Shown: one piece after another, positions 1-64,000 of the stretch | Layout of the letters: the number at the start of each line of letters is the position of its first letter | Numbering within the stretch: the first letter of the stretch is position 1 | NCBI GenBank assembly: GCA_028826165.1 | Contig: JAPDFW010000133.1 | Coordinates: 1-64,000, forward strand | Length of the DNA stretch: 64,000 nucleotides | Direction of reading: 5' to 3' | Origin: Anaeramoeba ignava BMAN | Taxonomy: Eukaryota > Protista > Anaeramoebae | Program-made: the position numbers and the translations under genes | The notes under the pieces: generated by a model | What the model was told of the DNA's origin: nothing | The model's input: only the letters and a program-made list of their open reading frames with translations | The model's database searches: none

Positions 1-1930
1 ATTTAATATTTATACTCTTTAATATAATATTTTAATAATATTTTTATAGTCATTTGCTTCATTGTATATTTTATTCTAATATTTATATTATTATTTTTAA
101 TTAATATTTAAATTTCAATATTTATTTTATTTCAATTTAAGTCATTTAATTCTGGGTTACTATCATTTGGCTTTCAATATTTACCTACATTTGTTCTGGG
201 TCATACTATTTTAAATACTTCATTTCCAATATTTATTTTAATATTTATTTTTGAATATTTTTATTTAATATTTATTTAATATTTATTTTAATAATTATTT
301 TCATTTTATTTAAAATATTTCAATTTAATATTTATATTTATTTTATTACTATTTAAATACTATATTATTACTGGCTTGGGCATTTTATACAATATTTGCT
401 TTGAATTTACTTTAATATTTTTATATTAATATTTATTTTAATATTTGGCTTTAAATATTTAATTAATATTACTTTTTGTTTCATTTCAAATGAGTCATTT
501 ACCTCCCACATTTTAACATTTATTTTAATATTTATTTCATTATTTCAGTCATTTATTTTAATAATTATTTTTTAATATTTGGCTTCTTTCAATACTTATT
601 TCAATATATTTAATTTAATATTTATTTTTAATATTTTTATTTTAATATTAAGTTTTATATTTCAATATTTATTTTAATATTTATATTTAATATTTATTTA
701 AATATTTTACATTTGTTTTAATATTTTTGCCATATATTTTAATATTAAATTTTAATAATTTTATTACTTACTTTTGGCCATTTAATTTAATTTTAATTTA
801 ATGCTTAATTTAATATGCAATTTAATACTTATTTTAACATTTCCATTTTGTTAATTTTAATATTTATTTTAATATTTTATTTTATTTTGGGTATCATTTA
901 TATTTATATTTTTATTTGTTTTTAATATTTCATTTCTTATATTCATCTTTCAATATTCATTTTATTATTTTTATTTTAATATTTATTTTAATATTTATTT
1001 CATTTAATATTTAATTCTTACTAAATTTAAATATTTATTTTAATATTTAATTTTTTGGTAATATTTGAAATGAATATTTATTTTTAAATAGCTTTATTTT
1101 ATATTTGACTTTTAATATTTATTTTATTATTAATTTTTTGGTTAACAATCTTTATTTTATTATTTTTATGCCTTGGGTTTTTTATTTTAATATTTATTTT
1201 CAATATTTTATATTTCAATATTTAATTTAGTCATGGGTTTGGGCTGGTTCCTAGATATTTTATTTTGATTTTAATTTTATTATTTATTTCAATATTCATT
1301 TTAACATTTATTTTAATATTTATTTTAATATTTATATTTTATTTTTGGGATTATTTTCCTCCAATATTTATTTTATGTGATTATTTATTTTCATTTTAAT
1401 ACAATTTTTATATTTTATTTAATTTAATATTTATTTTGGCTTTTATATTTATTTTTTATTTTAACATTTATTTTTATTATATTTATTAGAAATATTTATT
1501 TTAATATTTATTTCATTATTTATTTTAATATTCTCATTCTTTAGGAATTTATTTCAATATCCATTTTTAATATTTATTTTTCTATTTATTTTAATAGTTT
1601 ATTTCTTCATTTCATTTGAATATTTATTTTAATATTTTGTTTTAATGTCATTTATTTTAATATTTGTTTCCTATTTAATTTAATATTTATTTTCCATATT
1701 TATTTTAATATTTAATTTAATATTTATTTTTCAATATTTTATATTTAATTTAAAATTTATTTTAATATTTTTAATATTTATTTTTAATTATTTTTCAATT
1801 TTATTATTTAATTTAATATTTATTTTAATATTTATTTAATATTTATTTAACATTTATTCAAATATTTATTTAATATACATTTCAATTTTATTTAATATTT
1901 ATTTTAATATTTTTATTTTATATTTTAATT
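1..1930. repeat. Degenerate ~12-bp A/T minisatellite (AATATTTATTTT)n, low-quality sequence
   Basis: Recurrent aatatttatttt units with scattered substitutions and indels; no ORFs. Confidence 0.7.
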
Positions 1931-2616
1931 ATAAAACTGTAAACAAATTTGTTTTACAAACATAAAATAGATTTTGTTTATAAAATGTAAAAATAAAATT
2001 TGTAAATAAATAAAAAATAAATTCTTCATTTGTTATAAAACAGCGGTATCAATAACCACAAACAAGTGTATGACTTGGATTATCATTTTTTTAAAAGTTT
2101 TGTAAGATCTGCTTCAGTTTCTACAAGATAAAGTTGACTGAAGAAGGTTTAAAAGGTGAAGTTGTTCAAAAATACTTGTTTTATCTAAAATTCTAAAAAG
2201 CTGCAAAAAGGTGAATATTATGGTATAAATTTCATCATCAAAATTAATTGTGTGCGAAGGTTTTATAAATTTTAAAATTATTATTAAAAATTAAAAATAT
2301 TTTAATGAAATTGAAAATTCAAATTTCATTTTTATATTTTTATTTAAAAGAAAAGAAAAAGGAAAAATGATTTTTATTTTTATTTTTGTTCCAAATTCTT
2401 TTCAAAAAGTAAAATCAAAAATAATTGAAACTAAAATTAAAATAATAATAAAAATTGTGAACAAACAATTAAAACTTTTTCTGTTTTTCTTTTTAAATAA
2501 AATGGAAGATAAAAATGGAAACTAAATAATTTAAAAAGCCTATTTTCTTGAAAACTAAAAATTAAAAATTTAATAATTAATAAAAATTTAATAAAAATTA
2601 ATTAATTATATTTTAC

Positions 2617-5600
2617 TCTTAAGATTTGGAAGAGATAAATATCGAGATACATTAGATTTCTTTTTCATCTTGATTTACAATAAAATATTCTTTTTGTGTA
2701 TTTTTCAATATTAGATGGTTTAAAATCAATTGAAATTCTGGGAAATCTTTGAAAAGGTTGAATTTTTGAATTTTTCTTGATTCCAATTTTTGGATCATTT
2801 GAAGGTGTAATTAATTGATTATTTTCTTTTTCTAAATTAGAATTAATTGCCATTTCAATTTTTGGTTATTAAAAGCTGAAAAAGTATTTGAAATTTTTGA
2901 TTATCAAAATTATCAAATTCAAAAAGTATCAATTAAATCATGGAAATGATTTGTAAATAAAGCTTTGTTTTGCATTTTCTTTTCTTCTCAATTTGTATTT
3001 CTCGAGATTCGGTGAATTTTCTTCGAGAAATTGTTTCACATTTGGTTTTGTAATTCTTTTTCGAACTTTTTCTTGTTGAATTTCTCTATTTTCATTTTCA
3101 TTTTTCATTTTCATTTTTGGTTATCATCTCTAATAATATTTTCGATTAAATTTGATTCTTCCATCTTTAAAGAATTTAATATAAAATTTAAAAATAAAAT
3201 TAATAAAAATTTAATATAAAATTTATAATAAAATTTATAATAAAATTTAATATAAAATTTAATATAAAAATTTAAAATAAAATTTAATATAAAATTTAAT
3301 ATAATATTTATAATAAAATTTATAATAAAATTTATAATAAAATTTAATGTAATATTTAATATAAAATTTATAATAAAATTTAATATAATATTTATAATAA
3401 AATTTATAATAAAATTTATAATAAAATTTAATGTAATATTTAAAATAAAATTTAATATAAAATTTAATATAATATATTTAATATAATATTTAATGTAATA
3501 TTTAATATATAATGTATTTAATATAATATTTAATGTGTAATATTTAATATAAAATTTAATATAAAATTTAATATAAATTTAATATAATATTTAATATAAA
3601 ATTTAATATAATATTTAATATAAAATTTATAATAAAATTTAATATAAAATTTAATATAAAATTTATAATAAAATTTAAAATAAAATTTAATATAAAATTT
3701 AATATAAAATTTAATATAAAATTTATAATAAAATTTAAAATAAAATTTATAATAATATTTAAAATAAAATTTAATATAAAATTTATAAAAGAATATCTAC
3801 TTTTGCTTGTATTGTCCAATCATAAAAATAATCATAAACATATCCTTCACGAATAAAAAGATCTCTAAAAAGGCTTCTTAAATAAGAATAATCAGGTGAT
3901 TCATTAAAATTTAAATCTCTTGTATATTTTAAATAAGTTGAAAATTCAACTAAAAAATAAATTAAAATATTATTTTATAAAGTTTCTTTCATTTCTATTT
4001 TTAAAGAAAAATACCTGGATATCCTTCACATAATTCTTCTATTGTTGTTGATATTTTCTTTTCAATTATTCTATCATATTTTTCTTTTTGATTTCCTGCT
4101 GGAAGACCTTGCCAAGGTAAATTTCCACGAAGAAGATAAAGTAGAACATATCCAACACTTTCTAAATCATCTCTTCGACTTTGTTCTAAAAATTAATCAA
4201 TTTTTAATTTCAATTTTAATTTCAATTTATATTTTAATTTTAATTTTAATTTTAATTTTGATTTTGATTTTAATTTTAATTTCAATTTTAATTTCAATTT
4301 TAATTTCAATTTTAATTTCAATTTTAATTTCAATTTTAATTTCAATTTATATTTTAATTTTAATTTTAATTTTAATTTTGATTTTGATTTTAATTTTAAT
4401 TTTAATTTTAATTTTAATTTTAATTTTAATTTTAATTTTAATTTTAATTTTAATTTTAATTTTAATTTTAATTTTAATTTTAATTTTAATTTTAATTTTA
4501 ATTTTAATTTTAATTTTAATTTTAATTTTAATTTTAATTTTAATTTTAATTTTAATTTTAATTTTAATTTTAATTTTAATTTTAATTTTAATTTTTAATG
4601 GGCTCGTCCCGGTGTCGACAAAAATTTAATCATCAAATAAACTTTCAATCCAACATGAAATTCAAAAATTAACATTATTGTCTTGAGAAGGAAACGAAAA
4701 AGAAATTTCGAAAAAAATCAAGAAAAAAAAATAAATAAAAAATCTTTTTTAAATTTTATAAAACATTTCTATTCAAAAGGATCTCATAACTTCACTTTAT
4801 TTTTGTTTTTAGAATTTTTCTTGAAATCTTCCAACTAAAAAGAATTGTCTTTATTTATTCTATTTTAATTTTTCTTTTATTTTTCTTTTATTTTTCTTTC
4901 ATTTTTCTTCTTTTTACAAACAACAAATTTTTTTTTTTGCTTTTTTCATATGAAATCAACACGAAATCAAAAAAAAAACGAATGAAAAACATCCTCAAAT
5001 AAGAATTTATCGACAAACGAAAGAAATTCTTGATAAACTTGGGGCACCAAATATAGGTTATCCAAAATTTATTAAATCTTTGCTCTTCTTCTTTCTTTCT
5101 AAAACAAAAACGCAACTCTTTTACAAGAATTGAATCAAAATGATAAATTCTCTCAGAATGTTATACCAAATTTGGATTTTCGTTCTTCAGAGAAAAGGGA
5201 TCTATATTCAGAAATAAGAAATTCTCATATCTTATCTCCCGATATGACTGGATTGTCTTTTTCACAATTTGAAGAAATTCTTTCCAAAATTGAAATTTAT
5301 CAACAAGAGCATCCTACTTCTTCCCAAAATCTTCTTTCTTCTCCATCTCAAATTCCTTCCCTTGATCTTCCAAATAAATTATTACTCACATTAACATGGT
5401 TAAGGCATTCTCTCACTTATCGCATCTTAGGAGCCATGTGGAAAATTGGAAAGAGTACAGTCGAAAGATATTTAAAAAAAATTGTTCCTTTATTAAGAGA
5501 AATTCTCAACAACCAAATTCACTGGTTAACAAGAGAAGAGAGGATAAGAGAAATTGAAAATGGCAATCAAGAAAAATCCCCAACTGTGTTAGTAATCGAT

Positions 5601-8495
5601 GGGACAGATCATCCCAGATTTCGGAATCTTTTGAAAGAAAAAAAATATCATTCTGTCAAAAGAGGACATTCTTTCTCTCAAATCTATTGTTGTGTGCAAT
5701 AGTAAGGGGGAAAATCATATTTTTCAAAACTGGATTCCAAGGGAGCATGCATGATTCCAAGGCAACAACAAAATCTGGACTTCTTGAACTATTGAAATCC
5801 CATAAAATTCTTGGAGATAAAGCATTTCCAGCTATATATTGTATTACACCCAAAAGAGAGTATAGAAACAAAAAGAATAACCATAAAAAATATAATTTTC
5901 ATATAAACCGCTATCGATGTATTATAGAAAATGTTTTCTCGATCTTGAAAAAATGGAAAATTTTGAAGGAAAAGGTTCAACTCAAGAAACAATTTCATAT
6001 TCAAGTAATCGAAGTGTGTGCACTTTTATATAATTTTAAATTAGGAAATGGATCTTTACGAAAAACATTTAGAGATGAAAAAGAATGGAAAAATGTGGAA
6101 ATTAAGCAAGAGAAGAGAAGAATAATTAACAAGCGGAAAAAAGAGGAAAGAATCAGAAAACAGAAGGAAAAAGAAGAAAAAGAGAAAAATAGAAATCAAA
6201 AGAGAAATCAAAAGAGAAATCAAAAGAGAAATCAAAGGAGAAACCAAAAGAGAAATCAAAATCAAAATGAAAATGAAAGTGAAAGTGAAAATGAAAATGA
6301 AAATAAAAAGAGAAATCAAAATAGAAATCAAAATAGAAATCAAAAGAGAAATAAAAAGAGAAATCAAAGTGAAAATCAAAATGAAAATGAAAATGAATAT
6401 CAAAGTGAAAATCAAAATGAAAATGAAAATGAATATCAAAGTGAAAATCAAAATGAAAATGAAAATGAATATCAAAGTGAAAATCAAAATGAAAATCAAA
6501 ATGAAAATCAAAATGAAAATCAAAATGAAAATGAAAATGAAAATGAAAATGAAAATCAAAATGAAAATCAAAGTGAAAATGAAAATGAAAATGAAAATGA
6601 AAATGAATATCAAAGTGAATATGAAAATGAATATGAATATCAAAATGAATATCAAAGTGAATATCAAAGTGAAAATGAAAATGAATATCAAAGTGAAAAT
6701 GAAAATGAATATCAAAGTGAAAATGAATATCAAAGTGAAAATGAATATCAAAGTGAAAATCAAAGTGAAAATGAAAATGAAAATGAATATCAAAGTGAAT
6801 ATGAAACTGAAAATGAAAATGAAAATGAATATCAAAGTGAATATGAAAATGAAAATGAAAATGAAAATGAATATCAAAGTGAATATCAAAATGAAAATCA
6901 AAATGAAAATCAAAATGAAAATCAAAATGAAAATCAAAATCAAAATCAAAATGAAAATCAAAATCAAAATCAAAATCAAAATCAAAATAAAAATCAAAAT
7001 CAAATTCAAAATCAAAATCAAAATGAAAGTGAAAGTGAAAATGAAAATGAAAATAAAAAGAGAAATCAAAATAGAAATCAAAAGAGAAATCAAAAGAGAA
7101 ATCAAAAGAGAAATCAAAAGAGAAATCAAAAGAGAAACCAAAATAATGAGAATACAACAATGATAAAAATTGATAATGGATTTATTTCCTGTTTAAAGAG
7201 GAGAAAAGTGGGGAAAAGAAAAGAGAAAATTGAAAAGAAAATCATTTTTGAGATGGATGATCGAATCAATGAGGAAGAAAAGAACACAGAGATTGCCAAA
7301 AAAGATTTTGTAGGAAAATTTATGGAAATAGAAGAGGTTTCAAGTATTGAGAAGAAAGAATCGAACTTTGATTACTCTCAAAAATGGGAAGTCACTAATG
7401 TAAGTGAATCCAAAAGAATTGAAAAAACTTATCCCAAATTTGGTTTTCGAGAATTGAGAAATTTCGGTAAAGGTTCAGCTCGAGAGGATCCTACTAAAGC
7501 TAATTTGCTCAATGAGATCAAAGGGTTGACTTTAGTAACACCAGTTGTAAATTTTGAAAAACTTGGGATTAATGAAGATTGGGAGTACAGAATAGACCTT
7601 CATGGCTTATTAGATTTTTTCAGATATAATGAATTCTCTGAATTCTTTTCTGTCTGAAAAATTATATCAAGGTCCTGAATTTTTTGAACTTCAATTTAAT
7701 CCCTTAATAGAATGTTTAGAAGGTATGCCTCCAAATTTAGAAGAAATTGATAATAAATTCACCATGGGATCGCAACTATGGGTTTTGCTTTTTGTGATTT
7801 GGTCTCAAAATCTATTTTCTTCTGTCATTTTATGGAAGTTTCTGGACTATTTTAAGCAAATCCCACAAATTCCTATTGAAGAATGTTGGATAAATTTCTT
7901 GATAAATTTTCACACGAGAGAGAAGACAATTTTGAAACAATATGCACAAGCTATGATAAATCAAAGCATGTTTCCATATCATATGATGAAATGTCATAGA
8001 GAATTCCAAAAGATGATAGATTTCTTCTTGAAATGCTCTGTGAGTGAACAACAATATATTCCTCTTATTTTCTATTATGATATGCATTATGTGGTGATTT
8101 TTCTACATTTTAATCAAAGAGAATTGTTAATATTCAACAGTAAATCAACGCTTTTTTCACGAATTCCCTATCAAATTGTAAAAAATCTCCAAAAGTTCAT
8201 CAAAAATTACTTAAATATGGATTTTGTGATTAAACAAATTTGGCATCATTGGAATCAGAGAGATGGAAATTCTTGTGGGATTTTTGTTCTTTTAATGTGT
8301 TGGGGTTGTTCTCAACTGAGATTAAATCCTTATCTTCTGGCTAATTGCTTGGAAATGAATATTGTTTATCGTTTCAGATATTTAATTCTCAAATTATTTT
8401 CTTTGAGTCAAAAAAAAAGAGATTTTATCTCAATTCGACAACTTGAAAATTTGTTGAAAAAAGGAATAAAGAGAAATTCCACTTTTTGGAAATGA

Positions 8496-8564
<69 letters not shown>

Positions 8565-10435
8565 AAAATTAATTAAAAAAAAATTAATTAAAAAAAAATT
8601 AATTAAAAAAAAATTAATTAAAAAATTGTTTAATTATTTTTTTTTATTTTTTTTTTCTGGCAAATGGGCCTGGGACAGGCCCAATTTTAATTTTAATTTT
8701 AATTTTAATTTTAATTTTAATTTTAATTTTAATTTTAATTTTAATTTTAATTTTAATTTTAATTTTAATTTTAATTTTAATTTTGATTTTGAATTTATAT
8801 TTTACCAATTCCTAAATGTGTATTAACTGATGCATATCTTGCTGTTCCTGTTAATTTTTTATTATCTCTATATATAATATGTTGATGAGTTCTTGCATCT
8901 CTAAATTTCTTTGCTAAACCAAAATCAATAACACTAATTTGATTTCCTTTTTTACCAGTTCCCATTAAAAAATTTTCAGGTTTAATATCTCGATGAATAA
9001 AACTTCTTGAGTGAATATATTCAATTCTGCAAAGCTTTAAATTTTAAATTTGATTTGAATTTAAATTATATTTAGATTTATATTTATAATTATATTTATA
9101 ATTATAATTATAATTATATTTATATTTATATTTATATTTATATTTATATTTATAATTATAATTATATTTATATTTATATTTATATTTATATTTATATTTA
9201 TATTTATATTTATATTTATATTTATATTTAAATTTATATTTATAATTATATTTATATTTATATTTATAATTATATTTATAATTATATTTATAATTATATT
9301 TATATTTATATTTATATTTATATTTATATTTTATATTTAGATTTATATTTATATTTATATTTATATTTATATTTATATTTTATATTTATATTTATATTTA
9401 TTTTTATTTATATTTATATTTATATTTATATTTATGTTTATATTTTATATTTTATATTTATATTTATAATTTATAATTATATTTATATTTATATTTTATA
9501 TATTTATATTTTATAATTATATTTATATTTATATTTTATAATTATATTTATATTTATATTTATATTTTATATTTATATTTTACTAGATTTTATATTTTAG
9601 ATTTATATTTAGATTTATATTTTATATTTATATTTTATATTTATATTTATATTTATATTTATAATTATATTTGTATTTATATTTATATTTATATTATTTA
9701 TATTTATATTTATATTTATATTTAAATTATATTTTATAATAATATTTATAATTTATATTTATATTTATAATTATATTTTTATTTATATTTAAATTTGATT
9801 TGAATTTAAATTATATTTATATTTATATTTATATTTATATTTATATTTATAATTAGATTTATATTTATATTTATATTTATATTTATAATTATATTTATAT
9901 TTATATTTATATTTATATTTATATTTATATTTATATTTATATTTATATTTATATTTATATTTATATTTATATTTATAAATTTGTAAAAAAAAATATTACT
10001 AATTGATCTGCAATCATTAAAACAGTTTTAAGAGAAAATCTTCTAGAACAAAAATTAAGTAAATCTTCCAAACTTGGACCTAATAAATCCATAACCATAA
10101 CATTATATCTTGTATCAATTCCAACCCATTTCACAGACGGAATCCCAACTCCTCCAGAAAGAATACGATATATTTTACTTTCATATATTAATTGTGGATG
10201 TTTTGTATTAATATTTTCCTATATAAATATTTGAAAGAATTTATATTTAAGTTTTTTTAAAAAAGATATTTTTATAAAATTTTTATTTATTTAATTTTTT
10301 TTTTACAAATTTTATTGCAACTTGTTCATGTGTAAATATATTTCTTGCTTGATAAATAATTCCAAAAGATCCTGCTCCAATTTTCTTTTCAATAACCCAT
10401 TTATGAGCAACTTTTGATTGTATTTTTGGATCCAT
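2617..10435 (-). CDS. CK1: Casein kinase I, multi-exon. Exons 10435-10307, 10218-10000, 9034-8806, 4185-4015, 3949-3801, then a C-terminal tail from 3164 to about 2617 (indel-ridden, 3' end uncertain)
   Basis: Manual splicing at GT-AG sites gives [12 protein letters not shown]...[22 protein letters not shown]...[13 protein letters not shown]...[38 protein letters not shown]...IDFGLAKK...[29 protein letters not shown]...LPWQGL/...PDYSYLR...YDW, which are canonical CK1 motifs. Confidence 0.95.
3170..3790. repeat. 12-bp tandem repeat (AATATAAAATTT)n filling CK1 intron 5
   Basis: Direct reading; source of spurious ORF 3568-3819. Confidence 0.85.
4201..4596. repeat. (ATTTTA)n microsatellite in CK1 intron 3, resuming at 8686-8785 on the far side of the transposon
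   Basis: Same hexamer array on both flanks of the element. Confidence 0.9.
4600..8682 (+). mobile_element. PHIS (PIF/Harbinger/IS5-like) DNA transposon family A, copy 1 (4083 bp), TSD AAT, inserted in CK1 intron 3
   Basis: Left end GGGCTCGTCCCGG (4600-4612); right end reverse complement GGGCCTGTCCCAG (8670-8682, 10/13 match); AAT at 4597-4599 and 8683-8685; near-identical inverted copy at 56149-60127; encodes a DDE transposase. Confidence 0.95.
5130..8495 (+). CDS. DDE_Tnp_4 transposase + N/Q/E low-complexity linker + C-terminal Ulp1/SENP-like (C48) protease; about 1100 aa when frameshifts are repaired; start codon unresolved
   Basis: [34 protein letters not shown]; DDE motifs [35 protein letters not shown]; C48-like [17 protein letters not shown]...LLIFNS...[13 protein letters not shown]. 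Frameshifts near 5570, 5690 and 7620-7650 are absent from copy 2. Confidence 0.85.
9060..9975. repeat. (TATATT)n microsatellite filling CK1 intron 2
   Basis: Direct reading; intron 9035-9999. Confidence 0.9.
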
Positions 10436-10574
10436 TTTTGAAAAAAAAAAATGAAAAAAAAAAAAATGAAAAAAAAAAATGAAAAAAAACATAAATTTGA
10501 CATTTACAAATTAAATAAAAAAAACAAAAAAAATAATTTAAATTTAAAAGGAAAATCCTTTTATTTTTTTTTAT

Positions 10575-12779
10575 TCATTTTTCAAGATTCATATTTTTCT
10601 CAACAAAATTCATTTTTAATTCTCTAATTTTTCGAGCAACTTCAATATCATTAAATTCCAAGAAATTATTTAAAAAATCAATAAAATGAGGTTTTGATAA
10701 TAAAATATTATTTGGATCAATTTCAAAAATTTTTTCTAAAGCAAACAATAAATTTAAAGCAATTCCAGAATCTTTAATTGAAAAAATAATTTCAAAGAAA
10801 TCAAAAATGATTTTATTTTGCAATTTTTCCTAATAAAAAATAAAAAATATAAATTTCATTTGTTTTTGTTTTTGTTTTTGTTTTTTTTTGACAATTAATA
10901 ACTTACAAAACTTGGTCATTTGTTCCTGTCAAAATTGAATTAATCACAATTGGAATTGCTTCAATTTGAACATGTGGATCATCTTTTTCTATAATTTGAT
11001 AAATAAAATCAAATGCATTTGATTGAAATAAAAAATCTACAATTTCACTATTAATTCCAACAATATTTGCTAAAATACAACAAGAAATTTGCCTATAAAA
11101 TTTGTTTTTGTTTTTTAATAAAAAAATTTTCCCTAAAAAGTAAAATTTTTTTTTTTTTTTTTTTACCGAATTTGTTGTAAATTATTTTCTAATAATTGAA
11201 CAAGAATTTCATGAATGTTTATATTTATAAGAGTTTGTATTTGATCTTGTTCACCAACTGAAATATTTGCTAATAATCTTAAAATTGGAATTTGAATTTC
11301 TGAATCTGGATGTCTAATAAAAGGAAAAAAATAAGAAATAAGAAAAAATAATTATTGATTAAAAATGAAAAATAAATATTAGATTTTTTTACATTATCAA
11401 TTCAAAAAGTCTATTCAGAATATTTTCATTCAAAATAAATTGTATTGTTTCTGAAGTATCAGATAAATAAACAAGAGCCATTGCTGAATCTTGGATAATT
11501 TGAGTATCATCATATAAAAGACTTCCACAAAATAAGGAAATAACTGATTGTAACTAATAAAAAATAATTTTAAAATTAAAATTAAATTTAAATTTAAATT
11601 TGATTTTTCTTTTAAAATAAAAAACAATTTCTACATTTGAAATATTTTGAAAATTATAAGTTTTGTTTATAAAACATCTAGAAAGAGCCCAAATACATTC
11701 ATGTGCTAATTCAATTCGAGCAGATTCCATATTTTTTATTGCTTCAATAAACCCAAGTTCAATAATTTGATCTCTAAAAGTGATTTTTTCTTGAGCAAGA
11801 TTACCAAGAATTGTAATAGCCTTTAATATTTTTTTTTATTCAAAATGAATTATTTTATAATAATTAATCCAAAAAAAAAATAAATATAAAATAATTCATT
11901 TAAAAATACTGATTGTTGAATCATTTCATCTGAATTGTTTAATTGATTTATAGAAACTGCACAAATTTGAGTTTCTTCTAAAGAGTTAATAAATTTTGTT
12001 TGATTTTGAATTTGATTTTGATTTTGATTTTGATTTTCATTTTGATTTTCATTATTTAAATATTTTCCAGTTCCGATTGAAATAATTAAACCTGCTTGAA
12101 GCTATTTTAATTTTAATTTTAATTTTTATTTTGAATTTAAATTTTAATTTTAATTTTAATTTTAATTTTAATTTTAATTTTATAAATAAATTTTTATTTA
12201 AATTTTAAATTTTAATTTTAATTTTGATTTTGATTTTAATTTTAATTTTAATTTTAATTTTAATTTTAATTTTAATTTTTAATTTTAATTTTAATTTTAA
12301 TTTTAATTTTTATTTTAATTTTAAATTTTATAAATAAATTTTAATTTAAATTTACTTGTTGAATTTGATCACCATTTTCAAAGCTATTAACAAGCATTTC
12401 AATAGGATTTTCTAATGAAAATAAAGATTCAAACCATTTAGAATTTATTGAATCTCTTGAATCAATTAAAAAAGGAAAATTTGATTGAATATCATTGATA
12501 TTAATTTCATTTAATCTATCAAGAATTAAAGATTCCATTGACTTAATAAATAATAAAAAAATTAATTAAAATTTTTAGTTAAATTTTTAATTGTTTTTGT
12601 TTTAAAAATAAATGTACGTTATCTTCTTTTGATTTTAGTTTTAAATTTCTTTTTTGCATTAATCGTTTTTCTTTTTTTTTTTTGCTCAATTCTTGTCCAA
12701 TTTTCATTCTTTTATCTTTTCTGTAACCAAAATTAATTTTCTTTTTAAAACCTGTTTTTCTTTTTTGTAAATTGAGCAT
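10575..12779 (-). CDS. Importin-alpha-like (IBB + ARM repeats), multi-exon
   Basis: Basic IBB-like N-terminus (RKTGFKKK...RKDKR...LSKKKKEKRLMQKRN); minus-strand exons translate to ARM-type segments AITILGNLAQEKITFRDQII, ECIWALSRC, IQIPILRLLANISVGEQDQIQ, ISCCILANIVG; final exon is ORF 10575-10823. Confidence 0.8.
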
Positions 12780-12918
12780 TCAAATCCATTTTTAAATTAT
12801 TTTTAAATTACAATAAAAATAAAGGAAAAAGAGGAAAAATTAAAAAGAGAAAAATGAAATTAAAAAGAAAATGAAAATTTTTATAGTTTTTCATTTTTCT
12901 TTTCTAATTTAAATTAAA

Positions 12919-15142
12919 ATGCAAACTCAAATACAAAATGCAATTACAACACATTTTAATCAACTTGTTCAAGAAAAAGATAATTTAATTAATCTTTTTA
13001 ATGATACTGAAATACAAAAAAGAGAACATGAAGTTGTTGTAAAAGCATTAACTCCACTTGATAAAGCAAGAAAGTGTTTTCGATTAATTGATGATGTTTT
13101 AGTTGAACAAACAGTAGGAGATGTTCTTCCAATTCTTGAAAAAGAATTAGCTGATGTAAATTACAAATTACAAAACACAATTATTTATAAAATTATTTAT
13201 AAAATTATTTATAAAATTAAATATAAAATTAATTATAAAATTAAATATAAAATTATATATAAAATTATTTATAAAATTATTTATAAAATTATTTATAAAA
13301 TTAAATATAAAATTATTTATAAAATTATTTATAAAATTAATTATAAAATTATTTATAAAATTATTTATAAAATTAAATATAAAATTATTTATAAAATTAT
13401 TTATAAAATTAATTATAAAATTAATTATAAAATTATTTATAAAATTATTTATAAAATTATTTATAAAATTATTTATAAAATTATTTATAAAATTAATTAT
13501 AAAATTATTTATAAAATTAAATATAAAATTAATTATAAAATTATTTATAAAATTATTTATAAAATTATTTATAAAATTAAATATAAAATTATTTATAAAA
13601 TTATTTATAAAATTATTTATAAAATTATATATAAAATTAAATATAAAATTAATTATAAAATTATATATAAAATTAATTATAAAATTATTTATAAAATTAA
13701 TTATAAAATTAAATATAAATTTATTTATAAAATTATTTATAAAATTATTTATAAAATTAAATATAAAATTAATTATAAAATTATATATAAAATTAATTAT
13801 AAAATTAATTATAAAATTATTTATAAAATTAATTATAAAATTAAATATAAATTTATTTATAAAATTATTTATAAAATTATATATAAAATTATATATAAAA
13901 TTAATTATAAAATTATTTATAAAATTAAATATAAAATTATTTATAAAATTATTTATAAAATTAATTATAAAATTATTTATAAAATTATTTATAAAATTAA
14001 TTATAAAATTATTTATAAAATTAAATATAAAATTATTTATAAAAATTAAATATAAAATTGAATATAAAATTATTTATAAAATTATTTATAAAATTATATA
14101 TAAAATTATTTATAAAATTAATTATAAAAATTATATATAAAATTATATATTAAATTATTTATAAAATTATTTATAAAATTATATATAAAATTATATATAA
14201 AATTAATTATAAAATTATTTATAAAATTATTTATAAAATTATTTATAAAATTATTTATAAAATTATTTATAAAATTATTTATAAAATTAATTATAAAATT
14301 AAATATAAAATTAAATATAAAATTAAATATAAAATTAAATATAAAATTATTTATAAAATTATTTATAAAATTAATTATAAAATTATTTATAAAATTATTT
14401 ATAAAAATTATTTATAAAATTATTTATAAAATTATTTATAAAATTAATTATAAAATTATTTATAAAATTATTTATAAAATTATTTATAAAATTATTTATA
14501 AAATTATTTATAAAATTATTTATAAAATTATTTATAAAAATTATTTATAAAATTATTTATAAAATTAAATATAAAATTATTTATAAAATTATTTATAAAA
14601 TTAAATATAAAATTATATATAAAATTAAATATAAAATTAAATATAAAATTAATTATAAAATTAATTATAAAATTAATTATAAAATTATTTATAAAATTAT
14701 TTATAAAATTATTTATAAAAATTATTTATAAAATTAAATATAAAATTATTAATAAAATTATTTATAAAATTAAATATAAAATTAAATATAAAATTATTTA
14801 TAAAATTAAATATAAAATTAAATATAAAATTATTTATAAATTTATTTATTAAATTAAATATAAAATTATTTATAAAATTAAATATAAAATTATTTATAAA
14901 TTTATTTATAAAATTATATATAAAATTATTTATAAAATTAATTATAAAATTATTTATAAAATTAGATGGAAAAAACAAAAGAATCACTCCAAAAACAATT
15001 AGAATTAAAATCAAAAGAAGTTGTGGAATTTCAACAAAAACACCATCTCAATTTTGGTGCAATGAAAAATGCACAAAAAAAACCTACAGATGAAAAACCA
15101 AAAGAAAATGAAAAAAAGAAAGAAAGTGGAATTTTGATTTAA
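12919..15142 (+). CDS. PFDN2: Prefoldin subunit 2 (exons 12919-13155, 14966-15142)
   Basis: EHEVVVKALTPLDKARKCFRLIDDVLVEQTVGDVLPIL is the prefoldin-2 signature; GT at 13156, AG at 14965; exon 2 in frame and ends ...SGILI*. Confidence 0.9.
13180..14960. repeat. 12-bp tandem repeat (TATAAAATTATT)n forming almost all of the 1.8-kb prefoldin intron
   Basis: Direct reading; source of the spurious IIYK read-through in ORF 12919-14049. Confidence 0.9.
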
Positions 15143-15280
15143 ATTAAATTTTGATTTAAATTAAATTTTGGTTTAGAAATTCTTTAGAATCATTTGATTT
15201 GATTGAATTTGATTTTTGATTTTAATTTGATTTTTGAAACACAAAAATAAATGGAACTTTTTTTTTTTTCCTTAATTTTT

Positions 15281-18200
15281 TTATTTTTGATTTATTATTG
15301 AATCAAAATCTCTTTCCATTTTTTCTTTTAAAGTTAATCCACTTTTTTTATTTCTTTTTTTTTCTTCTTCTTCAATTCCAATTTGAGATAATAATTCATC
15401 TGCATTTTTTTCTAAATCTTTCATTTTCTCTCTTTTTTTCTTTAAAGGATTTTCAACAACTTGATCCATTTCAAATTCTTTTTGTAAATTTTCATTTTTA
15501 ACTTTTTTCAATTCAAAATCTTTTGATTGATTTTGAAATAATTTTTTCTTTTTGGATTTAAAAAGTAAAAAAAGTGGAACAAAAATCAACAAAGTAAGAA
15601 AAAGAAGAAGAAAGAAAATAAAACAAAAAACTCCCCCAAGTTTAGAATCTCCCCCCATTTTATAAAGAAAAGATCCCAACTTCGAATTCCAAAAACCACT
15701 TGAATCTTCTTGATCTTGTTGAATTTGAAAGAGAAAATCAAAAGAAGAATTGGAAAATTTGCTGTTATTTGACCAACATGATTCCATTTCAATTTCACTT
15801 TCAATTTCACATTGAATCGAAAATGGATATTCAAAAGATGACTCAAAAACAACAATCCAATCAACATATTTCTGGATTTCAGATTGAGAAAAATTAATTG
15901 AATTGGTTTCGTGGAGAATAAGTGAAGAATTGATAAAACAATCAAGACTAAAAACAACACTAACTGGAGAATTGTTGATTTTTACAAGAAATTTAAGTTG
16001 AAATGAATTTTCATTTGATTCTTGATTTGTGTCAAAATTATCAACTTGAATTCCTGAAATACCATCAACAGGAAAATAGGGATCTGCGCGTTGAAACAAA
16101 CATCCATTATAAATAGGAATGATTAGTCCGTTTACTGTTTCATTTTCATAAGTGATATTCCATAAAGGAAGTGAATTTTGACTTATATCCAATTCACATT
16201 CAATTTTGGCATCTTCATCCAAACTAGATTCATAATCCACTTCAAAAACCAAACTGGATTTACTATTTGAGGAAATATTCATTTGCTTTGGATTGTCAGG
16301 ATTGATTACCAAATCCGAATTATTGCAGCTCAAATATCCAACAATCATCCCACTAACTTCGCCATTGTTTTCAATTTGAAACTCAATTGTTGCTTTTTTA
16401 AAGTTGTTTGAATCAGTTATTAAAGAGAAGTTTTCCTTCGAGAAATTGGAAATTTGAGGCAAAAAGAAAAAGAAAGAAATGAAGAATTCACACCAAAGAG
16501 TAATGACATCGATCCAACATTTTCTGGCTGGAAAACAAGTGATTGATTATCTGATCCAAAACGTATCCTTTGAACAACACTGTTATTCCAAAGATTTGTG
16601 TTGAAATTCTCAATTTTTTTAACTGTGATGTTATCAAAATTATTATGAACAAAATATGAAGCTGAAAATTTCAATCCTGATCCTTGCTCTTGCATACAAA
16701 AATCATTTTGATTAATAAAAACATCCATTAAAACACCAATAGAATCAAGTGAATCATTGAAATACTGCTGGTTCACAAACCGCCATCTGGATAAATTGTT
16801 GCGATCCATAGAATCATAAAGATCATAATTTTCAACAAACAATCGATCATTTTGAATTGATTTAAAATTAGGAACAATTTCATCAAAATTCAAAACAGAG
16901 ATGTTCACATATTGATCTTGATAAAACGGTTCTGAAGACAAATTGAAAGAGGAGTTGAATTGTGAACCGATTGAAAAATCAATTGATTTATTTTGATCAA
17001 CAATTCGATCTTGAAGAGAAAAATTATAAGAAGAAAAAATTGTTGTCAAATCAACTCCCAACATATGAAGTTGTCCATTTTGGCAGAATGGACACATCAT
17101 GTTTCTTAAAGATCCCATCGGGCAATTCACTCCATGGACTTCGGGTTCTTTGTAATAAAACCAACTCTTGTTTGATCTGTATTCTCCGATCGAAAAACTC
17201 AGATAAATTATCGAATCATTATCAGTTTTGTTTGTGAATTTTCCCAGCCAGTAAGTTCCGCTTTGATAAACCTCCTCAACTGATTCAGGATCTCCAATTT
17301 CTAAAGGTCGAAAATATCCAAGATTCATGTCAAAAATCTCAAGATTAAATGATCCTTCTTTGTGCAAATCAAATATCATTTCGGCTCTTTTTTCTGTTAT
17401 TTCTTGTTGAATAGTCTCTACTCCTTCTGGTGAATTTCCTTCTGTGTATTCAATTAAGTTCTCATGCTCGCCTGCCTTCATAATTGGAACTATTATTTCA
17501 GCTTCTCCATTTATCAAAAAATTCATACTAATTTCATTTTCAAGTGAATATTCTTCTGAATTTACTTCAAATTTTTTAATGATAATCTTTTTTTCCGTTG
17601 GAAATGAATCTGAAATATCAATATCTGCAGTAATCTCTAAAATCCATTCTTCATTATTTATATAATTTACGATAATTTCTTGTAATCCATAATTTTGTTT
17701 TGGTTTTTTGTCTTGAATTGTAAAATTTAATTCTGTAAATTTTGAACAGAAATTTGGAGGATTTGGTTGAGTAATAGTATCTAAAAGAAGAGGTAAAGTT
17801 GAGTATTGAATAAATCCTGTCCACTATTAAATTATAAAAATCAAAAAATTTAAAAAAAAGTGGAATAAAAAAAAGTGGAATAAAAAAGTGGAATAAAAAA
17901 AATTTTTTTTTATAATTACTTCAATTGAATGATGTTGATTTGTTGTTTCAGAATCAAAAATCCTTAAAGAAGTAAATAATTCAAATAAATGATTCATTTC
18001 TAAATTTATAAATTTAACTCCAATTTTATTATTTGTTTCATAATTTGTTGCTTCATTTGGAACAATAATTTCAGATGAATTTAAATCCAAAAGAAACTAA
18101 AAAAAAAAATTAATTCAAAAAAAAAATTAATTCAAAAAAAATTAATTCAAAAAAAAAATTAAAATAATTTACAATCGAATGATCTGCATAAAAAACTGGA

Positions 18201-18526
18201 ATCCCTAAAAGTAAATCAGTTAAAAATTTTGAATCTTCATTTGAATAATCACTCAAATTTGAAAAACCTGCTCCTGTTTTAATTCTTTTCAATTTATTTA
18301 TCAAAAAATTATTTTTTAAGTTGTTGAATTTATTTCTTGTTTTTGTTTTTTTTGGAAAAATTTTTTACTTTGATTTTTCACTTATTGAAATGTTTATTTG
18401 CATTTCTGAATTTGAGAAACCAAATCCATTTTCTGGTGAAAATTCAAGTGAAATACAACCATCTGTTAAAAATGTTTGATTTTCAACTTTCAATAATAAA
18501 AGAATTAAAATTATTATCATTTTCAT
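15281..18526 (-). CDS. Divergent HAP2/GCS1-like (fusexin) type I membrane protein; several 5' introns and one frameshift near 16455
   Basis: Signal peptide MKMIIILILLLLKVE from ATG 18526; HAP2-like block NLSRWRFVNQQYFNDSLDSIGVLMDVFINQNDFCMQEQGSGL; domain III-like ATIEFQIENNGEVSG...LSC...LVFEV...IECEL; second Ig-like repeat; TM helix GGVFCFIFFLLLFLTLLIFVPLFLLF; polybasic KSKKKK. Confidence 0.65.
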
Positions 18527-18639
18527 TTTTAATCAAAAATTGAGAAAGAAAAATAAATTTTTTTTTTAAAGATCAAAAAAAGATTTGCCTTTTTTTTTTT
18601 GATCAATTTGATCTTTTTTAATTTTTTCTTTTTTAATAA

Positions 18640-18858
18640 TAAGAAGTGGATTATTTAAAAATGTTTCAATTAAATATTAAAGATCCAATTGATCAAGTTC
18701 AAGATTATTCAAGAAAATCATTTTCAACATTAAATCAATTAATATATTTCTTTTATCATGATGAATTTGATAAAACAAAAGAAATTCCAAAAGAATTAAA
18801 AGAAGAATTTAAAGAATTAAAAGATTTTTATCAATTAAATCCAAATTCAAATTTTTAA
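18640..18858 (+). pseudogene. 3' remnant of an ANK-BTB family gene (end of the second BTB domain)
   Basis: MFQLNIKDPIDQVQDYSRKSFSTLNQLIYFFYHDEF...KDFYQLNPNS closely matches the C-terminus of ORF 23666-25192. Confidence 0.75.
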
Positions 18859-19017
18859 ATTCAAAATAAAAAAAAGGAGAAAAAAAAAAAGGAGAATAAA
18901 AAAAAAAAAAGCAAAAAAAAGGAAAAATAAGAATTAAATAAAAAAAAAAAAGGAAAAATAAAAATAAAAATAAAAATATTTTTTTTTCATTTTTTTCATT
19001 TCATTTTTTTTCTTAAA

Positions 19018-22000
19018 ATGAATCAAAAAGTTTTATTTCAAGATTTATTAAGTGCATGTCAATATAATTCATTTGAATCAGTTAAATTTCACATTTCAAA
19101 AGGAATCAATGTTAATATTTCCAATAATTTTAATGAAACACCATTACATTTAATTTGCCAAAATATAAATCCAGAATCATTTGAAATTATCAAATTTCTT
19201 GTTTCAAATGGAGCAGATATTAATGCCAAAACTTATCATAATGAAACACCATTACATTTTGTTTGTCAAAATCGAAAATTAAGTGAAAATTCAGATGAAA
19301 TTATCAAATTTCTTGTTTCTAAAGGAGCAGATATTAATGTCAAAATGCAAAATAATGAAACAATTCTACATTTAATTTGTCAAAGTCCAAATCCAAAATC
19401 ATTTGAAATTATTAAATTTCTTATTGAAAACGGAGCAGATATTAATGCCAAAACTTATGAAGATGAAACATCATTACATTTTGCTTGTCAAAGTCCAAAT
19501 CCAAATTCATTTGAAATTATCAAATTTCTTGTTTCAAATGGAGAAAATGTCAAAATCAAAACAAATAATAATGAAACACCATTACATTTTGCTTGTCAAA
19601 GTTCAAATCCAAATTCATTTGAAATTATCAAATTTCTTGTTTCAAAAGGATTAGATGTTAATGCCAAAACAAATCAAAATGAAACACCATTGCATTTAAT
19701 TTGCCAAAATCCAAATCCAAAATCATTTGAAATTATTAAATTTCTTATTGAAAACGGAGCAGATATTAATGCCAAAACGAATAATAATGAAACACCATTA
19801 CATTTTGCTTGTCAAAGTTCAAATCCAAATTCAATTGAAACTATCAAATTTCTTATTGAAAAAGGATTAGATTCTAGTTATAAAACAAATAGAAATTGCA
19901 CAGCATTACATTTTGCTTGTCAAAGTCCAAATCCAAATTCAATAGAAATTATCAAGCTTCTCGTTTCAAAAGGATTAGATATTAATGCCAAAACAAATAC
20001 TAATGAAACACCATTACATTTTGCTTGTCAAAGTTCAAATCCAAATTCGATTGAAATTATCAAATTTCTTGTTTCAAAAGGATTAGATGTTAATGCCAAA
20101 ACAAATAATAATGAAACACCATTACATTTTGCTTGTCAAAGTCCAAATCCAAATTCAAATGAAATTATCAAATTTCTTGTTTCAAAAGGAGCAAATATTA
20201 ATGCCAAAACAAATAATAATGAAACACCATTACATTTTGCTTGTCAAAATTCAAATCCAAATTCAATAGAAATTATCAAATTTCTTGTTTCACAAGGATT
20301 AGATGTTAATGAAAAAACAAATCAAAATCAAACACCGTTACATTTTGTTTGTGAAAGTGAAAATCCAAATTCAAATGAAATTATCAAATTACTTGTTGAA
20401 AACGGAGCAGATGTTAATATAATCTCGCATAACAATAACCAAACACCATTACATTTTGTTTGTCAAAGTTCAAATACAAAGTCAAATGAGATGATCAAAT
20501 TTCTTATTGAAAATGGAGCAGATGTTAATGCCAAAACTTATGTAAAGCAAACACCATTACATATAGTTTGCCAATATCAAAATCAATTAGAGTTTCCATT
20601 CCAAAATGAAAATGAAAATGAAAATGAAAATGAAAATCCTAAATTATTTGAGTCGATCAAACTTCTTGTTTCAAAAGGAGCAAATGTGAATGATAAAACA
20701 AATTATAATGAAACAGCATTACATTTTATTTGCCAAAGTAAAAACTCAAATTTATATGAAATTATCAAATTTCTTGTTGCAAATGGAGCAAACATTAATG
20801 ACAAAACATCTCGTGATATGACTCCTTTGCATTTTGCTTGTAAAAATCGAAACAAAAATTCAGCGGAAATTATTAAGTTTCTTGTTGAAAATGGAGCTGA
20901 TGTTAATGAAAGAACGGAAAATAATGAAACTCCATTACATTTTATTTGCAAAAATCTCAACTCAGTTGAAATTATCAAATTTCTTGTTTCAAACGGAGCA
21001 GATGCTAATGAAAAAACAAACAATAATGAAACAGCTTTGCATTTAATTTGCAGAAATCTAAATGAAAATTCAATGGAAATTATCAAATTTCTTGTTGAAA
21101 AGGGATTAGATATTAATGCCAAAACAATCAAGAATGAAAGTCTATTGCATTTAATTTGTGAGAATCCAAATGAAAATTCAAAGGAAATTATCAAATTTCT
21201 CATTTCGCAAGGATTAGATATTAATGAGGAAACAAATTATAATCAGACCCCTTTACATATTGCTTTTACTCATGGATACTCGCTTCAAATGATTGATTTT
21301 CTTATTGAAAACGGTGCAGATATTAATAAGAAAACAACAGAAAAAGCACAAACAGAATTACATTTAATTTGCCAAAATATAAATGAAAATTCATTTGAAA
21401 CCATCAAATTTCTTGTTGAAAAAGGTTTAAATGTGAATGAGAAAACAGATGAAAACAATACTCCTTTACATTTAATTTGTCAAAATATATTTGGGAACGA
21501 AAATTTGTTTCAAATCATCAAATTTCTAGTTGAAAAGGGAGCAAATGTGAATGAGAAAACAAATAGAAACCAGTCACCTTTGCAGTTAATTTGCCAAAAC
21601 CCATATATAAATGAAAAATTATTTGAAATTATCAAAATTCTTGTTGAAAATGGAGCTGATGCTAATATCAAAACATACCAAAATGAAACTCCTTTACATT
21701 TAATTTGCCAAAATGAAACTGAAAATTTAAGTTTAATTGAAACTATCAAATTTCTTATTGAAAAAGGTTTAAATGTGAATGATAAAACAAATAGAAATGA
21801 AGCACCTTTACATTTGGTTTGTAGAAACCCAATTCTCAAGCAAAATTTATTTGAAATTGTCAAGTTTCTTGTTTCAAATGGAGCAAATGTTAATGATAAA
21901 ACAAACCAAAATGAAACAGCTTTGCATTTAATTTGCCAAAATCAAAATCCAAACCATGATTCAGTTGAAATTATTAAATTTCTTGTTTCAAAAGGAGCGA

Positions 22001-24553
22001 ATGTTAATGATAAAACAACTCATAACCAAACACCATTGCAGTTAATTTGCCAAAGTTCAATATTAAATTCATATTCTTTTAAAATTGCCAACTTTCTTAT
22101 TGAAAATGGAGCAAATGTGAATCATAAAACAAATCAGAATCTATCACTTTTACATTTAATTTTGCAAAATCAAAATCTAAATGAAAATTCATTTAAAATT
22201 ATCCAACTTCTTGTTTCCAAAGGAATAGATATTAATGATAAAACAGATCAAAACGAAACACCTTTACATTTAATTTGTCAAAACAAAAATCAAAATCCAA
22301 ATTTATTTCATTCTCAAAATTTCGAACAATATCTAAATCTAAATGAATATTCTCTTGAAATTATCAAATTTCTTGTTTCACAAGGATTAGATGTTAATGA
22401 TAAAACAATTTATAATCAAACATCTTTACATTTAATTTGTTCAAACCCAAACCCAAATCCAAATTCAATTGAAATTATCAAATTTCTTGTTTCACAAGGA
22501 TTAGATGTTAATGATAAAACAATTTATAATCAAACATCTTTACATTTTATTTGTGGAAACCCAAATCAAAATGAAAATTTAATTGAAATTATCAAATTTC
22601 TTGTTTCAAAAGGAATAGATGTTAATGATAAAACAAATCAAAACCAATCACCTTTACATTTAATTTGCCAAAATCCAAATATAAATCCATATTCAATAGA
22701 GATTATCAAATTTCTTGTTTCAAAAGGAGCAAATATTAACGATAAAACAAATCAAAATGAAACTCCTTTACATTTAATTTGTGCAAATCAAAATCTAAAC
22801 TTAAATCCAAATTCAGTTGAGATTATCAAATTTCTTGTTTCAAAAGGAGCTAATGTTAATGATAAACCAATTTATAATCAAACTCCTTTACATTTGATTT
22901 GTCGAAATCCAAATATAAATGAAAATTCAGTTGAAATTATCAAATTTCTTGTTTCAAACGGAGCAAATGTTAATGATAAAACAAACCAAAATGAAACATC
23001 TTTACATTTAATTTGCCAAAATCAAAATCCAAACCATGATTCAGTTGAAATTATTAAATTTCTTGTTTCAAAAGGAGCAAATATGAATATAAAAAGAATA
23101 GATAACCAAACAGCTCTACATTTAATTTGCAGTAATACGAATATAAATGAAAATATGTTTGATATTATCCAAATTCTTGTTTCAAATGGAGCAAAAGTTA
23201 ATGATAAAACAGATCAAAATGAATCATCTTTACATTTAATTTGTAAAAACAAGATCAATTCAATTTTATTTAAAATTATTAAATTTCTTGTTTCAAAAGG
23301 AGCAAATGTTAATTCTAGAACAAATCCAAATGAAACACCTTTACATTTAATTTGGCAAAATTTGTCTCACAGAAATAACTATTTACAATATACATCACCA
23401 AATATAGATTTAAATACTAATCAAATTAAAAATCAAGATGGAAATGGAATTGAAATCATTAATTTTCTCATTTCAAATGGAGCAAATATTAATGCTAAAA
23501 ATAGCAAACAAAAAACACTTTTACATTTAATTTGTCAAAACCAAAACTTAAACCAAAATTCAGTTGAAATTACCAAACTTCTTGTTTCAAAAGGAGCAAA
23601 TGTTAATGATAAAACAAATCAAAATGAAACTCCTTTACATTTAATTTGTCAAAACCAAAACTTAAATGAAAATTCAATCGAAATTATCAAAATTTCTTGT
23701 TAAAAACGAGGCAAATGTGAATGATAAAACAAATAAAAATGAAACACCTTTGCATTTAATTTGTCAAAATCAAATCCCAAATCCAAATTCATTTGAAATT
23801 ATCAAATTTCTTGTTTCAAATGGAGCAAATGTCAAAATCAAAACAAATAATAATGAAGCACCATTACATTTGATATGTATAAAAGATCCAAATCCAAAAT
23901 CAGTTGAAATTATCAAATTTCTTATTTTAAATGGAGCAAATGTTAATTCCAAATCAAATCAAAATGAAACACCTTTACATTTAATTTGCCAAAATCAAAT
24001 CCAAAATGAAAATTCAATAGAAATTATCAAATTTCTTGTTTCAAATGGAGCTGATATCAATATAAAAACAATATATAACGAAACACCTTTTGATATTGCA
24101 TCTAAAACAAAAAATCAAGAAATTATTCAAATTTTATTTATGAATGATCTCATTCTTTTTGATTTTAGAAAATATTTGAAAATTCAAAAACAATTTAATA
24201 TTGCAAATTTCAATCAAATTTATTCATTTAATGAAGATTTAAACAATTTATTAAAATCAAATGATAAATTTACAGATTTTGAAATTGAATGTAAAGATTC
24301 TTTCAAATTTAAAGTTCACAAATTAATTTTATTAACAAGATTTGATAATGATGAAACTATTTTAGAAAAATTCAGAAATTTTTGTAAAGAAAAAACAAAA
24401 GAAGAAGTTGAAATTGCATTAAATTTCATTTATACTGGATTATTTGATTTTGAATTACTTTATCAACTTATCGATCAAATTCAAAACAAAAACAAAAACA
24501 AAAACAGAAACAGAAACAGAAACAGAAACAGAAACAGAAAAAGAAAAGAAATG

Positions 24554-24591
<38 letters not shown>

Positions 24592-25192
24592 AAGTAAAAG
24601 TAAAAGTAAAAGTAAAAGTAAAAGTAAAAGTAAAAGTAAAAGTAAAAGTAAAAGTAAAAGTAAAAGTAAAAGTAAAATCAAAAGTAAAATCAAAAGTAAA
24701 GGACACAAGAAATCGAGAAAGAACCAAAATGAAATTAAGATTAAACAATGGAAGAAAAAAGAAAAACAAAACAAACAATTTTTCCAAGAATTTGGATTTG
24801 ATTTAAAATGGATTGAAATCAAAAAAGGAAGAAAAGGAATATTAAAAGATTTTCATCAATTATATCAAAAAGAAGAATCAAAAAATTTTAAAATTATTTA
24901 TTCAGAAAAAGAAAATGAAAATCAAAATGAAAATGAAATTAAAATTCATAAATTAATTTTAATGTTAAGAAGTAGATTATTTAAAACAATGTTTCTGAGT
25001 ATTCAAGATCCAATTAATCAAGTTCAAGATTATTCAGGAAAATCATTTTCAACATTAAATCAATTAATATATTTCTTTTATCATGATGAATTTAATTATA
25101 ATATGAGAATGAATTTTAATTTTATTGAAGAATTTCAAGATTTAAAAGATTTTTATCAATTAAATCCAAATTCAAATCCAATTTTCAAATAA
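19018..25192 (+). CDS. Ankyrin-repeat (about 45 repeats) + tandem BTB/POZ protein; one-base frameshift near 23690
   Basis: 36-38 aa repeats NETPLHLIC...EIIKFLVSKGANVN; extra A in attatcaaaatttctt versus the repeat consensus attatcaaatttctt; BTB motifs FTDFEIEC...FKVHKLILLTR and IKIHKLILMLRSRLFKTMF. Confidence 0.9.
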
Positions 25193-25229
25193 ACAACAAA
25201 TTAATCAAATAAAAAACGAATTAATCAAA

Positions 25230-26180
25230 TTTTTGATTTTGTTTTTTATTTTGATTTTGATTTTGAATTTGATTTTGATTTTGATTTTAATTTTAATTTT
25301 AATTTTGATTTTGATTTTGATTTTGATTTTGATTTTAATTTTGATTTTGATTTTGTTTTTTATTTTAATTTTGATTTTTAATTTTGATTTTGATTTTGAT
25401 TTTAATTTTAATTTTGATTTTAATTTTAATTTTGATTTTAATTTTGATTTTGATTTTGATTTTAATTTTGATTTTAATTTTAATTTTGATTTTTGATTTT
25501 GATTTTGATTTTGATTTTGATTTTGATTTTGATTTTGATTTTGATTTTGATTTTGATTTTGATTTTGATTTTGATTTTTTTTTGATTTTTAATTTTGATT
25601 TTTGATTTTTAATTTTGATTTTGATTTTGATTTTGATTTTTTGATTTTGATTTTGATTTTGATTTTAATTTTAATTTTAATTTTGATTTTGATTTTGATT
25701 TTGATTTTGATTTTTTTGATTTTGATTTTGATTTTGATTTTAATTTTGATTTTGATTTTGATTTTAATTTTAATTTTTATTTTTATTTTAATTTTGATTT
25801 TGATTTTTGATTTTAATTTTGATTTTGATTTTGATTTTGATTTTGATTTTAATTTTGATTTTGATTTTAATTTTGATTTTTAATTTTGATTTTGATTTTG
25901 ATTTTGATTTTAATTTTGATTTTGATTTTGAATTTTGATTTTGATTTTGATTTTGATTTTGATTTTGATTTTAATTTTCATTTTAATTTTGATTTTGATT
26001 TTGATTTTGATTTTGATTTTGATTTTGATTTTGATTTTGATTTTGATTTTGATTTTAATTTTGATTTTGATTTTAATTTTGATTTTAATTTTAATTTTGA
26101 TTTTGGATTTTAATTTTAATTTTGATTTTGATTTTAATTTTGATTTTGATTTTGATTTTGATTTTGATTTTGATTTTGGA
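25230..26180. repeat. (GATTTT/AATTTT)n microsatellite between convergent genes; shorter counterpart at about 27740-28000
   Basis: Direct reading. Confidence 0.9.
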
Positions 26181-26194
26181 TTTCAAAAAAAAAA

Positions 26195-27331
26195 TTAATA
26201 GCATTTCTCGTGAACAATTGAAGGACCTGTTTCATCATATTCTTCTTTTGAAATCAACATAGATTGGAAAGTAGAAAGAGTAGACAAAATAGATCCACCA
26301 ATCCAAGCATAATATTTTCTTTCAGGATCAGCAATAACTTTAAATCTTACAGAAGGGTATAAATGAATCAATTCTTTTTCTATTCTTTTTTCAATTCCAG
26401 GAAAAAATGAAGATCCTCCAGATAAAACAATATTTTCAGAATAACACTGACTGAAAGAATGATCAAATTTCAAGACTGAGTCATGAATTGTTTGAGGAAT
26501 ACCTGGATGTTCGAATCCAAGAAGAGAGGGATTGAATATTGGTTCTGGACATTTAAACCTTTCATCTTCAAGTGTGATCGAATTGGTATTATCAGGAAAA
26601 TAATATTCTTTTTTAATGGAAGAAGATCTATTTGAGGAATCGGATTCTTTTTCAAAATCCAAAGCAACATAACAAAGTTTTTCTTTGATATCTCTTGCAA
26701 TTTCTCTTTCTTCTGATGTTTTAAATGAATAACCCCTTTCATTCAATATTTTCATCATGTAATCAGTTAAATTTCTTCCAGAGACGGAAGATTGAATACT
26801 TGAATGAGACATAGCATAACCATCATAAACAGTAACAATATTAAACTCACTATCGCCTAAATCAACACTGATTCCTGTTGTTCTTCCTGAAGAATAAATT
26901 GACAGAACTGATGTGTTACTTAGATACATCGCTGGAACAGCAAATGTTTCAAACATGATTTCGGTTATTTTCTCTCTATTTGCTTTTGGATTCATTATTT
27001 TCTCAGTCAAAAATACTGCATGTTCTTCAGGTGCAATTCTTAATTCTTTATAAAAAATATAATTCCATATTTTCTCCATTTCATCCCAATTTGTTATTAT
27101 CCCATGTTCTATTGGATATTTTAATTGTAATATTTCCCTTTTGGTTTTTGCTTCTTCTCCTATATAATATTCTTTTTCTAATTTTTCTAATTTTTCTCCT
27201 GAATTTCTTGTTTTTCCTATTATTGTTGAGATTATTGATCTTGGTTTATCATCTCCTGAAAATCCTGCTTTAATTGTATCTGAACCATTATCAATTACTA
27301 TTGCTAGAATTTCATCATCATCATCAGACAT
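26195..27331 (-). CDS. Divergent actin-like protein (paralog 1)
   Basis: [61 protein letters not shown]; intronless, 378 aa. Confidence 0.92.
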   Translation of the reverse strand: MSDDDDEILAIVIDNGSDTIKAGFSGDDKPRSIISTIIGKTRNSGEKLEKLEKEYYIGEEAKTKREILQLKYPIEHGIITNWDEMEKIWNYIFYKELRIAPEEHAVFLTEKIMNPKANREKITEIMFETFAVPAMYLSNTSVLSIYSSGRTTGISVDLGDSEFNIVTVYDGYAMSHSSIQSSVSGRNLTDYMMKILNERGYSFKTSEEREIARDIKEKLCYVALDFEKESDSSNRSSSIKKEYYFPDNTNSITLEDERFKCPEPIFNPSLLGFEHPGIPQTIHDSVLKFDHSFSQCYSENIVLSGGSSFFPGIEKRIEKELIHLYPSVRFKVIADPERKYYAWIGGSILSTLSTFQSMLISKEEYDETGPSIVHEKCY

Positions 27332-27408
27332 TTTAAAAAATGAAAAAAATGAAAAGAAAAAAATGAAAAGAAAAATTAATTGAGAAAAATATAAAGAAAA
27401 AAAATATT

Positions 27409-27715
27409 AAAAAATTTTAAAATTATTTATTCAGAAAAAGAAAATGAAAATCAAAATGAAAATGAAATTAAAATTCATAAATTAATTTTAATGTTAAGAA
27501 GTAGATTATTTAAAACAATGTTTCTGAGTATTCAAGATCCAATTAATCAAGTTCAAGATTATTCAGGAAAATCATTTTCAACATTAAATCAATTAATATA
27601 TTTCTTTTATCATGATGAATTTAATTATAATATGAGAATGAATTTTAATTTTATTGAAGAATTTCAAGATTTAAAAGATTTTTATCAATTAAATCCAAAC
27701 CAAATTTTCAAATAA
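27409..27715 (+). pseudogene. Duplicated 3' end of the ANK-BTB gene (near-identical to 24880-25192)
   Basis: Nucleotide identity begins at aaaaaattttaaaattatttattcagaaaaag in both places; peptide MLRSRLFKTMF...QLNPN is identical. Confidence 0.85.
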
Positions 27716-28015
27716 AAAACAACAAATTAATCAAATTTTTGATTTTAATTTTTGGATTTTTTGATTTTTGATTTTCATTTTAATTTTGATTTTTGATTTT
27801 TAATTTTGATTTTTGATTTTTGATTTGGATTTTAATTTTGATTTTAATTTTAATTTTCATTTTTGATTTTTGATTTTTGATTTTGATTTTGATTTTGATT
27901 TTGATTTTGATTTTAATTTTGATTTTGATTTTAATTTTGATTTTGATTTTGATTTTGATTTTAATTTTAATTTTAATTTTCATTTTTGATTTGATTTTGG
28001 ATTTCAAAAAAAAAA

Positions 28016-29164
28016 TTAATAGCATTTCTTGTGAACAATTGAAGGACCTGTTTCGTCATATTCTTCTTTTGAAACCCACATAGATTGAAAATTAGAAAGA
28101 GCAGACAAAATAGATCCACCAATCCAAGCATAATATTTTCTTTCAGGATCAGCAATAACTTTAATTTTCATATCAAGAGGAGCTAATTGAGTCAATTCTT
28201 TTTCTATTCTTTTTTCAATTCCAGGAAAAAATGAAGATCCTCCAGATAAAACAATATTTCCATAAAAATCCTTTCTGATAGAATGATCGCATTTCATGAT
28301 TGAGTTATAAATTGTCTCAGGAATACCTGAATATTCCAATCCAAGAAGAGAGGGATTGAATATTGGTTCTGGACATTTAAACCTTTCATCTTCAAGTGTG
28401 ATAAAATGGATATTATCAGGAAAATAATATTCTTTTTCAATGGAAGAAGATCTATTTGAGGAATCGGATTCTTTCTCAAAATCCAAAGCAACATAACAAA
28501 GTTTTTCTTTGATATCTCTTGCAATTTCTCTTTCTTCTGATGTTTTAAATGAATAACCCCTTTCATTCAATATTTTCATCATGTAATCAGTTAAATTTCT
28601 TCCAGAGACAAAATAATGAAGAATAGAATGAGGCAAAGCATAACCTTCATAAACAGGAACAATATTAAACTCACTATCACCAAAATCAACACTGATTCCT
28701 GTTGTTCTTCCTGAAGAATAAATTGACAGAACTGATGTGTTACTTAGATACATTGCTGGAACAGAAAATGTTTCAAACATGATTTGGGTTATTTTCTCTC
28801 TATTTGCTTTTGGATTCATTATTTTCTCAGTCAAAAATACTGGATTTTCTTCAGGTGCAATTCTTAATTCTTTATAAAAAATATAATTCCATATTTTCTC
28901 CATATCATCCCAATTTGTTATTATCCCATGTTCTATTGGATATTTTAATTGTAATATTCCCCTTTTGGTTTTTGCTTCTTCTCCTATATAATATTCTTTT
29001 TCTAATTTTTCTAATTTTTCTAATTTTTCTCCTGAATTTCTTGTTTTTCCTATTATTGTTGAGATTATTGATCTTGGTTTATCATCTCCTGAAAATCCTG
29101 CTTTAATTGTATCTGAACCATTATCAATTACTATTGATCGAATTTCATCATAATCATTAGACAT
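28016..29164 (-). CDS. Divergent actin-like protein (paralog 2)
   Basis: ATG at 29164 ([18 protein letters not shown]...); full actin fold, closely similar to 26195-27331. Confidence 0.92.
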
Positions 29165-29250
29165 TTTAAAAAATGAAAAAAATGAAAAGAAAAAAATGAA
29201 AAAAAACAATTTTTTTTGAATTGGAATTGAAAAAAAAGAAAAAAAAGAAA

Positions 29251-31368
29251 TTAAAATAATGATAAAATTATCATTATTCCTAAAATTGAAAAATTGAAAA
29301 TAATTTCTTCACTTGAAGAAGGTGGATTTGGACTTGGACTTGGATTTGGACTTGGATTAAAAAATAAAAATTGATCAAAGCAAGATTGTAATGAATTATA
29401 ATATGCCAAATATCCATAATCTTTTGTTGGATCATAAGCATAAATTGAACTTCCAAATATCTCATCATCAACATTTGCTGTTGAAATTAATTGATTTGAA
29501 ATTGTATCAATTTGAAGAACTGATTCAAAATATTCATCTGAAGTAGAATTATAAAATTCTACTAAGAAATAAACCGAAGTATCATTAGAATTAATAAAAC
29601 TTTCAAAGAAATTGTTAAAATCTGATATATTTGATATATTTAAACAATCATTCATAACTTCCATATTAGTTAAATTTACTCTACAAATCAAATAATTATT
29701 ATAATCTCCAAAATAAATCAATTCATGACTTTTATCAAGAACTGGATAATAAACATTATATTCTGTTAAATTAGCTGTGGAAATTTGATTTAGATTTGGT
29801 AATTGATGTTTATAAATAAAATATTGTGAGCCAACTCCACTATCATTATATATCAAACAATAAAGATAATCATGAAAATAATCAAGATATAAACCTTTTA
29901 CAGTTACTTCATATGCTAATTGAAATGAATACAAAATTTGCAAATCAGGACTATTCATTTTGATTAAGTAAGCATAAAAATCGGTATTATTATAATATCC
30001 AACATAAAGAGTTTGATTTTGTTGATAAAAAAAAGTTGAACTAACTTGTACATTTGAATAAATTGTTACAGTTTCATCAATCGAGAAATTTGATAATCTA
30101 ATTTTCATAATTTTTAAATTATTATAACTCAGAAACAAATAAATGAATCCATTTATACTATCAATTTCTCCATAATAAAGAGTATCACTTAAACTAAGAA
30201 GTAAATAATCAACAAGTTCAAATGATTCAAGATCAACTTTGGCAATTATTCCACCAAAGTCACTAAAGTAAATATAACCAATTTGATTTAATTCATCAAT
30301 CAAAATAAAATCTGGATTTGTATAAGAAATAAAATTAGAACTGTTTCCTTGTGTAAGTGATGGTAAATTAATTTCAATAATTTGATAGTCATTTTTTGGG
30401 ATGTAAGCTTCTGAAACATCTGAATTAATTCCTATTGTGTTAGTATAATATCCACTCCAATTATATGAATCTTCTATTGTGAAAGTTGTTAAATTCACTT
30501 TAAAGAGATGATTATCAACAGTGGAAAAATAAGCAATTCCATTTAATAAATCAATTCCTGCTCCCATACAATTTTCTGGAGATGATGAACTAATTGAATC
30601 AACTGATGTGAAATCTGTTAAATTGATTTTAGCAATTCTCATTGAATTTTGAGCAGTTCCAAAATACATCATTTGAGTTGAATTATCAATCACTCCATAT
30701 TTTAATTTTGCAACACTTGTTAAATTTACTAAAAGATAATCAATTTGAGTAAAAGTTGATAATTCAATTTTGTAAATTGTTGCATTAGTTCCAGAACTTG
30801 TATCTGTTGAAACATATAATATTCCATTATCAACATCAATTATTGAGCCATAGAATTGATAATTTGAAAGTGTTAAATTTGATTCTTCATTCCATCCATT
30901 CAAATCAACTTTAACAATAATAATTGGATTTTCGAATTCAATATAAACTTTTTGATTGATTAAATCAATTTCAATCATATCAGCATAACTTGTATTTGAA
31001 ACACTTAATGTTAAGTTATCAATAATTTGGAATGTATTCAAATCAAATTTCAATAATATATTAGAACCATAAGGTGCAATATAAAGAAGTTTATTTTCAT
31101 TATCAATTGCTCCATATCTCCCATTTTCAAAATCAATTTTAGTATAATTCAACAAATCAAATGTGTACAAATCATATTTCCAAATATAATTAAACCCGTC
31201 ATCTCTTTCTTCAAGAAAATAAAGAAATCCATCATTTTCATCAATAAAAGTTTGATAAGGATTATTCATTATTGGAGAAAATTTGTATGAATTCAATAAA
31301 TTAACTTCAGATTGAACCAATAAAATGAAACAATTAAATGAAATGAAAAAAAGCAAAATTAAATTCAT
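29251..31368 (-). CDS. Secreted, probably GPI-anchored, repeat-rich (beta-propeller-like) surface protein, paralog 1
   Basis: Hydrophobic N-terminal signal; ~40-45 aa repeats (ID..N..LY......I.K.DL..F...D.L); many NxS/T sites; Pro/Ser spacer and hydrophobic C-terminus. Confidence 0.75.
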
Positions 31369-31890
31369 TTTAATTTGTTTTAATTTAATTTTTTTTTTGT
31401 TCTTATTCTTATTCTTATTTGATTATTCTGGATTTAAATAAATAAAAATAAAAAGAAATTAAAAATTAAAAAGAAATTAGATTAAAATTAAATTAAATTA
31501 AACTAACCTTTGTTTTTTGTTTTTGTTTTTGAAAGAAAAATGAATAAGATAAAAAAAATAAAAAAAAAAATAAAAATAAAAAAAAAAAAAATAAAAATAA
31601 ATAAATAAAGGGATTAAATTATCTTTAAAATAAATAATCAAAAATTTAAAATTTTTAATTAAAAATTGTTACAAAAATAAATAAAAATAAAAATAAAAAG
31701 ATTTTTTCAACTCATCTTGTTATTTATTTTAAAAAACAAACAAAAAAAAATAAAAATTTTTTCTTATTTTTTCTTTTATTTCAATTTGTTATTATTATTA
31801 TTATTATTTTGATCTTTCTTATCAAATTGAAATTAAAAAAAGAAAAGAAATTGAAAAGAATTGGAATTGAAAAAAAAGAAAAAAAAGAAA

Positions 31891-33999
31891 TTAAAATAAT
31901 GATAAAATTATCATTATTCCTAAAATTGAAAAATTGAAAATAATTTCTTCACTTGAAGAAGGTGGATTTGGAGGTAAAGTTGAATTTGGTAAGGAGATTT
32001 GATAAAAGTAAGATTGCAATTCATTATAATAATATACCAAATATCCATAATTTTTTGTTGGATCATAAGCATAAATTGAATCTTCAAATATCTCATCATC
32101 AACATTTGTTGTTGAAATTAATTGATTTGAAATTGTATCAATTTGAAGAACTGATTTAAAATATTCATCTGAAGTAGAATTATAAAATTTTACTAAGAAA
32201 TAAACCCAATTATCATTAGAATTAATAAAACTTTCAAGGAAATCGTCAACATCTGATATATCTGATATATTTAAACAATCATTCATAACTTCCATATTAG
32301 TTAAATCAACTCTACAAATCAAATAATTATCATAATCTCCAAAATAAATCAATTCATGAGTTTTATCAAGAACTGGATAATAAACATTATATTCTGTTAA
32401 ATTAGCTGTGGAAATTTGATTTAGATTTGGTAATTGATGTTTAGAAATAAAATATTCTGTTCCAACTCCACTATCATTATATATCAAACAATAAAGATAA
32501 TTATGGAAAGAATCAAGATATAAACCATATATAATTACTTCATATGCTAATTGAAATGAATTCAAAATTTGCAAATCAGGACTATTCATTTTGAATAAGT
32601 AAGCATAATCATCAGTATTGTTATAACATCCAACATAAAGAATTTGATTTTGTTGATCAAAAACAGTTGAGAAGGTGTGTACATTTGAATAAATTGATAC
32701 AGTTTCATCAATCGAGAAATTTGATAATCTAATTTTCATAATTTTTACATCATTATAAGTCAGAAACAAATAAATGAATCCATTTATACTATCAATTTCT
32801 CCATAATAAAGAGTATCACTTAAACTAAGAAGTAAATAATCAACAAGTTCAAATGATTCAAGATCAACTTTGGCAATTATTCCATTCAAATCATAAAAGT
32901 AAATATAACCAATTCGATTTAGTTCATCAGTCAAAATCATTCTTGGATCTGTATAAGAAATAAAATTAGAACTGTTTCCTTCTGTAAGTGATGGTAAATT
33001 AATTTCAGTAATTTGATATTTATTTTGTGGAATGTAAGCTTTTGAAACATCTGAATTAATTCCTATTGTTTTAGTATAATATCCACTCCAATTATATGAA
33101 TCTTCTATTGTGAAAGTTGTTAAATTCACTTTAAAAAGATAATTATTCGCAGAGGAAAAATAAGCAATTCCATTTAATGAATCAATTCCTGCTCCCATAC
33201 AGTATTGTGAAGATGATGCATTAATTGAATCAACTGATGTGAAATCTGTTAAATTGATTTTAACAATTCTCATTGGATTTTGATAAGTTCCAAAATACAT
33301 CATTTGAGTTGAATTATCAATCACTCCATATTGTAATTTTCCAACACTTGTTAAATTTACTAAAAGATAATCAATTTGAGTAAAAGTTGATAATTCAATT
33401 TTGTAAATTGTTGCATTAGTTCCAGAACTTGTATCTGTTGAAACATATAATATTCCATTATCAACATCAATCACTGAACCGATAAATTGATAATTTGAAA
33501 GTGTTAAATTTGATTCTTCATTCCATCCATTTAAATCAACTTTAACAATAATAATTGGATTTCCGAATTCAATATAAACTTTTTGATTGATTAAATCAAT
33601 TTCAATCATATCAGCATAACTTGTATTTGAAACACTTAATGTTAAGTTATCAATAATTTGGAATGTATTCAAATCAAATTTCAATAATATATTAGAACCA
33701 TAAGGTGCAATATAAAGAAGTTTATTTTCATTATCAATTGCTCCATATTTCCCATTTTCAACTTCAGTTTTAGTATAATCCAACAAATCAAATGTGTACA
33801 AATCATATTTCAAAAGATAATTGGATCCGCCACCTCTTATATCAAGAAAATAAAGAAATCCATCATTTTCATCAATAAAAGTTTGATAAGGATTATTCAT
33901 TATTGGAGGAAATTTGTATGAATCCAATAAATTAACTTCAGATTGAACCAATAAAATGAAACAATTAAATAAAATGAAAAAAAGGAAAATTAAATTCAT
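31891..33999 (-). CDS. Secreted/GPI beta-propeller-like surface protein, paralog 2
   Basis: Same architecture as 29251-31368; identical C-terminal [24 protein letters not shown]. Confidence 0.75.
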   Translation of the reverse strand: MNLIFLFFILFNCFILLVQSEVNLLDSYKFPPIMNNPYQTFIDENDGFLYFLDIRGGGSNYLLKYDLYTFDLLDYTKTEVENGKYGAIDNENKLLYIAPYGSNILLKFDLNTFQIIDNLTLSVSNTSYADMIEIDLINQKVYIEFGNPIIIVKVDLNGWNEESNLTLSNYQFIGSVIDVDNGILYVSTDTSSGTNATIYKIELSTFTQIDYLLVNLTSVGKLQYGVIDNSTQMMYFGTYQNPMRIVKINLTDFTSVDSINASSSQYCMGAGIDSLNGIAYFSSANNYLFKVNLTTFTIEDSYNWSGYYTKTIGINSDVSKAYIPQNKYQITEINLPSLTEGNSSNFISYTDPRMILTDELNRIGYIYFYDLNGIIAKVDLESFELVDYLLLSLSDTLYYGEIDSINGFIYLFLTYNDVKIMKIRLSNFSIDETVSIYSNVHTFSTVFDQQNQILYVGCYNNTDDYAYLFKMNSPDLQILNSFQLAYEVIIYGLYLDSFHNYLYCLIYNDSGVGTEYFISKHQLPNLNQISTANLTEYNVYYPVLDKTHELIYFGDYDNYLICRVDLTNMEVMNDCLNISDISDVDDFLESFINSNDNWVYFLVKFYNSTSDEYFKSVLQIDTISNQLISTTNVDDEIFEDSIYAYDPTKNYGYLVYYYNELQSYFYQISLPNSTLPPNPPSSSEEIIFNFSILGIMIILSLF

Positions 34000-34358
34000 T
34001 TTAATTTGTTTTAATTTTTTTGTGTTTAATTGTTCTGGATTTAAATAAAATGAAATAAATCAAAATTAAAATTAGATTAACAAGAAATTAAAAAGAAATT
34101 AAACTCACGAACCTTTTTTCTTTTTTTTGGAAAGTAAAAAAATGAATAAAATAAAAAGATCAATTTTGCTATCTCTTATTATTTCTTTTAATAAATAAAT
34201 AATTTTAAAAAAAGCAAAAATTAAAATTTTTTGTTTTCTTATTTTTCTTTTATTTCAATTTGTTATTATTATTATTTTGATCTTTCTTATCAAATTGAAA
34301 TTAAAAAAAGAAAAGAAATTGAAAAGAATTAGAATTGAAAAAAAAGAAAAAAAAGAAA

Positions 34359-36460
34359 TTAAAATAATGATAAAATTATCATTATTCCTAAAATTGAAAA
34401 ATTGAAAATAATTTCTTCACTTGAAGAAGGTGGATTTGGATTTGAACTAAAAAATGAAAATTGATCAAAGTAAGATTGCAATTCATTATAATAATATGCC
34501 AAATATCCATAATCTTTTGTTGGATCATAAGCATAAATTGAACTTCCAAATATCTCATCATCAACATTTGTTGTTGAAATTAATTTATTTGAAATTGTTT
34601 CAATTTGAAGAACTGATTCAAAATATTCATCTGAAGTAGAATTATAAAATTTTACTAAGAAATAAACCGAAGTATCATTAGAATTAATAAAACTTTCAAG
34701 GAAATTGTTAACATCTGATATATCTGATATATTTAAACAATCATTCATAACTTCCATATTAGTTAAATTTACTCTACAAATCGAATAATTATAATCATCT
34801 CCAAAATAAATCAATTCATGAGTTTTATCAAGAACTGGTTGATAAACATTATATTCTGTTAAATTAGCTGTTGAAATTTGATTTAGATTTGATACTTGAT
34901 GTTTAGAAATAAAATACAGTGATCCAACTCCAGTTTCATTCTGTATCCAACAATAAAGATAATTATGAAAATAATCAAGATATAAACCTTTTACACTTAC
35001 TTCATATGCGAATTGAGATGAATTCAAAATTTGCAAATCAGGACTATTCATTTTGATTAAGTAAGCATAAAAATCGGTATTGTTATAATATCCAACATAA
35101 AGAGTTTGATTTTGTTGATCAAAAAAAGTTGAGCTAATTTGTACATTTGAATAAATTGTTACAGTTTCATCAATCGAGAAATTTGATAATCTAATTTTCA
35201 TAATTTTTAACTCAGATGAAGTCAGAAACAAATAAATGAATCCATTTATACTATCAATTTCTCCATTAACAACAGAATCACTTAAATTAAGAAGTAAATA
35301 ATCAACAAGTTCAAATGATTCAAGATCAACTTTGGCAATTATTCCATTCGAATTGCTAAAGTAAATATAGGCAATTTGAATTAATTCATCAATCAAAATC
35401 AATTTTGGTTTTGTATAAGAAATAAAATCAGAACTCTTTCCTTCTGTAAATGATGGCAAATTCATTTCAGTAATTTGATAATAATTTTTTGGAATGTAAG
35501 CTTCTGAAGCATCTGAATTAATTCCTATTGTATTAGTATAATATCCACTCCAATTATATGAATCTTCTATTGTGAAAGTTGTTAAATTTACTTTGACAAG
35601 ATAATTATTTGTAGATGAAAAATAAGCAATTCCATTTAATGAATCAATTCCTGCTCCCACACAATTTTGTGAAGATGATGTGCTAATTGAATCAACTGAT
35701 GTGAAATCTGTTAAATTGATTTTAACAATTTTCATTGAATATTGAGAAGTTCCAAAATACATCATTTGAGCTAAATTATCAATCACTCCATATTTTAATG
35801 CCATAACACTTGTTAAATTTACTAAAAGAGAATCAATTTGAGTAAAAGTTGATAATTCAATTTTGTAAATTGTTGTATTAGTTCCAGAACTTGAATCTGT
35901 TGAAACATATAATATTCCATTATCAACATCAATCACTGAACCAGTAGGTTGATCATTTGAAAGTGATAAATTTGATTCTTCATTCCATTCATTCAAATCA
36001 ACTTTAATAATAATAATTGGACTTCCGAATTCAATATAAACTTTTTGATTGATTAAATCAATTTCAATATCTTTAGCATAACTTGTATCTGAAACACTTA
36101 ATGTTAAGTTATCAATAATTTGGAATGTATTCAAATCAAATTTCAATAATATATTAGAAATATAAGGTGCAATATAAAGAAGTTTATTTTCATTATCAAT
36201 TGCTCCATTTTTGAATTTTTAAATGCATTTTTAGCGCAATTCAACAAATCAAATGTGTACAAATCATATTTCAAAAGATAATTGGATCCATCATTTCTTT
36301 GATCAAGAAAATAAAGAAATCCATCATTTTCATCAATAAAAGTTTGATAAGGATTATTCATTATTGGAGGAAATCTGTATGAATCCAATAAATTAACTTC
36401 AGATTGAACCAACAAAATGAAACAATTAAATGAAATGAAAAAAAGGAAAATTAAATTCAT
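34359..36460 (-). CDS. Secreted/GPI beta-propeller-like surface protein, paralog 3 (1-nt frameshift near 36215)
   Basis: ORFs 36143-36460 and 34359-36146 join into a full-length paralog; the segment is 1 nt shorter than in paralog 2. Confidence 0.7.
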
Positions 36461-36694
36461 TCTAATTTGTTTTAATTTAATTTTTTTTGTGTTTAATTGA
36501 AGGGATTTAAATAAAATGAAATGAAATGAAATGAAAATTAACAGAAAATTAAAAGAAAATTAACAGAAATAACTCACGAATTTTTGTTTTTATTTTTGAT
36601 GGAAGAAAAATGAAAAAGAAAAAAAAATTTTTTTTTTCAAATAAAAATAAAAATTAAAATAAAAAAAGAAAATCCACAAAAATTTTTAATTTAA

Positions 36695-37725
36695 TTTATT
36701 TAGAAATTTATTTAGAAATTTATTTAGAAATTGATTTAGAAATTTATTTAGATATTTATTTAGGAATTGATTTATAAATTTATTTAAAAATTTATTTAGA
36801 AATTGATTTATAAATTTATTTATAAATTTATTTAGAAATTTATTTAGAAATTTATTTATAAATTTATTTATAAATTTATTTAGAAATTGATTTATAAATT
36901 GATTTAGGAATTGATTTAGAAATTTATTTAGAAATTTATTTAAAAATTTATTTAGAAATTTATTTAAATATTTATTTAGAAATTTATTTAGAAATTTATT
37001 TAGAAATTTATTTAGAAATTTATTTAAAAATTGATTTATAAATTTATTTAGAAATTTATTTATAAATTTATTTAGGAATTGATTTAGAAATTTATTTATA
37101 AATTTATTTAGAAATTTATTTAGAAATTGATTTAGGAATTTATTTAAATATTTATTTAGAAATTGATTTAGGAATTTATTTAAATATTTATTTAGAAATT
37201 GATTTAGAAATTTATTTAGAAATTTATTTAGAAATTGATTTAGAAATTTATTTATAAATTTATTTAGAAATTTATTTATATATTTATTTAGGAATTTATT
37301 TAGAAATTTATTTAGGAATTTATTTAGAAATTTATTTAGATATTTATTTAGAAATTAATTTATAAATTTATTTAGAAATTTATTTAGAAATTGATTTAGG
37401 AATTTATTTAGGAATTTATTTAAAAATTGATTTAGAAATTTATTTATAAATTTATTTAGAAATTTATTTAGGAATTTATTTATAAATTGATTTAAATATT
37501 TATTTAGAAATTTATTTAAATATTGATTTAAATATTTATTTAGAAATTTATTTAGGAATTTATTTATAAATTTATTTATAAATTGATTTAGGAATTTATT
37601 TAGGAATTGATTTAGAAATTTATTTAGGAATTGATTTAGAAATTTATTTAGGAATTTATTTAGAAATTTATTTAGAAATTGATTTATAAATTTATTTAGA
37701 AATTGATTTAAAAATTTGATTTAAA
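36695..37725. repeat. 12-bp minisatellite (AAATTTATTTAG)n between divergently transcribed genes
   Basis: Direct reading; ~1 kb of variant units. Confidence 0.9.
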
Positions 37726-37822
37726 TAGGAATTTATAAATAGTTTTTAGAAATTTTTTCATTTTTAATTTTTCATTTTTCATTTTTTTCATTTTTTTCTT
37801 TTCTCTAAATTAATTTTTTAAA

Positions 37823-38575
37823 ATGAATAATCAAAAAGAAAAAGTAAAAGAAAAAGAAGAAGAAGAAGAGAAAGACAAAGAAACATTTCCAACACCAACA
37901 AAAAAATTAAAAGAAATATTAGAAAAAAAAGATGAAAAAAACAGAAAAATTGTATTAATATCAACAGGTTCATACAATCCAGTCCACAAAATGCACATCA
38001 AAACATTTGCAATAGCAAAAAAATATCTTGAAGAAAAACATGGATTGGACGTTATAGGGGGATATATTTCACCTTCACACGATCAATACACATTAGGGAA
38101 ATTAGGGGGATATAATATTCCTTTTAAAGAAAGATGCGAAATGTGTCAACTTGCAATTGAGGAAGAAGGATTGCAAGATTTTTTGTTTCTTGATCAATGG
38201 GAAGGAACTCAATCTAACTTTATTAACTTCACTACAGTTACTCGACATTTAAGACACTATCTTAAAACAACTTTTGCCAGTTCAAATATTGACGTTTTTT
38301 ATCTTTGTGGAATGGACCATTTTGTTAAGTGCAGATTGTATCATTGGGAAAAGGTTGTTGCTATGTCTCGTCCTGGTTATGATGATTCAGAACATATTAA
38401 TGAAAATGTCTCAAAAGATATTTATGTTAGTTATAATTCCGAATTTCAAATGGATATTTCTTCATCTGAAATTCGTAAAAGATTTATTATTGGAAAAGGT
38501 GTTGAAGATTTAACTTATAAATCTGTTATTGATCATCTTAAAAAAATTAATTGGTTGGATTTAAAGAAAAAATGA
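37823..38575 (+). CDS. NMNAT: Nicotinamide/nicotinate mononucleotide adenylyltransferase-like (HxxH nucleotidyltransferase)
   Basis: GSYNPVHKMH, GGYISPSHDQY, R..MC.LAI, DQWE, LCGMD, ISSSEIR. Confidence 0.8.
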   Translation: MNNQKEKVKEKEEEEEKDKETFPTPTKKLKEILEKKDEKNRKIVLISTGSYNPVHKMHIKTFAIAKKYLEEKHGLDVIGGYISPSHDQYTLGKLGGYNIPFKERCEMCQLAIEEEGLQDFLFLDQWEGTQSNFINFTTVTRHLRHYLKTTFASSNIDVFYLCGMDHFVKCRLYHWEKVVAMSRPGYDDSEHINENVSKDIYVSYNSEFQMDISSSEIRKRFIIGKGVEDLTYKSVIDHLKKINWLDLKKK

Positions 38576-38685
38576 AAGAAAAAGAAAGAAAGAAAGAATT
38601 TTTTTTTAAAGAGAAAATTTATTTTTGGTTTTCAATTTCGAGAATTTTAAATTGGAAAAAATATTATGTTTGTTTTTTGTTTTTT

Positions 38686-41600
38686 TTAATTTGCTTTTTT
38701 TCGAGTTCTTCTTTTTCTTCTTTTTGCAGATTGAGAAATCTTTTCACTTTCACTTTCACTTTCACTTTCATTTTCATTTTCTTTTTCACTTTCACTTTCA
38801 CTTTCTTGTTCTTTTTCTTTTTCTTTTTCTTTTTCTTTTTCTTGTTGTTGTTCTTGTTGTTTTATTAAATGAGGAGAATATTTTTTGACATATTTACTTT
38901 TGATCCAATGATTATAATCAGGAAGAAAAACTCCATTAAAAACAAAATGAAAACGGATGTTATTAACAGAATCATCATCAGGAAGAAGAGAAGGTAAAAG
39001 TTTTGGAGAAATGACAAAATATTGAGGAACAGATTCTTTTCTAACTGAATTTGCCAGTAATTGAAAAGTTTTCTTATCATTATCAGGATCCATTCCTAAA
39101 AAGAATAAAAAATTTTAATAAATTAATAAATAAATAAATAAATAATTTTTAGAATAAAATTTTTATACCTTGATTAATTTCATCAATAATACAAAAAGGA
39201 GATTGAGTGCAACGATGTAAAGCAATTAAATATAAAGCAGTTGATACTGTTCTCTCACCACCTGATTGTCTAGCAGAAGTCAATTTTTGAAGATGTTTTG
39301 AACTGTGAAATTGAACCAAAACATCAATTCCATAATTTTCATATTCATAATTTTGTGCTTTAATAAGTTGAATTTCTCCTCCACCTCCAAATTGTTCGAA
39401 TAGCCATTCAAATTTTACATTTAATTTCTTGATAATTTCTTCCATATTTACGATCCATTCTCTTTCCATAATCTCCATCTCTTGTCTGATTTGCTTGAAT
39501 ATTGATTCTGAATTTTTAATATTTTCTGAAATTCTTTCCAACTAATTTTAAACATGAAATTTTAAATTTTTTTTTTTAAACATGAAATTTGTATTTTTTT
39601 TTTTATTTGGAAAAAAACCTCAATTTTCTTCTCTTCATATTCTTTAATAATAGCATCTGCATCTTCTGATTCCAATGAATTAAGTTTGCTTGTTGCTTTG
39701 TGAAATTGTCTTTCAATTTCATTTATATCATTTGGGAGCTAAAAATTCAATTAAAAATTCAATTAAAATTCAAATAAAATTCAAATAAAATTCAAATAAA
39801 ATTCAAAATTAAAATTAAAATTCATTTTGATTTAAAAATACTTTTGCAAATTGTTCTTCTAAAATTTGTGTTTTTTCTCCTGTTTTTGCAATTGCTTTTT
39901 CTCGGAAATTTTTGAATTCTTCTTGCAAATCTTTTAGTTGTCTTTCAAAAGCAGTTTTTTCTCTGAATATTTGTTCATGTTTTGATTTATATTCTTCAAT
40001 TTCTCTTGAGCATTTATTTTTTTCTTCCAAAATTAAAAATTTTTGGATTTGTTTAATATTTGAATTTTGAAGAGAAGTTGAATAATGACGAAGTTCATCA
40101 AGAATTTGCCCATTTTTCTTCTCAATTGATTGAAGATTTTGCGTTTTATTATGTATTAATTCAACACGAAGAATTTCAAAATTTTTTTTTTGTTTGTCTT
40201 TTAAATCTTTTTGTTTATTTTTTAGTGATCTTTGAATCTCAGCATTTTCAATTTTGATTCTCCGTATTTCGTTGTCGAGTATATTTTTTCTTTTTCTAAA
40301 TCCTTCGTTATCACGATGCAAGTCAATCTGTTGTTTTTCGATATTTTGGAATTGAATATCAAGTTCTTTGATTTGGTTTTCTAATTCAAGTGATTGCTGT
40401 TTAAGTCCTTGAACATCTGAGTAATTTGTCCAATCTCGATAAAAACGAGTTGACCGAATTTGTTGTGTTCGATATGAGACTTCTGATGAATATCGAGAAA
40501 TATTTTTCATATATTTATGTGTGGATGTGTAGAAAAGCATAACCTTGTCATTGTCGATTAAAAATTTTTCTGTTCTTTCTGAGGATCCACGATAGCATAA
40601 CTGGATAAAAAAAAAAGTGTGAAAATGATATTTTTATAAATTTCATGTTTTTGGAAATATCTTATTAAAAAAAAAATTATATGATTATTATTATTATTAT
40701 TTTTATTACAGTCTTCTCAATTTTGCATTTATCAATTAAACATTCTTTGATTGAATCTACTGCATCAAATCCTTGATCGAGAAAAAATACTTCTCCCAAA
40801 TTTTTTGGAATCTCATTTATGTCAAATGGATTATTATAAACTAGAGGTTTTTTTGACCATTCATAAAGTGGGATTTTAATCCCTTCTTTCTGATAAGCAT
40901 TTTGAAAAAAGAAATCAAGGTCTTCTTCGCAAAGGAACACAAAAGTCTTTAATATTAATATTATTATTATGAGTATTAATATTATTTTAAATATTAATAT
41001 TATTATTTTTTTTTTGATATGTTTTACATTAATAGCTTGAAAGCATTGAGTCTCAAAAATTGTTGCTATTTCTTTTGAATGGAATTCTACCTAAAAAAAA
41101 ATATATATATATATATATTAACAAAAATAAAAAACCTGAAATTTCGAAAAGGAAAAAAAGAAAAGAAAAAAAAAAGTACTTCAGCTCCGATCGGTCCAAA
41201 AACTTGATGTTTGAAACGATTTCTATGGCTATCTATCCATTCTCTTGCTTTTTGAGCAGCTGGGAATCGTTGATAAATTTGGTCACAAATTTTCCTTTTT
41301 CTATTCTCAATTTCTCTAATTGTTTCATCATTTCTTTGTTTTCTTCTGAAATAATCATCTTTTTGTTTACTAACTTTTTTCTTTTCTTTATCAAGTTGAT
41401 CGCTTGAATTTCTGAAATCTTTCAATTTTTTAGTTAATTCCTTTTATTTTTAGGAAAAAAAAAAAAAGAAAATTTAATTTTTGAACATGAAATGAAATGA
41501 AATCATTTACAGATAATTCATTTTCTTGTTCTTTTGTGTCTTGGATATTCTTTTTTTGGAGTTCTTCAATTTCTTTTAAAAGTTTTTGGATTTGTTTTTT

Positions 41601-44397
41601 ATTTCTTTCTTCGTCTTCATCAACATTTTTAATATCCTCAATATTTTTTTGGTATTCAAGATCCTGAAAAAGAAATTTAATTTAGTTGTTTTTGTTTTTT
41701 TTTTGATAAAAAATTACATGTGAATCAAGTTTTTCGAAAATTATTTTCATTCTTGAATTATATTTGCTAATTAATTTTTCTAATTCCCTAATTTCTTTTT
41801 CAACTTCTTGACTTTGTTTTTGATATTTTTCTAAATTTTGATTTAAATGGGAATATCTTGTCATAATTTTTTTCTCTTTGCGAATAAGTTTTTCAATATT
41901 GCTTTGAACTAGAACAATTTTATTCTCAGCAATTTCTGATTTCATCCACAAAAGCTTTCCTTCTAATAATTGGATTTTTTGCATTAATTCTTTTTGTCTT
42001 TCAATTCTTTCCATTGCTTTCTTTAAATATTCAAAACGAACTCTTATTTTTTCATAATTTTTTTGTTCTTGATCTGATCCCTAAAAATAATACTATTAAT
42101 TTTTAATTTTGAATTTTGAATTTTTAATTTTGAATTTTACAAATAAAGCATCTCGATATTGTCCACTTTTTTTAATTAATTCGGAATGTTTTTCTAATAA
42201 TTCTTTATCAACGACTCGTTCAGTTTCTTTAAGTCGTTGTTGTGGAGTCATTGAAGCAAATTGAGAAACTCTTTCTTGAGGGAGGAATTGACATAAATTA
42301 TCAAAATGTATATTAAAAGCTCTGACTCTATCAACAAAGTCAGTTGCATCAATTCTTTTGCCTATTCAAATTAAAATATGAAAATAAATTTTAATTTTAA
42401 TTTTAATATAAATTTTAATTTTTAATTTAAATATAAATTTTAATTTTTAATTTAAATATAAATTTTAATTTTTAATTTAAATATAAATTTTAATTTTTAA
42501 TTTAAATATAAATTTTAATTTTTAATTTAAATATAAATTTTAATTTTTAATTTAAATATAAATTTTAATTTTTAATTTAAATATAAATTTTAATTTGAAT
42601 ATTACGATCAATATAATATTTGTCTGGCTTTGTTTTGCTTATAATTCTTCGAAAAAGTTTTGTACGTCCTTTTCCACAAGAAACTTCAATTTCAAGTTCA
42701 GCAAGATCACTTCCTGTTTTGATAAAATCACGAACATGATCTTGTCTTTCAAGAAACTTTGAAATTTTTCAATTTTATTTATTTAGAAATTTATAATTTA
42801 ATTTATAATTTAATTTATAATTTTATTTATAATATTATTTATAATTTAATTTATAATTTTATTTATAATTTTATTTATAATTTTATTTATAATTTTATTT
42901 ATAATATTATTTATAATTTAATTTATAATTTTATTTATAATTTTATTTATAATTTAATTTATAATTTTATTTATAATTTTATTTATAATTTTATTTATAA
43001 TTTTATTTATAATTTAATTTATAATTTAATTTATATTTTAATTTATAATTTTATTTATAATTTTATTTATAATTTAATTTATAATTTTATTTATAATTTT
43101 ATTTATAATTTTATTTATAATTTTATTTATAATTTTATTTATAATTTTATTTATAATTTTATTTATAATTTTATTTATAATTTTATTTATAATTTTATTT
43201 ATAATTTTATTTATAATTTTATTTATAATTTTATTTATAATTTTATTTATAATTTAATTTATAATTTTATTAATAATTTTATTTATAATTTAATTTATAA
43301 TTTTATTTATAATTTATTTATAATTTAATTTATAATTTTATTTATAATTTTATTTATAATTTTATTTATAATTTTATTTATAATTTAATTTATAATTTAA
43401 TTTATAATTTAATTTATAATTTAATTTATAATTTTAATTTATAATTTTATTTATAATTTTATTTATAATTTTATTTATAATTTATTTATAATTTAATTTA
43501 TAATTATATTTATAATTTTATTTATAATTTTATTTATAATTTAATTTATAATTTTAATTTATAATTTTATTTATAATTTTATTTATATTTTATTTATAAT
43601 TTTATTTATAATTTTATTTATAATTTAATTTATAATTTAATTTATAATTTAATTTATAATTTTATTTATAATTTTATTTATAATTTTATTTATAATTTAA
43701 TTTATAATTTTATTTATAATTTTATTTATAAGTTTATTTATAATTTTATTTATAATTTTATTTATAATTTAATTTATAATTTTAATTTTATTTATAATTT
43801 TATTTATAATTTTATTTATAATTTTATTTATAATTTTATTTATAATTTTATTTATAATTTTATTTATAATTTTATTTATAATTTAATTTATAATTTAATT
43901 TATAATTTAATTTATAATTTAATTTATAATTTAATTTATAATTTAATTTATAATTTAATTTATAATTTAATTTATAATTTTATTTATTATTTTATTTATA
44001 ATTTTATTTATAATTTTATTTATAATTTAATTTATAATTTTATTTATAATTTAATTTATAATTTTATTTATAATTTAATTTATAATTTTATTTATAATTT
44101 AATTTATAATTTTATTTATTATTTTATTTATAATTTTATTTATAATTTTATTTATAATTTTATTTATAATTTTATTTATAATTTATTTTGTACTTGAGGT
44201 TTTCCTCCTAAACCAAGAGCAATTGCATTTATAATAGTACTTTTTCCTGAACCATTTGGACCAAGAATAAAATTTAATTTTGGACCAGGAAAAACTGTAC
44301 ATTCATCAAAAATTTGAAAATTTTTCATATAAATTTGTGTTATTCTTCCTCTTGGAAATTGAAAAGAGAAAGATTTCCTTTTTTTTGAATAAGACAT
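38686..44397 (-). CDS. SMC5: Structural maintenance of chromosomes protein 5, multi-exon
   Basis: GRITQIYMKNF...PGPKLNFILGPNGSGKSTII.AIALGLGG (Walker A); NLCQFLPQERV exon near 42270-42300; QSGGERTVST signature; PFCIIDEINQG/MDP; QYFVISPKLL. Confidence 0.93.
42790..44185. repeat. 12-bp tandem repeat (TTATAATTTTAT)n filling SMC5 intron 1 (42757-44193); a 25-bp repeat fills the next intron (about 42400-42600)
   Basis: Direct reading; splice sites give in-frame GGKPQ/FLERQDHVRDFIKTG. Confidence 0.88.
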
Positions 44398-44718
44398 TTT
44401 TATTTATTTAAATAAAAGAAGAAAAAAAGAAGAAGAAAAATGAAAAAAATGAAAAAAATTTTTTAACGAAATTTTAATTTAATTTTTAATTTAATTTTTA
44501 ATTTAATTTTTAATCGAAATTTTAATTTTGTTTTTAATTTAATTTTAATTTAAATTTTGTTTTTGTTTTTTAATAAAAGTTAATTTGATTAAAAAAAAAA
44601 AGATTAAAAAAAAAATATTTCCGAAATCCTAAAAAAAAAAAAAAATCCACTTTCCATCATTTCTCTGTCTTTAAAAGAAAAGAAAAGAAAAGAAAAGAAA
44701 AAGAGAAATTGCAAAGAG

Positions 44719-47007
44719 TTAGACAAACAATTTTGAAGCAATTTGTAAATAAGACTGAACAGAATCAACTGAATGATTTTTGAGCCAAAGAAACGAAGTA
44801 TCAACAAAACTTTCCCATTCAAGTTTTCTTTGCGGGAAACAAGAAGTAAGAAAAGCAGCGCCGACAATAGTGTACCAAATTTGAGAAGAGATTTCTTTTG
44901 GCATTAATTTTTCGACTTGGGATTGAGTAAGATTAAGAATTTGGAAAAAAGAATCGGAGCTTTGCCAAGAACCATCTATATTCTGGATCGCGACAAATTG
45001 CTCCATAAGATGATCAGGATAAGTTGGGTTGGTTTGTGTTGGGGATTGGGGGGTATGTGAATAAAGGAGGGCACTTGAAAAATTTTCAATTTGGGACTCA
45101 ATTTCCAAATTATTTTCAAGTAATTGAGCTTCTCTGCGTCGAGTTTCCTCAAGAATAAGCTCTTTGTTTGTTTGCAACTCAATGATTTTCGCGCGTTTTT
45201 TGCTGATTTCGTTGTTTAATTTGTCGGAATAAGTTGTTGACATAAGTTGTCTTTGTTTGTCCAAAGTTTCTGTAAATGAAAGCATTTTTGAAAGTTGTTC
45301 TTTATGAAGTGACAGTTGAGATTGCATTTCTGATATTCGTTTTTGGAACAATGATTGCGCCGTTTTTAGCTCGTCGGTTTCTTTCAGAAGATCAAGATCA
45401 GGAAGAAACACTTTTTCGCTTTGTTTTTTGGATTCGGAAATCTGCTCGTCAATTTGTTTCTTCGAAATTTCTAAAACGCTTATTTCTTGTGTTAGTGATT
45501 TTATTTTCTTTGGAATTGCCGCTAATATTTTCTGCGTTTCCGCTTTCGAATTTTGTGTTTGTTGAGACGTCTTTTTGAGCTGAGTTTCCTGCGTCTTCAG
45601 AAGATTGATTGTCTTTGTGTTCGTTTCAATTCTTGACATGATGCTTTCTCGTTGTTTCTCAAGTTGATCAACATTTTTCGGCAAATTTTGACTTGTTTTC
45701 TTGAGTGGGTCATTTGGTTTTTTTTCGTCATCTTGATTCTCCATCGAAAGTCGCGAGTACTCCTTCTGGATCATATGGAGCTCGTCAGTTTCTTGTTCGA
45801 TGATCTTCGCCAATTCCGCCTTCCGTTTTTGCAGCTGTCCGTATTTTTCGTTGAATGTTTCCTCCTGCTCCTTAAGATTGTTCGTCACATCCCGCTGCTG
45901 CTCAATGCGCGTGATGTTCGCCTGCAGATCCGCAATATGTGTGTCGATTTTTCCTGTCACTTCATCCGCTTTTGCTCGCATGAATTTCATTTTTTGGATA
46001 TTTTCATCCCGCGCCTTTTTCAGATTCGCGACTGTTTGTTCCGCTTCTGCCAATGTTTGCTGATCCAGACTGCTCCGTTGCTCAATAATCTTGTGGATTT
46101 CCTCAGTGTTCTGCTCCATTTTTCCCACCTCTTGAAGCGCTTTTTCAATTTCTGTAATTCGGGTCTGAAGTGAGAACTTTTTTTCTTCAATCTCCTTTGC
46201 TGTTGCTTCCAGCTGCGCAATCTGAACCTCAAACTCCTCAATGTCCTTCTTCGTCTCCTCCTTGTTCTGCTTCAAATCCTCCATCGTTTTGTTGTATTCT
46301 TCCATCCATTGCTGCTGCTCTTTTCGTATGCCTTCAACATGCCCTCGCATTTGATTTAATCCTTGTTGTAATTGATTTTTTGCCTGTTCAACTTTTTCCT
46401 TTGCAATCCGTGCTTCTGTCAATTTGATTTGGTCGGTCATTTTCTCTTCAAAAGTCCCAATCATCGTTTCTCGTGATTTTCGGGACGCTTTTGCTTTTTT
46501 TCGGTTTTGTTTGATCATTTCAAGAACTTTTTTCCGATTTTCCAATCTTTCACTTGCCTTTTGTTTTTGCTCTTTTAACTGCCTTCCTGTCTCATCAAGT
46601 GTGCTGTCTGTTTTCTTAAGTGTCTCGATTTCTGATTCTAAATGATCTCTTTGTTCCTTTAATTTTTTTTCTTGTTCTGAAACCCATTTTTCGGGATTTT
46701 TCTCCATTTCGTCCGTTTTTTCTTTAGATTCTAATTTGGCATGCAATTCTTCCCCTTGTTTTCTTAACAGCGAAAATTCACGCTTTAGTTTTTGTAATCC
46801 TTTTTTTTCTTCCTCAATTTCTTTCGCTAATTGATTTTCTGTTTGATTTGGATTTTTCACTTGATTTTCAAGATCTGCTTCAAGTTTCTTTATTCGATTT
46901 ATTTTTGTTGTTATTAGTTTTTTTGTTTCTTGTTGTTTTTCTTCTATTTCTGAAACAATCATTTCAACCAATGGATTTTTTTCATTTGAATTTTGTAAAT
47001 TAGACAT
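44719..47007 (-). CDS. Long coiled-coil protein with a C-terminal VWA5A/PARP4-type helical domain
   Basis: ~650 aa of E/K/Q-rich heptads, then FVAIQNIDGSW...IWYTIVGAAFL...EWESFVDTSFLWL, resembling the LQxxDGSW/WAT/EW..KA..WL module of VWA5A/PARP4 C-termini; first ATG at 47007. Confidence 0.65.
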   Translation of the reverse strand: MSNLQNSNEKNPLVEMIVSEIEEKQQETKKLITTKINRIKKLEADLENQVKNPNQTENQLAKEIEEEKKGLQKLKREFSLLRKQGEELHAKLESKEKTDEMEKNPEKWVSEQEKKLKEQRDHLESEIETLKKTDSTLDETGRQLKEQKQKASERLENRKKVLEMIKQNRKKAKASRKSRETMIGTFEEKMTDQIKLTEARIAKEKVEQAKNQLQQGLNQMRGHVEGIRKEQQQWMEEYNKTMEDLKQNKEETKKDIEEFEVQIAQLEATAKEIEEKKFSLQTRITEIEKALQEVGKMEQNTEEIHKIIEQRSSLDQQTLAEAEQTVANLKKARDENIQKMKFMRAKADEVTGKIDTHIADLQANITRIEQQRDVTNNLKEQEETFNEKYGQLQKRKAELAKIIEQETDELHMIQKEYSRLSMENQDDEKKPNDPLKKTSQNLPKNVDQLEKQRESIMSRIETNTKTINLLKTQETQLKKTSQQTQNSKAETQKILAAIPKKIKSLTQEISVLEISKKQIDEQISESKKQSEKVFLPDLDLLKETDELKTAQSLFQKRISEMQSQLSLHKEQLSKMLSFTETLDKQRQLMSTTYSDKLNNEISKKRAKIIELQTNKELILEETRRREAQLLENNLEIESQIENFSSALLYSHTPQSPTQTNPTYPDHLMEQFVAIQNIDGSWQSSDSFFQILNLTQSQVEKLMPKEISSQIWYTIVGAAFLTSCFPQRKLEWESFVDTSFLWLKNHSVDSVQSYLQIASKLFV

Positions 47008-47465
47008 TTTTTTTTTAAACAAAACTAAAAAGAATTTTTCAAAATGAAAAACAAATGGAATTTTTTATGTTATATTTTAAATGATCAAGTTTGAAATGAA
47101 AAATGAAAAAAAAATGAAAAAAAAAAACAAAAATTTTTAAACCAAAAACAAAAAACAAAATTTAAATTGAATTTGAAATTAAAATTTGAAATTAAATTTG
47201 AAATTAATTTTAAATCTAATTATTTTAATTGTAAAAATATTTAGATCTGATCTTTTATATTTTTTTTTAATTATTTTTTAAACAAATCCCCTTTTTATTT
47301 ATTTTTTTTTTAAAAGGAAATAATTTAATCCCTCATTTGATCTTTTTCTATTTTAAAATTTTTAATTCTATTTTATCTATAAATTCCTCTTTTTTTTTTA
47401 TTAATTCTTTAATTTTTAATTTTTTCATTTTTCTTTTTTTTTGCTTTTAAAAAAATAAATAATAA

Positions 47466-48261
47466 ATGAATGTAAAAGATTTAAAAATTCCATTTAAAAA
47501 ATTTTAATTAAAAAATTTTCAATTTAAAAAAAAAGAATCGAAAATTTCAAAAAAAAACTAGATCAAAAAATAAACCAAATCAACCCAAAAAAAGAAGCAA
47601 AAAAAAAGAGAAATTAAAAGAAGAACTTGAATTTATGAAAAAAATTCAAGAAAAACTTAAACTAGCAAATGAAGAAAAGGATTTTTTGCAATATTTTCCA
47701 AGATATACAAATTACAACAAAAACGGAGTAAATATAAAAATGGAATTTTATAAAGAAATCCCGAAGGAGAACAAACAAGAAATAATAGACTTATTACGCT
47801 CTAATATGAAGGTTATGTATGAAGAGGCTGACGGATGGGGATGGAACGAATCCCAGAAATTTAATGAGCTTGTCTCGGAAGAAGCAAGATTTCTTGTGCT
47901 CAAAAAAATTGATGAAAAAAATAACGATCAAGAATCGGAATCAAAAGGAAGTTTTGCGGGATTTGCTCATTTTCGTTTTGTGGAAGATGATAAGCGTGCT
48001 GTTGTTTATCTCTATGAACTTCAGTTAGTTCCTGATGTTTGTGGGAAAGGAATTGGAAAATTTGTTATGCAATTTTTGGAATTGATTGTTTTTAAATTTA
48101 ATTTAAATGGTCTTGTTTTGACTTGTTTTACTGCAAATTCTCGTGCTTTGAATTTTTACTTGAATCATATGAAGTATTCTATTGATAGAACTTCTCCTCA
48201 AGATTCTTTGGATGAAGTTTCTTCTTATAGAATTTTGAGTAAAATTATCAGGAATATTTAA
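47466..48261 (+). CDS. NAA40: N-alpha-acetyltransferase 40 (NatD, GNAT); possible 6-nt first exon at 47466 with intron 47472-47535, otherwise starts at 47635
   Basis: LLRSNMKVMYEEADGWGWNESQKFNEL, FAHFRF, VVYLYELQL..VCGKGIGKFVM, LVLTCFTANSRALNFY, IDRTSP...YRILSK. Confidence 0.88.
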
Positions 48262-48339
48262 ATTTCAATCAAAATTCAAATAAAAATTAAATAAAAATCA
48301 AATAAAAATTTAAATAATTTTATTCCACTTTTTTGAAAT

Positions 48340-49360
48340 GAATCAAAATTAAATTCAAAATTAAATCAAAATTAAATCAAAATTAAATTAAAATTAAATC
48401 AAAATTAAATCAAAATTAAATTAAAATATAAATTAAATTTTATTTAAATAAAAAAAAAGAATAAAAATTAAATAAAAATTAAATCAAAATTAAATTAAAA
48501 TCTAAAAATTAAATTAAATTAAAATTTAATCAAATTCAATTAAAATTAAATTAAAATTTTTTAAAATAAATTTAATTTAATTTATTTTTCAAAATTTTTA
48601 AAAATTTTATTCCTTTTATAAATTAATTTTTAAAATTATTAAAATTTTTTAATCAAATTTATTTTATTTATTTAATAAAATTATTTTTAAAAAAATAATT
48701 TAAAAAAAATAAATTAATAAATAAATTTAATTTTATTAAATTTTAATCAATTTTAAATCAAAATTTTTAAATCAATTTTAAATTAATTTTAAATAAAAAT
48801 TAAATTAAAATTTATTCAAATTTTTAAATCAAAATTAAATAAAAATTAAATAAATATTAAATTAAAATTAAATAAAATTTTTTAATATAATTTAAATTAA
48901 AATTTTAAATTAATTTTAAATTAATTTTTAATAAAAATTAAATTTAAAATTAAATCAAAATTAAATCAAAATTAATTTTGGAAAATTAAATTAAAATTAA
49001 ATCAAAATTTAAATAAAATTTTATTATATTTTTTGAAATATTCAAAATTAATTTAAATTTATATTTTTAATAATAATTTTATTCTATAATTAATTTATTT
49101 TTAAATTAAAATTTAATCAAATTTAAATAATAAAAATTAAATTTAAAATTAAATTAAAATTTTTAATCAAAATTTAATTAAAATTTTAAATTAAAATTAA
49201 ATCAAAATTTAATCAAAATTAAATTAAAATTAAATTAAAATTAAATCAAAATTAAATTAAAATTAAATCAAAATTAAATCAAAATTAAATCAAAATTAAA
49301 TTAAAATTAAATCAAAATTAAATTAAAATTAAATTAAAATTAAATTAAAATTAAATTGAT
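48340..49360. repeat. (AAATTAAATC/AAATTAAATT)n A/T repeat, partly degraded
   Basis: Direct reading. Confidence 0.7.
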
Positions 49361-49499
49361 TCCACTTTTTATTTCAATATAAATTTATTCCATTTTATTT
49401 AAATAAAAAAAAAAAAAAAAAGAATAAAAATTAATAGAGGAGAGGATTTTTGATCCGTCCGACCTTTTTTTTTTTAAATTCGCTTTTTATTTTTAAATA

Positions 49500-50325
49500 A
49501 ATTTACTAATTTATTTTTTATTTTTAAAATTTTTATATATTTTAATTTTTAATATATTTTATTAAATATTTTTAATTAAATTTTTATTTATATTTTTAAT
49601 AATAATTTATTATAATTTATTTATAATTTATTTTTAAATATAATTTTATATAATTTTATTAATAAATATTAATTTAAAATTATTAATATTATTAATATAT
49701 TTTTATTAAATATTTTTAATTAATTTTTTATTTATATTTTTAATAATAATTTATTATAATTTATTTATAATTTATTTTTAAATTCTAATTTTAAAGTAAT
49801 TTTATTAATAAATATTAATTTAAAAATTATTTAATATTTTAATATATTTTTATTAAATATTTTTAATTAATTTTTATTTATATTTTTAATAATAATTTAA
49901 TAATAATTTATTTATAATTTATTTTTAAATATAATTTTAAGTAATTTTATTAATAAATATTAATTTAAATTATTATTAATATTTTTAATATATTTTTATT
50001 AAATATTTTTAATTAATTTTTATTTATATTTTTAATAATTTAATATAATTTATTTATAATTTATTTTTAAAAATAATTTTTAAATAATTTTTTTATTAAT
50101 AAATTTAATAATTTATTATTATTATTTTTAATATATTTTTATTAAATATTTTTAATTAATTTTTTATTTATATTTTTAATAATAATTTATTATAATTTAT
50201 TTATAATTTATTTTTAAATATAATTTTAAATAATTTTATTAATAAATAATAATTTAAAATTATTAATATTTTTAATATATTTTTATTAAATATTTTTAAT
50301 TAATTTTTTATTTATATTTTTAAAT
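49500..50325. repeat. ~145-bp A/T tandem array (about 6 units)
   Basis: Anchor attaaatatttttaattaa at 49561, 49705, 49852, 49998, 50141, 50285. Confidence 0.85.
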
Positions 50326-53300
50326 TTTGATAAAAAATAATTTAAAATCAATGTGCTCTTTTTTTTCAGCAAGTGGGATTTTTCTCTTCACTCCTCGCTT
50401 ATTCCATTTTTTGCACTAAGCTACTTATTCACAAAATCGGAAATTTTCTCTATTTTAAAATCAAATTAAATTTTAATTGGAAAAAAAATTTTTTTTTTCT
50501 TTTGTTTTAAATTTTTCATAAATTTTCCCTATTTCATTTTTCTTTTTACTTTTTACTTTTGAATTTTTAAATCGTTTTAATTATCAAAATTCAATTTATT
50601 TAAAGTTTAAGATGAATTTACAAAAAATTTTAGCAGAAATGTTCAAGAAGATCGATAAAATAGATGAAGAAAATGATAGAAAACATGGATACAAATCAAA
50701 AAAAGTTGAGAAAATTATCTTTTCTAAGAAAAGTCCTTTAAAAGTCCTTTGGAATTGGGCTCTGATGAAAGTAGATGAAAAATGTTTACAAAAAATTACT
50801 AGTTTCTCCATGAAAGAATTTATTTCAATTTATAATATAGTAAAACCATATTTGTTCACTTTCTATCAGAAATCACAAGAGAAAGAAATTTCAAAAAAAA
50901 ATGTTCTCTTAATCATTCTTGTTTACCTTCGGAAGTATTACATCTTTGAAGATCTTGAAAAATTTTTTGGAATTAGTCAATCTTCTATTCATAAAATAAT
51001 TAGTCAAAATATTAAAAGAATTATGAACCCTTTAAAAGAATGGCAAATCTATTGGATTTCCAAAAGTGATCAAGAGAAAGCCAACATCAGATTCCTTCAT
51101 TATCCTGACGCTATATGTGTAATTGATGCAACTGTGCAAAAGTGTCTTAAACCAATTGATTCAAATATTCAAGGTTTGTTCTATTCGGGTAAGCACAAGT
51201 ATCATTGTTTAAAATCTTTAACTATTCATGCTCCTGATGGAATTCTCATGGACTTCATAACTGGAATCCCAGGTTCTCATCATGACAAGAAACTGTGGGA
51301 TTCGACAAATTGGTGGAATAAATGCCGAAGACCCAAAAAGAAGACAAAACAAAATAAGAATAAGAAAAAAAAGAAAAAAAAGAAAAAAAAGAAGAAAAAG
51401 AAGAAAACTACTAAACAATTACAAAAAGAACAAGAAAGGGATGCTCAAAAAAATTTGAAAAAAGAATATTATGGAGTTTTGGCGGATCTGGGTTTCCAGG
51501 GAATCCAGAAAGTATGTTACGCAATTTTGCCTCATAAAAAAAAAAAGGGTCAACTTTCCAAGAAAAAAATGGAATTCAATCACAAATTGGGAAGTAACAG
51601 GATAATTGTGGAGAATTTTTACGGAAAGTTAAAGCATTTTAAAATTTTGAAACATATATACAGAGGTGAATTAACAGATTATTCAAATATTTTTGTTGTT
51701 TGTGCAGCACTTACCAATTTCAAATTAAGGAATTCACCATTAAGAAAAAAAAAGGAAAGCAAAATAGTAAATTCAAAAGAACTCAAAGATCAAAAGATTT
51801 CTTCAAATGATTGCAATTATGATCCTATTGAAAATTCAAATGAAAATGAAAATCAACAAATTTTATCAAAAAGCTTAACTGCTCCAAGACAAAAAAGAAA
51901 GGATTTTCAAAATTTAGATTTATGTTTTTCTCAGCCTCAATCCAAATTGAAAACTTCTCAATTAACTACTACCAATCAAAAAAACGAATTAGTTATCAAA
52001 CCAAGAATTGATCTTATTTTTTTTCATCCTCAATTTTCTCAAAATCCAAATCCTGGAGTTTCCAAATTACTTTTGAAAGGAATTCCAAATTCAGGAAACT
52101 CTTGTTTTATGGCAGCAACACTGCAAGTTTTGATTCGATTAAATTTAGAATTTATTTTTAAGTATGGAAATTTGACTGGAAATGTAGTTGAATTAGTCAA
52201 GAATTTATCAAATGAAAAAAAAAAAGTGAATTTATATAGAATTCAACAAACGATGAATAAAAAATTATCAAAATTTGGATCAATATTAGAAGAAGAAGAT
52301 GCTAATGAGTTTTATGAATTTGTTTTGGATTTTCTTCGAGAAGAATCACTAGCGATGAGGAAATGGTTATTTTTTGACGCTGATAAAGAGAAAATATCAG
52401 AAAATATTTCAAGAATTAGAGCTTTTTATGGAATTTTAGTTAAAAAAATGGTCTGTGTCGACTGTGCTAATGTTCATGAAATTCCTCAAGAATTTTGTTC
52501 TTTTCCTGTATCTTTCGTTAGATCGAAACCAAAAAACAAAAAAAATGATAATGATAATGAAAATGATAATGAAAATGATAATGAAAATGATAATGAAAAT
52601 GATAATGAAAATGATAATGAAAATGATAATGAAAATGATAATGAAAATGATAATGAAAATGATAATGAAAATGATAATGAAAATGAAAATGATAATGAAA
52701 ATGATAATGAAAATGATAATGAAAATGATAATGAAAATGAAAATGAAAATGATAATGAAAATGAAAATGAAAATGAAAATGAAAATGAAAATGATAATGA
52801 AAATGATAATGAAAATGATAATGAAAAAATGAAAATGATAATGAAAATGAAAATGATAATGAAAATGAAAATGAAAATGATAATGAAAATGAAAATGAAA
52901 ATGAATATCAAAGTGAATATCAAAGTGAATATCAAAGTGAATATCAAACTCAAACTCAAACTGATAATGAAACTCAAAATGAATATCAAAGTGAATATCA
53001 AACTCAAACTCAAAGTGAATATCAAAGTGAATATCAAACTCAAACTCAAACTGATAATGAAACTCAAAATGAATATCAAAGTGAATATCAAACTCAAATC
53101 AAACTCAAATTCAAACTGATAATGAAACTCAAAATGAATATCAAAGTGAATATCAAACTCAAATTCAAACTGATAATGAAACTCAAAGTGATAATGAAAA
53201 TGAAATGCCAAGATATGAATTAAAATTTATGATTGAAAATGAATTTAGTGAAGAAAATATTTCAAAAAAAGATATTGATTACAAATGTGAGACATGCGAG

Positions 53301-54244
53301 ATATTAAAACAATATAATCTAAGGCAAAATGAAAAACACAACAAGAATCCAGATTCCATTTTACAAAAATATGAAGTCAGAAGTTTTCCACATTTTTTTT
53401 GTTTTCAAATTAAAAGATTTGTTTATGATTTTAGAAAAAAGCAAACAATCAAAATTGAAGATCCAGTTCAAATTCCACAAGAACTTGATCTATCTTCTTT
53501 TAAAACATTAGATTGCAAGGAGAATCATTTCAAATATCGATTAAGAGCTTTCATATACCATTTAGAAAAAGAAGATTACAAGCATTATATCAGTTTTATT
53601 TTTTCTGAAAAAAATAATTATTGGATAAAATGCAATGACTCACAAGTAACTACAGAAAAAAACCCAAAAGAATTAAAGTATGGATATCTTTATTTTTATG
53701 AAAAACAAATTGGAAATGAAAAAAAAATATCTTCATCTTCAAATTCAAATTTAAAAGAAAAAGAAAACAAACTTTCACAAAAGAAGGGAAAAAAAACAAA
53801 TCAGCAATCTCAAATTGAGCAAGATATTGAGGAGAAAAATCCAAAATCTGAAATTGGGAAGAGGGAAGAAAAAAGTGGAACAAAGAAGCCTAAACAAAAA
53901 TTAACAAATTTCCAAACTTTAAATTCCTCAAATTTACAAGATTTTTTCAACCTCTTACAAAAGTAAAAAGAATTAAAAAGAAATCTTTCATTTTTTTTCA
54001 AGAATTAAGAAATCAAATTCCATCAATAAAAACAGTTTTTAATTCCAATTTATTTTGTTTATTTTTGTTTTAATTAAAGAAATTCTAAAAGTTATTTTTT
54101 TCTTTTTTTTGAGAATTCTGAGTTGTGAATAGAAAAAGCGTTTGTGAATAGGATTGGAAAATAGAGAAAATTTAGGTAAAAGGAAATAAAAGAAAAATGA
54201 ATGGGAATTTTTTTTGTGAATGTCTTACTTGTTGTGAATATATC
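50323..54244 (+). mobile_element. PHIS-type DNA transposon family B (termini not resolved)
   Basis: DDE_Tnp_4 transposase; inverted subterminal motifs (AAATTTTCTCTATTTT at 50441-50456 vs its complement at 54158-54173; TATTCACAA vs TTGTGAATA); the same 145-bp array on both sides. Confidence 0.6.
50612..53966 (+). CDS. DDE_Tnp_4 transposase fused to a USP/UCH (C19) deubiquitinase; frameshifts inside the N/D/E repeat tract
   Basis: HTH LLIILVYLRKYYIFEDLEKFFGISQSSIHKII; VIDAT, FYSGKHKYHCLK, GSHHD, LADLGFQG, RIIVENFYGKLKHFKIL; in the same ORF USP Cys box KGIPNSGNSCFMAATLQVL, EEDANEF, CVDC; ORF 53205-53966 supplies CETC, FPHFFCFQIKRF and His box YRLRAFIYH...KHYISF...WIKCNDSQV. Confidence 0.88.
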
Positions 54245-54595
54245 TATTATAATTTATTTATAATTTGTTTTTAAAAGTAATTTTAAATAATTTTATTAAT
54301 AAATATTAATTTAATATTATTAATAATATTAATGTATTTTTATTAAATATTTTTAATTAATTTTTTATTTATATTTTTAATAATAATTTATTATAATTTA
54401 TTTTTAAAAGTAATTTTAAATAATTTTATTAATAAATATTAATTTAAAATTATTAAAATTATTTTAATTTTATTAAATATTTTTAATTAATTTTTTATTT
54501 ATATTTTTAATAATAATTTATTATAATTTATTTATAATTTGTTTTTAAAAGTAATTTTAGATAATTTTATTAATAAATAATAATTTAAAATTATT
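54245..54595. repeat. Continuation (about 2.5 units) of the 145-bp A/T array, same orientation
   Basis: Anchor at 54342 and 54472. Confidence 0.8.
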
Positions 54596-56148
54596 TCCAA
54601 ATTTTTTAAAATTTCATTTTTCTAGATTTTTTTTTATTTATTCAAAATGGAAATTTTTTGGGATTTAGAAACTTGTGATCTATTTCCTAACGTAAAAATA
54701 GTAGATTTAATTAATTCTATTTACATCTTCGCATTAGAATATGGGAATGTGAATAAGATACATGCATATTTTAATCAAAAAGAATTTTTCAAAAATCCAA
54801 TTTTTGAATTTCAAAAAATTCGAGATGATTTTTCAAAAATTGGAATTGAAATATCTCTCATTTTAGAAGAATTCTTTGCAAATATTTGTGAATTAGTATT
54901 AAATCATGAATTTGATAAAGCGTATTTATCTGATCAAATTCAATTAAAAATTATTTTAATTACTGGAAATCAAATAATTTTATTTAAATTACTTGAATTT
55001 CTCGAAAAACAAAATGTTTCGGTTATTTTAATTTGTCCTTTGAATAATGATTGGTTTCAAAAAAATTACAAAAAAATTTTGGGATTTAGATGTGTTCATG
55101 AATGTTTTAATTGGCCTCCTATTGAATTTCCACTTTTTATTCAACCAAAAAAATATTTTGATGAAATCCACTTCAAAATTGAAAATCTAAATGAAAATCA
55201 AAACCAAAATCTAAATCAAAATCAAAATCAAAATCTAAATCAAAATCTAAATCAAAATCTAAATGAAAATCAAAATCAAAACCAAAATCAAAATAAAAAT
55301 CAAAATCAAAATCAAAATCAAAATCAAAACCAAAATCAAAATCAAAATCAAAATGAAAATCAAAATAAAAATAAAAATAAAAATCAAAATCAAAATCAAA
55401 ATCAAAACCAAAATCAAAATCAAAATCAAAGAAAGAATTTAAATCAAAACCAAAATATAAATCAAAATCAAAACCAAAATATAAATCAAAATCAAAATCA
55501 AAATCAAAATCAAAATCAAATTGAAACTCAAAATCTAAATCTAAATCAAAATCAAAATCAAAATCAAAATCTAAATCTAAATCTAAATCAAAATCAAAAT
55601 CAAAATGAAAATCAAAATCAAAATCAAAATCAAAATCAAAATCAAAATCAAAATCAAAATCAAAATCAAAATCAAAATCAAAATCAAAATCAAAATCAAA
55701 ATCAAAATCAAAATCAAAATCAAAATCAAAATCAAAATCAAAATCAAAATATAAATCTAATTCAAAATCAAAATCAAAATCAAAATCAAAATCAAAATCA
55801 AAATCAAAATCAAAATCAAAATATAAATCAAAATCAAAATCAAAATGAAAATCAAACTGAAATTAAAATTGAAAATGAAAATAATATTCCATTTCAATTC
55901 TATAACTTATTTCAAAAATCTAGAGAAAAGGAGTATTCATTTCAATTTTCCAAATCAAATACAGAAAACGAAAAAACTCCAAAAATTCCTTATCAATTCA
56001 AAAAATTGATGAAAATTCTATTAGCATTTCAAACAGATAAAATCACGTTCAATGATTTAAAAAAAGTATTTTCCATTTATTATCCTTTTTTATCAATTGA
56101 ACTAAATAGATTTCTTCTTCTTGCTGAGGAACAAGGACTTGTTATACT

Positions 56149-56280
56149 GGGCCTGTCCCAGGCCCATTTGCCAGAAAAAAAAAATAAAAAAAAATAATTA
56201 AACAATTTTTTAATTAATTTTTTTTAATTAATTTTTTTTTAATTAATTTTTTTTTAATTAATTTTTTTTTAATTAATTTT

Positions 56281-56329
<49 letters not shown>

Positions 56330-59300
56330 TCATTTCCAGAAAGTGGAATTTCTCTTTATTCCTTTTTTCAACAAATTTTCAAGTTGTCGAATTGAGATAA
56401 AATCTCTTTTTTTTTGACTCAAAGAAAATAATTTGAGAATTAAATATCTGAAACGATAAACAATATCCATTTCCAAGCAATTAGCCAGAAGATAAGGATT
56501 TAATCTCAGTTGAGAACAACCCCAACACATTAAAAGAACAAAAATCCCACAAGAATTTCCATCTCTCTGATTCCAATGATGCCAAATTTGTTTAATCACA
56601 AAATCCATATTTAAGTAATTTTTGATGAACTTTTGGAGATTTTTTGCAATTTGATAGGGAATTCGTGAAAAAAGCGTTGATTTACTGTTGAATATTAACA
56701 ATTCTCTTTGATTAAAATGTAGAAAAATCACCACATAATGCATATCATAATAGAAAATAAGAGGAATATATTGTTGTTCACTCACAGAGCATTTCAAGAA
56801 GAAATCTATCATCTTTTGGAATTCTCTATGACATTTCATCATATGATATGGAAACATGCTTTGATTTATCATAGCTTGTGCATATTGTTTCAAAATTGTC
56901 TTCTCTCTCGTGTGAAAATTTATCAAGAAATTTATCCAACATTCTTCAATAGGAATTTGTGGGATTTGCTTAAAATAGTCCAGAAACTTCCATAAAATGA
57001 CAGAAGAAAATAGATTTTGAGACCAAATCACAAAAAGCAAAACCCATAGTTGCGATCCCATGGTGAATTTATTATCAATTTCTTCTAAATTTGGAGGCAT
57101 ACCTTCTAAACATTCTATTAAGGGATTAAATTGAAGTTCAAAAAATTCAGGACCTTGATATAATTTTTCAGACAGAAAGAATTCCAGAGAATTCATTATA
57201 TCTGAAAAATCTAATAAGCCATGAAGGTCTATTCTGTACTCCCAATCTTCATTAATCCCAAGTTTTTCAAAATTTACAACTGGTGTTACTAAAGTCAACC
57301 CTCTGATCTCATTGAGCAAATTAGCTTTAGTAGGATCCTCTCGAGCTGAACCTTTACCGAAATTTCTCAATTCTCGAAAACCAAATTTGGGATAAGTTTT
57401 TTCAATTCTTTTGGATTCACTTACATTAGTGACTTCCCATTTTTGAGAGTAATCAAAGTTCGATTCTTTCTTCTCAATACTTGAAACCTCTTCTATTTCC
57501 ATAAATTTTCCTACAAAATCTTTTTTGGCAATCTCTGTGTTCTTTTCTTCCTCATTGATTCGATCATCCATCTCAAAAATGATTTTCTTTTCAATTTTCT
57601 CTTTTCTTTTCCCCACTTTTCTCCTCTTTAAACAGGAAATAAATCCATTATCAATTTTTATCATTGTTGTATTCTCATTATTTTGGTTTCTCTTTTGATT
57701 TCTCTTTTGATTTCTCTTTTGATTTCTCTTTTGATTTCTCTTTTGATTTCTATTTTGATTTCTCTTTTTATTTTCATTTTCATTTTCACTTTCACTTTCA
57801 TTTTGATTTTGATTTTGAATTTGATTTTGATTTTGATTTTGATTTTGATTTTGATTTTGATTTTCATTTTGATTTTCATTTTGATTTTCATTTTGATTTT
57901 GATTTTGATATTCATTTTCATTTTCATTTTGATATTCACTTTGATATTCATTTTGATATTCATTTTCAGTTTCATATTCACTTTGATATTCATTTTCATT
58001 TTCATTTTCATTTTCATATTCACTTTGATATTCATTTTCATTTTCATTTTCATTTTCATATTCACTTTGATATTCATTTTCATTTTCATTTTCAGTTTCA
58101 TATTCACTTTGATATTCATTTTCATTTTCACTTTGATATTCATTTTCATTTTCACTTTGATTTTCACTTTGATATTCATTTTCACTTTGATATTCATTTT
58201 CATTTTCACTTTGATATTCACTTTGATATTCATTTTGATATTCATATTCATTTTCATATTCACTTTGATATTCATTTTCATTTTCATTTTCATTTTCATT
58301 TTCATTTTCATTTTCACTTTGATTTTCATTTTGATTTTCATTTTCATTTTCATTTTCATTTTGATTTTCACTTTGATTTCTCTTTTTATTTCTCTTTTGA
58401 TTTCTATTTTGATTTCTCTTTTTATTTTCATTTTCATTTTCACTTTCACTTTCATTTTCATTTTGATTTTGATTTCTCTTTTGGTTTCTCCTTTGATTTC
58501 TCTTTTGATTTCTCTTTTGATTTCTCTTTTGATTTCTATTTTTCTCTTTTTCTTCTTTTTCCTTCTGTTTTCTGATTCTTTCCTCTTTTTTCCGCTTGTT
58601 AATTATTCTTCTCTTCTCTTGCTTAATTTCCACATTTTTCCATTCTTTTTCATCTCTAAATGTTTTTCGTAAAGATCCATTTCCTAATTTAAAATTATAT
58701 AAAAGTGCACACACTTCGATTACTTGAATATGAAATTGTTTCTTGAGTTGAACCTTTTTCCTTCAAAATTTTCCATTTTTCAAGATCGAGAAAACATTTT
58801 CGATAATACATCGATAGCGGTTTATATGAAAATTATATTTTTTATGGTTATTCTTTTTGTTTCTATACTCTCTTTTGGGTGTAATACAATATATAGCTGG
58901 AAATGCTTTATCTCCAAGAATTTTATGGGATTTCAATAGTTCAAGAAGTCCAGATTTTGTTGTTGCCTTGGAATCATGCATGCTCCCTTGGAATCCAGTT
59001 TTGAAAAATATGATTTTCCCCTTACTATTGCACACAACAATAGATTTGAGAGAAGAATGTCCTCTTTTGACAGAATGATATTTTTTTTCTTTCAAAAGAT
59101 TCCGAAATCTGGGATGATCTGTCCCATCGATTACCCCAACACAGTTGGGGATTTTTCTTGATTGCCATTTTCGAATTTCTCTTATCCTCTCTTCTCTTGT
59201 TAACCAGTGAATTTGGTTGTTGAGAATTTCTCTTAATAAAGGAATAATTTTTTTTAAATATCTTTCGACTGTACTCTTTCCAATTTTCCACATGGCTCCT

Positions 59301-60127
59301 AAGATGCGATAAGTGAGAGAATGCCTTAACCATGTTAATGTGAGTAATAATTTATTTGGAAGATCAAGGGAAGGAATTTGAGATGGAGAAGAAAGAAGAT
59401 TTTGGGAAGAAGTAGGATGCTCTTGTTGATAAATTTCAATTTTGGAAAGAATTTCTTCAAATTGTGAAAAAAAGACAATCCAGTCATATCGGGAGATAAG
59501 ATATGAGAATTTCTTATTTCTGAATATAGATCCCTTTTCTCTGAAGAACGAAAATCCAAATTTGGTATAACATTCTGAGAGAATTTATCATTTTGATTCA
59601 ATTCTTGTAAAAGAGTTGCGTTTTTGTTTTAGAAAGAAAGAAGAAGAGCAAAGATTTAATAAATTTTGGATAACCTATATTTGGTGCCCCAAGTTTATCA
59701 AGAATTTCTTTTCGTTTGTCGATAAATTCTTATTTGAGGATGTTTTTCATTCGTTTTTGATTTCGTGTTGATTTCATATGAAAAAGCAAAAAAAAAATTT
59801 GTTGTTTGTAAAAGAAGAAAAATGAAAGAAAAATAAAAGAAAAATAAAAGAAAAATTAAAATAGAATAAATAAAGACAATTCTTTTTAGTTGGAAGATTT
59901 CAAGAAAAATTCTAAAAAACAAAAATAAAGTGAAGTTATGAGATCCTTTTGAATAGAAATGTTTTATAAAATTTAAAAAAGATTTTTTATTTATTTTTTT
60001 TTCTTGATTTTTTTCGAAATTTCTTTTTCGTTTCCTTCTCAAGACAATAATGTTAATTTTTGAATTTCATGTTGGATTGAAAGTTTATTTGATGATTAAA
60101 TTTTTTTGTCGACACCGGGACGAGCCC
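56149..60127 (-). mobile_element. PHIS DNA transposon family A, copy 2 (3979 bp), TSD ACT
   Basis: GGGCCTGTCCCAGGCCC begins at 56149; CCGGGACGAGCCC at 60115-60127; ACT at 56146-56148 and 60128-60130; near-identical to 4600-8682. Confidence 0.95.
56330..59601 (-). CDS. Transposase-Ulp1(C48)-like fusion, copy 2 (frameshifts near 59460, 59170 and 58760)
   Basis: [14 protein letters not shown]...GSMHDS...LGDKAF...IENVFSIL in ORF 58763-59293; ORF 56330-58714 runs uninterrupted from the transposase tail (CALLYNF) through the linker into the C48-like domain. Confidence 0.85.
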
Positions 60128-60388
60128 ACTTAATTTAAAAGAAAATACAATTCGTTTGTTTCCTGGGATTTTTGAACTTTCCCAAATTCAATTTGAACCA
60201 AAAAAAAATTGGGACAAAAAAGAAAAAATAATTCAAGACAAAAAAGAAAAAAAGATTTATAGAAATAAACTTCCAGAAAAAAATATCTTCAATCCACTTA
60301 TTATTCATTTTTTCATTTTTTCATTTTTCATTTTTTCATTTTTCATTTTTCATTTTTTCATTTTTTCATTATTTATTTTTTTATTAAA

Positions 60389-63060
60389 ATGTCAACAAAT
60401 ATCGAAAATCAAAATCTAAATGAAAATCAAAATAAAAATGAAAATCAAAATAAAAATGAAAATCAAAATGAAAATTTAGAAATTTCTATTAATGAGGATA
60501 AATTAAATATTCCTCAACAAGATGATACTGATACTGATGATCTTTCTAGTGAAGATGAAAATATTACAATTATTTTACAACCCGAAAACTTACCTCGTGA
60601 ATCAACCCCAATTCAAACAAGTAAAGAATCAATTTTAAATATAAATATATTTTAAATTTATATTCATATTTAAGTTTATATTTAATTTTATATTTATATT
60701 TAAGTTTATATTTAAGTTTATATTTAATTTAAGTTTATATTTAAGTTTATATTCAATTTTATATTTATGTTTATATTTATATTTAATTTAAGTTTATATT
60801 TAAGTTTATATTTAATTTTATATTTAATTTTAATTATAATTTATATTTAAATTTATATTTATATTTATATTTATATTTATATTTATATTTAATTTAAGTT
60901 TATATTTATATTTATATTTAAATTTATGTTTATATTCAATTTTGTATTTAGAGTTTATATTTAAATTTGAGTTTATATTTATATTTGTATTTAGAGTTTA
61001 TATTTTAATTTATATTTATATTCAATTTTGTATTTAAGTTTATATTTATATTTATATTTATATTTATATTCAAAATTTATCAATTTTACTTGAAAAAATA
61101 ATAAAAGGAAAACTTGGACAACCTCGAGCGCATAAATCTATTTTTGAAATGAGAGGATTTATGAGAGCAGGAAGTTTAGCAGATCCAAATTATGTATTAA
61201 ATTGTTCTGGAAGACATCCAGATGATCCAACAAAATCAATATTTGAATTTGATATTGATAAAGCAGAAAAAAAACCCTGGTTAACTCCAGGTGTTGATTT
61301 AACTGATTATTTTAATTATGGATTTATTCCTGAAACTTGGAAAAAATATTGTCAAGAAAAAATTGAAGCAAAACAAAATAATCTTCATCAAAAACAAATT
61401 GAAGTTTTTGCAAAAACTGATAAAACAAAAGAAACAAAACCAAAAAAAATAAATGAACAATCTAATATTCCTTCAAATCCTCCTCGTTTCCAAGTTCCTC
61501 CAAATTGTAAAATATTCCAAAATTAAATCAAAATAAAAATTAATCAAAATAAAATTAAATCAAAATCAAAATTAAATCAAAATAAAATTTAATCAAAATA
61601 AAATTTAATCAAAATAAAATTAAATCAAAATAAAATTTAATCCAAAATAAAATTAAATCAAAATAAATTTAATCCAAAATTAAATTAAATCAAAATTAAA
61701 TTAAATCAAAATAAAATTAAATTAAAACAAAATTTAATCCAAAATAAAATTTAATCAAAATAAAATTTAATCAAAATAAAATTTAATCAAAATTAAATCT
61801 AAATTAAATCAAAATAAAATTTAATCAAAATTAAATTTAATCAAAATTTAATCCAAATAAAATTTAATCCAAAATAAAATTAAATCAAAATAAAATTTAA
61901 TCAAAATAAAATTTAATCAAAATTAAATCAAAATTAAATTAAATTAAAATTTAATCAAAATAAAATTAAATTAAAATTTAATCCAAAATAAAATTTAATC
62001 AAATTAAAATTAAATCAAAATAAAATTAAATCAAAATAAAATAAAATTAAATCAAAATAAAATTAAATCAAAATAAAATTAAATCAAAATAAAATTAAAT
62101 CAAAATTAATCAAAATAAAATTAAAATAAAATTTAATCCAAAATTAAATTAAATCAAAATAAAAATTTAATCAAATAAAAGCAAATGATTTTAATCCAAT
62201 GCCATTTCCTTTCCCCTTCCCTTTTATGTTACCTCCCAACTTGCATCCTCCTTCCTTGAAGACTACCTCTCAAAAACCAAGCAACGAAAAAGAAACAATA
62301 ACAAAAAATCAAGAAAATAAACAAAATAAAGATGATAATAAAGAAAATACAAATCAAGAAATCTCACAAAAACCAAAAACAGAAAATGATCCAAAAAATT
62401 CAGTTAATGATCCAAAAAATCAATTAAAAATTGAAACACATCCATTACAACCTCCATTCCTTCCTAATCAATTAAACCATATGTTCCCTCATCAAAATCG
62501 TAAATGCTTTATTCAGAATATTTTATCCTTTAAAATAAAATAACAACCTTTTGATTCATTTAAATTAATTTTTTCAAATCAATTTTTTATTTTAAAAAAA
62601 CTTAGCAATCCCTTTTAATTTTGGACCATTTCCACCATTTCCACAAATGAGACCTCCGAATTTCCCACAAAAACCAACAGAACAAGATCCAAGAAAGCGA
62701 AAATATGAGCCTCCACAAGCAAAATATAATCCACAAAACGAAAGTCAGTATCATAGTGATGGATCAAGAGGAAGATATGCTCATGAAAAACCAATAAATT
62801 TTGAACGAGAAGAAAATGAAAAGAAAGAAATAAACAGCAATCCTCATCATACATCTCGATATGATAATACTGAACGTTTTCAATCCTCAAATTATGATAA
62901 TAAAGACCGCAATCCAAGATCTCATTTTAGAGACAGAAAATATATTAATGAAAGAGAAAAATTTGATGAATTTAAAAGAAGAGATGATAGAGACCATTCG
63001 GGTCATCGCTCTTCTAATACTTCTTATCACAAAAATTATGAACCAAATAAAAATTTCTGA
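60389..63060 (+). CDS. FIP1: Pre-mRNA 3'-end processing factor FIP1 (exons 60389-60620, 61108-61506, 62182-62499, 62606-63060)
   Basis: Fip1 motif IFEFDIDKAEKKPWLTPGVDLTDYFNYGFIPETWKKYC; acidic N-terminus, Pro-rich middle, R/D-rich tail; GT-AG introns. Confidence 0.9.
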
Positions 63061-63129
63061 TTTAAATCAATTTAAAAAAAAATATGATTTTCTTTTCTTT
63101 TTTTTTTTTAAATTTTTTATAAGCAAAAA

Positions 63130-64000
63130 ATAAATTAATTTTAAATTAAATAAAAAATAGAATTAATTCAAAATTAATTTTTAAAAAGAAATATTTATAA
63201 ATAATAAATTAAAATTAATTTAAAAATTAAAATAAAATTAATAAAAAATTTAAATTAAATTTTAATCAAAAAATAAATTAAATTTAAATTAAATAAAAAA
63301 TAGAATTAATTTAAAATTAATTTTTAAAAAGAAATATTTATAAATAATAAATTAAAATTAATTTAAAAATTGAAATAAAATTAATAAAAAATTTAAATTA
63401 AATTTTAATCAAAAAATAAATTAAATTTAAATTAAATAAAAAATAGAATTAATTTAAAATTAATTTTTAAAAAGAAATATTTATAAATAATAAATTAAAA
63501 TTAATTTAAAAATTGAAATAAAATTAATAAAAAATTTAAATTAAATTTTAATAAAAAATAAATTAAATTTTAAATTAAATAAAAAATAGAATTATTTCAA
63601 AATTAATTTTTAGAAAGAAATACTTATAAATAATAATTTAAAATTAATTTAAAAATTAAAATAAAATTAATAAAAAATTTAAATTAAATTTTAATCAAAA
63701 ATAAATTAATTTTAAATTTAAATAAAAAATAGAATTATTTCAAAATTAATTTTTAAAAAGAAATATTTATAAATAATAAATTAAAATTAATTTAAAAATT
63801 GAAATAAAATTAATAAAAATTTAATTTAAATTTTAATCAAAAATAAATTAATTTTAAATTAAATAAAAATAGAATTATTTCAAAATTAATTTTTAAAAAG
63901 AAATATTTATAAATAATAAATTAAAATTAATTTAAAAATTGAAATAAAATTAATAAAAATTTAAATTAAATTTTAATCAAAAATAAATTAAATTTAATTT
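63130..64000. repeat. 143-bp A/T tandem array (6 or more units, runs off the window)
   Basis: Anchor tagaatta at 63158, 63301, 63444, 63587, 63730, 63870. Confidence 0.88.

Follow-up and report, generated by a model that had tools for sequence, protein, structure and literature searches.

Single-ORF Harbinger-type transposons of Anaeramoeba ignava that fuse the transposase to predicted Ulp1/SENP-like or USP isopeptidase domains

Introduction

Reports of protease domains of the Ulp1, OTU, and VTD types, and occasionally of the USP type, in Mutator, CACTA, Ginger, Helitron, and IS5-like elements go back about 20 years; to our knowledge, there has been no experimental demonstration to date of what these domains do for the element. 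Ulp1-carrying transposons were reportedly the subject of studies by Hoen in 2006 and van Leeuwen in 2007. Deubiquitinases are also carried, as a counter-defence, by viruses and bacterial pathogens.

C48/Ulp1-like domains have been described in KI-MULEs and other Mutator elements, in plant CACTA-ULP elements, and in Ginger1 (Bao et al. 2010, PMC2836005; Benjak et al. 2008, PMC2528002), while OTU domains have been described in Helitrons and Ginger1, and VTD deubiquitinases in Helentrons (Erven et al. 2022, PMC9741609; Bao et al. 2010, PMC2836005). For the Helentron deubiquitinases, Erven et al. (PMC9741609) propose a role in shielding transposition proteins from proteasomal degradation. A Trichomonas vaginalis protein (XP_001314237.1) that combines an IS5-like transposase (pfam01609) with a Peptidase C19 domain is mentioned in one sentence by Bao, Kapitonov and Jurka (2010, PMC2836005), who cite Gladyshev and Arkhipova (2009). 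No report of Ulp1 in Harbinger-type elements was found in the literature searched.

Here, we describe Harbinger-type elements from the nuclear genome of the protist Anaeramoeba ignava (42.8 Mb, very AT-rich), starting from 64,000 nt of contig JAPDFW010000133.1 (positions 1 to 64,000; hereafter, the window), which contains two copies of one family (A1 and A2, family A) and the single copy of another (family B). A first-pass annotation of this window had read both families as in-frame fusions of a transposase to a protease, of the C48 type in family A and of the C19 type in family B, and had suggested that they represent two independent acquisitions.

Results

Family A is a true PIF/Harbinger-type transposon. 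Its boundaries were fixed by comparing four genomic copies, which are located at dispersed loci and show 98.5–99.3% identity. A1 is a complete element of 4083 bp on the forward strand (4600–8682; ends from the four-copy comparison), flanked by the 3-bp target site duplication (TSD) AAT (4597–4599 and 8683–8685), and A2 is a complete element of 3979 bp on the reverse strand (56149–60127; exact termini and flanks), flanked by ACT as read on the forward strand (56146–56148 and 60128–60130). Positions 4600 and 60127, given as outer coordinates in the first-pass annotation, proved to be the exact outer termini of the two copies. Perfect 3-bp TSDs were present at all four copies (AAT, AGT, ATT, and ATT), and the termini had the same structure in all four, with an imperfect terminal inverted repeat (TIR) of 13 bp. 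In A1, the 5′ TIR GGGCTCGTCCCGG (4600–4612) is complementary to its partner (8670–8682) at 10 of 13 positions. Indels outnumber substitutions between the copies, and each of the four contains frame-breaking indels, representing either real decay or residual long-read assembly error; in the protease region, approximately three clean substitutions in 795 bp were found within the family, a number too low for a dN/dS estimate, and dS was saturated between families.

The main ORF of A1 occupies approximately 4950–8495 of the element and encodes, in order, an N-terminal motif, HTH_Tnp_4, DDE_Tnp_4, a long linker rich in Asn, Glu, and Gln, and a divergent Ulp1/SENP-like domain of predicted clan CE membership. 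The N-terminal motif (4950–5100, likely start ATG at ~4950) is conserved among families A, D, E, and F, as seen in an alignment of their N-termini together with three-frame translation, and is frameshifted in A1. The HTH_Tnp_4 domain (5358–5507) corresponds to residues 77–126 of ORF 5130–5702 (PF13613, Pfam E = 6.4e-13), and the DDE_Tnp_4 catalytic domain (5598–6034; PF13359), which like HTH_Tnp_4 was recovered in both window copies (Pfam E = 5e-23 and 1e-22 for DDE_Tnp_4), presents D at 5598–5600, D at 5816–5818, and E at 5927–5929, with a frameshift at ~5672–5706. The frame is open through the low-complexity linker (6140–7200), the length of which differs among copies, and the Ulp1-like domain (7560–8495, frameshift at ~7615) contains His 8085–8087, Asn 8136–8138, Gln 8256–8258, and Cys 8274–8276. 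In A2, on the reverse strand, DDE_Tnp_4 (58694–59110; D 59126–59128, D 58910–58912, E 58799–58801) has a frame broken at ~58760 and ~59330, and a single 794-aa frame covers the end of the DDE domain, the linker, and the Ulp1-like domain (56330–57271; His 56738–56740, Asn 56687–56689, Gln 56567–56569, Cys 56549–56551). The fusion of a DDE_Tnp_4 transposase to a Ulp1-like domain, which had been proposed for 5130–8495 and 56330–59601, is borne out by Pfam, by a four-family profile, and by AF2/Foldseek; that account needs correcting in two respects, in that both copies are frameshifted and that the catalytic Asp of the domain is an Asn. No second, Myb/SANT-like ORF was found in A1, where all other frames of at least 60 aa are low-complexity or antisense overlaps, and the conserved N-terminal motif may stand in for this missing ORF.

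The C-terminal domain of family A is most probably a divergent Ulp1/SENP-like domain of clan CE, as judged from a profile match to SENP2, invariant residues, and the clan-CE matches of an AF2 model. In a Pfam search, this domain gave no match to PF02902 even at E = 10; PF02902 was matched by two of the four Ulp1-like families (E = 2e-4), and in a genome scan families E and F scored 21–22.6 bits, as compared to a PF02902 cut-off of 20.7. The four-family profile matched SENP2 (1tgz) with E = 1.3e-8, and every significant PDB match belonged to clan CE. The best 50 Foldseek PDB matches of the AF2 model (pLDDT 77.5) were likewise all clan CE (SENP5, SENP2, Ulp1, ChlaDUB, and I7L), with modest scores (best E = 5.8e-4; TM 0.35–0.48 over ~120 residues). 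HMMER recovered HTH_Tnp_4, DDE_Tnp_4, and UCH as had been predicted, and the C48-like domain of family A was recovered by profile and structure rather than by Pfam alone. The start of the domain in A1 (~7560) is a by-eye placement based on a W-L-D-x-S-D-I-x-N motif, which HMMER left unaligned; when the profile was extended upstream to include this motif, HMMER again aligned the catalytic core only. By eye, this motif resembles the WLND motif of Ulp1.

Among the structural neighbours of the Ulp1-like domain are poxvirus I7L and ASFV S273R, two clan-CE enzymes that process polyproteins, as do the clan-CE proteases of adenoviruses and Polintons. Combined with the long disordered linker between the two domains, these neighbours could suggest that the protease works in cis, cutting the fusion protein to free the transposase from linker and protease. 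We regard such a role as unlikely, because a USP requires that a ubiquitin fold precede the scissile bond and a Pfam search detected no ubiquitin-like domain in any fusion protein, because no conserved Gly-Gly site was seen in the linkers in a by-eye check, and because what the two unrelated recruited folds have in common is the deconjugation of ubiquitin-like modifiers rather than processing.

At 21–24% identity, the Ulp1-like families share invariant His, Asn-Ser, Gln, and Cys-Gly, and six Ulp1-like sequences with 17–24% identity all retain His, Asn, Gln, and Cys. The His, Gln, and Cys align with those of SENP2, while the position of the SENP2 Asp is occupied by Asn in six of six sequences; the canonical His-Asp-Gln-Cys order is hence replaced by His-Asn-Gln-Cys in every Ulp1-like copy, including those of the unrelated family H. 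This substitution could be taken as a loss of activity, which would turn the protease domains into non-catalytic readers that, by binding chromatin modified with ubiquitin or SUMO, direct integration or localisation to the nucleus. However, the invariance of Cys, His, and the oxyanion Gln at ~20% identity is hard to explain without catalysis, the USP lineage retains Cys, His, and Asp, and papain-like enzymes as well as many USPs are active with a Cys-His-Asn triad; a purely reading function is thus very unlikely.

Family B is represented by one copy in the genome, on the forward strand of the window, with limits that, as there is no second copy to compare, are approximate (50350–54245); the motifs TATTCACAA and TTGTGAATA are found in inverted orientation near both ends. 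ORF 50612–53119 contains HTH_Tnp_4 (50891–51004; Pfam E = 5.1e-8), DDE_Tnp_4 (51122–51718; Pfam E = 3.5e-27; D 51125–51127, D 51485–51487, E 51611–51613), and the N-terminal half of a USP (Peptidase C19) domain with the Cys box (52079–52474; Cys 52103–52105), which matches PF00443 positions 2–140 (E = 2.2e-11, 44.3 bits). The C-terminal half with the His box (53214–53699; His 53583–53585, Asp 53637–53639) follows in the next frame and matches PF00443 positions 122–254 (E = 8.8e-21, 75.1 bits). The two halves are separated by a ~640-bp repeat (52560–53200) encoding Asn/Asp/Glu and Tyr-Gln-Ser-Glu, within which the assembly reads two extra A at ~52823 and one lost base at ~53100. The first-pass annotation was accordingly right in assigning DDE_Tnp_4 and USP to 50612–53966, but not in treating the protease domain as uninterrupted, given this repeat with its two frameshifts. 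The USP boxes are GNSCFM, KHY, and CNDSQV in family B and CNSCFM, GHY, and FDDSKV in family C, in which PF00443 is matched at positions 2–254 in one frame (88 bits); the N-terminal half of the family B domain is 33% identical to the USP of family C. Further B-like DNA matches of 66–71% at C79, C42, and C108 were rejected as low-complexity noise, given a GC content of 11% and a lack of ORFs at these loci.

Two base calls in B disagree with all read contigs, and the excess of indels over substitutions between the A copies is what residual long-read error would give, which might suggest that the fusions were created by assembly or gene-calling errors in a long-read assembly rich in AT and in repeats. 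This explanation is effectively refuted: six families, at more than 10 loci, share this architecture, independent contigs of the source sample agree with B over 50340–52540, DDE-USP junction included, and show no indels there, and the corresponding junction of family C is spanned by a transcriptome ORF. Run X5, the kind of which is not on record, covers B in ORF-internal pieces only, including 51743–52168 across the DDE/USP linker; this coverage was rejected as a sign of expression, as no run is recorded as RNA.

While the copies in the window (A1, A2, and B) are decayed, near-intact or intact relatives are present elsewhere in the genome. The genome-wide census confirmed the predicted one-protein fusions, with uninterrupted frames in family C (1022 aa, KAJ5071180.1), which contains DDE_Tnp_4 and a complete UCH/USP domain, and in families D (817 aa, KAJ5073650.1), E (913 aa, KAJ5068379.1), and F (826 aa), which contain DDE_Tnp_4 and the Ulp1-like domain. 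For family C, the EukProt transcriptome ORF P0002, which corresponds to residues 319–669 with 98% identity, spans the DDE/USP junction, indicating that this family is transcribed. The transposase motifs GVIDGTD, LGDKAF, and IENVFS are invariant. Frames were searched as they stand in the assembly, with broken genes taken in pieces or replaced by intact paralogues. An ESM Atlas search with family F retrieved ordinary Harbinger, HARBI1, and ALP1 clusters only, and no confirmed relatives were found in JGI metagenome contigs scanned with the A4 alignment. Word-indexed protein searches with the full-length A4 alignment, probably swamped by low-complexity words, and with words from the DDE region of family F gave no match, and are uninformative on absence.

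Several of these genes, D and E in particular, could be domesticated, transposase-derived host genes, such as HARBI1 or ALP1, rather than active elements: B, D, and E are single-copy, GenBank annotates the fusion proteins as ordinary genes (“thap domain protein” or “ubiquitin carboxyl-terminal hydrolase”), and one family is transcribed. As a general explanation, domestication is nevertheless highly improbable. Families A and F have TIRs, perfect 3-bp TSDs, and multiple near-identical dispersed copies; the termini of F (GGGGAGATTCC.../...GGAATTGGCCC) form an 11-bp TIR with 8 of 11 positions matching, and ATT TSDs are found at both of its copies. In addition, family C has two copies that are 99.6% identical plus a decayed third, and B is frameshifted.

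In the transposase tree, A, D, E, and F formed a clade with an SH-aLRT of 100, and B and C paired elsewhere with a support of 94. The USP and Ulp1-like fusions thus sit on separate transposase lineages, and two protease types on two lineages mean two independent acquisitions, in agreement with what had been suggested for the window. Each protease was acquired once per lineage and then retained through extensive divergence, and the conservation of catalytic residues across very divergent families argues for selection on the protease, as had also been proposed. Passive capture of host gene fragments by transduplication, as in Pack-MULEs, without a role for the element, has a documented parallel in plant MULE and CACTA elements that captured Ulp1-like sequences, but we give it very little credence here: the domains are complete and invariably lie in frame at the C-terminus, they have been kept at 21–24% identity with catalytic residues intact, and no close host paralogue exists for the USP domain of B or of C, each having only the other as a close relative in the genome (next-best genomic matches are below E = 1e-8).

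Three other DDE_Tnp_4-USP proteins (P0076, P0109, and P0017) were identified in public read and metagenome assemblies of unrelated samples, on contigs of 31–36% GC, which assigns them to other organisms; their transposases belong to different lineages. P0076 and P0109 have the same two Pfam domains in the same order as B and C, whereas in P0017 the order is reversed, with the USP N-terminal to the transposase; the USP domains of all three share generic similarity only with those of B and C. A single clade of B, C, P0076, and P0109, a group chosen after the tree had been seen, was rejected by an AU test (p-AU = 8e-6). An inverted-repeat scan of the three contigs gave no convincing termini, and no relatives could be confirmed when viral contigs were scanned with the external USP-fusion alignment (A8). 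DDE_Tnp_4-USP fusions have had at least two or three independent origins in nature. The first-pass annotation had known of no precedent for such fusions; this does not hold for IS5-type transposases with C19, given the Trichomonas protein and these three, and stands, within the literature searched, for Ulp1 in Harbinger-type elements.

Discussion

We consider it somewhat probable that these are autonomous, single-ORF PIF/Harbinger-type transposons with a C-terminal isopeptidase that acts on ubiquitin or a ubiquitin-like modifier and thereby aids transposition. As predicted from their sequences, A, D, E, and F carry a Ulp1/SENP-like domain with His, Asn, Gln, and Cys, and B and C carry a USP/C19 domain with Cys, His, and Asp, in each case joined by a long flexible linker. 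The protease would be carried with the transposase to the transposon ends, where it would strip ubiquitin or a ubiquitin-like modifier, either from the transposase itself, which would be protected from turnover or inactivation, or from chromatin or repair factors where the element is excised or integrated; in both cases, the element would become more likely to complete transposition. Anti-silencing, transposase protection, and the editing of break signals are thus candidate functions.

A broader reading, which we regard as possible but doubtful, is that ubiquitin- or SUMO-dependent restriction is a main brake on DNA transposons in Anaeramoeba, and that unrelated superfamilies converged on a deconjugating protease of their own as counter-defence. 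The cases shown here are of the Harbinger type; family H is also counted in this reading. If it is true, this genome would be a natural experiment on the role of transposon-borne Ulp1, OTU, and USP domains. Harbinger-type elements now join the carriers of deconjugating proteases, and one small genome contains two unrelated isopeptidase folds, each fixed on a transposase lineage and conserved through deep divergence. Given compact, single-ORF elements whose ends are defined and whose domains are small enough for recombinant work, the role of the protease is testable by activity probes and by heterologous excision assays in which the protease is present or absent. Our results also correct the public annotation of the fusion proteins.

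As compared to known systems, the Anaeramoeba elements resemble PIF/Harbinger (PHIS, IS5-related) elements in their HTH_Tnp_4 and DDE_Tnp_4 core with D, D, and E, and in their short, G-rich, imperfect TIRs and 3-bp TSDs (families A and F), and Harbinger, HARBI1, and ALP1-like proteins are structural neighbours of their transposases. They differ from PIF/Harbinger elements in having A-N-T TSDs (AAT, AGT, and ATT) in place of the canonical T-W-A, one ORF without a separate Myb/SANT-like ORF, a short conserved N-terminal motif, and a C-terminal extension of 450–800 residues that ends in a predicted cysteine isopeptidase domain. Ginger1 shares with family A the position of the Ulp1-like domain, C-terminal to the transposase; unlike the Ulp1-carrying Mutator, CACTA, and Ginger1 elements, the elements described here combine a Harbinger-type carrier with a His-Asn-Cys triad and a helical insert of ~110 residues upstream of the catalytic core. 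Helitrons and Helentrons are similar in that different deubiquitinase folds were recruited repeatedly by mobile elements; however, they pair a rolling-circle RepHel protein with OTU or VTD domains, whereas DDE cut-and-paste transposases are paired here with USP or clan-CE domains. The Trichomonas protein, as far as its one-sentence description goes, is like B and C in joining an IS5-related DDE transposase to a USP/C19 domain in a metamonad protist; to that description, the present data add defined elements, two USP families (B and C), copies, a transcript, and a tree.

Structure of the Family A Elements

Anaeramoeba ignava is an anaerobic metamonad; its genome assembly (G000) comprises 42.8 Mb in 147 contigs (window, C134:1–64000). 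GC content ranges from 7 to 29%, stop codons are standard, and hexanucleotide repeats that encode Asn/Glu/Gln are frequent. The paper describing this genome reports sequencing by Nanopore plus Illumina, and its main text mentions neither eukaryotic transposons nor ubiquitin (PMC11550330).

Two copies of family A, a Harbinger-type transposase fused to a Ulp1-like protease, are present in the window, A1 (4600–8682, forward strand) and A2 (56149–60127, reverse strand). Alignment of both with two further copies from other contigs (L019 and L020) fixed the termini to a single base; the outer coordinates proposed in the first-pass annotation, 4600 and 60127, proved to be exact copy ends. The element has the 5′ terminus GGGCTCGTCCCGG... 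and the 3′ terminus ...CTGGGACAGGCCC, which are imperfect inverted repeats of 13 bp that match at 10 positions, and all four copies are surrounded by a perfect 3-bp duplication (AAT, AGT, ATT, and ATT, in element orientation). Family F, which also encodes a Ulp1-like domain, presented imperfect inverted repeats of 11 bp and was bordered by ATT duplications at both of its two copies (98.2% identity). These are bona fide cut-and-paste elements. A1 and A2 are mutually inverted and enclose 47.5 kb (8683–56148) containing element B and host genes, which include tandem actin genes (26195–27331 and 28016–29209) and genes encoding an ankyrin/BRCT protein (19018–23703) and a prefoldin-domain protein (12919–14049); this inverted arrangement could permit inversion or mobilisation as a composite unit.

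Family A copies share 98.5–99.3% identity over aligned positions, and their differences are mostly private indels. A1 carries at least five frame breaks, among them a compensating deletion pair, and A2 carries several; L019 shows one frame break outside the repeat, a 2-bp deletion within the protease domain, and retains a 1018-aa open frame. The A1 pair consists of −1 at 5555 and −2 at 5590, 35 nt apart, which jointly restore the frame and recode the 12 residues directly before the first catalytic Asp. The window copies of the fusion elements are degraded; the family A indels may reflect either genuine decay or long-read errors left uncorrected in this multi-copy repeat.

A single ORF begins approximately 350 bp inside the family A element and encodes, in order, an N-terminal motif, HTH_Tnp_4, DDE_Tnp_4, an Asn/Glu/Gln repeat (approximately 330 residues), an acidic/basic linker, and a protease-like domain. 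No second, Myb-like ORF was found in this element, which lacks space for one. The N-terminal motif (approximately 45 residues, K..TI(R/K)(I/V)...T...L) is conserved in an alignment of families A, D, E, and F (window ~4950–5100; L019 6950–7243; and, at other fusion loci, L023 6650–6947, L024 6420–6710, and L025 6440–6718), with a weak DUF7557 match in family F, and may substitute for the absent Myb-like DNA-binding ORF.

A Divergent Ulp1-Like Domain in Families A, D, E, and F

The domain downstream of the family A transposase, initially annotated as Ulp1/SENP-like, was not recognized by Pfam alone. The C-terminal regions of families A, D, E, and F share 21–24% identity and invariant His, Asn-Ser, Gln, Cys-Gly, and Phe residues in Ulp1 order, which are also kept when the unrelated family H is added to the alignment. 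A profile built from the four families matched human SENP2 in the PDB (1tgz; E = 1.3e-8), the catalytic residues of SENP2 aligning with the profile His, Gln, and Cys, and all remaining significant matches were to clan-CE proteins (SENP1, ChlaDUB, Ulp1, ASFV S273R, and SENP5); PF02902 was matched by two of the four families at E = 2e-4 and also, when the genome was scanned, by families E and F. An AF2 model of the Ulp1-like domain, based on a six-sequence alignment (mean pLDDT 77.5), retrieved only clan-CE proteases among its best 50 Foldseek matches in the PDB, with modest scores (best E = 5.8e-4; TM 0.35–0.48 across ~120 residues). However, the catalytic Asp position is occupied by Asn in all Ulp1-like sequences aligned, so that one defining feature of C48 is missing. 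We regard the domain as divergent but Ulp1/clan-CE-like, one that on paper would act as a Ulp1-type enzyme.

The same His-Asn-Gln-Cys module follows a different multi-copy ORF in family H (L054–L057; C75:405794–406660, C89:10575–11339, C13:98544–99308, and C67:507549–508046 in G000). This upstream ORF contains a DPWH motif and has no Pfam match; its nearest Atlas clusters are labeled “Transposase” or Mutator-like, an identity that we treat as a lead only. The Ulp1-like module may be common to several transposon superfamilies.

USP Fusions in Families B and C

The family B ORF (50612–53119) contains HTH_Tnp_4 and DDE_Tnp_4 (E = 3.5e-27), followed in the same frame by the Cys-box-bearing first half of a USP domain (PF00443 positions 2–140, E = 2.2e-11). 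An approximately 640-bp repeat encoding Asn/Asp/Glu and Tyr-Gln-Ser-Glu interrupts the USP, which continues beyond it with the His box (PF00443 positions 122–254, E = 8.8e-21); the catalytic Cys, His, and Asp motifs were all found. In the assembly sequence, the repeat contains two frame slips (two extra A at ~52823 and one base lost at ~53100). Independent contigs from the source sample match window positions 50340–52540 without indels or joints and differ at two sites, 51082 and 51505, where the assembly has C and all covering contigs have T; both are synonymous in the B ORF. Family B is single-copy in the genome; all other DNA matches were rejected as repeat noise.

Family C has an uninterrupted 1022-aa frame with DDE_Tnp_4 at residues 185–350 and a complete USP at 451–962, and is identical to GenBank KAJ5071180.1, which is labeled “ubiquitin carboxyl-terminal hydrolase”; a second copy shows 99.6% identity and a third is decayed. 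An EukProt transcriptome ORF (P0002) corresponds to family C residues 319–669 at 98% identity and runs from the last part of the transposase domain through the linker and the Cys-box half of the USP; at least family C is thus transcribed across the transposase/USP junction.

Fusion Families across the Genome and Their Origins

DDE_Tnp_4 was detected at 18 places in the A. ignava genome. The fusions proposed in the first-pass annotation are confirmed, and the genome adds families C, D (817 aa), E (913 aa), and F (826 aa), the last three each with a C-terminal Ulp1-like domain; family G (~325–347 aa) has no protease. The reading frames show, as predicted proteins, a DDE transposase, a long disordered linker, and a cysteine isopeptidase domain in one polypeptide. 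Among the fusions at loci L021–L024, GenBank labels all but KAJ5071180.1 “thap domain protein” (KAJ5073650.1, KAJ5068379.1, and KAJ5075180.1, the last being the gene model of the second family C copy); a Pfam scan of the family C, D, and E proteins detected no THAP domain in any of them. PF00443 is matched approximately 140 times genome-wide; among these matches are at least nine near-identical 302–306-aa open frames on different contigs, which would fit transposon-borne USPs. Another A. ignava protein, KAJ5076628.1 (P0004, 744 aa, outside the window), combines a weak Phage_integrase (tyrosine-recombinase) match at residues 122–316 with a segment (residues 420–629) that shares 44% identity with the family C transposase over its N-terminal half; this protein could be a Crypton-like/Harbinger chimera.

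When the transposase region was placed in a maximum-likelihood tree together with 65 outside relatives, a single clade on a long stem united families A, D, E, and F (SH-aLRT 100), while B and C paired elsewhere (support 94); within the genome, the USP domain of B has its sole close relative in that of C, and vice versa. Together, these patterns support two acquisitions, one per protease type, as the first-pass annotation had proposed; judged from these sequences, the two lineages gained their proteases separately and have long retained them. Diversification followed each acquisition with catalytic residues kept, and this retention is the strongest sign of selection at hand; substitutions are too few within families, and dS is saturated between them, for dN/dS.

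An exhaustive HMMER search of 1.84 billion representatives with family C identified three other two-domain proteins, two with the same domain order (P0076, 659 aa; P0109, 618 aa) and one with the USP N-terminal (P0017, 1027 aa), all from read or metagenome assemblies (31–36% GC). Their transposase parts fall apart from B and C; constraining B, C, P0076, and P0109 to monophyly cost 55.8 log-likelihood units (p-AU = 8e-6), for a group picked post hoc, with the tree already seen. Their USP parts show only generic similarity to those of B and C. These differences imply that the Harbinger-USP fusion arose repeatedly. At locus L045 (1159–1755; ENA ERZ16268177 scaffold_30225), an external DDE_Tnp_4-USP gene adjoins a gene with a weak match to Pox_A32, a packaging ATPase, suggestive of a virus-like or Polinton-like setting.

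Possible Role and Comparison with Known Elements

A trans-acting deconjugating role is favoured chiefly because the two unrelated folds recruited have only that activity in common; cis processing, a non-catalytic reader function, passive capture, and domestication were weighed as rivals. With trans-acting deconjugation, the transposase would bring the protease to the transposon ends, where it could strip ubiquitin or a ubiquitin-like modifier from the transposase itself or from chromatin and repair proteins close by, and this removal would favour completion of transposition. The fusions offer a compact testable system and belong to what appears to be a genome-wide pattern in Anaeramoeba.

Full-text literature searches returned no description of Harbinger-Ulp1 or Harbinger-USP elements. 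The initial claim that such fusions lack precedent was nevertheless too strong: a Trichomonas vaginalis protein (XP_001314237.1) combining an IS5-like transposase (pfam01609) with Peptidase C19 received a one-sentence mention in a study that also described C-terminal Ulp1 or OTU domains in Ginger1 transposases, listed Ulp1 in Mutator elements, and proposed a ubiquitin pathway role in transposition and repair (Bao, Kapitonov and Jurka 2010, PMC2836005). For grapevine, ULP1 is reported from MULE and CACTA elements and not from PIF elements (Benjak et al. 2008, PMC2528002). Helentrons encode active VTD deubiquitinases, for which protection from proteasomal degradation has been suggested (Erven et al. 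2022, PMC9741609).

Follow-up and report, generated by a model that had tools for sequence, protein, structure and literature searches.

A Pangu-like transposase joined to a ubiquitin-specific protease in the genome of Anaeramoeba ignava

Here, we describe a transposable element in a 64,000-nucleotide stretch (the window) of contig C134 from the anaerobic amoeba Anaeramoeba ignava, whose 42.8-Mb assembly comprises 147 contigs at 20% G+C (the genome has been described as 80.65% A+T; 10.1101/2023.03.03.530753). Short-read runs contain 93% of the window's sequence words. The element combines a DDE transposase with a ubiquitin-specific protease (USP), and its features are collected in Table 1.

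Table 1. Features of the transposase-USP element (positions are those of the window)
Feature	Position	Strand	Profile match
5' non-coding part, with subterminal motif TATTCACAA at 50426	50320..50611	+	
First frame; 835 aa in the assembly, from transposase and linker through the USP N-half into out-of-register repeat and a stop	50612..53119	+	
HTH_Tnp_4 DNA-binding domain, aa 94-131	50891..51004	+	PF13613, E 5.1e-8
DDE_Tnp_4 catalytic core with D172, D292, E334	51122..51718	+	PF13359, E 3.5e-27
Lys-rich insertion, aa 241-285, in a loop of variable length that separates the first two catalytic Asp	51332..51466	+	
USP N-half, boxes 1-3: oxyanion Asn, Cys498 at 52103, EEDANEF, CVDC	52064..52520	+	PF00443, E 9.8e-12
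Microsatellite within the coding sequence, at the insertion point between USP boxes 3 and 4: hexamers for N/D/E, followed by EYQS/QT units	52545..53205	+	
Frame change 1: run of six A in a unit whose 36 other occurrences have four A	52824..52829	+	
Frame change 2: five-base unit amid six-base units	53095..53100	+	
USP C-half, boxes 4-6 and C-terminal tail, third frame	53205..53966	+	PF00443, E 1e-20
Probable right TIR at 54232-54245 (minus strand reads AGATATATTCACAA), then ATT (ANT-type target site)	54232..54248	+	

The transposase half is well preserved in its catalytic positions. The preliminary description of this DNA had placed an HTH and a DDE domain in the frame that opens at 50612, and this reading is borne out both by Pfam matches and by the residues of the catalytic core (aa 171 to 369), of which D292 and E334 are invariant and D172 is at least 90% conserved among 76 relatives. 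The DDE domain was modelled with AF2 at a pLDDT of 90.5; its best structural matches in the PDB are the ISCth4, piggyBac, and Tn5 transposases, all of them weak, and a sequence search of the PDB with the transposase gave no match. The poly-Lys tract reported to interrupt the DDE domain is indeed there. With it, the loop between the first two catalytic aspartates reaches 68 aa, compared to 22 to 46 aa in 75 relatives, and relative to the sister family described below, whose protein P0001 has a gap at this place, the Lys-rich insertion is longer by ∼33 aa. In the model, the loop forms two helices, predicted with lower confidence, that lie outside the DDE core and leave it intact; a role of the tract as a nuclear localization signal would be plausible.

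A linker of ∼120 aa connects the transposase to the USP domain, which we searched as two separate halves, computing the whole-domain fold for the sister protein P0001 instead. In the N-half, the Cys box reads GIPNSGNSC, with the oxyanion Asn and Cys498 at the nucleophile position; it shares the transposase frame with EEDANEF and the first CxxC, without a stop between them, just as had been described. This half aligns with the D1D2 constructs of USP15/USP4 up to the insertion point, and among the USPs compared it is closest to the N-half of the sister family's USP (33% identity). The second CxxC, the KRF box, and the His box, which had been placed behind the repeat, were found downstream as CETC, KRF, and a His at 53583 within KHY, followed by an Asn-Asp pair at 53634-53639 (CND). 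The C-half aligns with the C-half of the sister family's USP and matches chains of USP9X, USP5, and USP7 at E values of about 1e-7. Across the aligned USP rows, Cys, Asp, Arg, His, and Asp are each retained in at least 90%. The earlier statement that Cys, His, and Asp are all present holds for the motifs, but not for any single protein as assembled, which has the Cys and neither the His nor the Asp. Similarly, KHY does replace the usual GHY, but the loop (HLEKEDYKHY) deviates further than had been stated, as the glycine of HxG is missing too. In typical USPs, the ubiquitin tail runs through a channel lined by the glycines of this loop. A LEKE.YK motif is common to the window copy and its decayed relatives, and because these relatives carry it too, we regard the glycine-free loop as a real trait of this family (family A) and not as an error.

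The repeat between the two halves had been estimated at ∼650 bp and placed between USP boxes 3 and 4; it measures about 660 bp and does lie between the two CxxC motifs that mark these boxes (definitions from PMC12906285). A catalytic domain split between two CxxC motifs is also found in USPs of the USP4/USP15 type, from which the window copy differs in that its insert is a low-complexity microsatellite and its His loop is devoid of glycines. What did not survive is the claim that 50612 to 53966 forms one ORF, since there are three frames, with two frame changes inside the repeat. The first frame quits the N/D/E register at the first of these changes and runs to a stop codon at 53117-53119, the second spans 52825-53223, and the third, which holds the His and Asp boxes, spans 53085-53966; as the two changes cut the USP inside the microsatellite, its His/Asp half comes to lie in another frame. 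An intron that would restore the frame was considered and rejected: three GT-AG pairs fit, but each of them would cut into box 3 and lacks the donor usual elsewhere in the assembly (GTAAG). We think it probable that both changes are errors of the long-read consensus, because both lie at homopolymers, where near-identical repeat copies mostly differ. Between near-identical copies of another family (family C), we counted 7 substitutions but 19 small indels, almost all of them in homopolymers, and copies of the sister family carry homopolymer breaks of the same kind. Such a pattern would be expected of a long-read consensus left uncorrected where short reads cannot be placed, and a microsatellite like that of the window element is beyond the reach of short-read polishing. 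Both breaks of the element are inside the repeat, and its unique coding DNA (2.7 kb) has none. The true gene likely encodes a protein of ∼1117 aa, in which boxes 3 and 4 are separated by a long acidic loop. None of the RNA runs checked contains the window copy.

The two ends of the element differ in their preservation. An AT minisatellite directly abuts its left side, and no AGA-type left TIR was found in the window. Decayed relatives align to ∼50320 and then continue for ∼40 bp upstream into a TIR-like AGATATTCAAGAG, in a weak, AT-rich alignment; since they reach such a motif further upstream, the outermost ∼40 bp of the window copy, including its left TIR, have probably been lost, and with its left end gone the copy is probably immobile. 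On the other side, the similarity to these relatives extends as far as the right TIR, which is identical to the family B TIR at 10 of 14 bases. The window copy is single, with no near-identical copy in the assembly. Its relatives on C79, C42, and C108 (∼70%) contain both domains and are full of stops; being located in larger duplications of 96% identity, they represent one old insertion. Little of the box 3/4 region survives in these relatives, which therefore give no age for the repeat, and a codon-position comparison showed their decay to be neutral and AT biased, hence uninformative for the USP.

A far more complete version of the fusion is found in the sister family, family B. On C91, an element bounded by a pair of 16-bp TIRs and an AAT/AAT target duplication holds an intact, intron-free frame of 1014 aa with DDE_Tnp_4 and UCH matches. 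The search for additional copies that had been advised thus led to a sister family on C91, C67 (98%, with two homopolymer breaks), and C21 (83%), and, for the window's own family, to the ∼70% decayed relatives only. All six boxes of the family B USP lie in one polypeptide (P0001), with Cys, His, and Asp complete and a canonical GHY. A structural comparison, likewise suggested at the outset, was run on this protein and found a USP fold: core pLDDT values are mostly 80 to 95, and the nearest Foldseek matches are USP2/USP46 (E 1e-16 to 1e-18; TM by target, 0.73 to 0.76). The family B USP holds low-complexity inserts of its own, at positions other than that of the window repeat, so that such inserts recur in the A/B lineage. 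Family B is also represented by P0002, a protein from EukProt derived from an A. ignava transcriptome, whose frame stays open across the junction, from the last part of the DDE domain as far as the Cys box and including it; it ends early, with a tail that is absent from the two genomic copies read. At the level of the family, there is good support for a USP carried by a transposon. The preliminary description had spoken of a functional USP carried by a transposable element, which agrees with the intact family B and is unproven for the window copy, given its two frame changes, apparently missing left TIR, lack of a near-identical copy, and glycine-free loop. Judging from the motifs, deubiquitinase activity is more likely in family B, with its canonical GHY, than in family A, with KHY and no loop glycines.

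The transposases of families A and B are sisters at 44% identity (SH-aLRT 98 and 96, in quick trees of the DDE regions only, with the poly-Lys loop left out), and their proteins are colinear through the USP N-half. It follows that the fusion predates the split between A and B and was retained while the two transposases diverged to this extent. Looking more widely, we searched 1.84 billion proteins and examined the best 150 matches, which are mostly plain transposases, with P0076 and P0109 being DDE-UCH fusions. P0186, from the cluster of match P0129, is a third such fusion, and P0017 has the UCH before the DDE, in the order ankyrin-USP-DDE. Since most close relatives of the transposase have no USP, the USP is not needed for transposition and must be an accessory. 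All four of these proteins are encoded on short metagenomic contigs, on which a search for TIRs found none, and ankyrin-like and A32-ATPase neighbors suggest that the contigs are parabasalid. P0076, P0109, and P0186 branch separately from the Anaeramoeba pair; with an AU p of 0.059 in the single-origin test, one origin for the metagenomic and Anaeramoeba fusions is neither shown nor rejected. GHY is likewise absent from the metagenomic transposon USPs, one of which weakly matches the SUMO-specific Peptidase_C98 (E 0.003). No transposase-USP of A. flamelloides was among the best 150 matches, an atlas feature search and a JGI metagenome scan returned no matches, and the matches of word-indexed protein searches all came from A. 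ignava.

Taken at the level of their sequences, these elements form a Pangu-like lineage of PHIS (Harbinger/IS5-related) cut-and-paste transposons that encodes HTH, DDE, linker, and USP in one polypeptide. The window copy has the IS5-like D/D/E core of PHIS elements and its right TIR only, whereas the sister on C91 has the full pair. The Pangu group is characterized by DDE_Tnp_4-type transposases, 3-bp ANT target duplications, and short TIRs that start with AG or GG (Han et al. 2015, PMC4482050), and the Anaeramoeba elements resemble it in their transposase type, duplications, and termini: ANT duplications are found in C91 and in PHIS families C and E (AAT, AGT, and ATT, next to TIRs that start with GGG), the window copy having ATT at its right flank only, and the right TIR of the window copy and the TIRs of family B start with AGA. 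Pangu elements usually have two ORFs, with a transposase free of other domains (PMC4482050), unlike the Anaeramoeba fusion, which is one ORF with an HTH and a C-terminal protease. Because the ends fit but this layout does not, we call the element Pangu-like instead of Pangu; the likeness is one of described traits, our transposase trees containing unlabelled matches only. Two other assignments were rejected: ISL2EU, because the kin have 3-bp duplications and not AT, no THAP was found in Pfam, and there is no second (YqaJ) ORF, and PIF/Harbinger with TWA and a second Myb/SANT ORF, because the kin show ANT and there is no second ORF between the ends.

The architecture has been noted before, in Trichomonas vaginalis, where XP_001314237.1 joins transposase_11 (PF01609) to Peptidase C19 (Bao, Kapitonov and Jurka 2010, PMC2836005). 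That work devotes two sentences to the fusion, citing Gladyshev and Arkhipova 2009, and gives neither ends nor a catalytic analysis; compared by description only, both cases have an IS5/Harbinger-like DDE and a USP (C19) in one protein, and both hosts are metamonads. To this known but little-studied architecture, the Anaeramoeba lineage adds a real case. Ginger1 and Mutator transposases, which bear C-terminal OTU or Ulp1 domains (PMC2836005), likewise combine a cut-and-paste transposase with a deconjugating cysteine protease for ubiquitin or SUMO and have been given the same proposed role, but they belong to other transposase superfamilies and use OTU/C48 proteases in place of a USP. Helitron-like elements also encode deubiquitinases, as VTD, OTU, or UCH domains, with PF00443 reported in HLE2 (PMC9741609, PMC11417382), but there the partner is a rolling-circle RepHel protein and not a DDE transposase; for their VTD domains, deubiquitinase activity has been proven biochemically and a role against degradation proposed (PMC9741609). 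In our literature search, DDE transposase-USP fusions were mentioned only in passing, and no activity test of a transposon USP was found.

The account that we favor as a whole, with a confidence only slightly better than even, is that of a fusion lineage in which the frame changes of the window are errors, the window copy is immobile, and the USP acts in cis. The transposase would bring the USP to the transposon ends and the target chromatin, where it could strip ubiquitin in cis from two kinds of protein: the transposase itself, which the proteasome would then not remove, and histones or repair factors close to the donor and target sites; this removal of ubiquitin may favor excision, insertion, and gap repair, a link of transposon deconjugases to repair having been proposed by Bao et al. 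(PMC2836005). The substrate of the transposon USP would likely be the transposase or the chromatin at the insertion site. The reason why transposases are equipped with ubiquitin or SUMO proteases has been a matter of suggestion since 2010 at the latest, and family B offers a compact, recently copied element in which one change of the Cys would switch the deubiquitinase off. Natural comparisons are at hand in a transposase family on C42/C108 without a protease, in relatives with CE-clan proteases, and in an unrelated, Sola2-like family with a USP of its own. For such work, the C91 element is better suited than the window copy, which the assembly shows as broken and which is probably immobile.

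A fairly unlikely alternative to consensus error is that the window copy is a young pseudogene whose indels are real products of slippage, so that its product would be no more than a transposase followed by an inactive half of the USP; the fusion at the family level would stand all the same. The two indels look real in the assembly, microsatellites slip easily, the left TIR of this single copy is apparently gone, and no RNA run contains it. This has to be set against 2.7 kb of unique coding DNA without a stop or an indel, the presence of all catalytic residues, and the predominance of the same indel type between near-identical repeat copies. Even if the protein is whole, the family A USP might be a pseudo-deubiquitinase that tethers the transposase to ubiquitin or ubiquitinated chromatin, or a protease for SUMO or NEDD8. 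We consider this improbable: Cys, His, Asn/Asp, the oxyanion Asn, and both CxxC motifs are all present, and CYLD is active although the residue before its His is not Gly. What speaks for it is the divergent His loop together with EED in place of QQD, the metagenomic transposon USPs without GHY, including the weak Peptidase_C98 match, and the other PHIS families of this genome that bear CE-clan proteases instead.

Two further explanations would remove the element from the mobile lineage of our preferred account. Domestication, in which an immobile single-copy host gene would use the transposase to target a deubiquitinase to DNA, would fit the single copy, the missing end, and the two intact catalytic sets, but the right TIR and its ANT flank are still crisp, the minisatellite location is that of other young insertions, and the best 150 matches include no A. 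flamelloides transposase-USP, which makes it very unlikely. The other is a chance juxtaposition, either by insertion of a transposase in frame with a host USP gene, of which the genome has dozens (140 matches), or by a misassembly joining two genes; P0017, with its ankyrin-USP-DDE order, may be such a case. For the window element, we give this explanation almost no credence, as it is already contradicted by family B, where the same domain order recurs inside TIRs in three copies of a diverged family; moreover, the decayed relatives contain both domains, and the representation of the stretch in short-read runs argues against a misassembly.

The fusion is one of several convergent transposon-protease combinations in this genome. 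In three other PHIS families (two copies in the window and others on C126, C74, and C98/C35), the protein terminates in a CE-clan protease that shows the His, Asn, and Gln-Cys motifs; one of these proteases passes the Ulp1 cut-off. The C42/C108 transposase family has no protease. In addition, a multicopy element with GAGTGATT termini and an ATAT duplication, which we take to be Sola2-like from its ends and the traits of that family and not from a profile match, joins an unrelated transposase to a USP. We raise as a tentative and rather doubtful possibility that DNA transposons in Anaeramoeba are restrained mainly by ubiquitin- and SUMO-dependent destruction or silencing, and that unrelated lineages (PHIS with USP, PHIS with CE-clan protease, and Sola2-like with USP) each captured an active deconjugase as a fused counter-defense; if so, the intact family B protein would permit direct testing. 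In the GAGTGATT-ended element, transposase and USP are connected via two in-frame GT-AG introns, and its USP appears to be under purifying selection, with 23 synonymous and 10 non-synonymous differences among the copies (counts that are not independent).

Joining of a transposase to a USP deubiquitinase extends to a sister family, family B, of the element in the window, whose intact copy on contig C91 encodes, in an unbroken frame, a 1014-aa transposase-USP protein annotated at NCBI as a ubiquitin hydrolase only; the family B copy on C67 is missing the outer right TIR. A Sola2-like element, so labeled from its ends and known family traits, has termini GAGTGATT and an ATAT target duplication; two in-frame GT-AG introns connect its transposase to a USP that is compact and intact and in which synonymous changes outnumber non-synonymous ones. 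Further copies lie on C59, C128, C24, C80, and C105, and a second subfamily on C48, C96, and C90. Among metagenomic transposase-USP proteins, one has the domain order ankyrin-like, USP, DDE, and one gene lies beside an A32-type ATPase gene.

In the Pangu-like family C, with GGG-ended TIRs and AAT and AGT target duplications, an N/E/Q repeat joins the transposase to a CE-clan (Ulp1-like) protease; both window copies carry several homopolymer frame breaks. Transposase-CE protease frames are intact in two additional PHIS families (832 and 851 codons between flanking stops), and target duplications in the C35/C98 family are ATT. The related C42/C108 PHIS transposase, with transcriptome counterpart P0013, has no protease domain and provides a natural control. 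On C61, a tyrosine-recombinase-like ORF adjoins a truncated PHIS-group transposase, and NCBI model P0004 fuses the two.

Coordinates of transposase loci and other window genes
Feature	Location	Strand	Remarks
Family B element, intact	L031:2909-6595 (C91)		TIRs, AAT duplication
Sola2-like element with USP	L048:2065-5846 (C1)		
Metagenomic transposase-USP proteins	L052 (P0017/P0170); L051, L053, L054		
Family C, copy 1	window 4600-8682	+	
Family C, copy 2	window 56149-60127	-	
Family C, further locus	L041 (C126)		
PHIS transposase-CE protease	L040:3997-6492 (C74)		intact frame
PHIS transposase-CE protease	L043:4241-6793 (C35); also L042 (C98)		C35/C98 family
Protease-free PHIS transposase	L035:5984-7024 (C42); also L038 (C108)		
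Tyrosine-recombinase-like ORF, truncated transposase	L034:6983-9945 (C61)		
Long ankyrin-type repeat gene	window 18931-25189	+	
Two actin-like paralogs	window 26198-29308	-	
Three tandem paralogs, ~720-aa protein	window 29254-36559	-	
ORF, weak NYN-domain match	window 54626-56194	+	E 0.006

Elsewhere in the window, frame changes occur near 23690 in the ankyrin-type repeat gene and in the third ~720-aa paralog. The ORF with the NYN-domain match contains a long N/Q repeat and terminates at the family C insertion.
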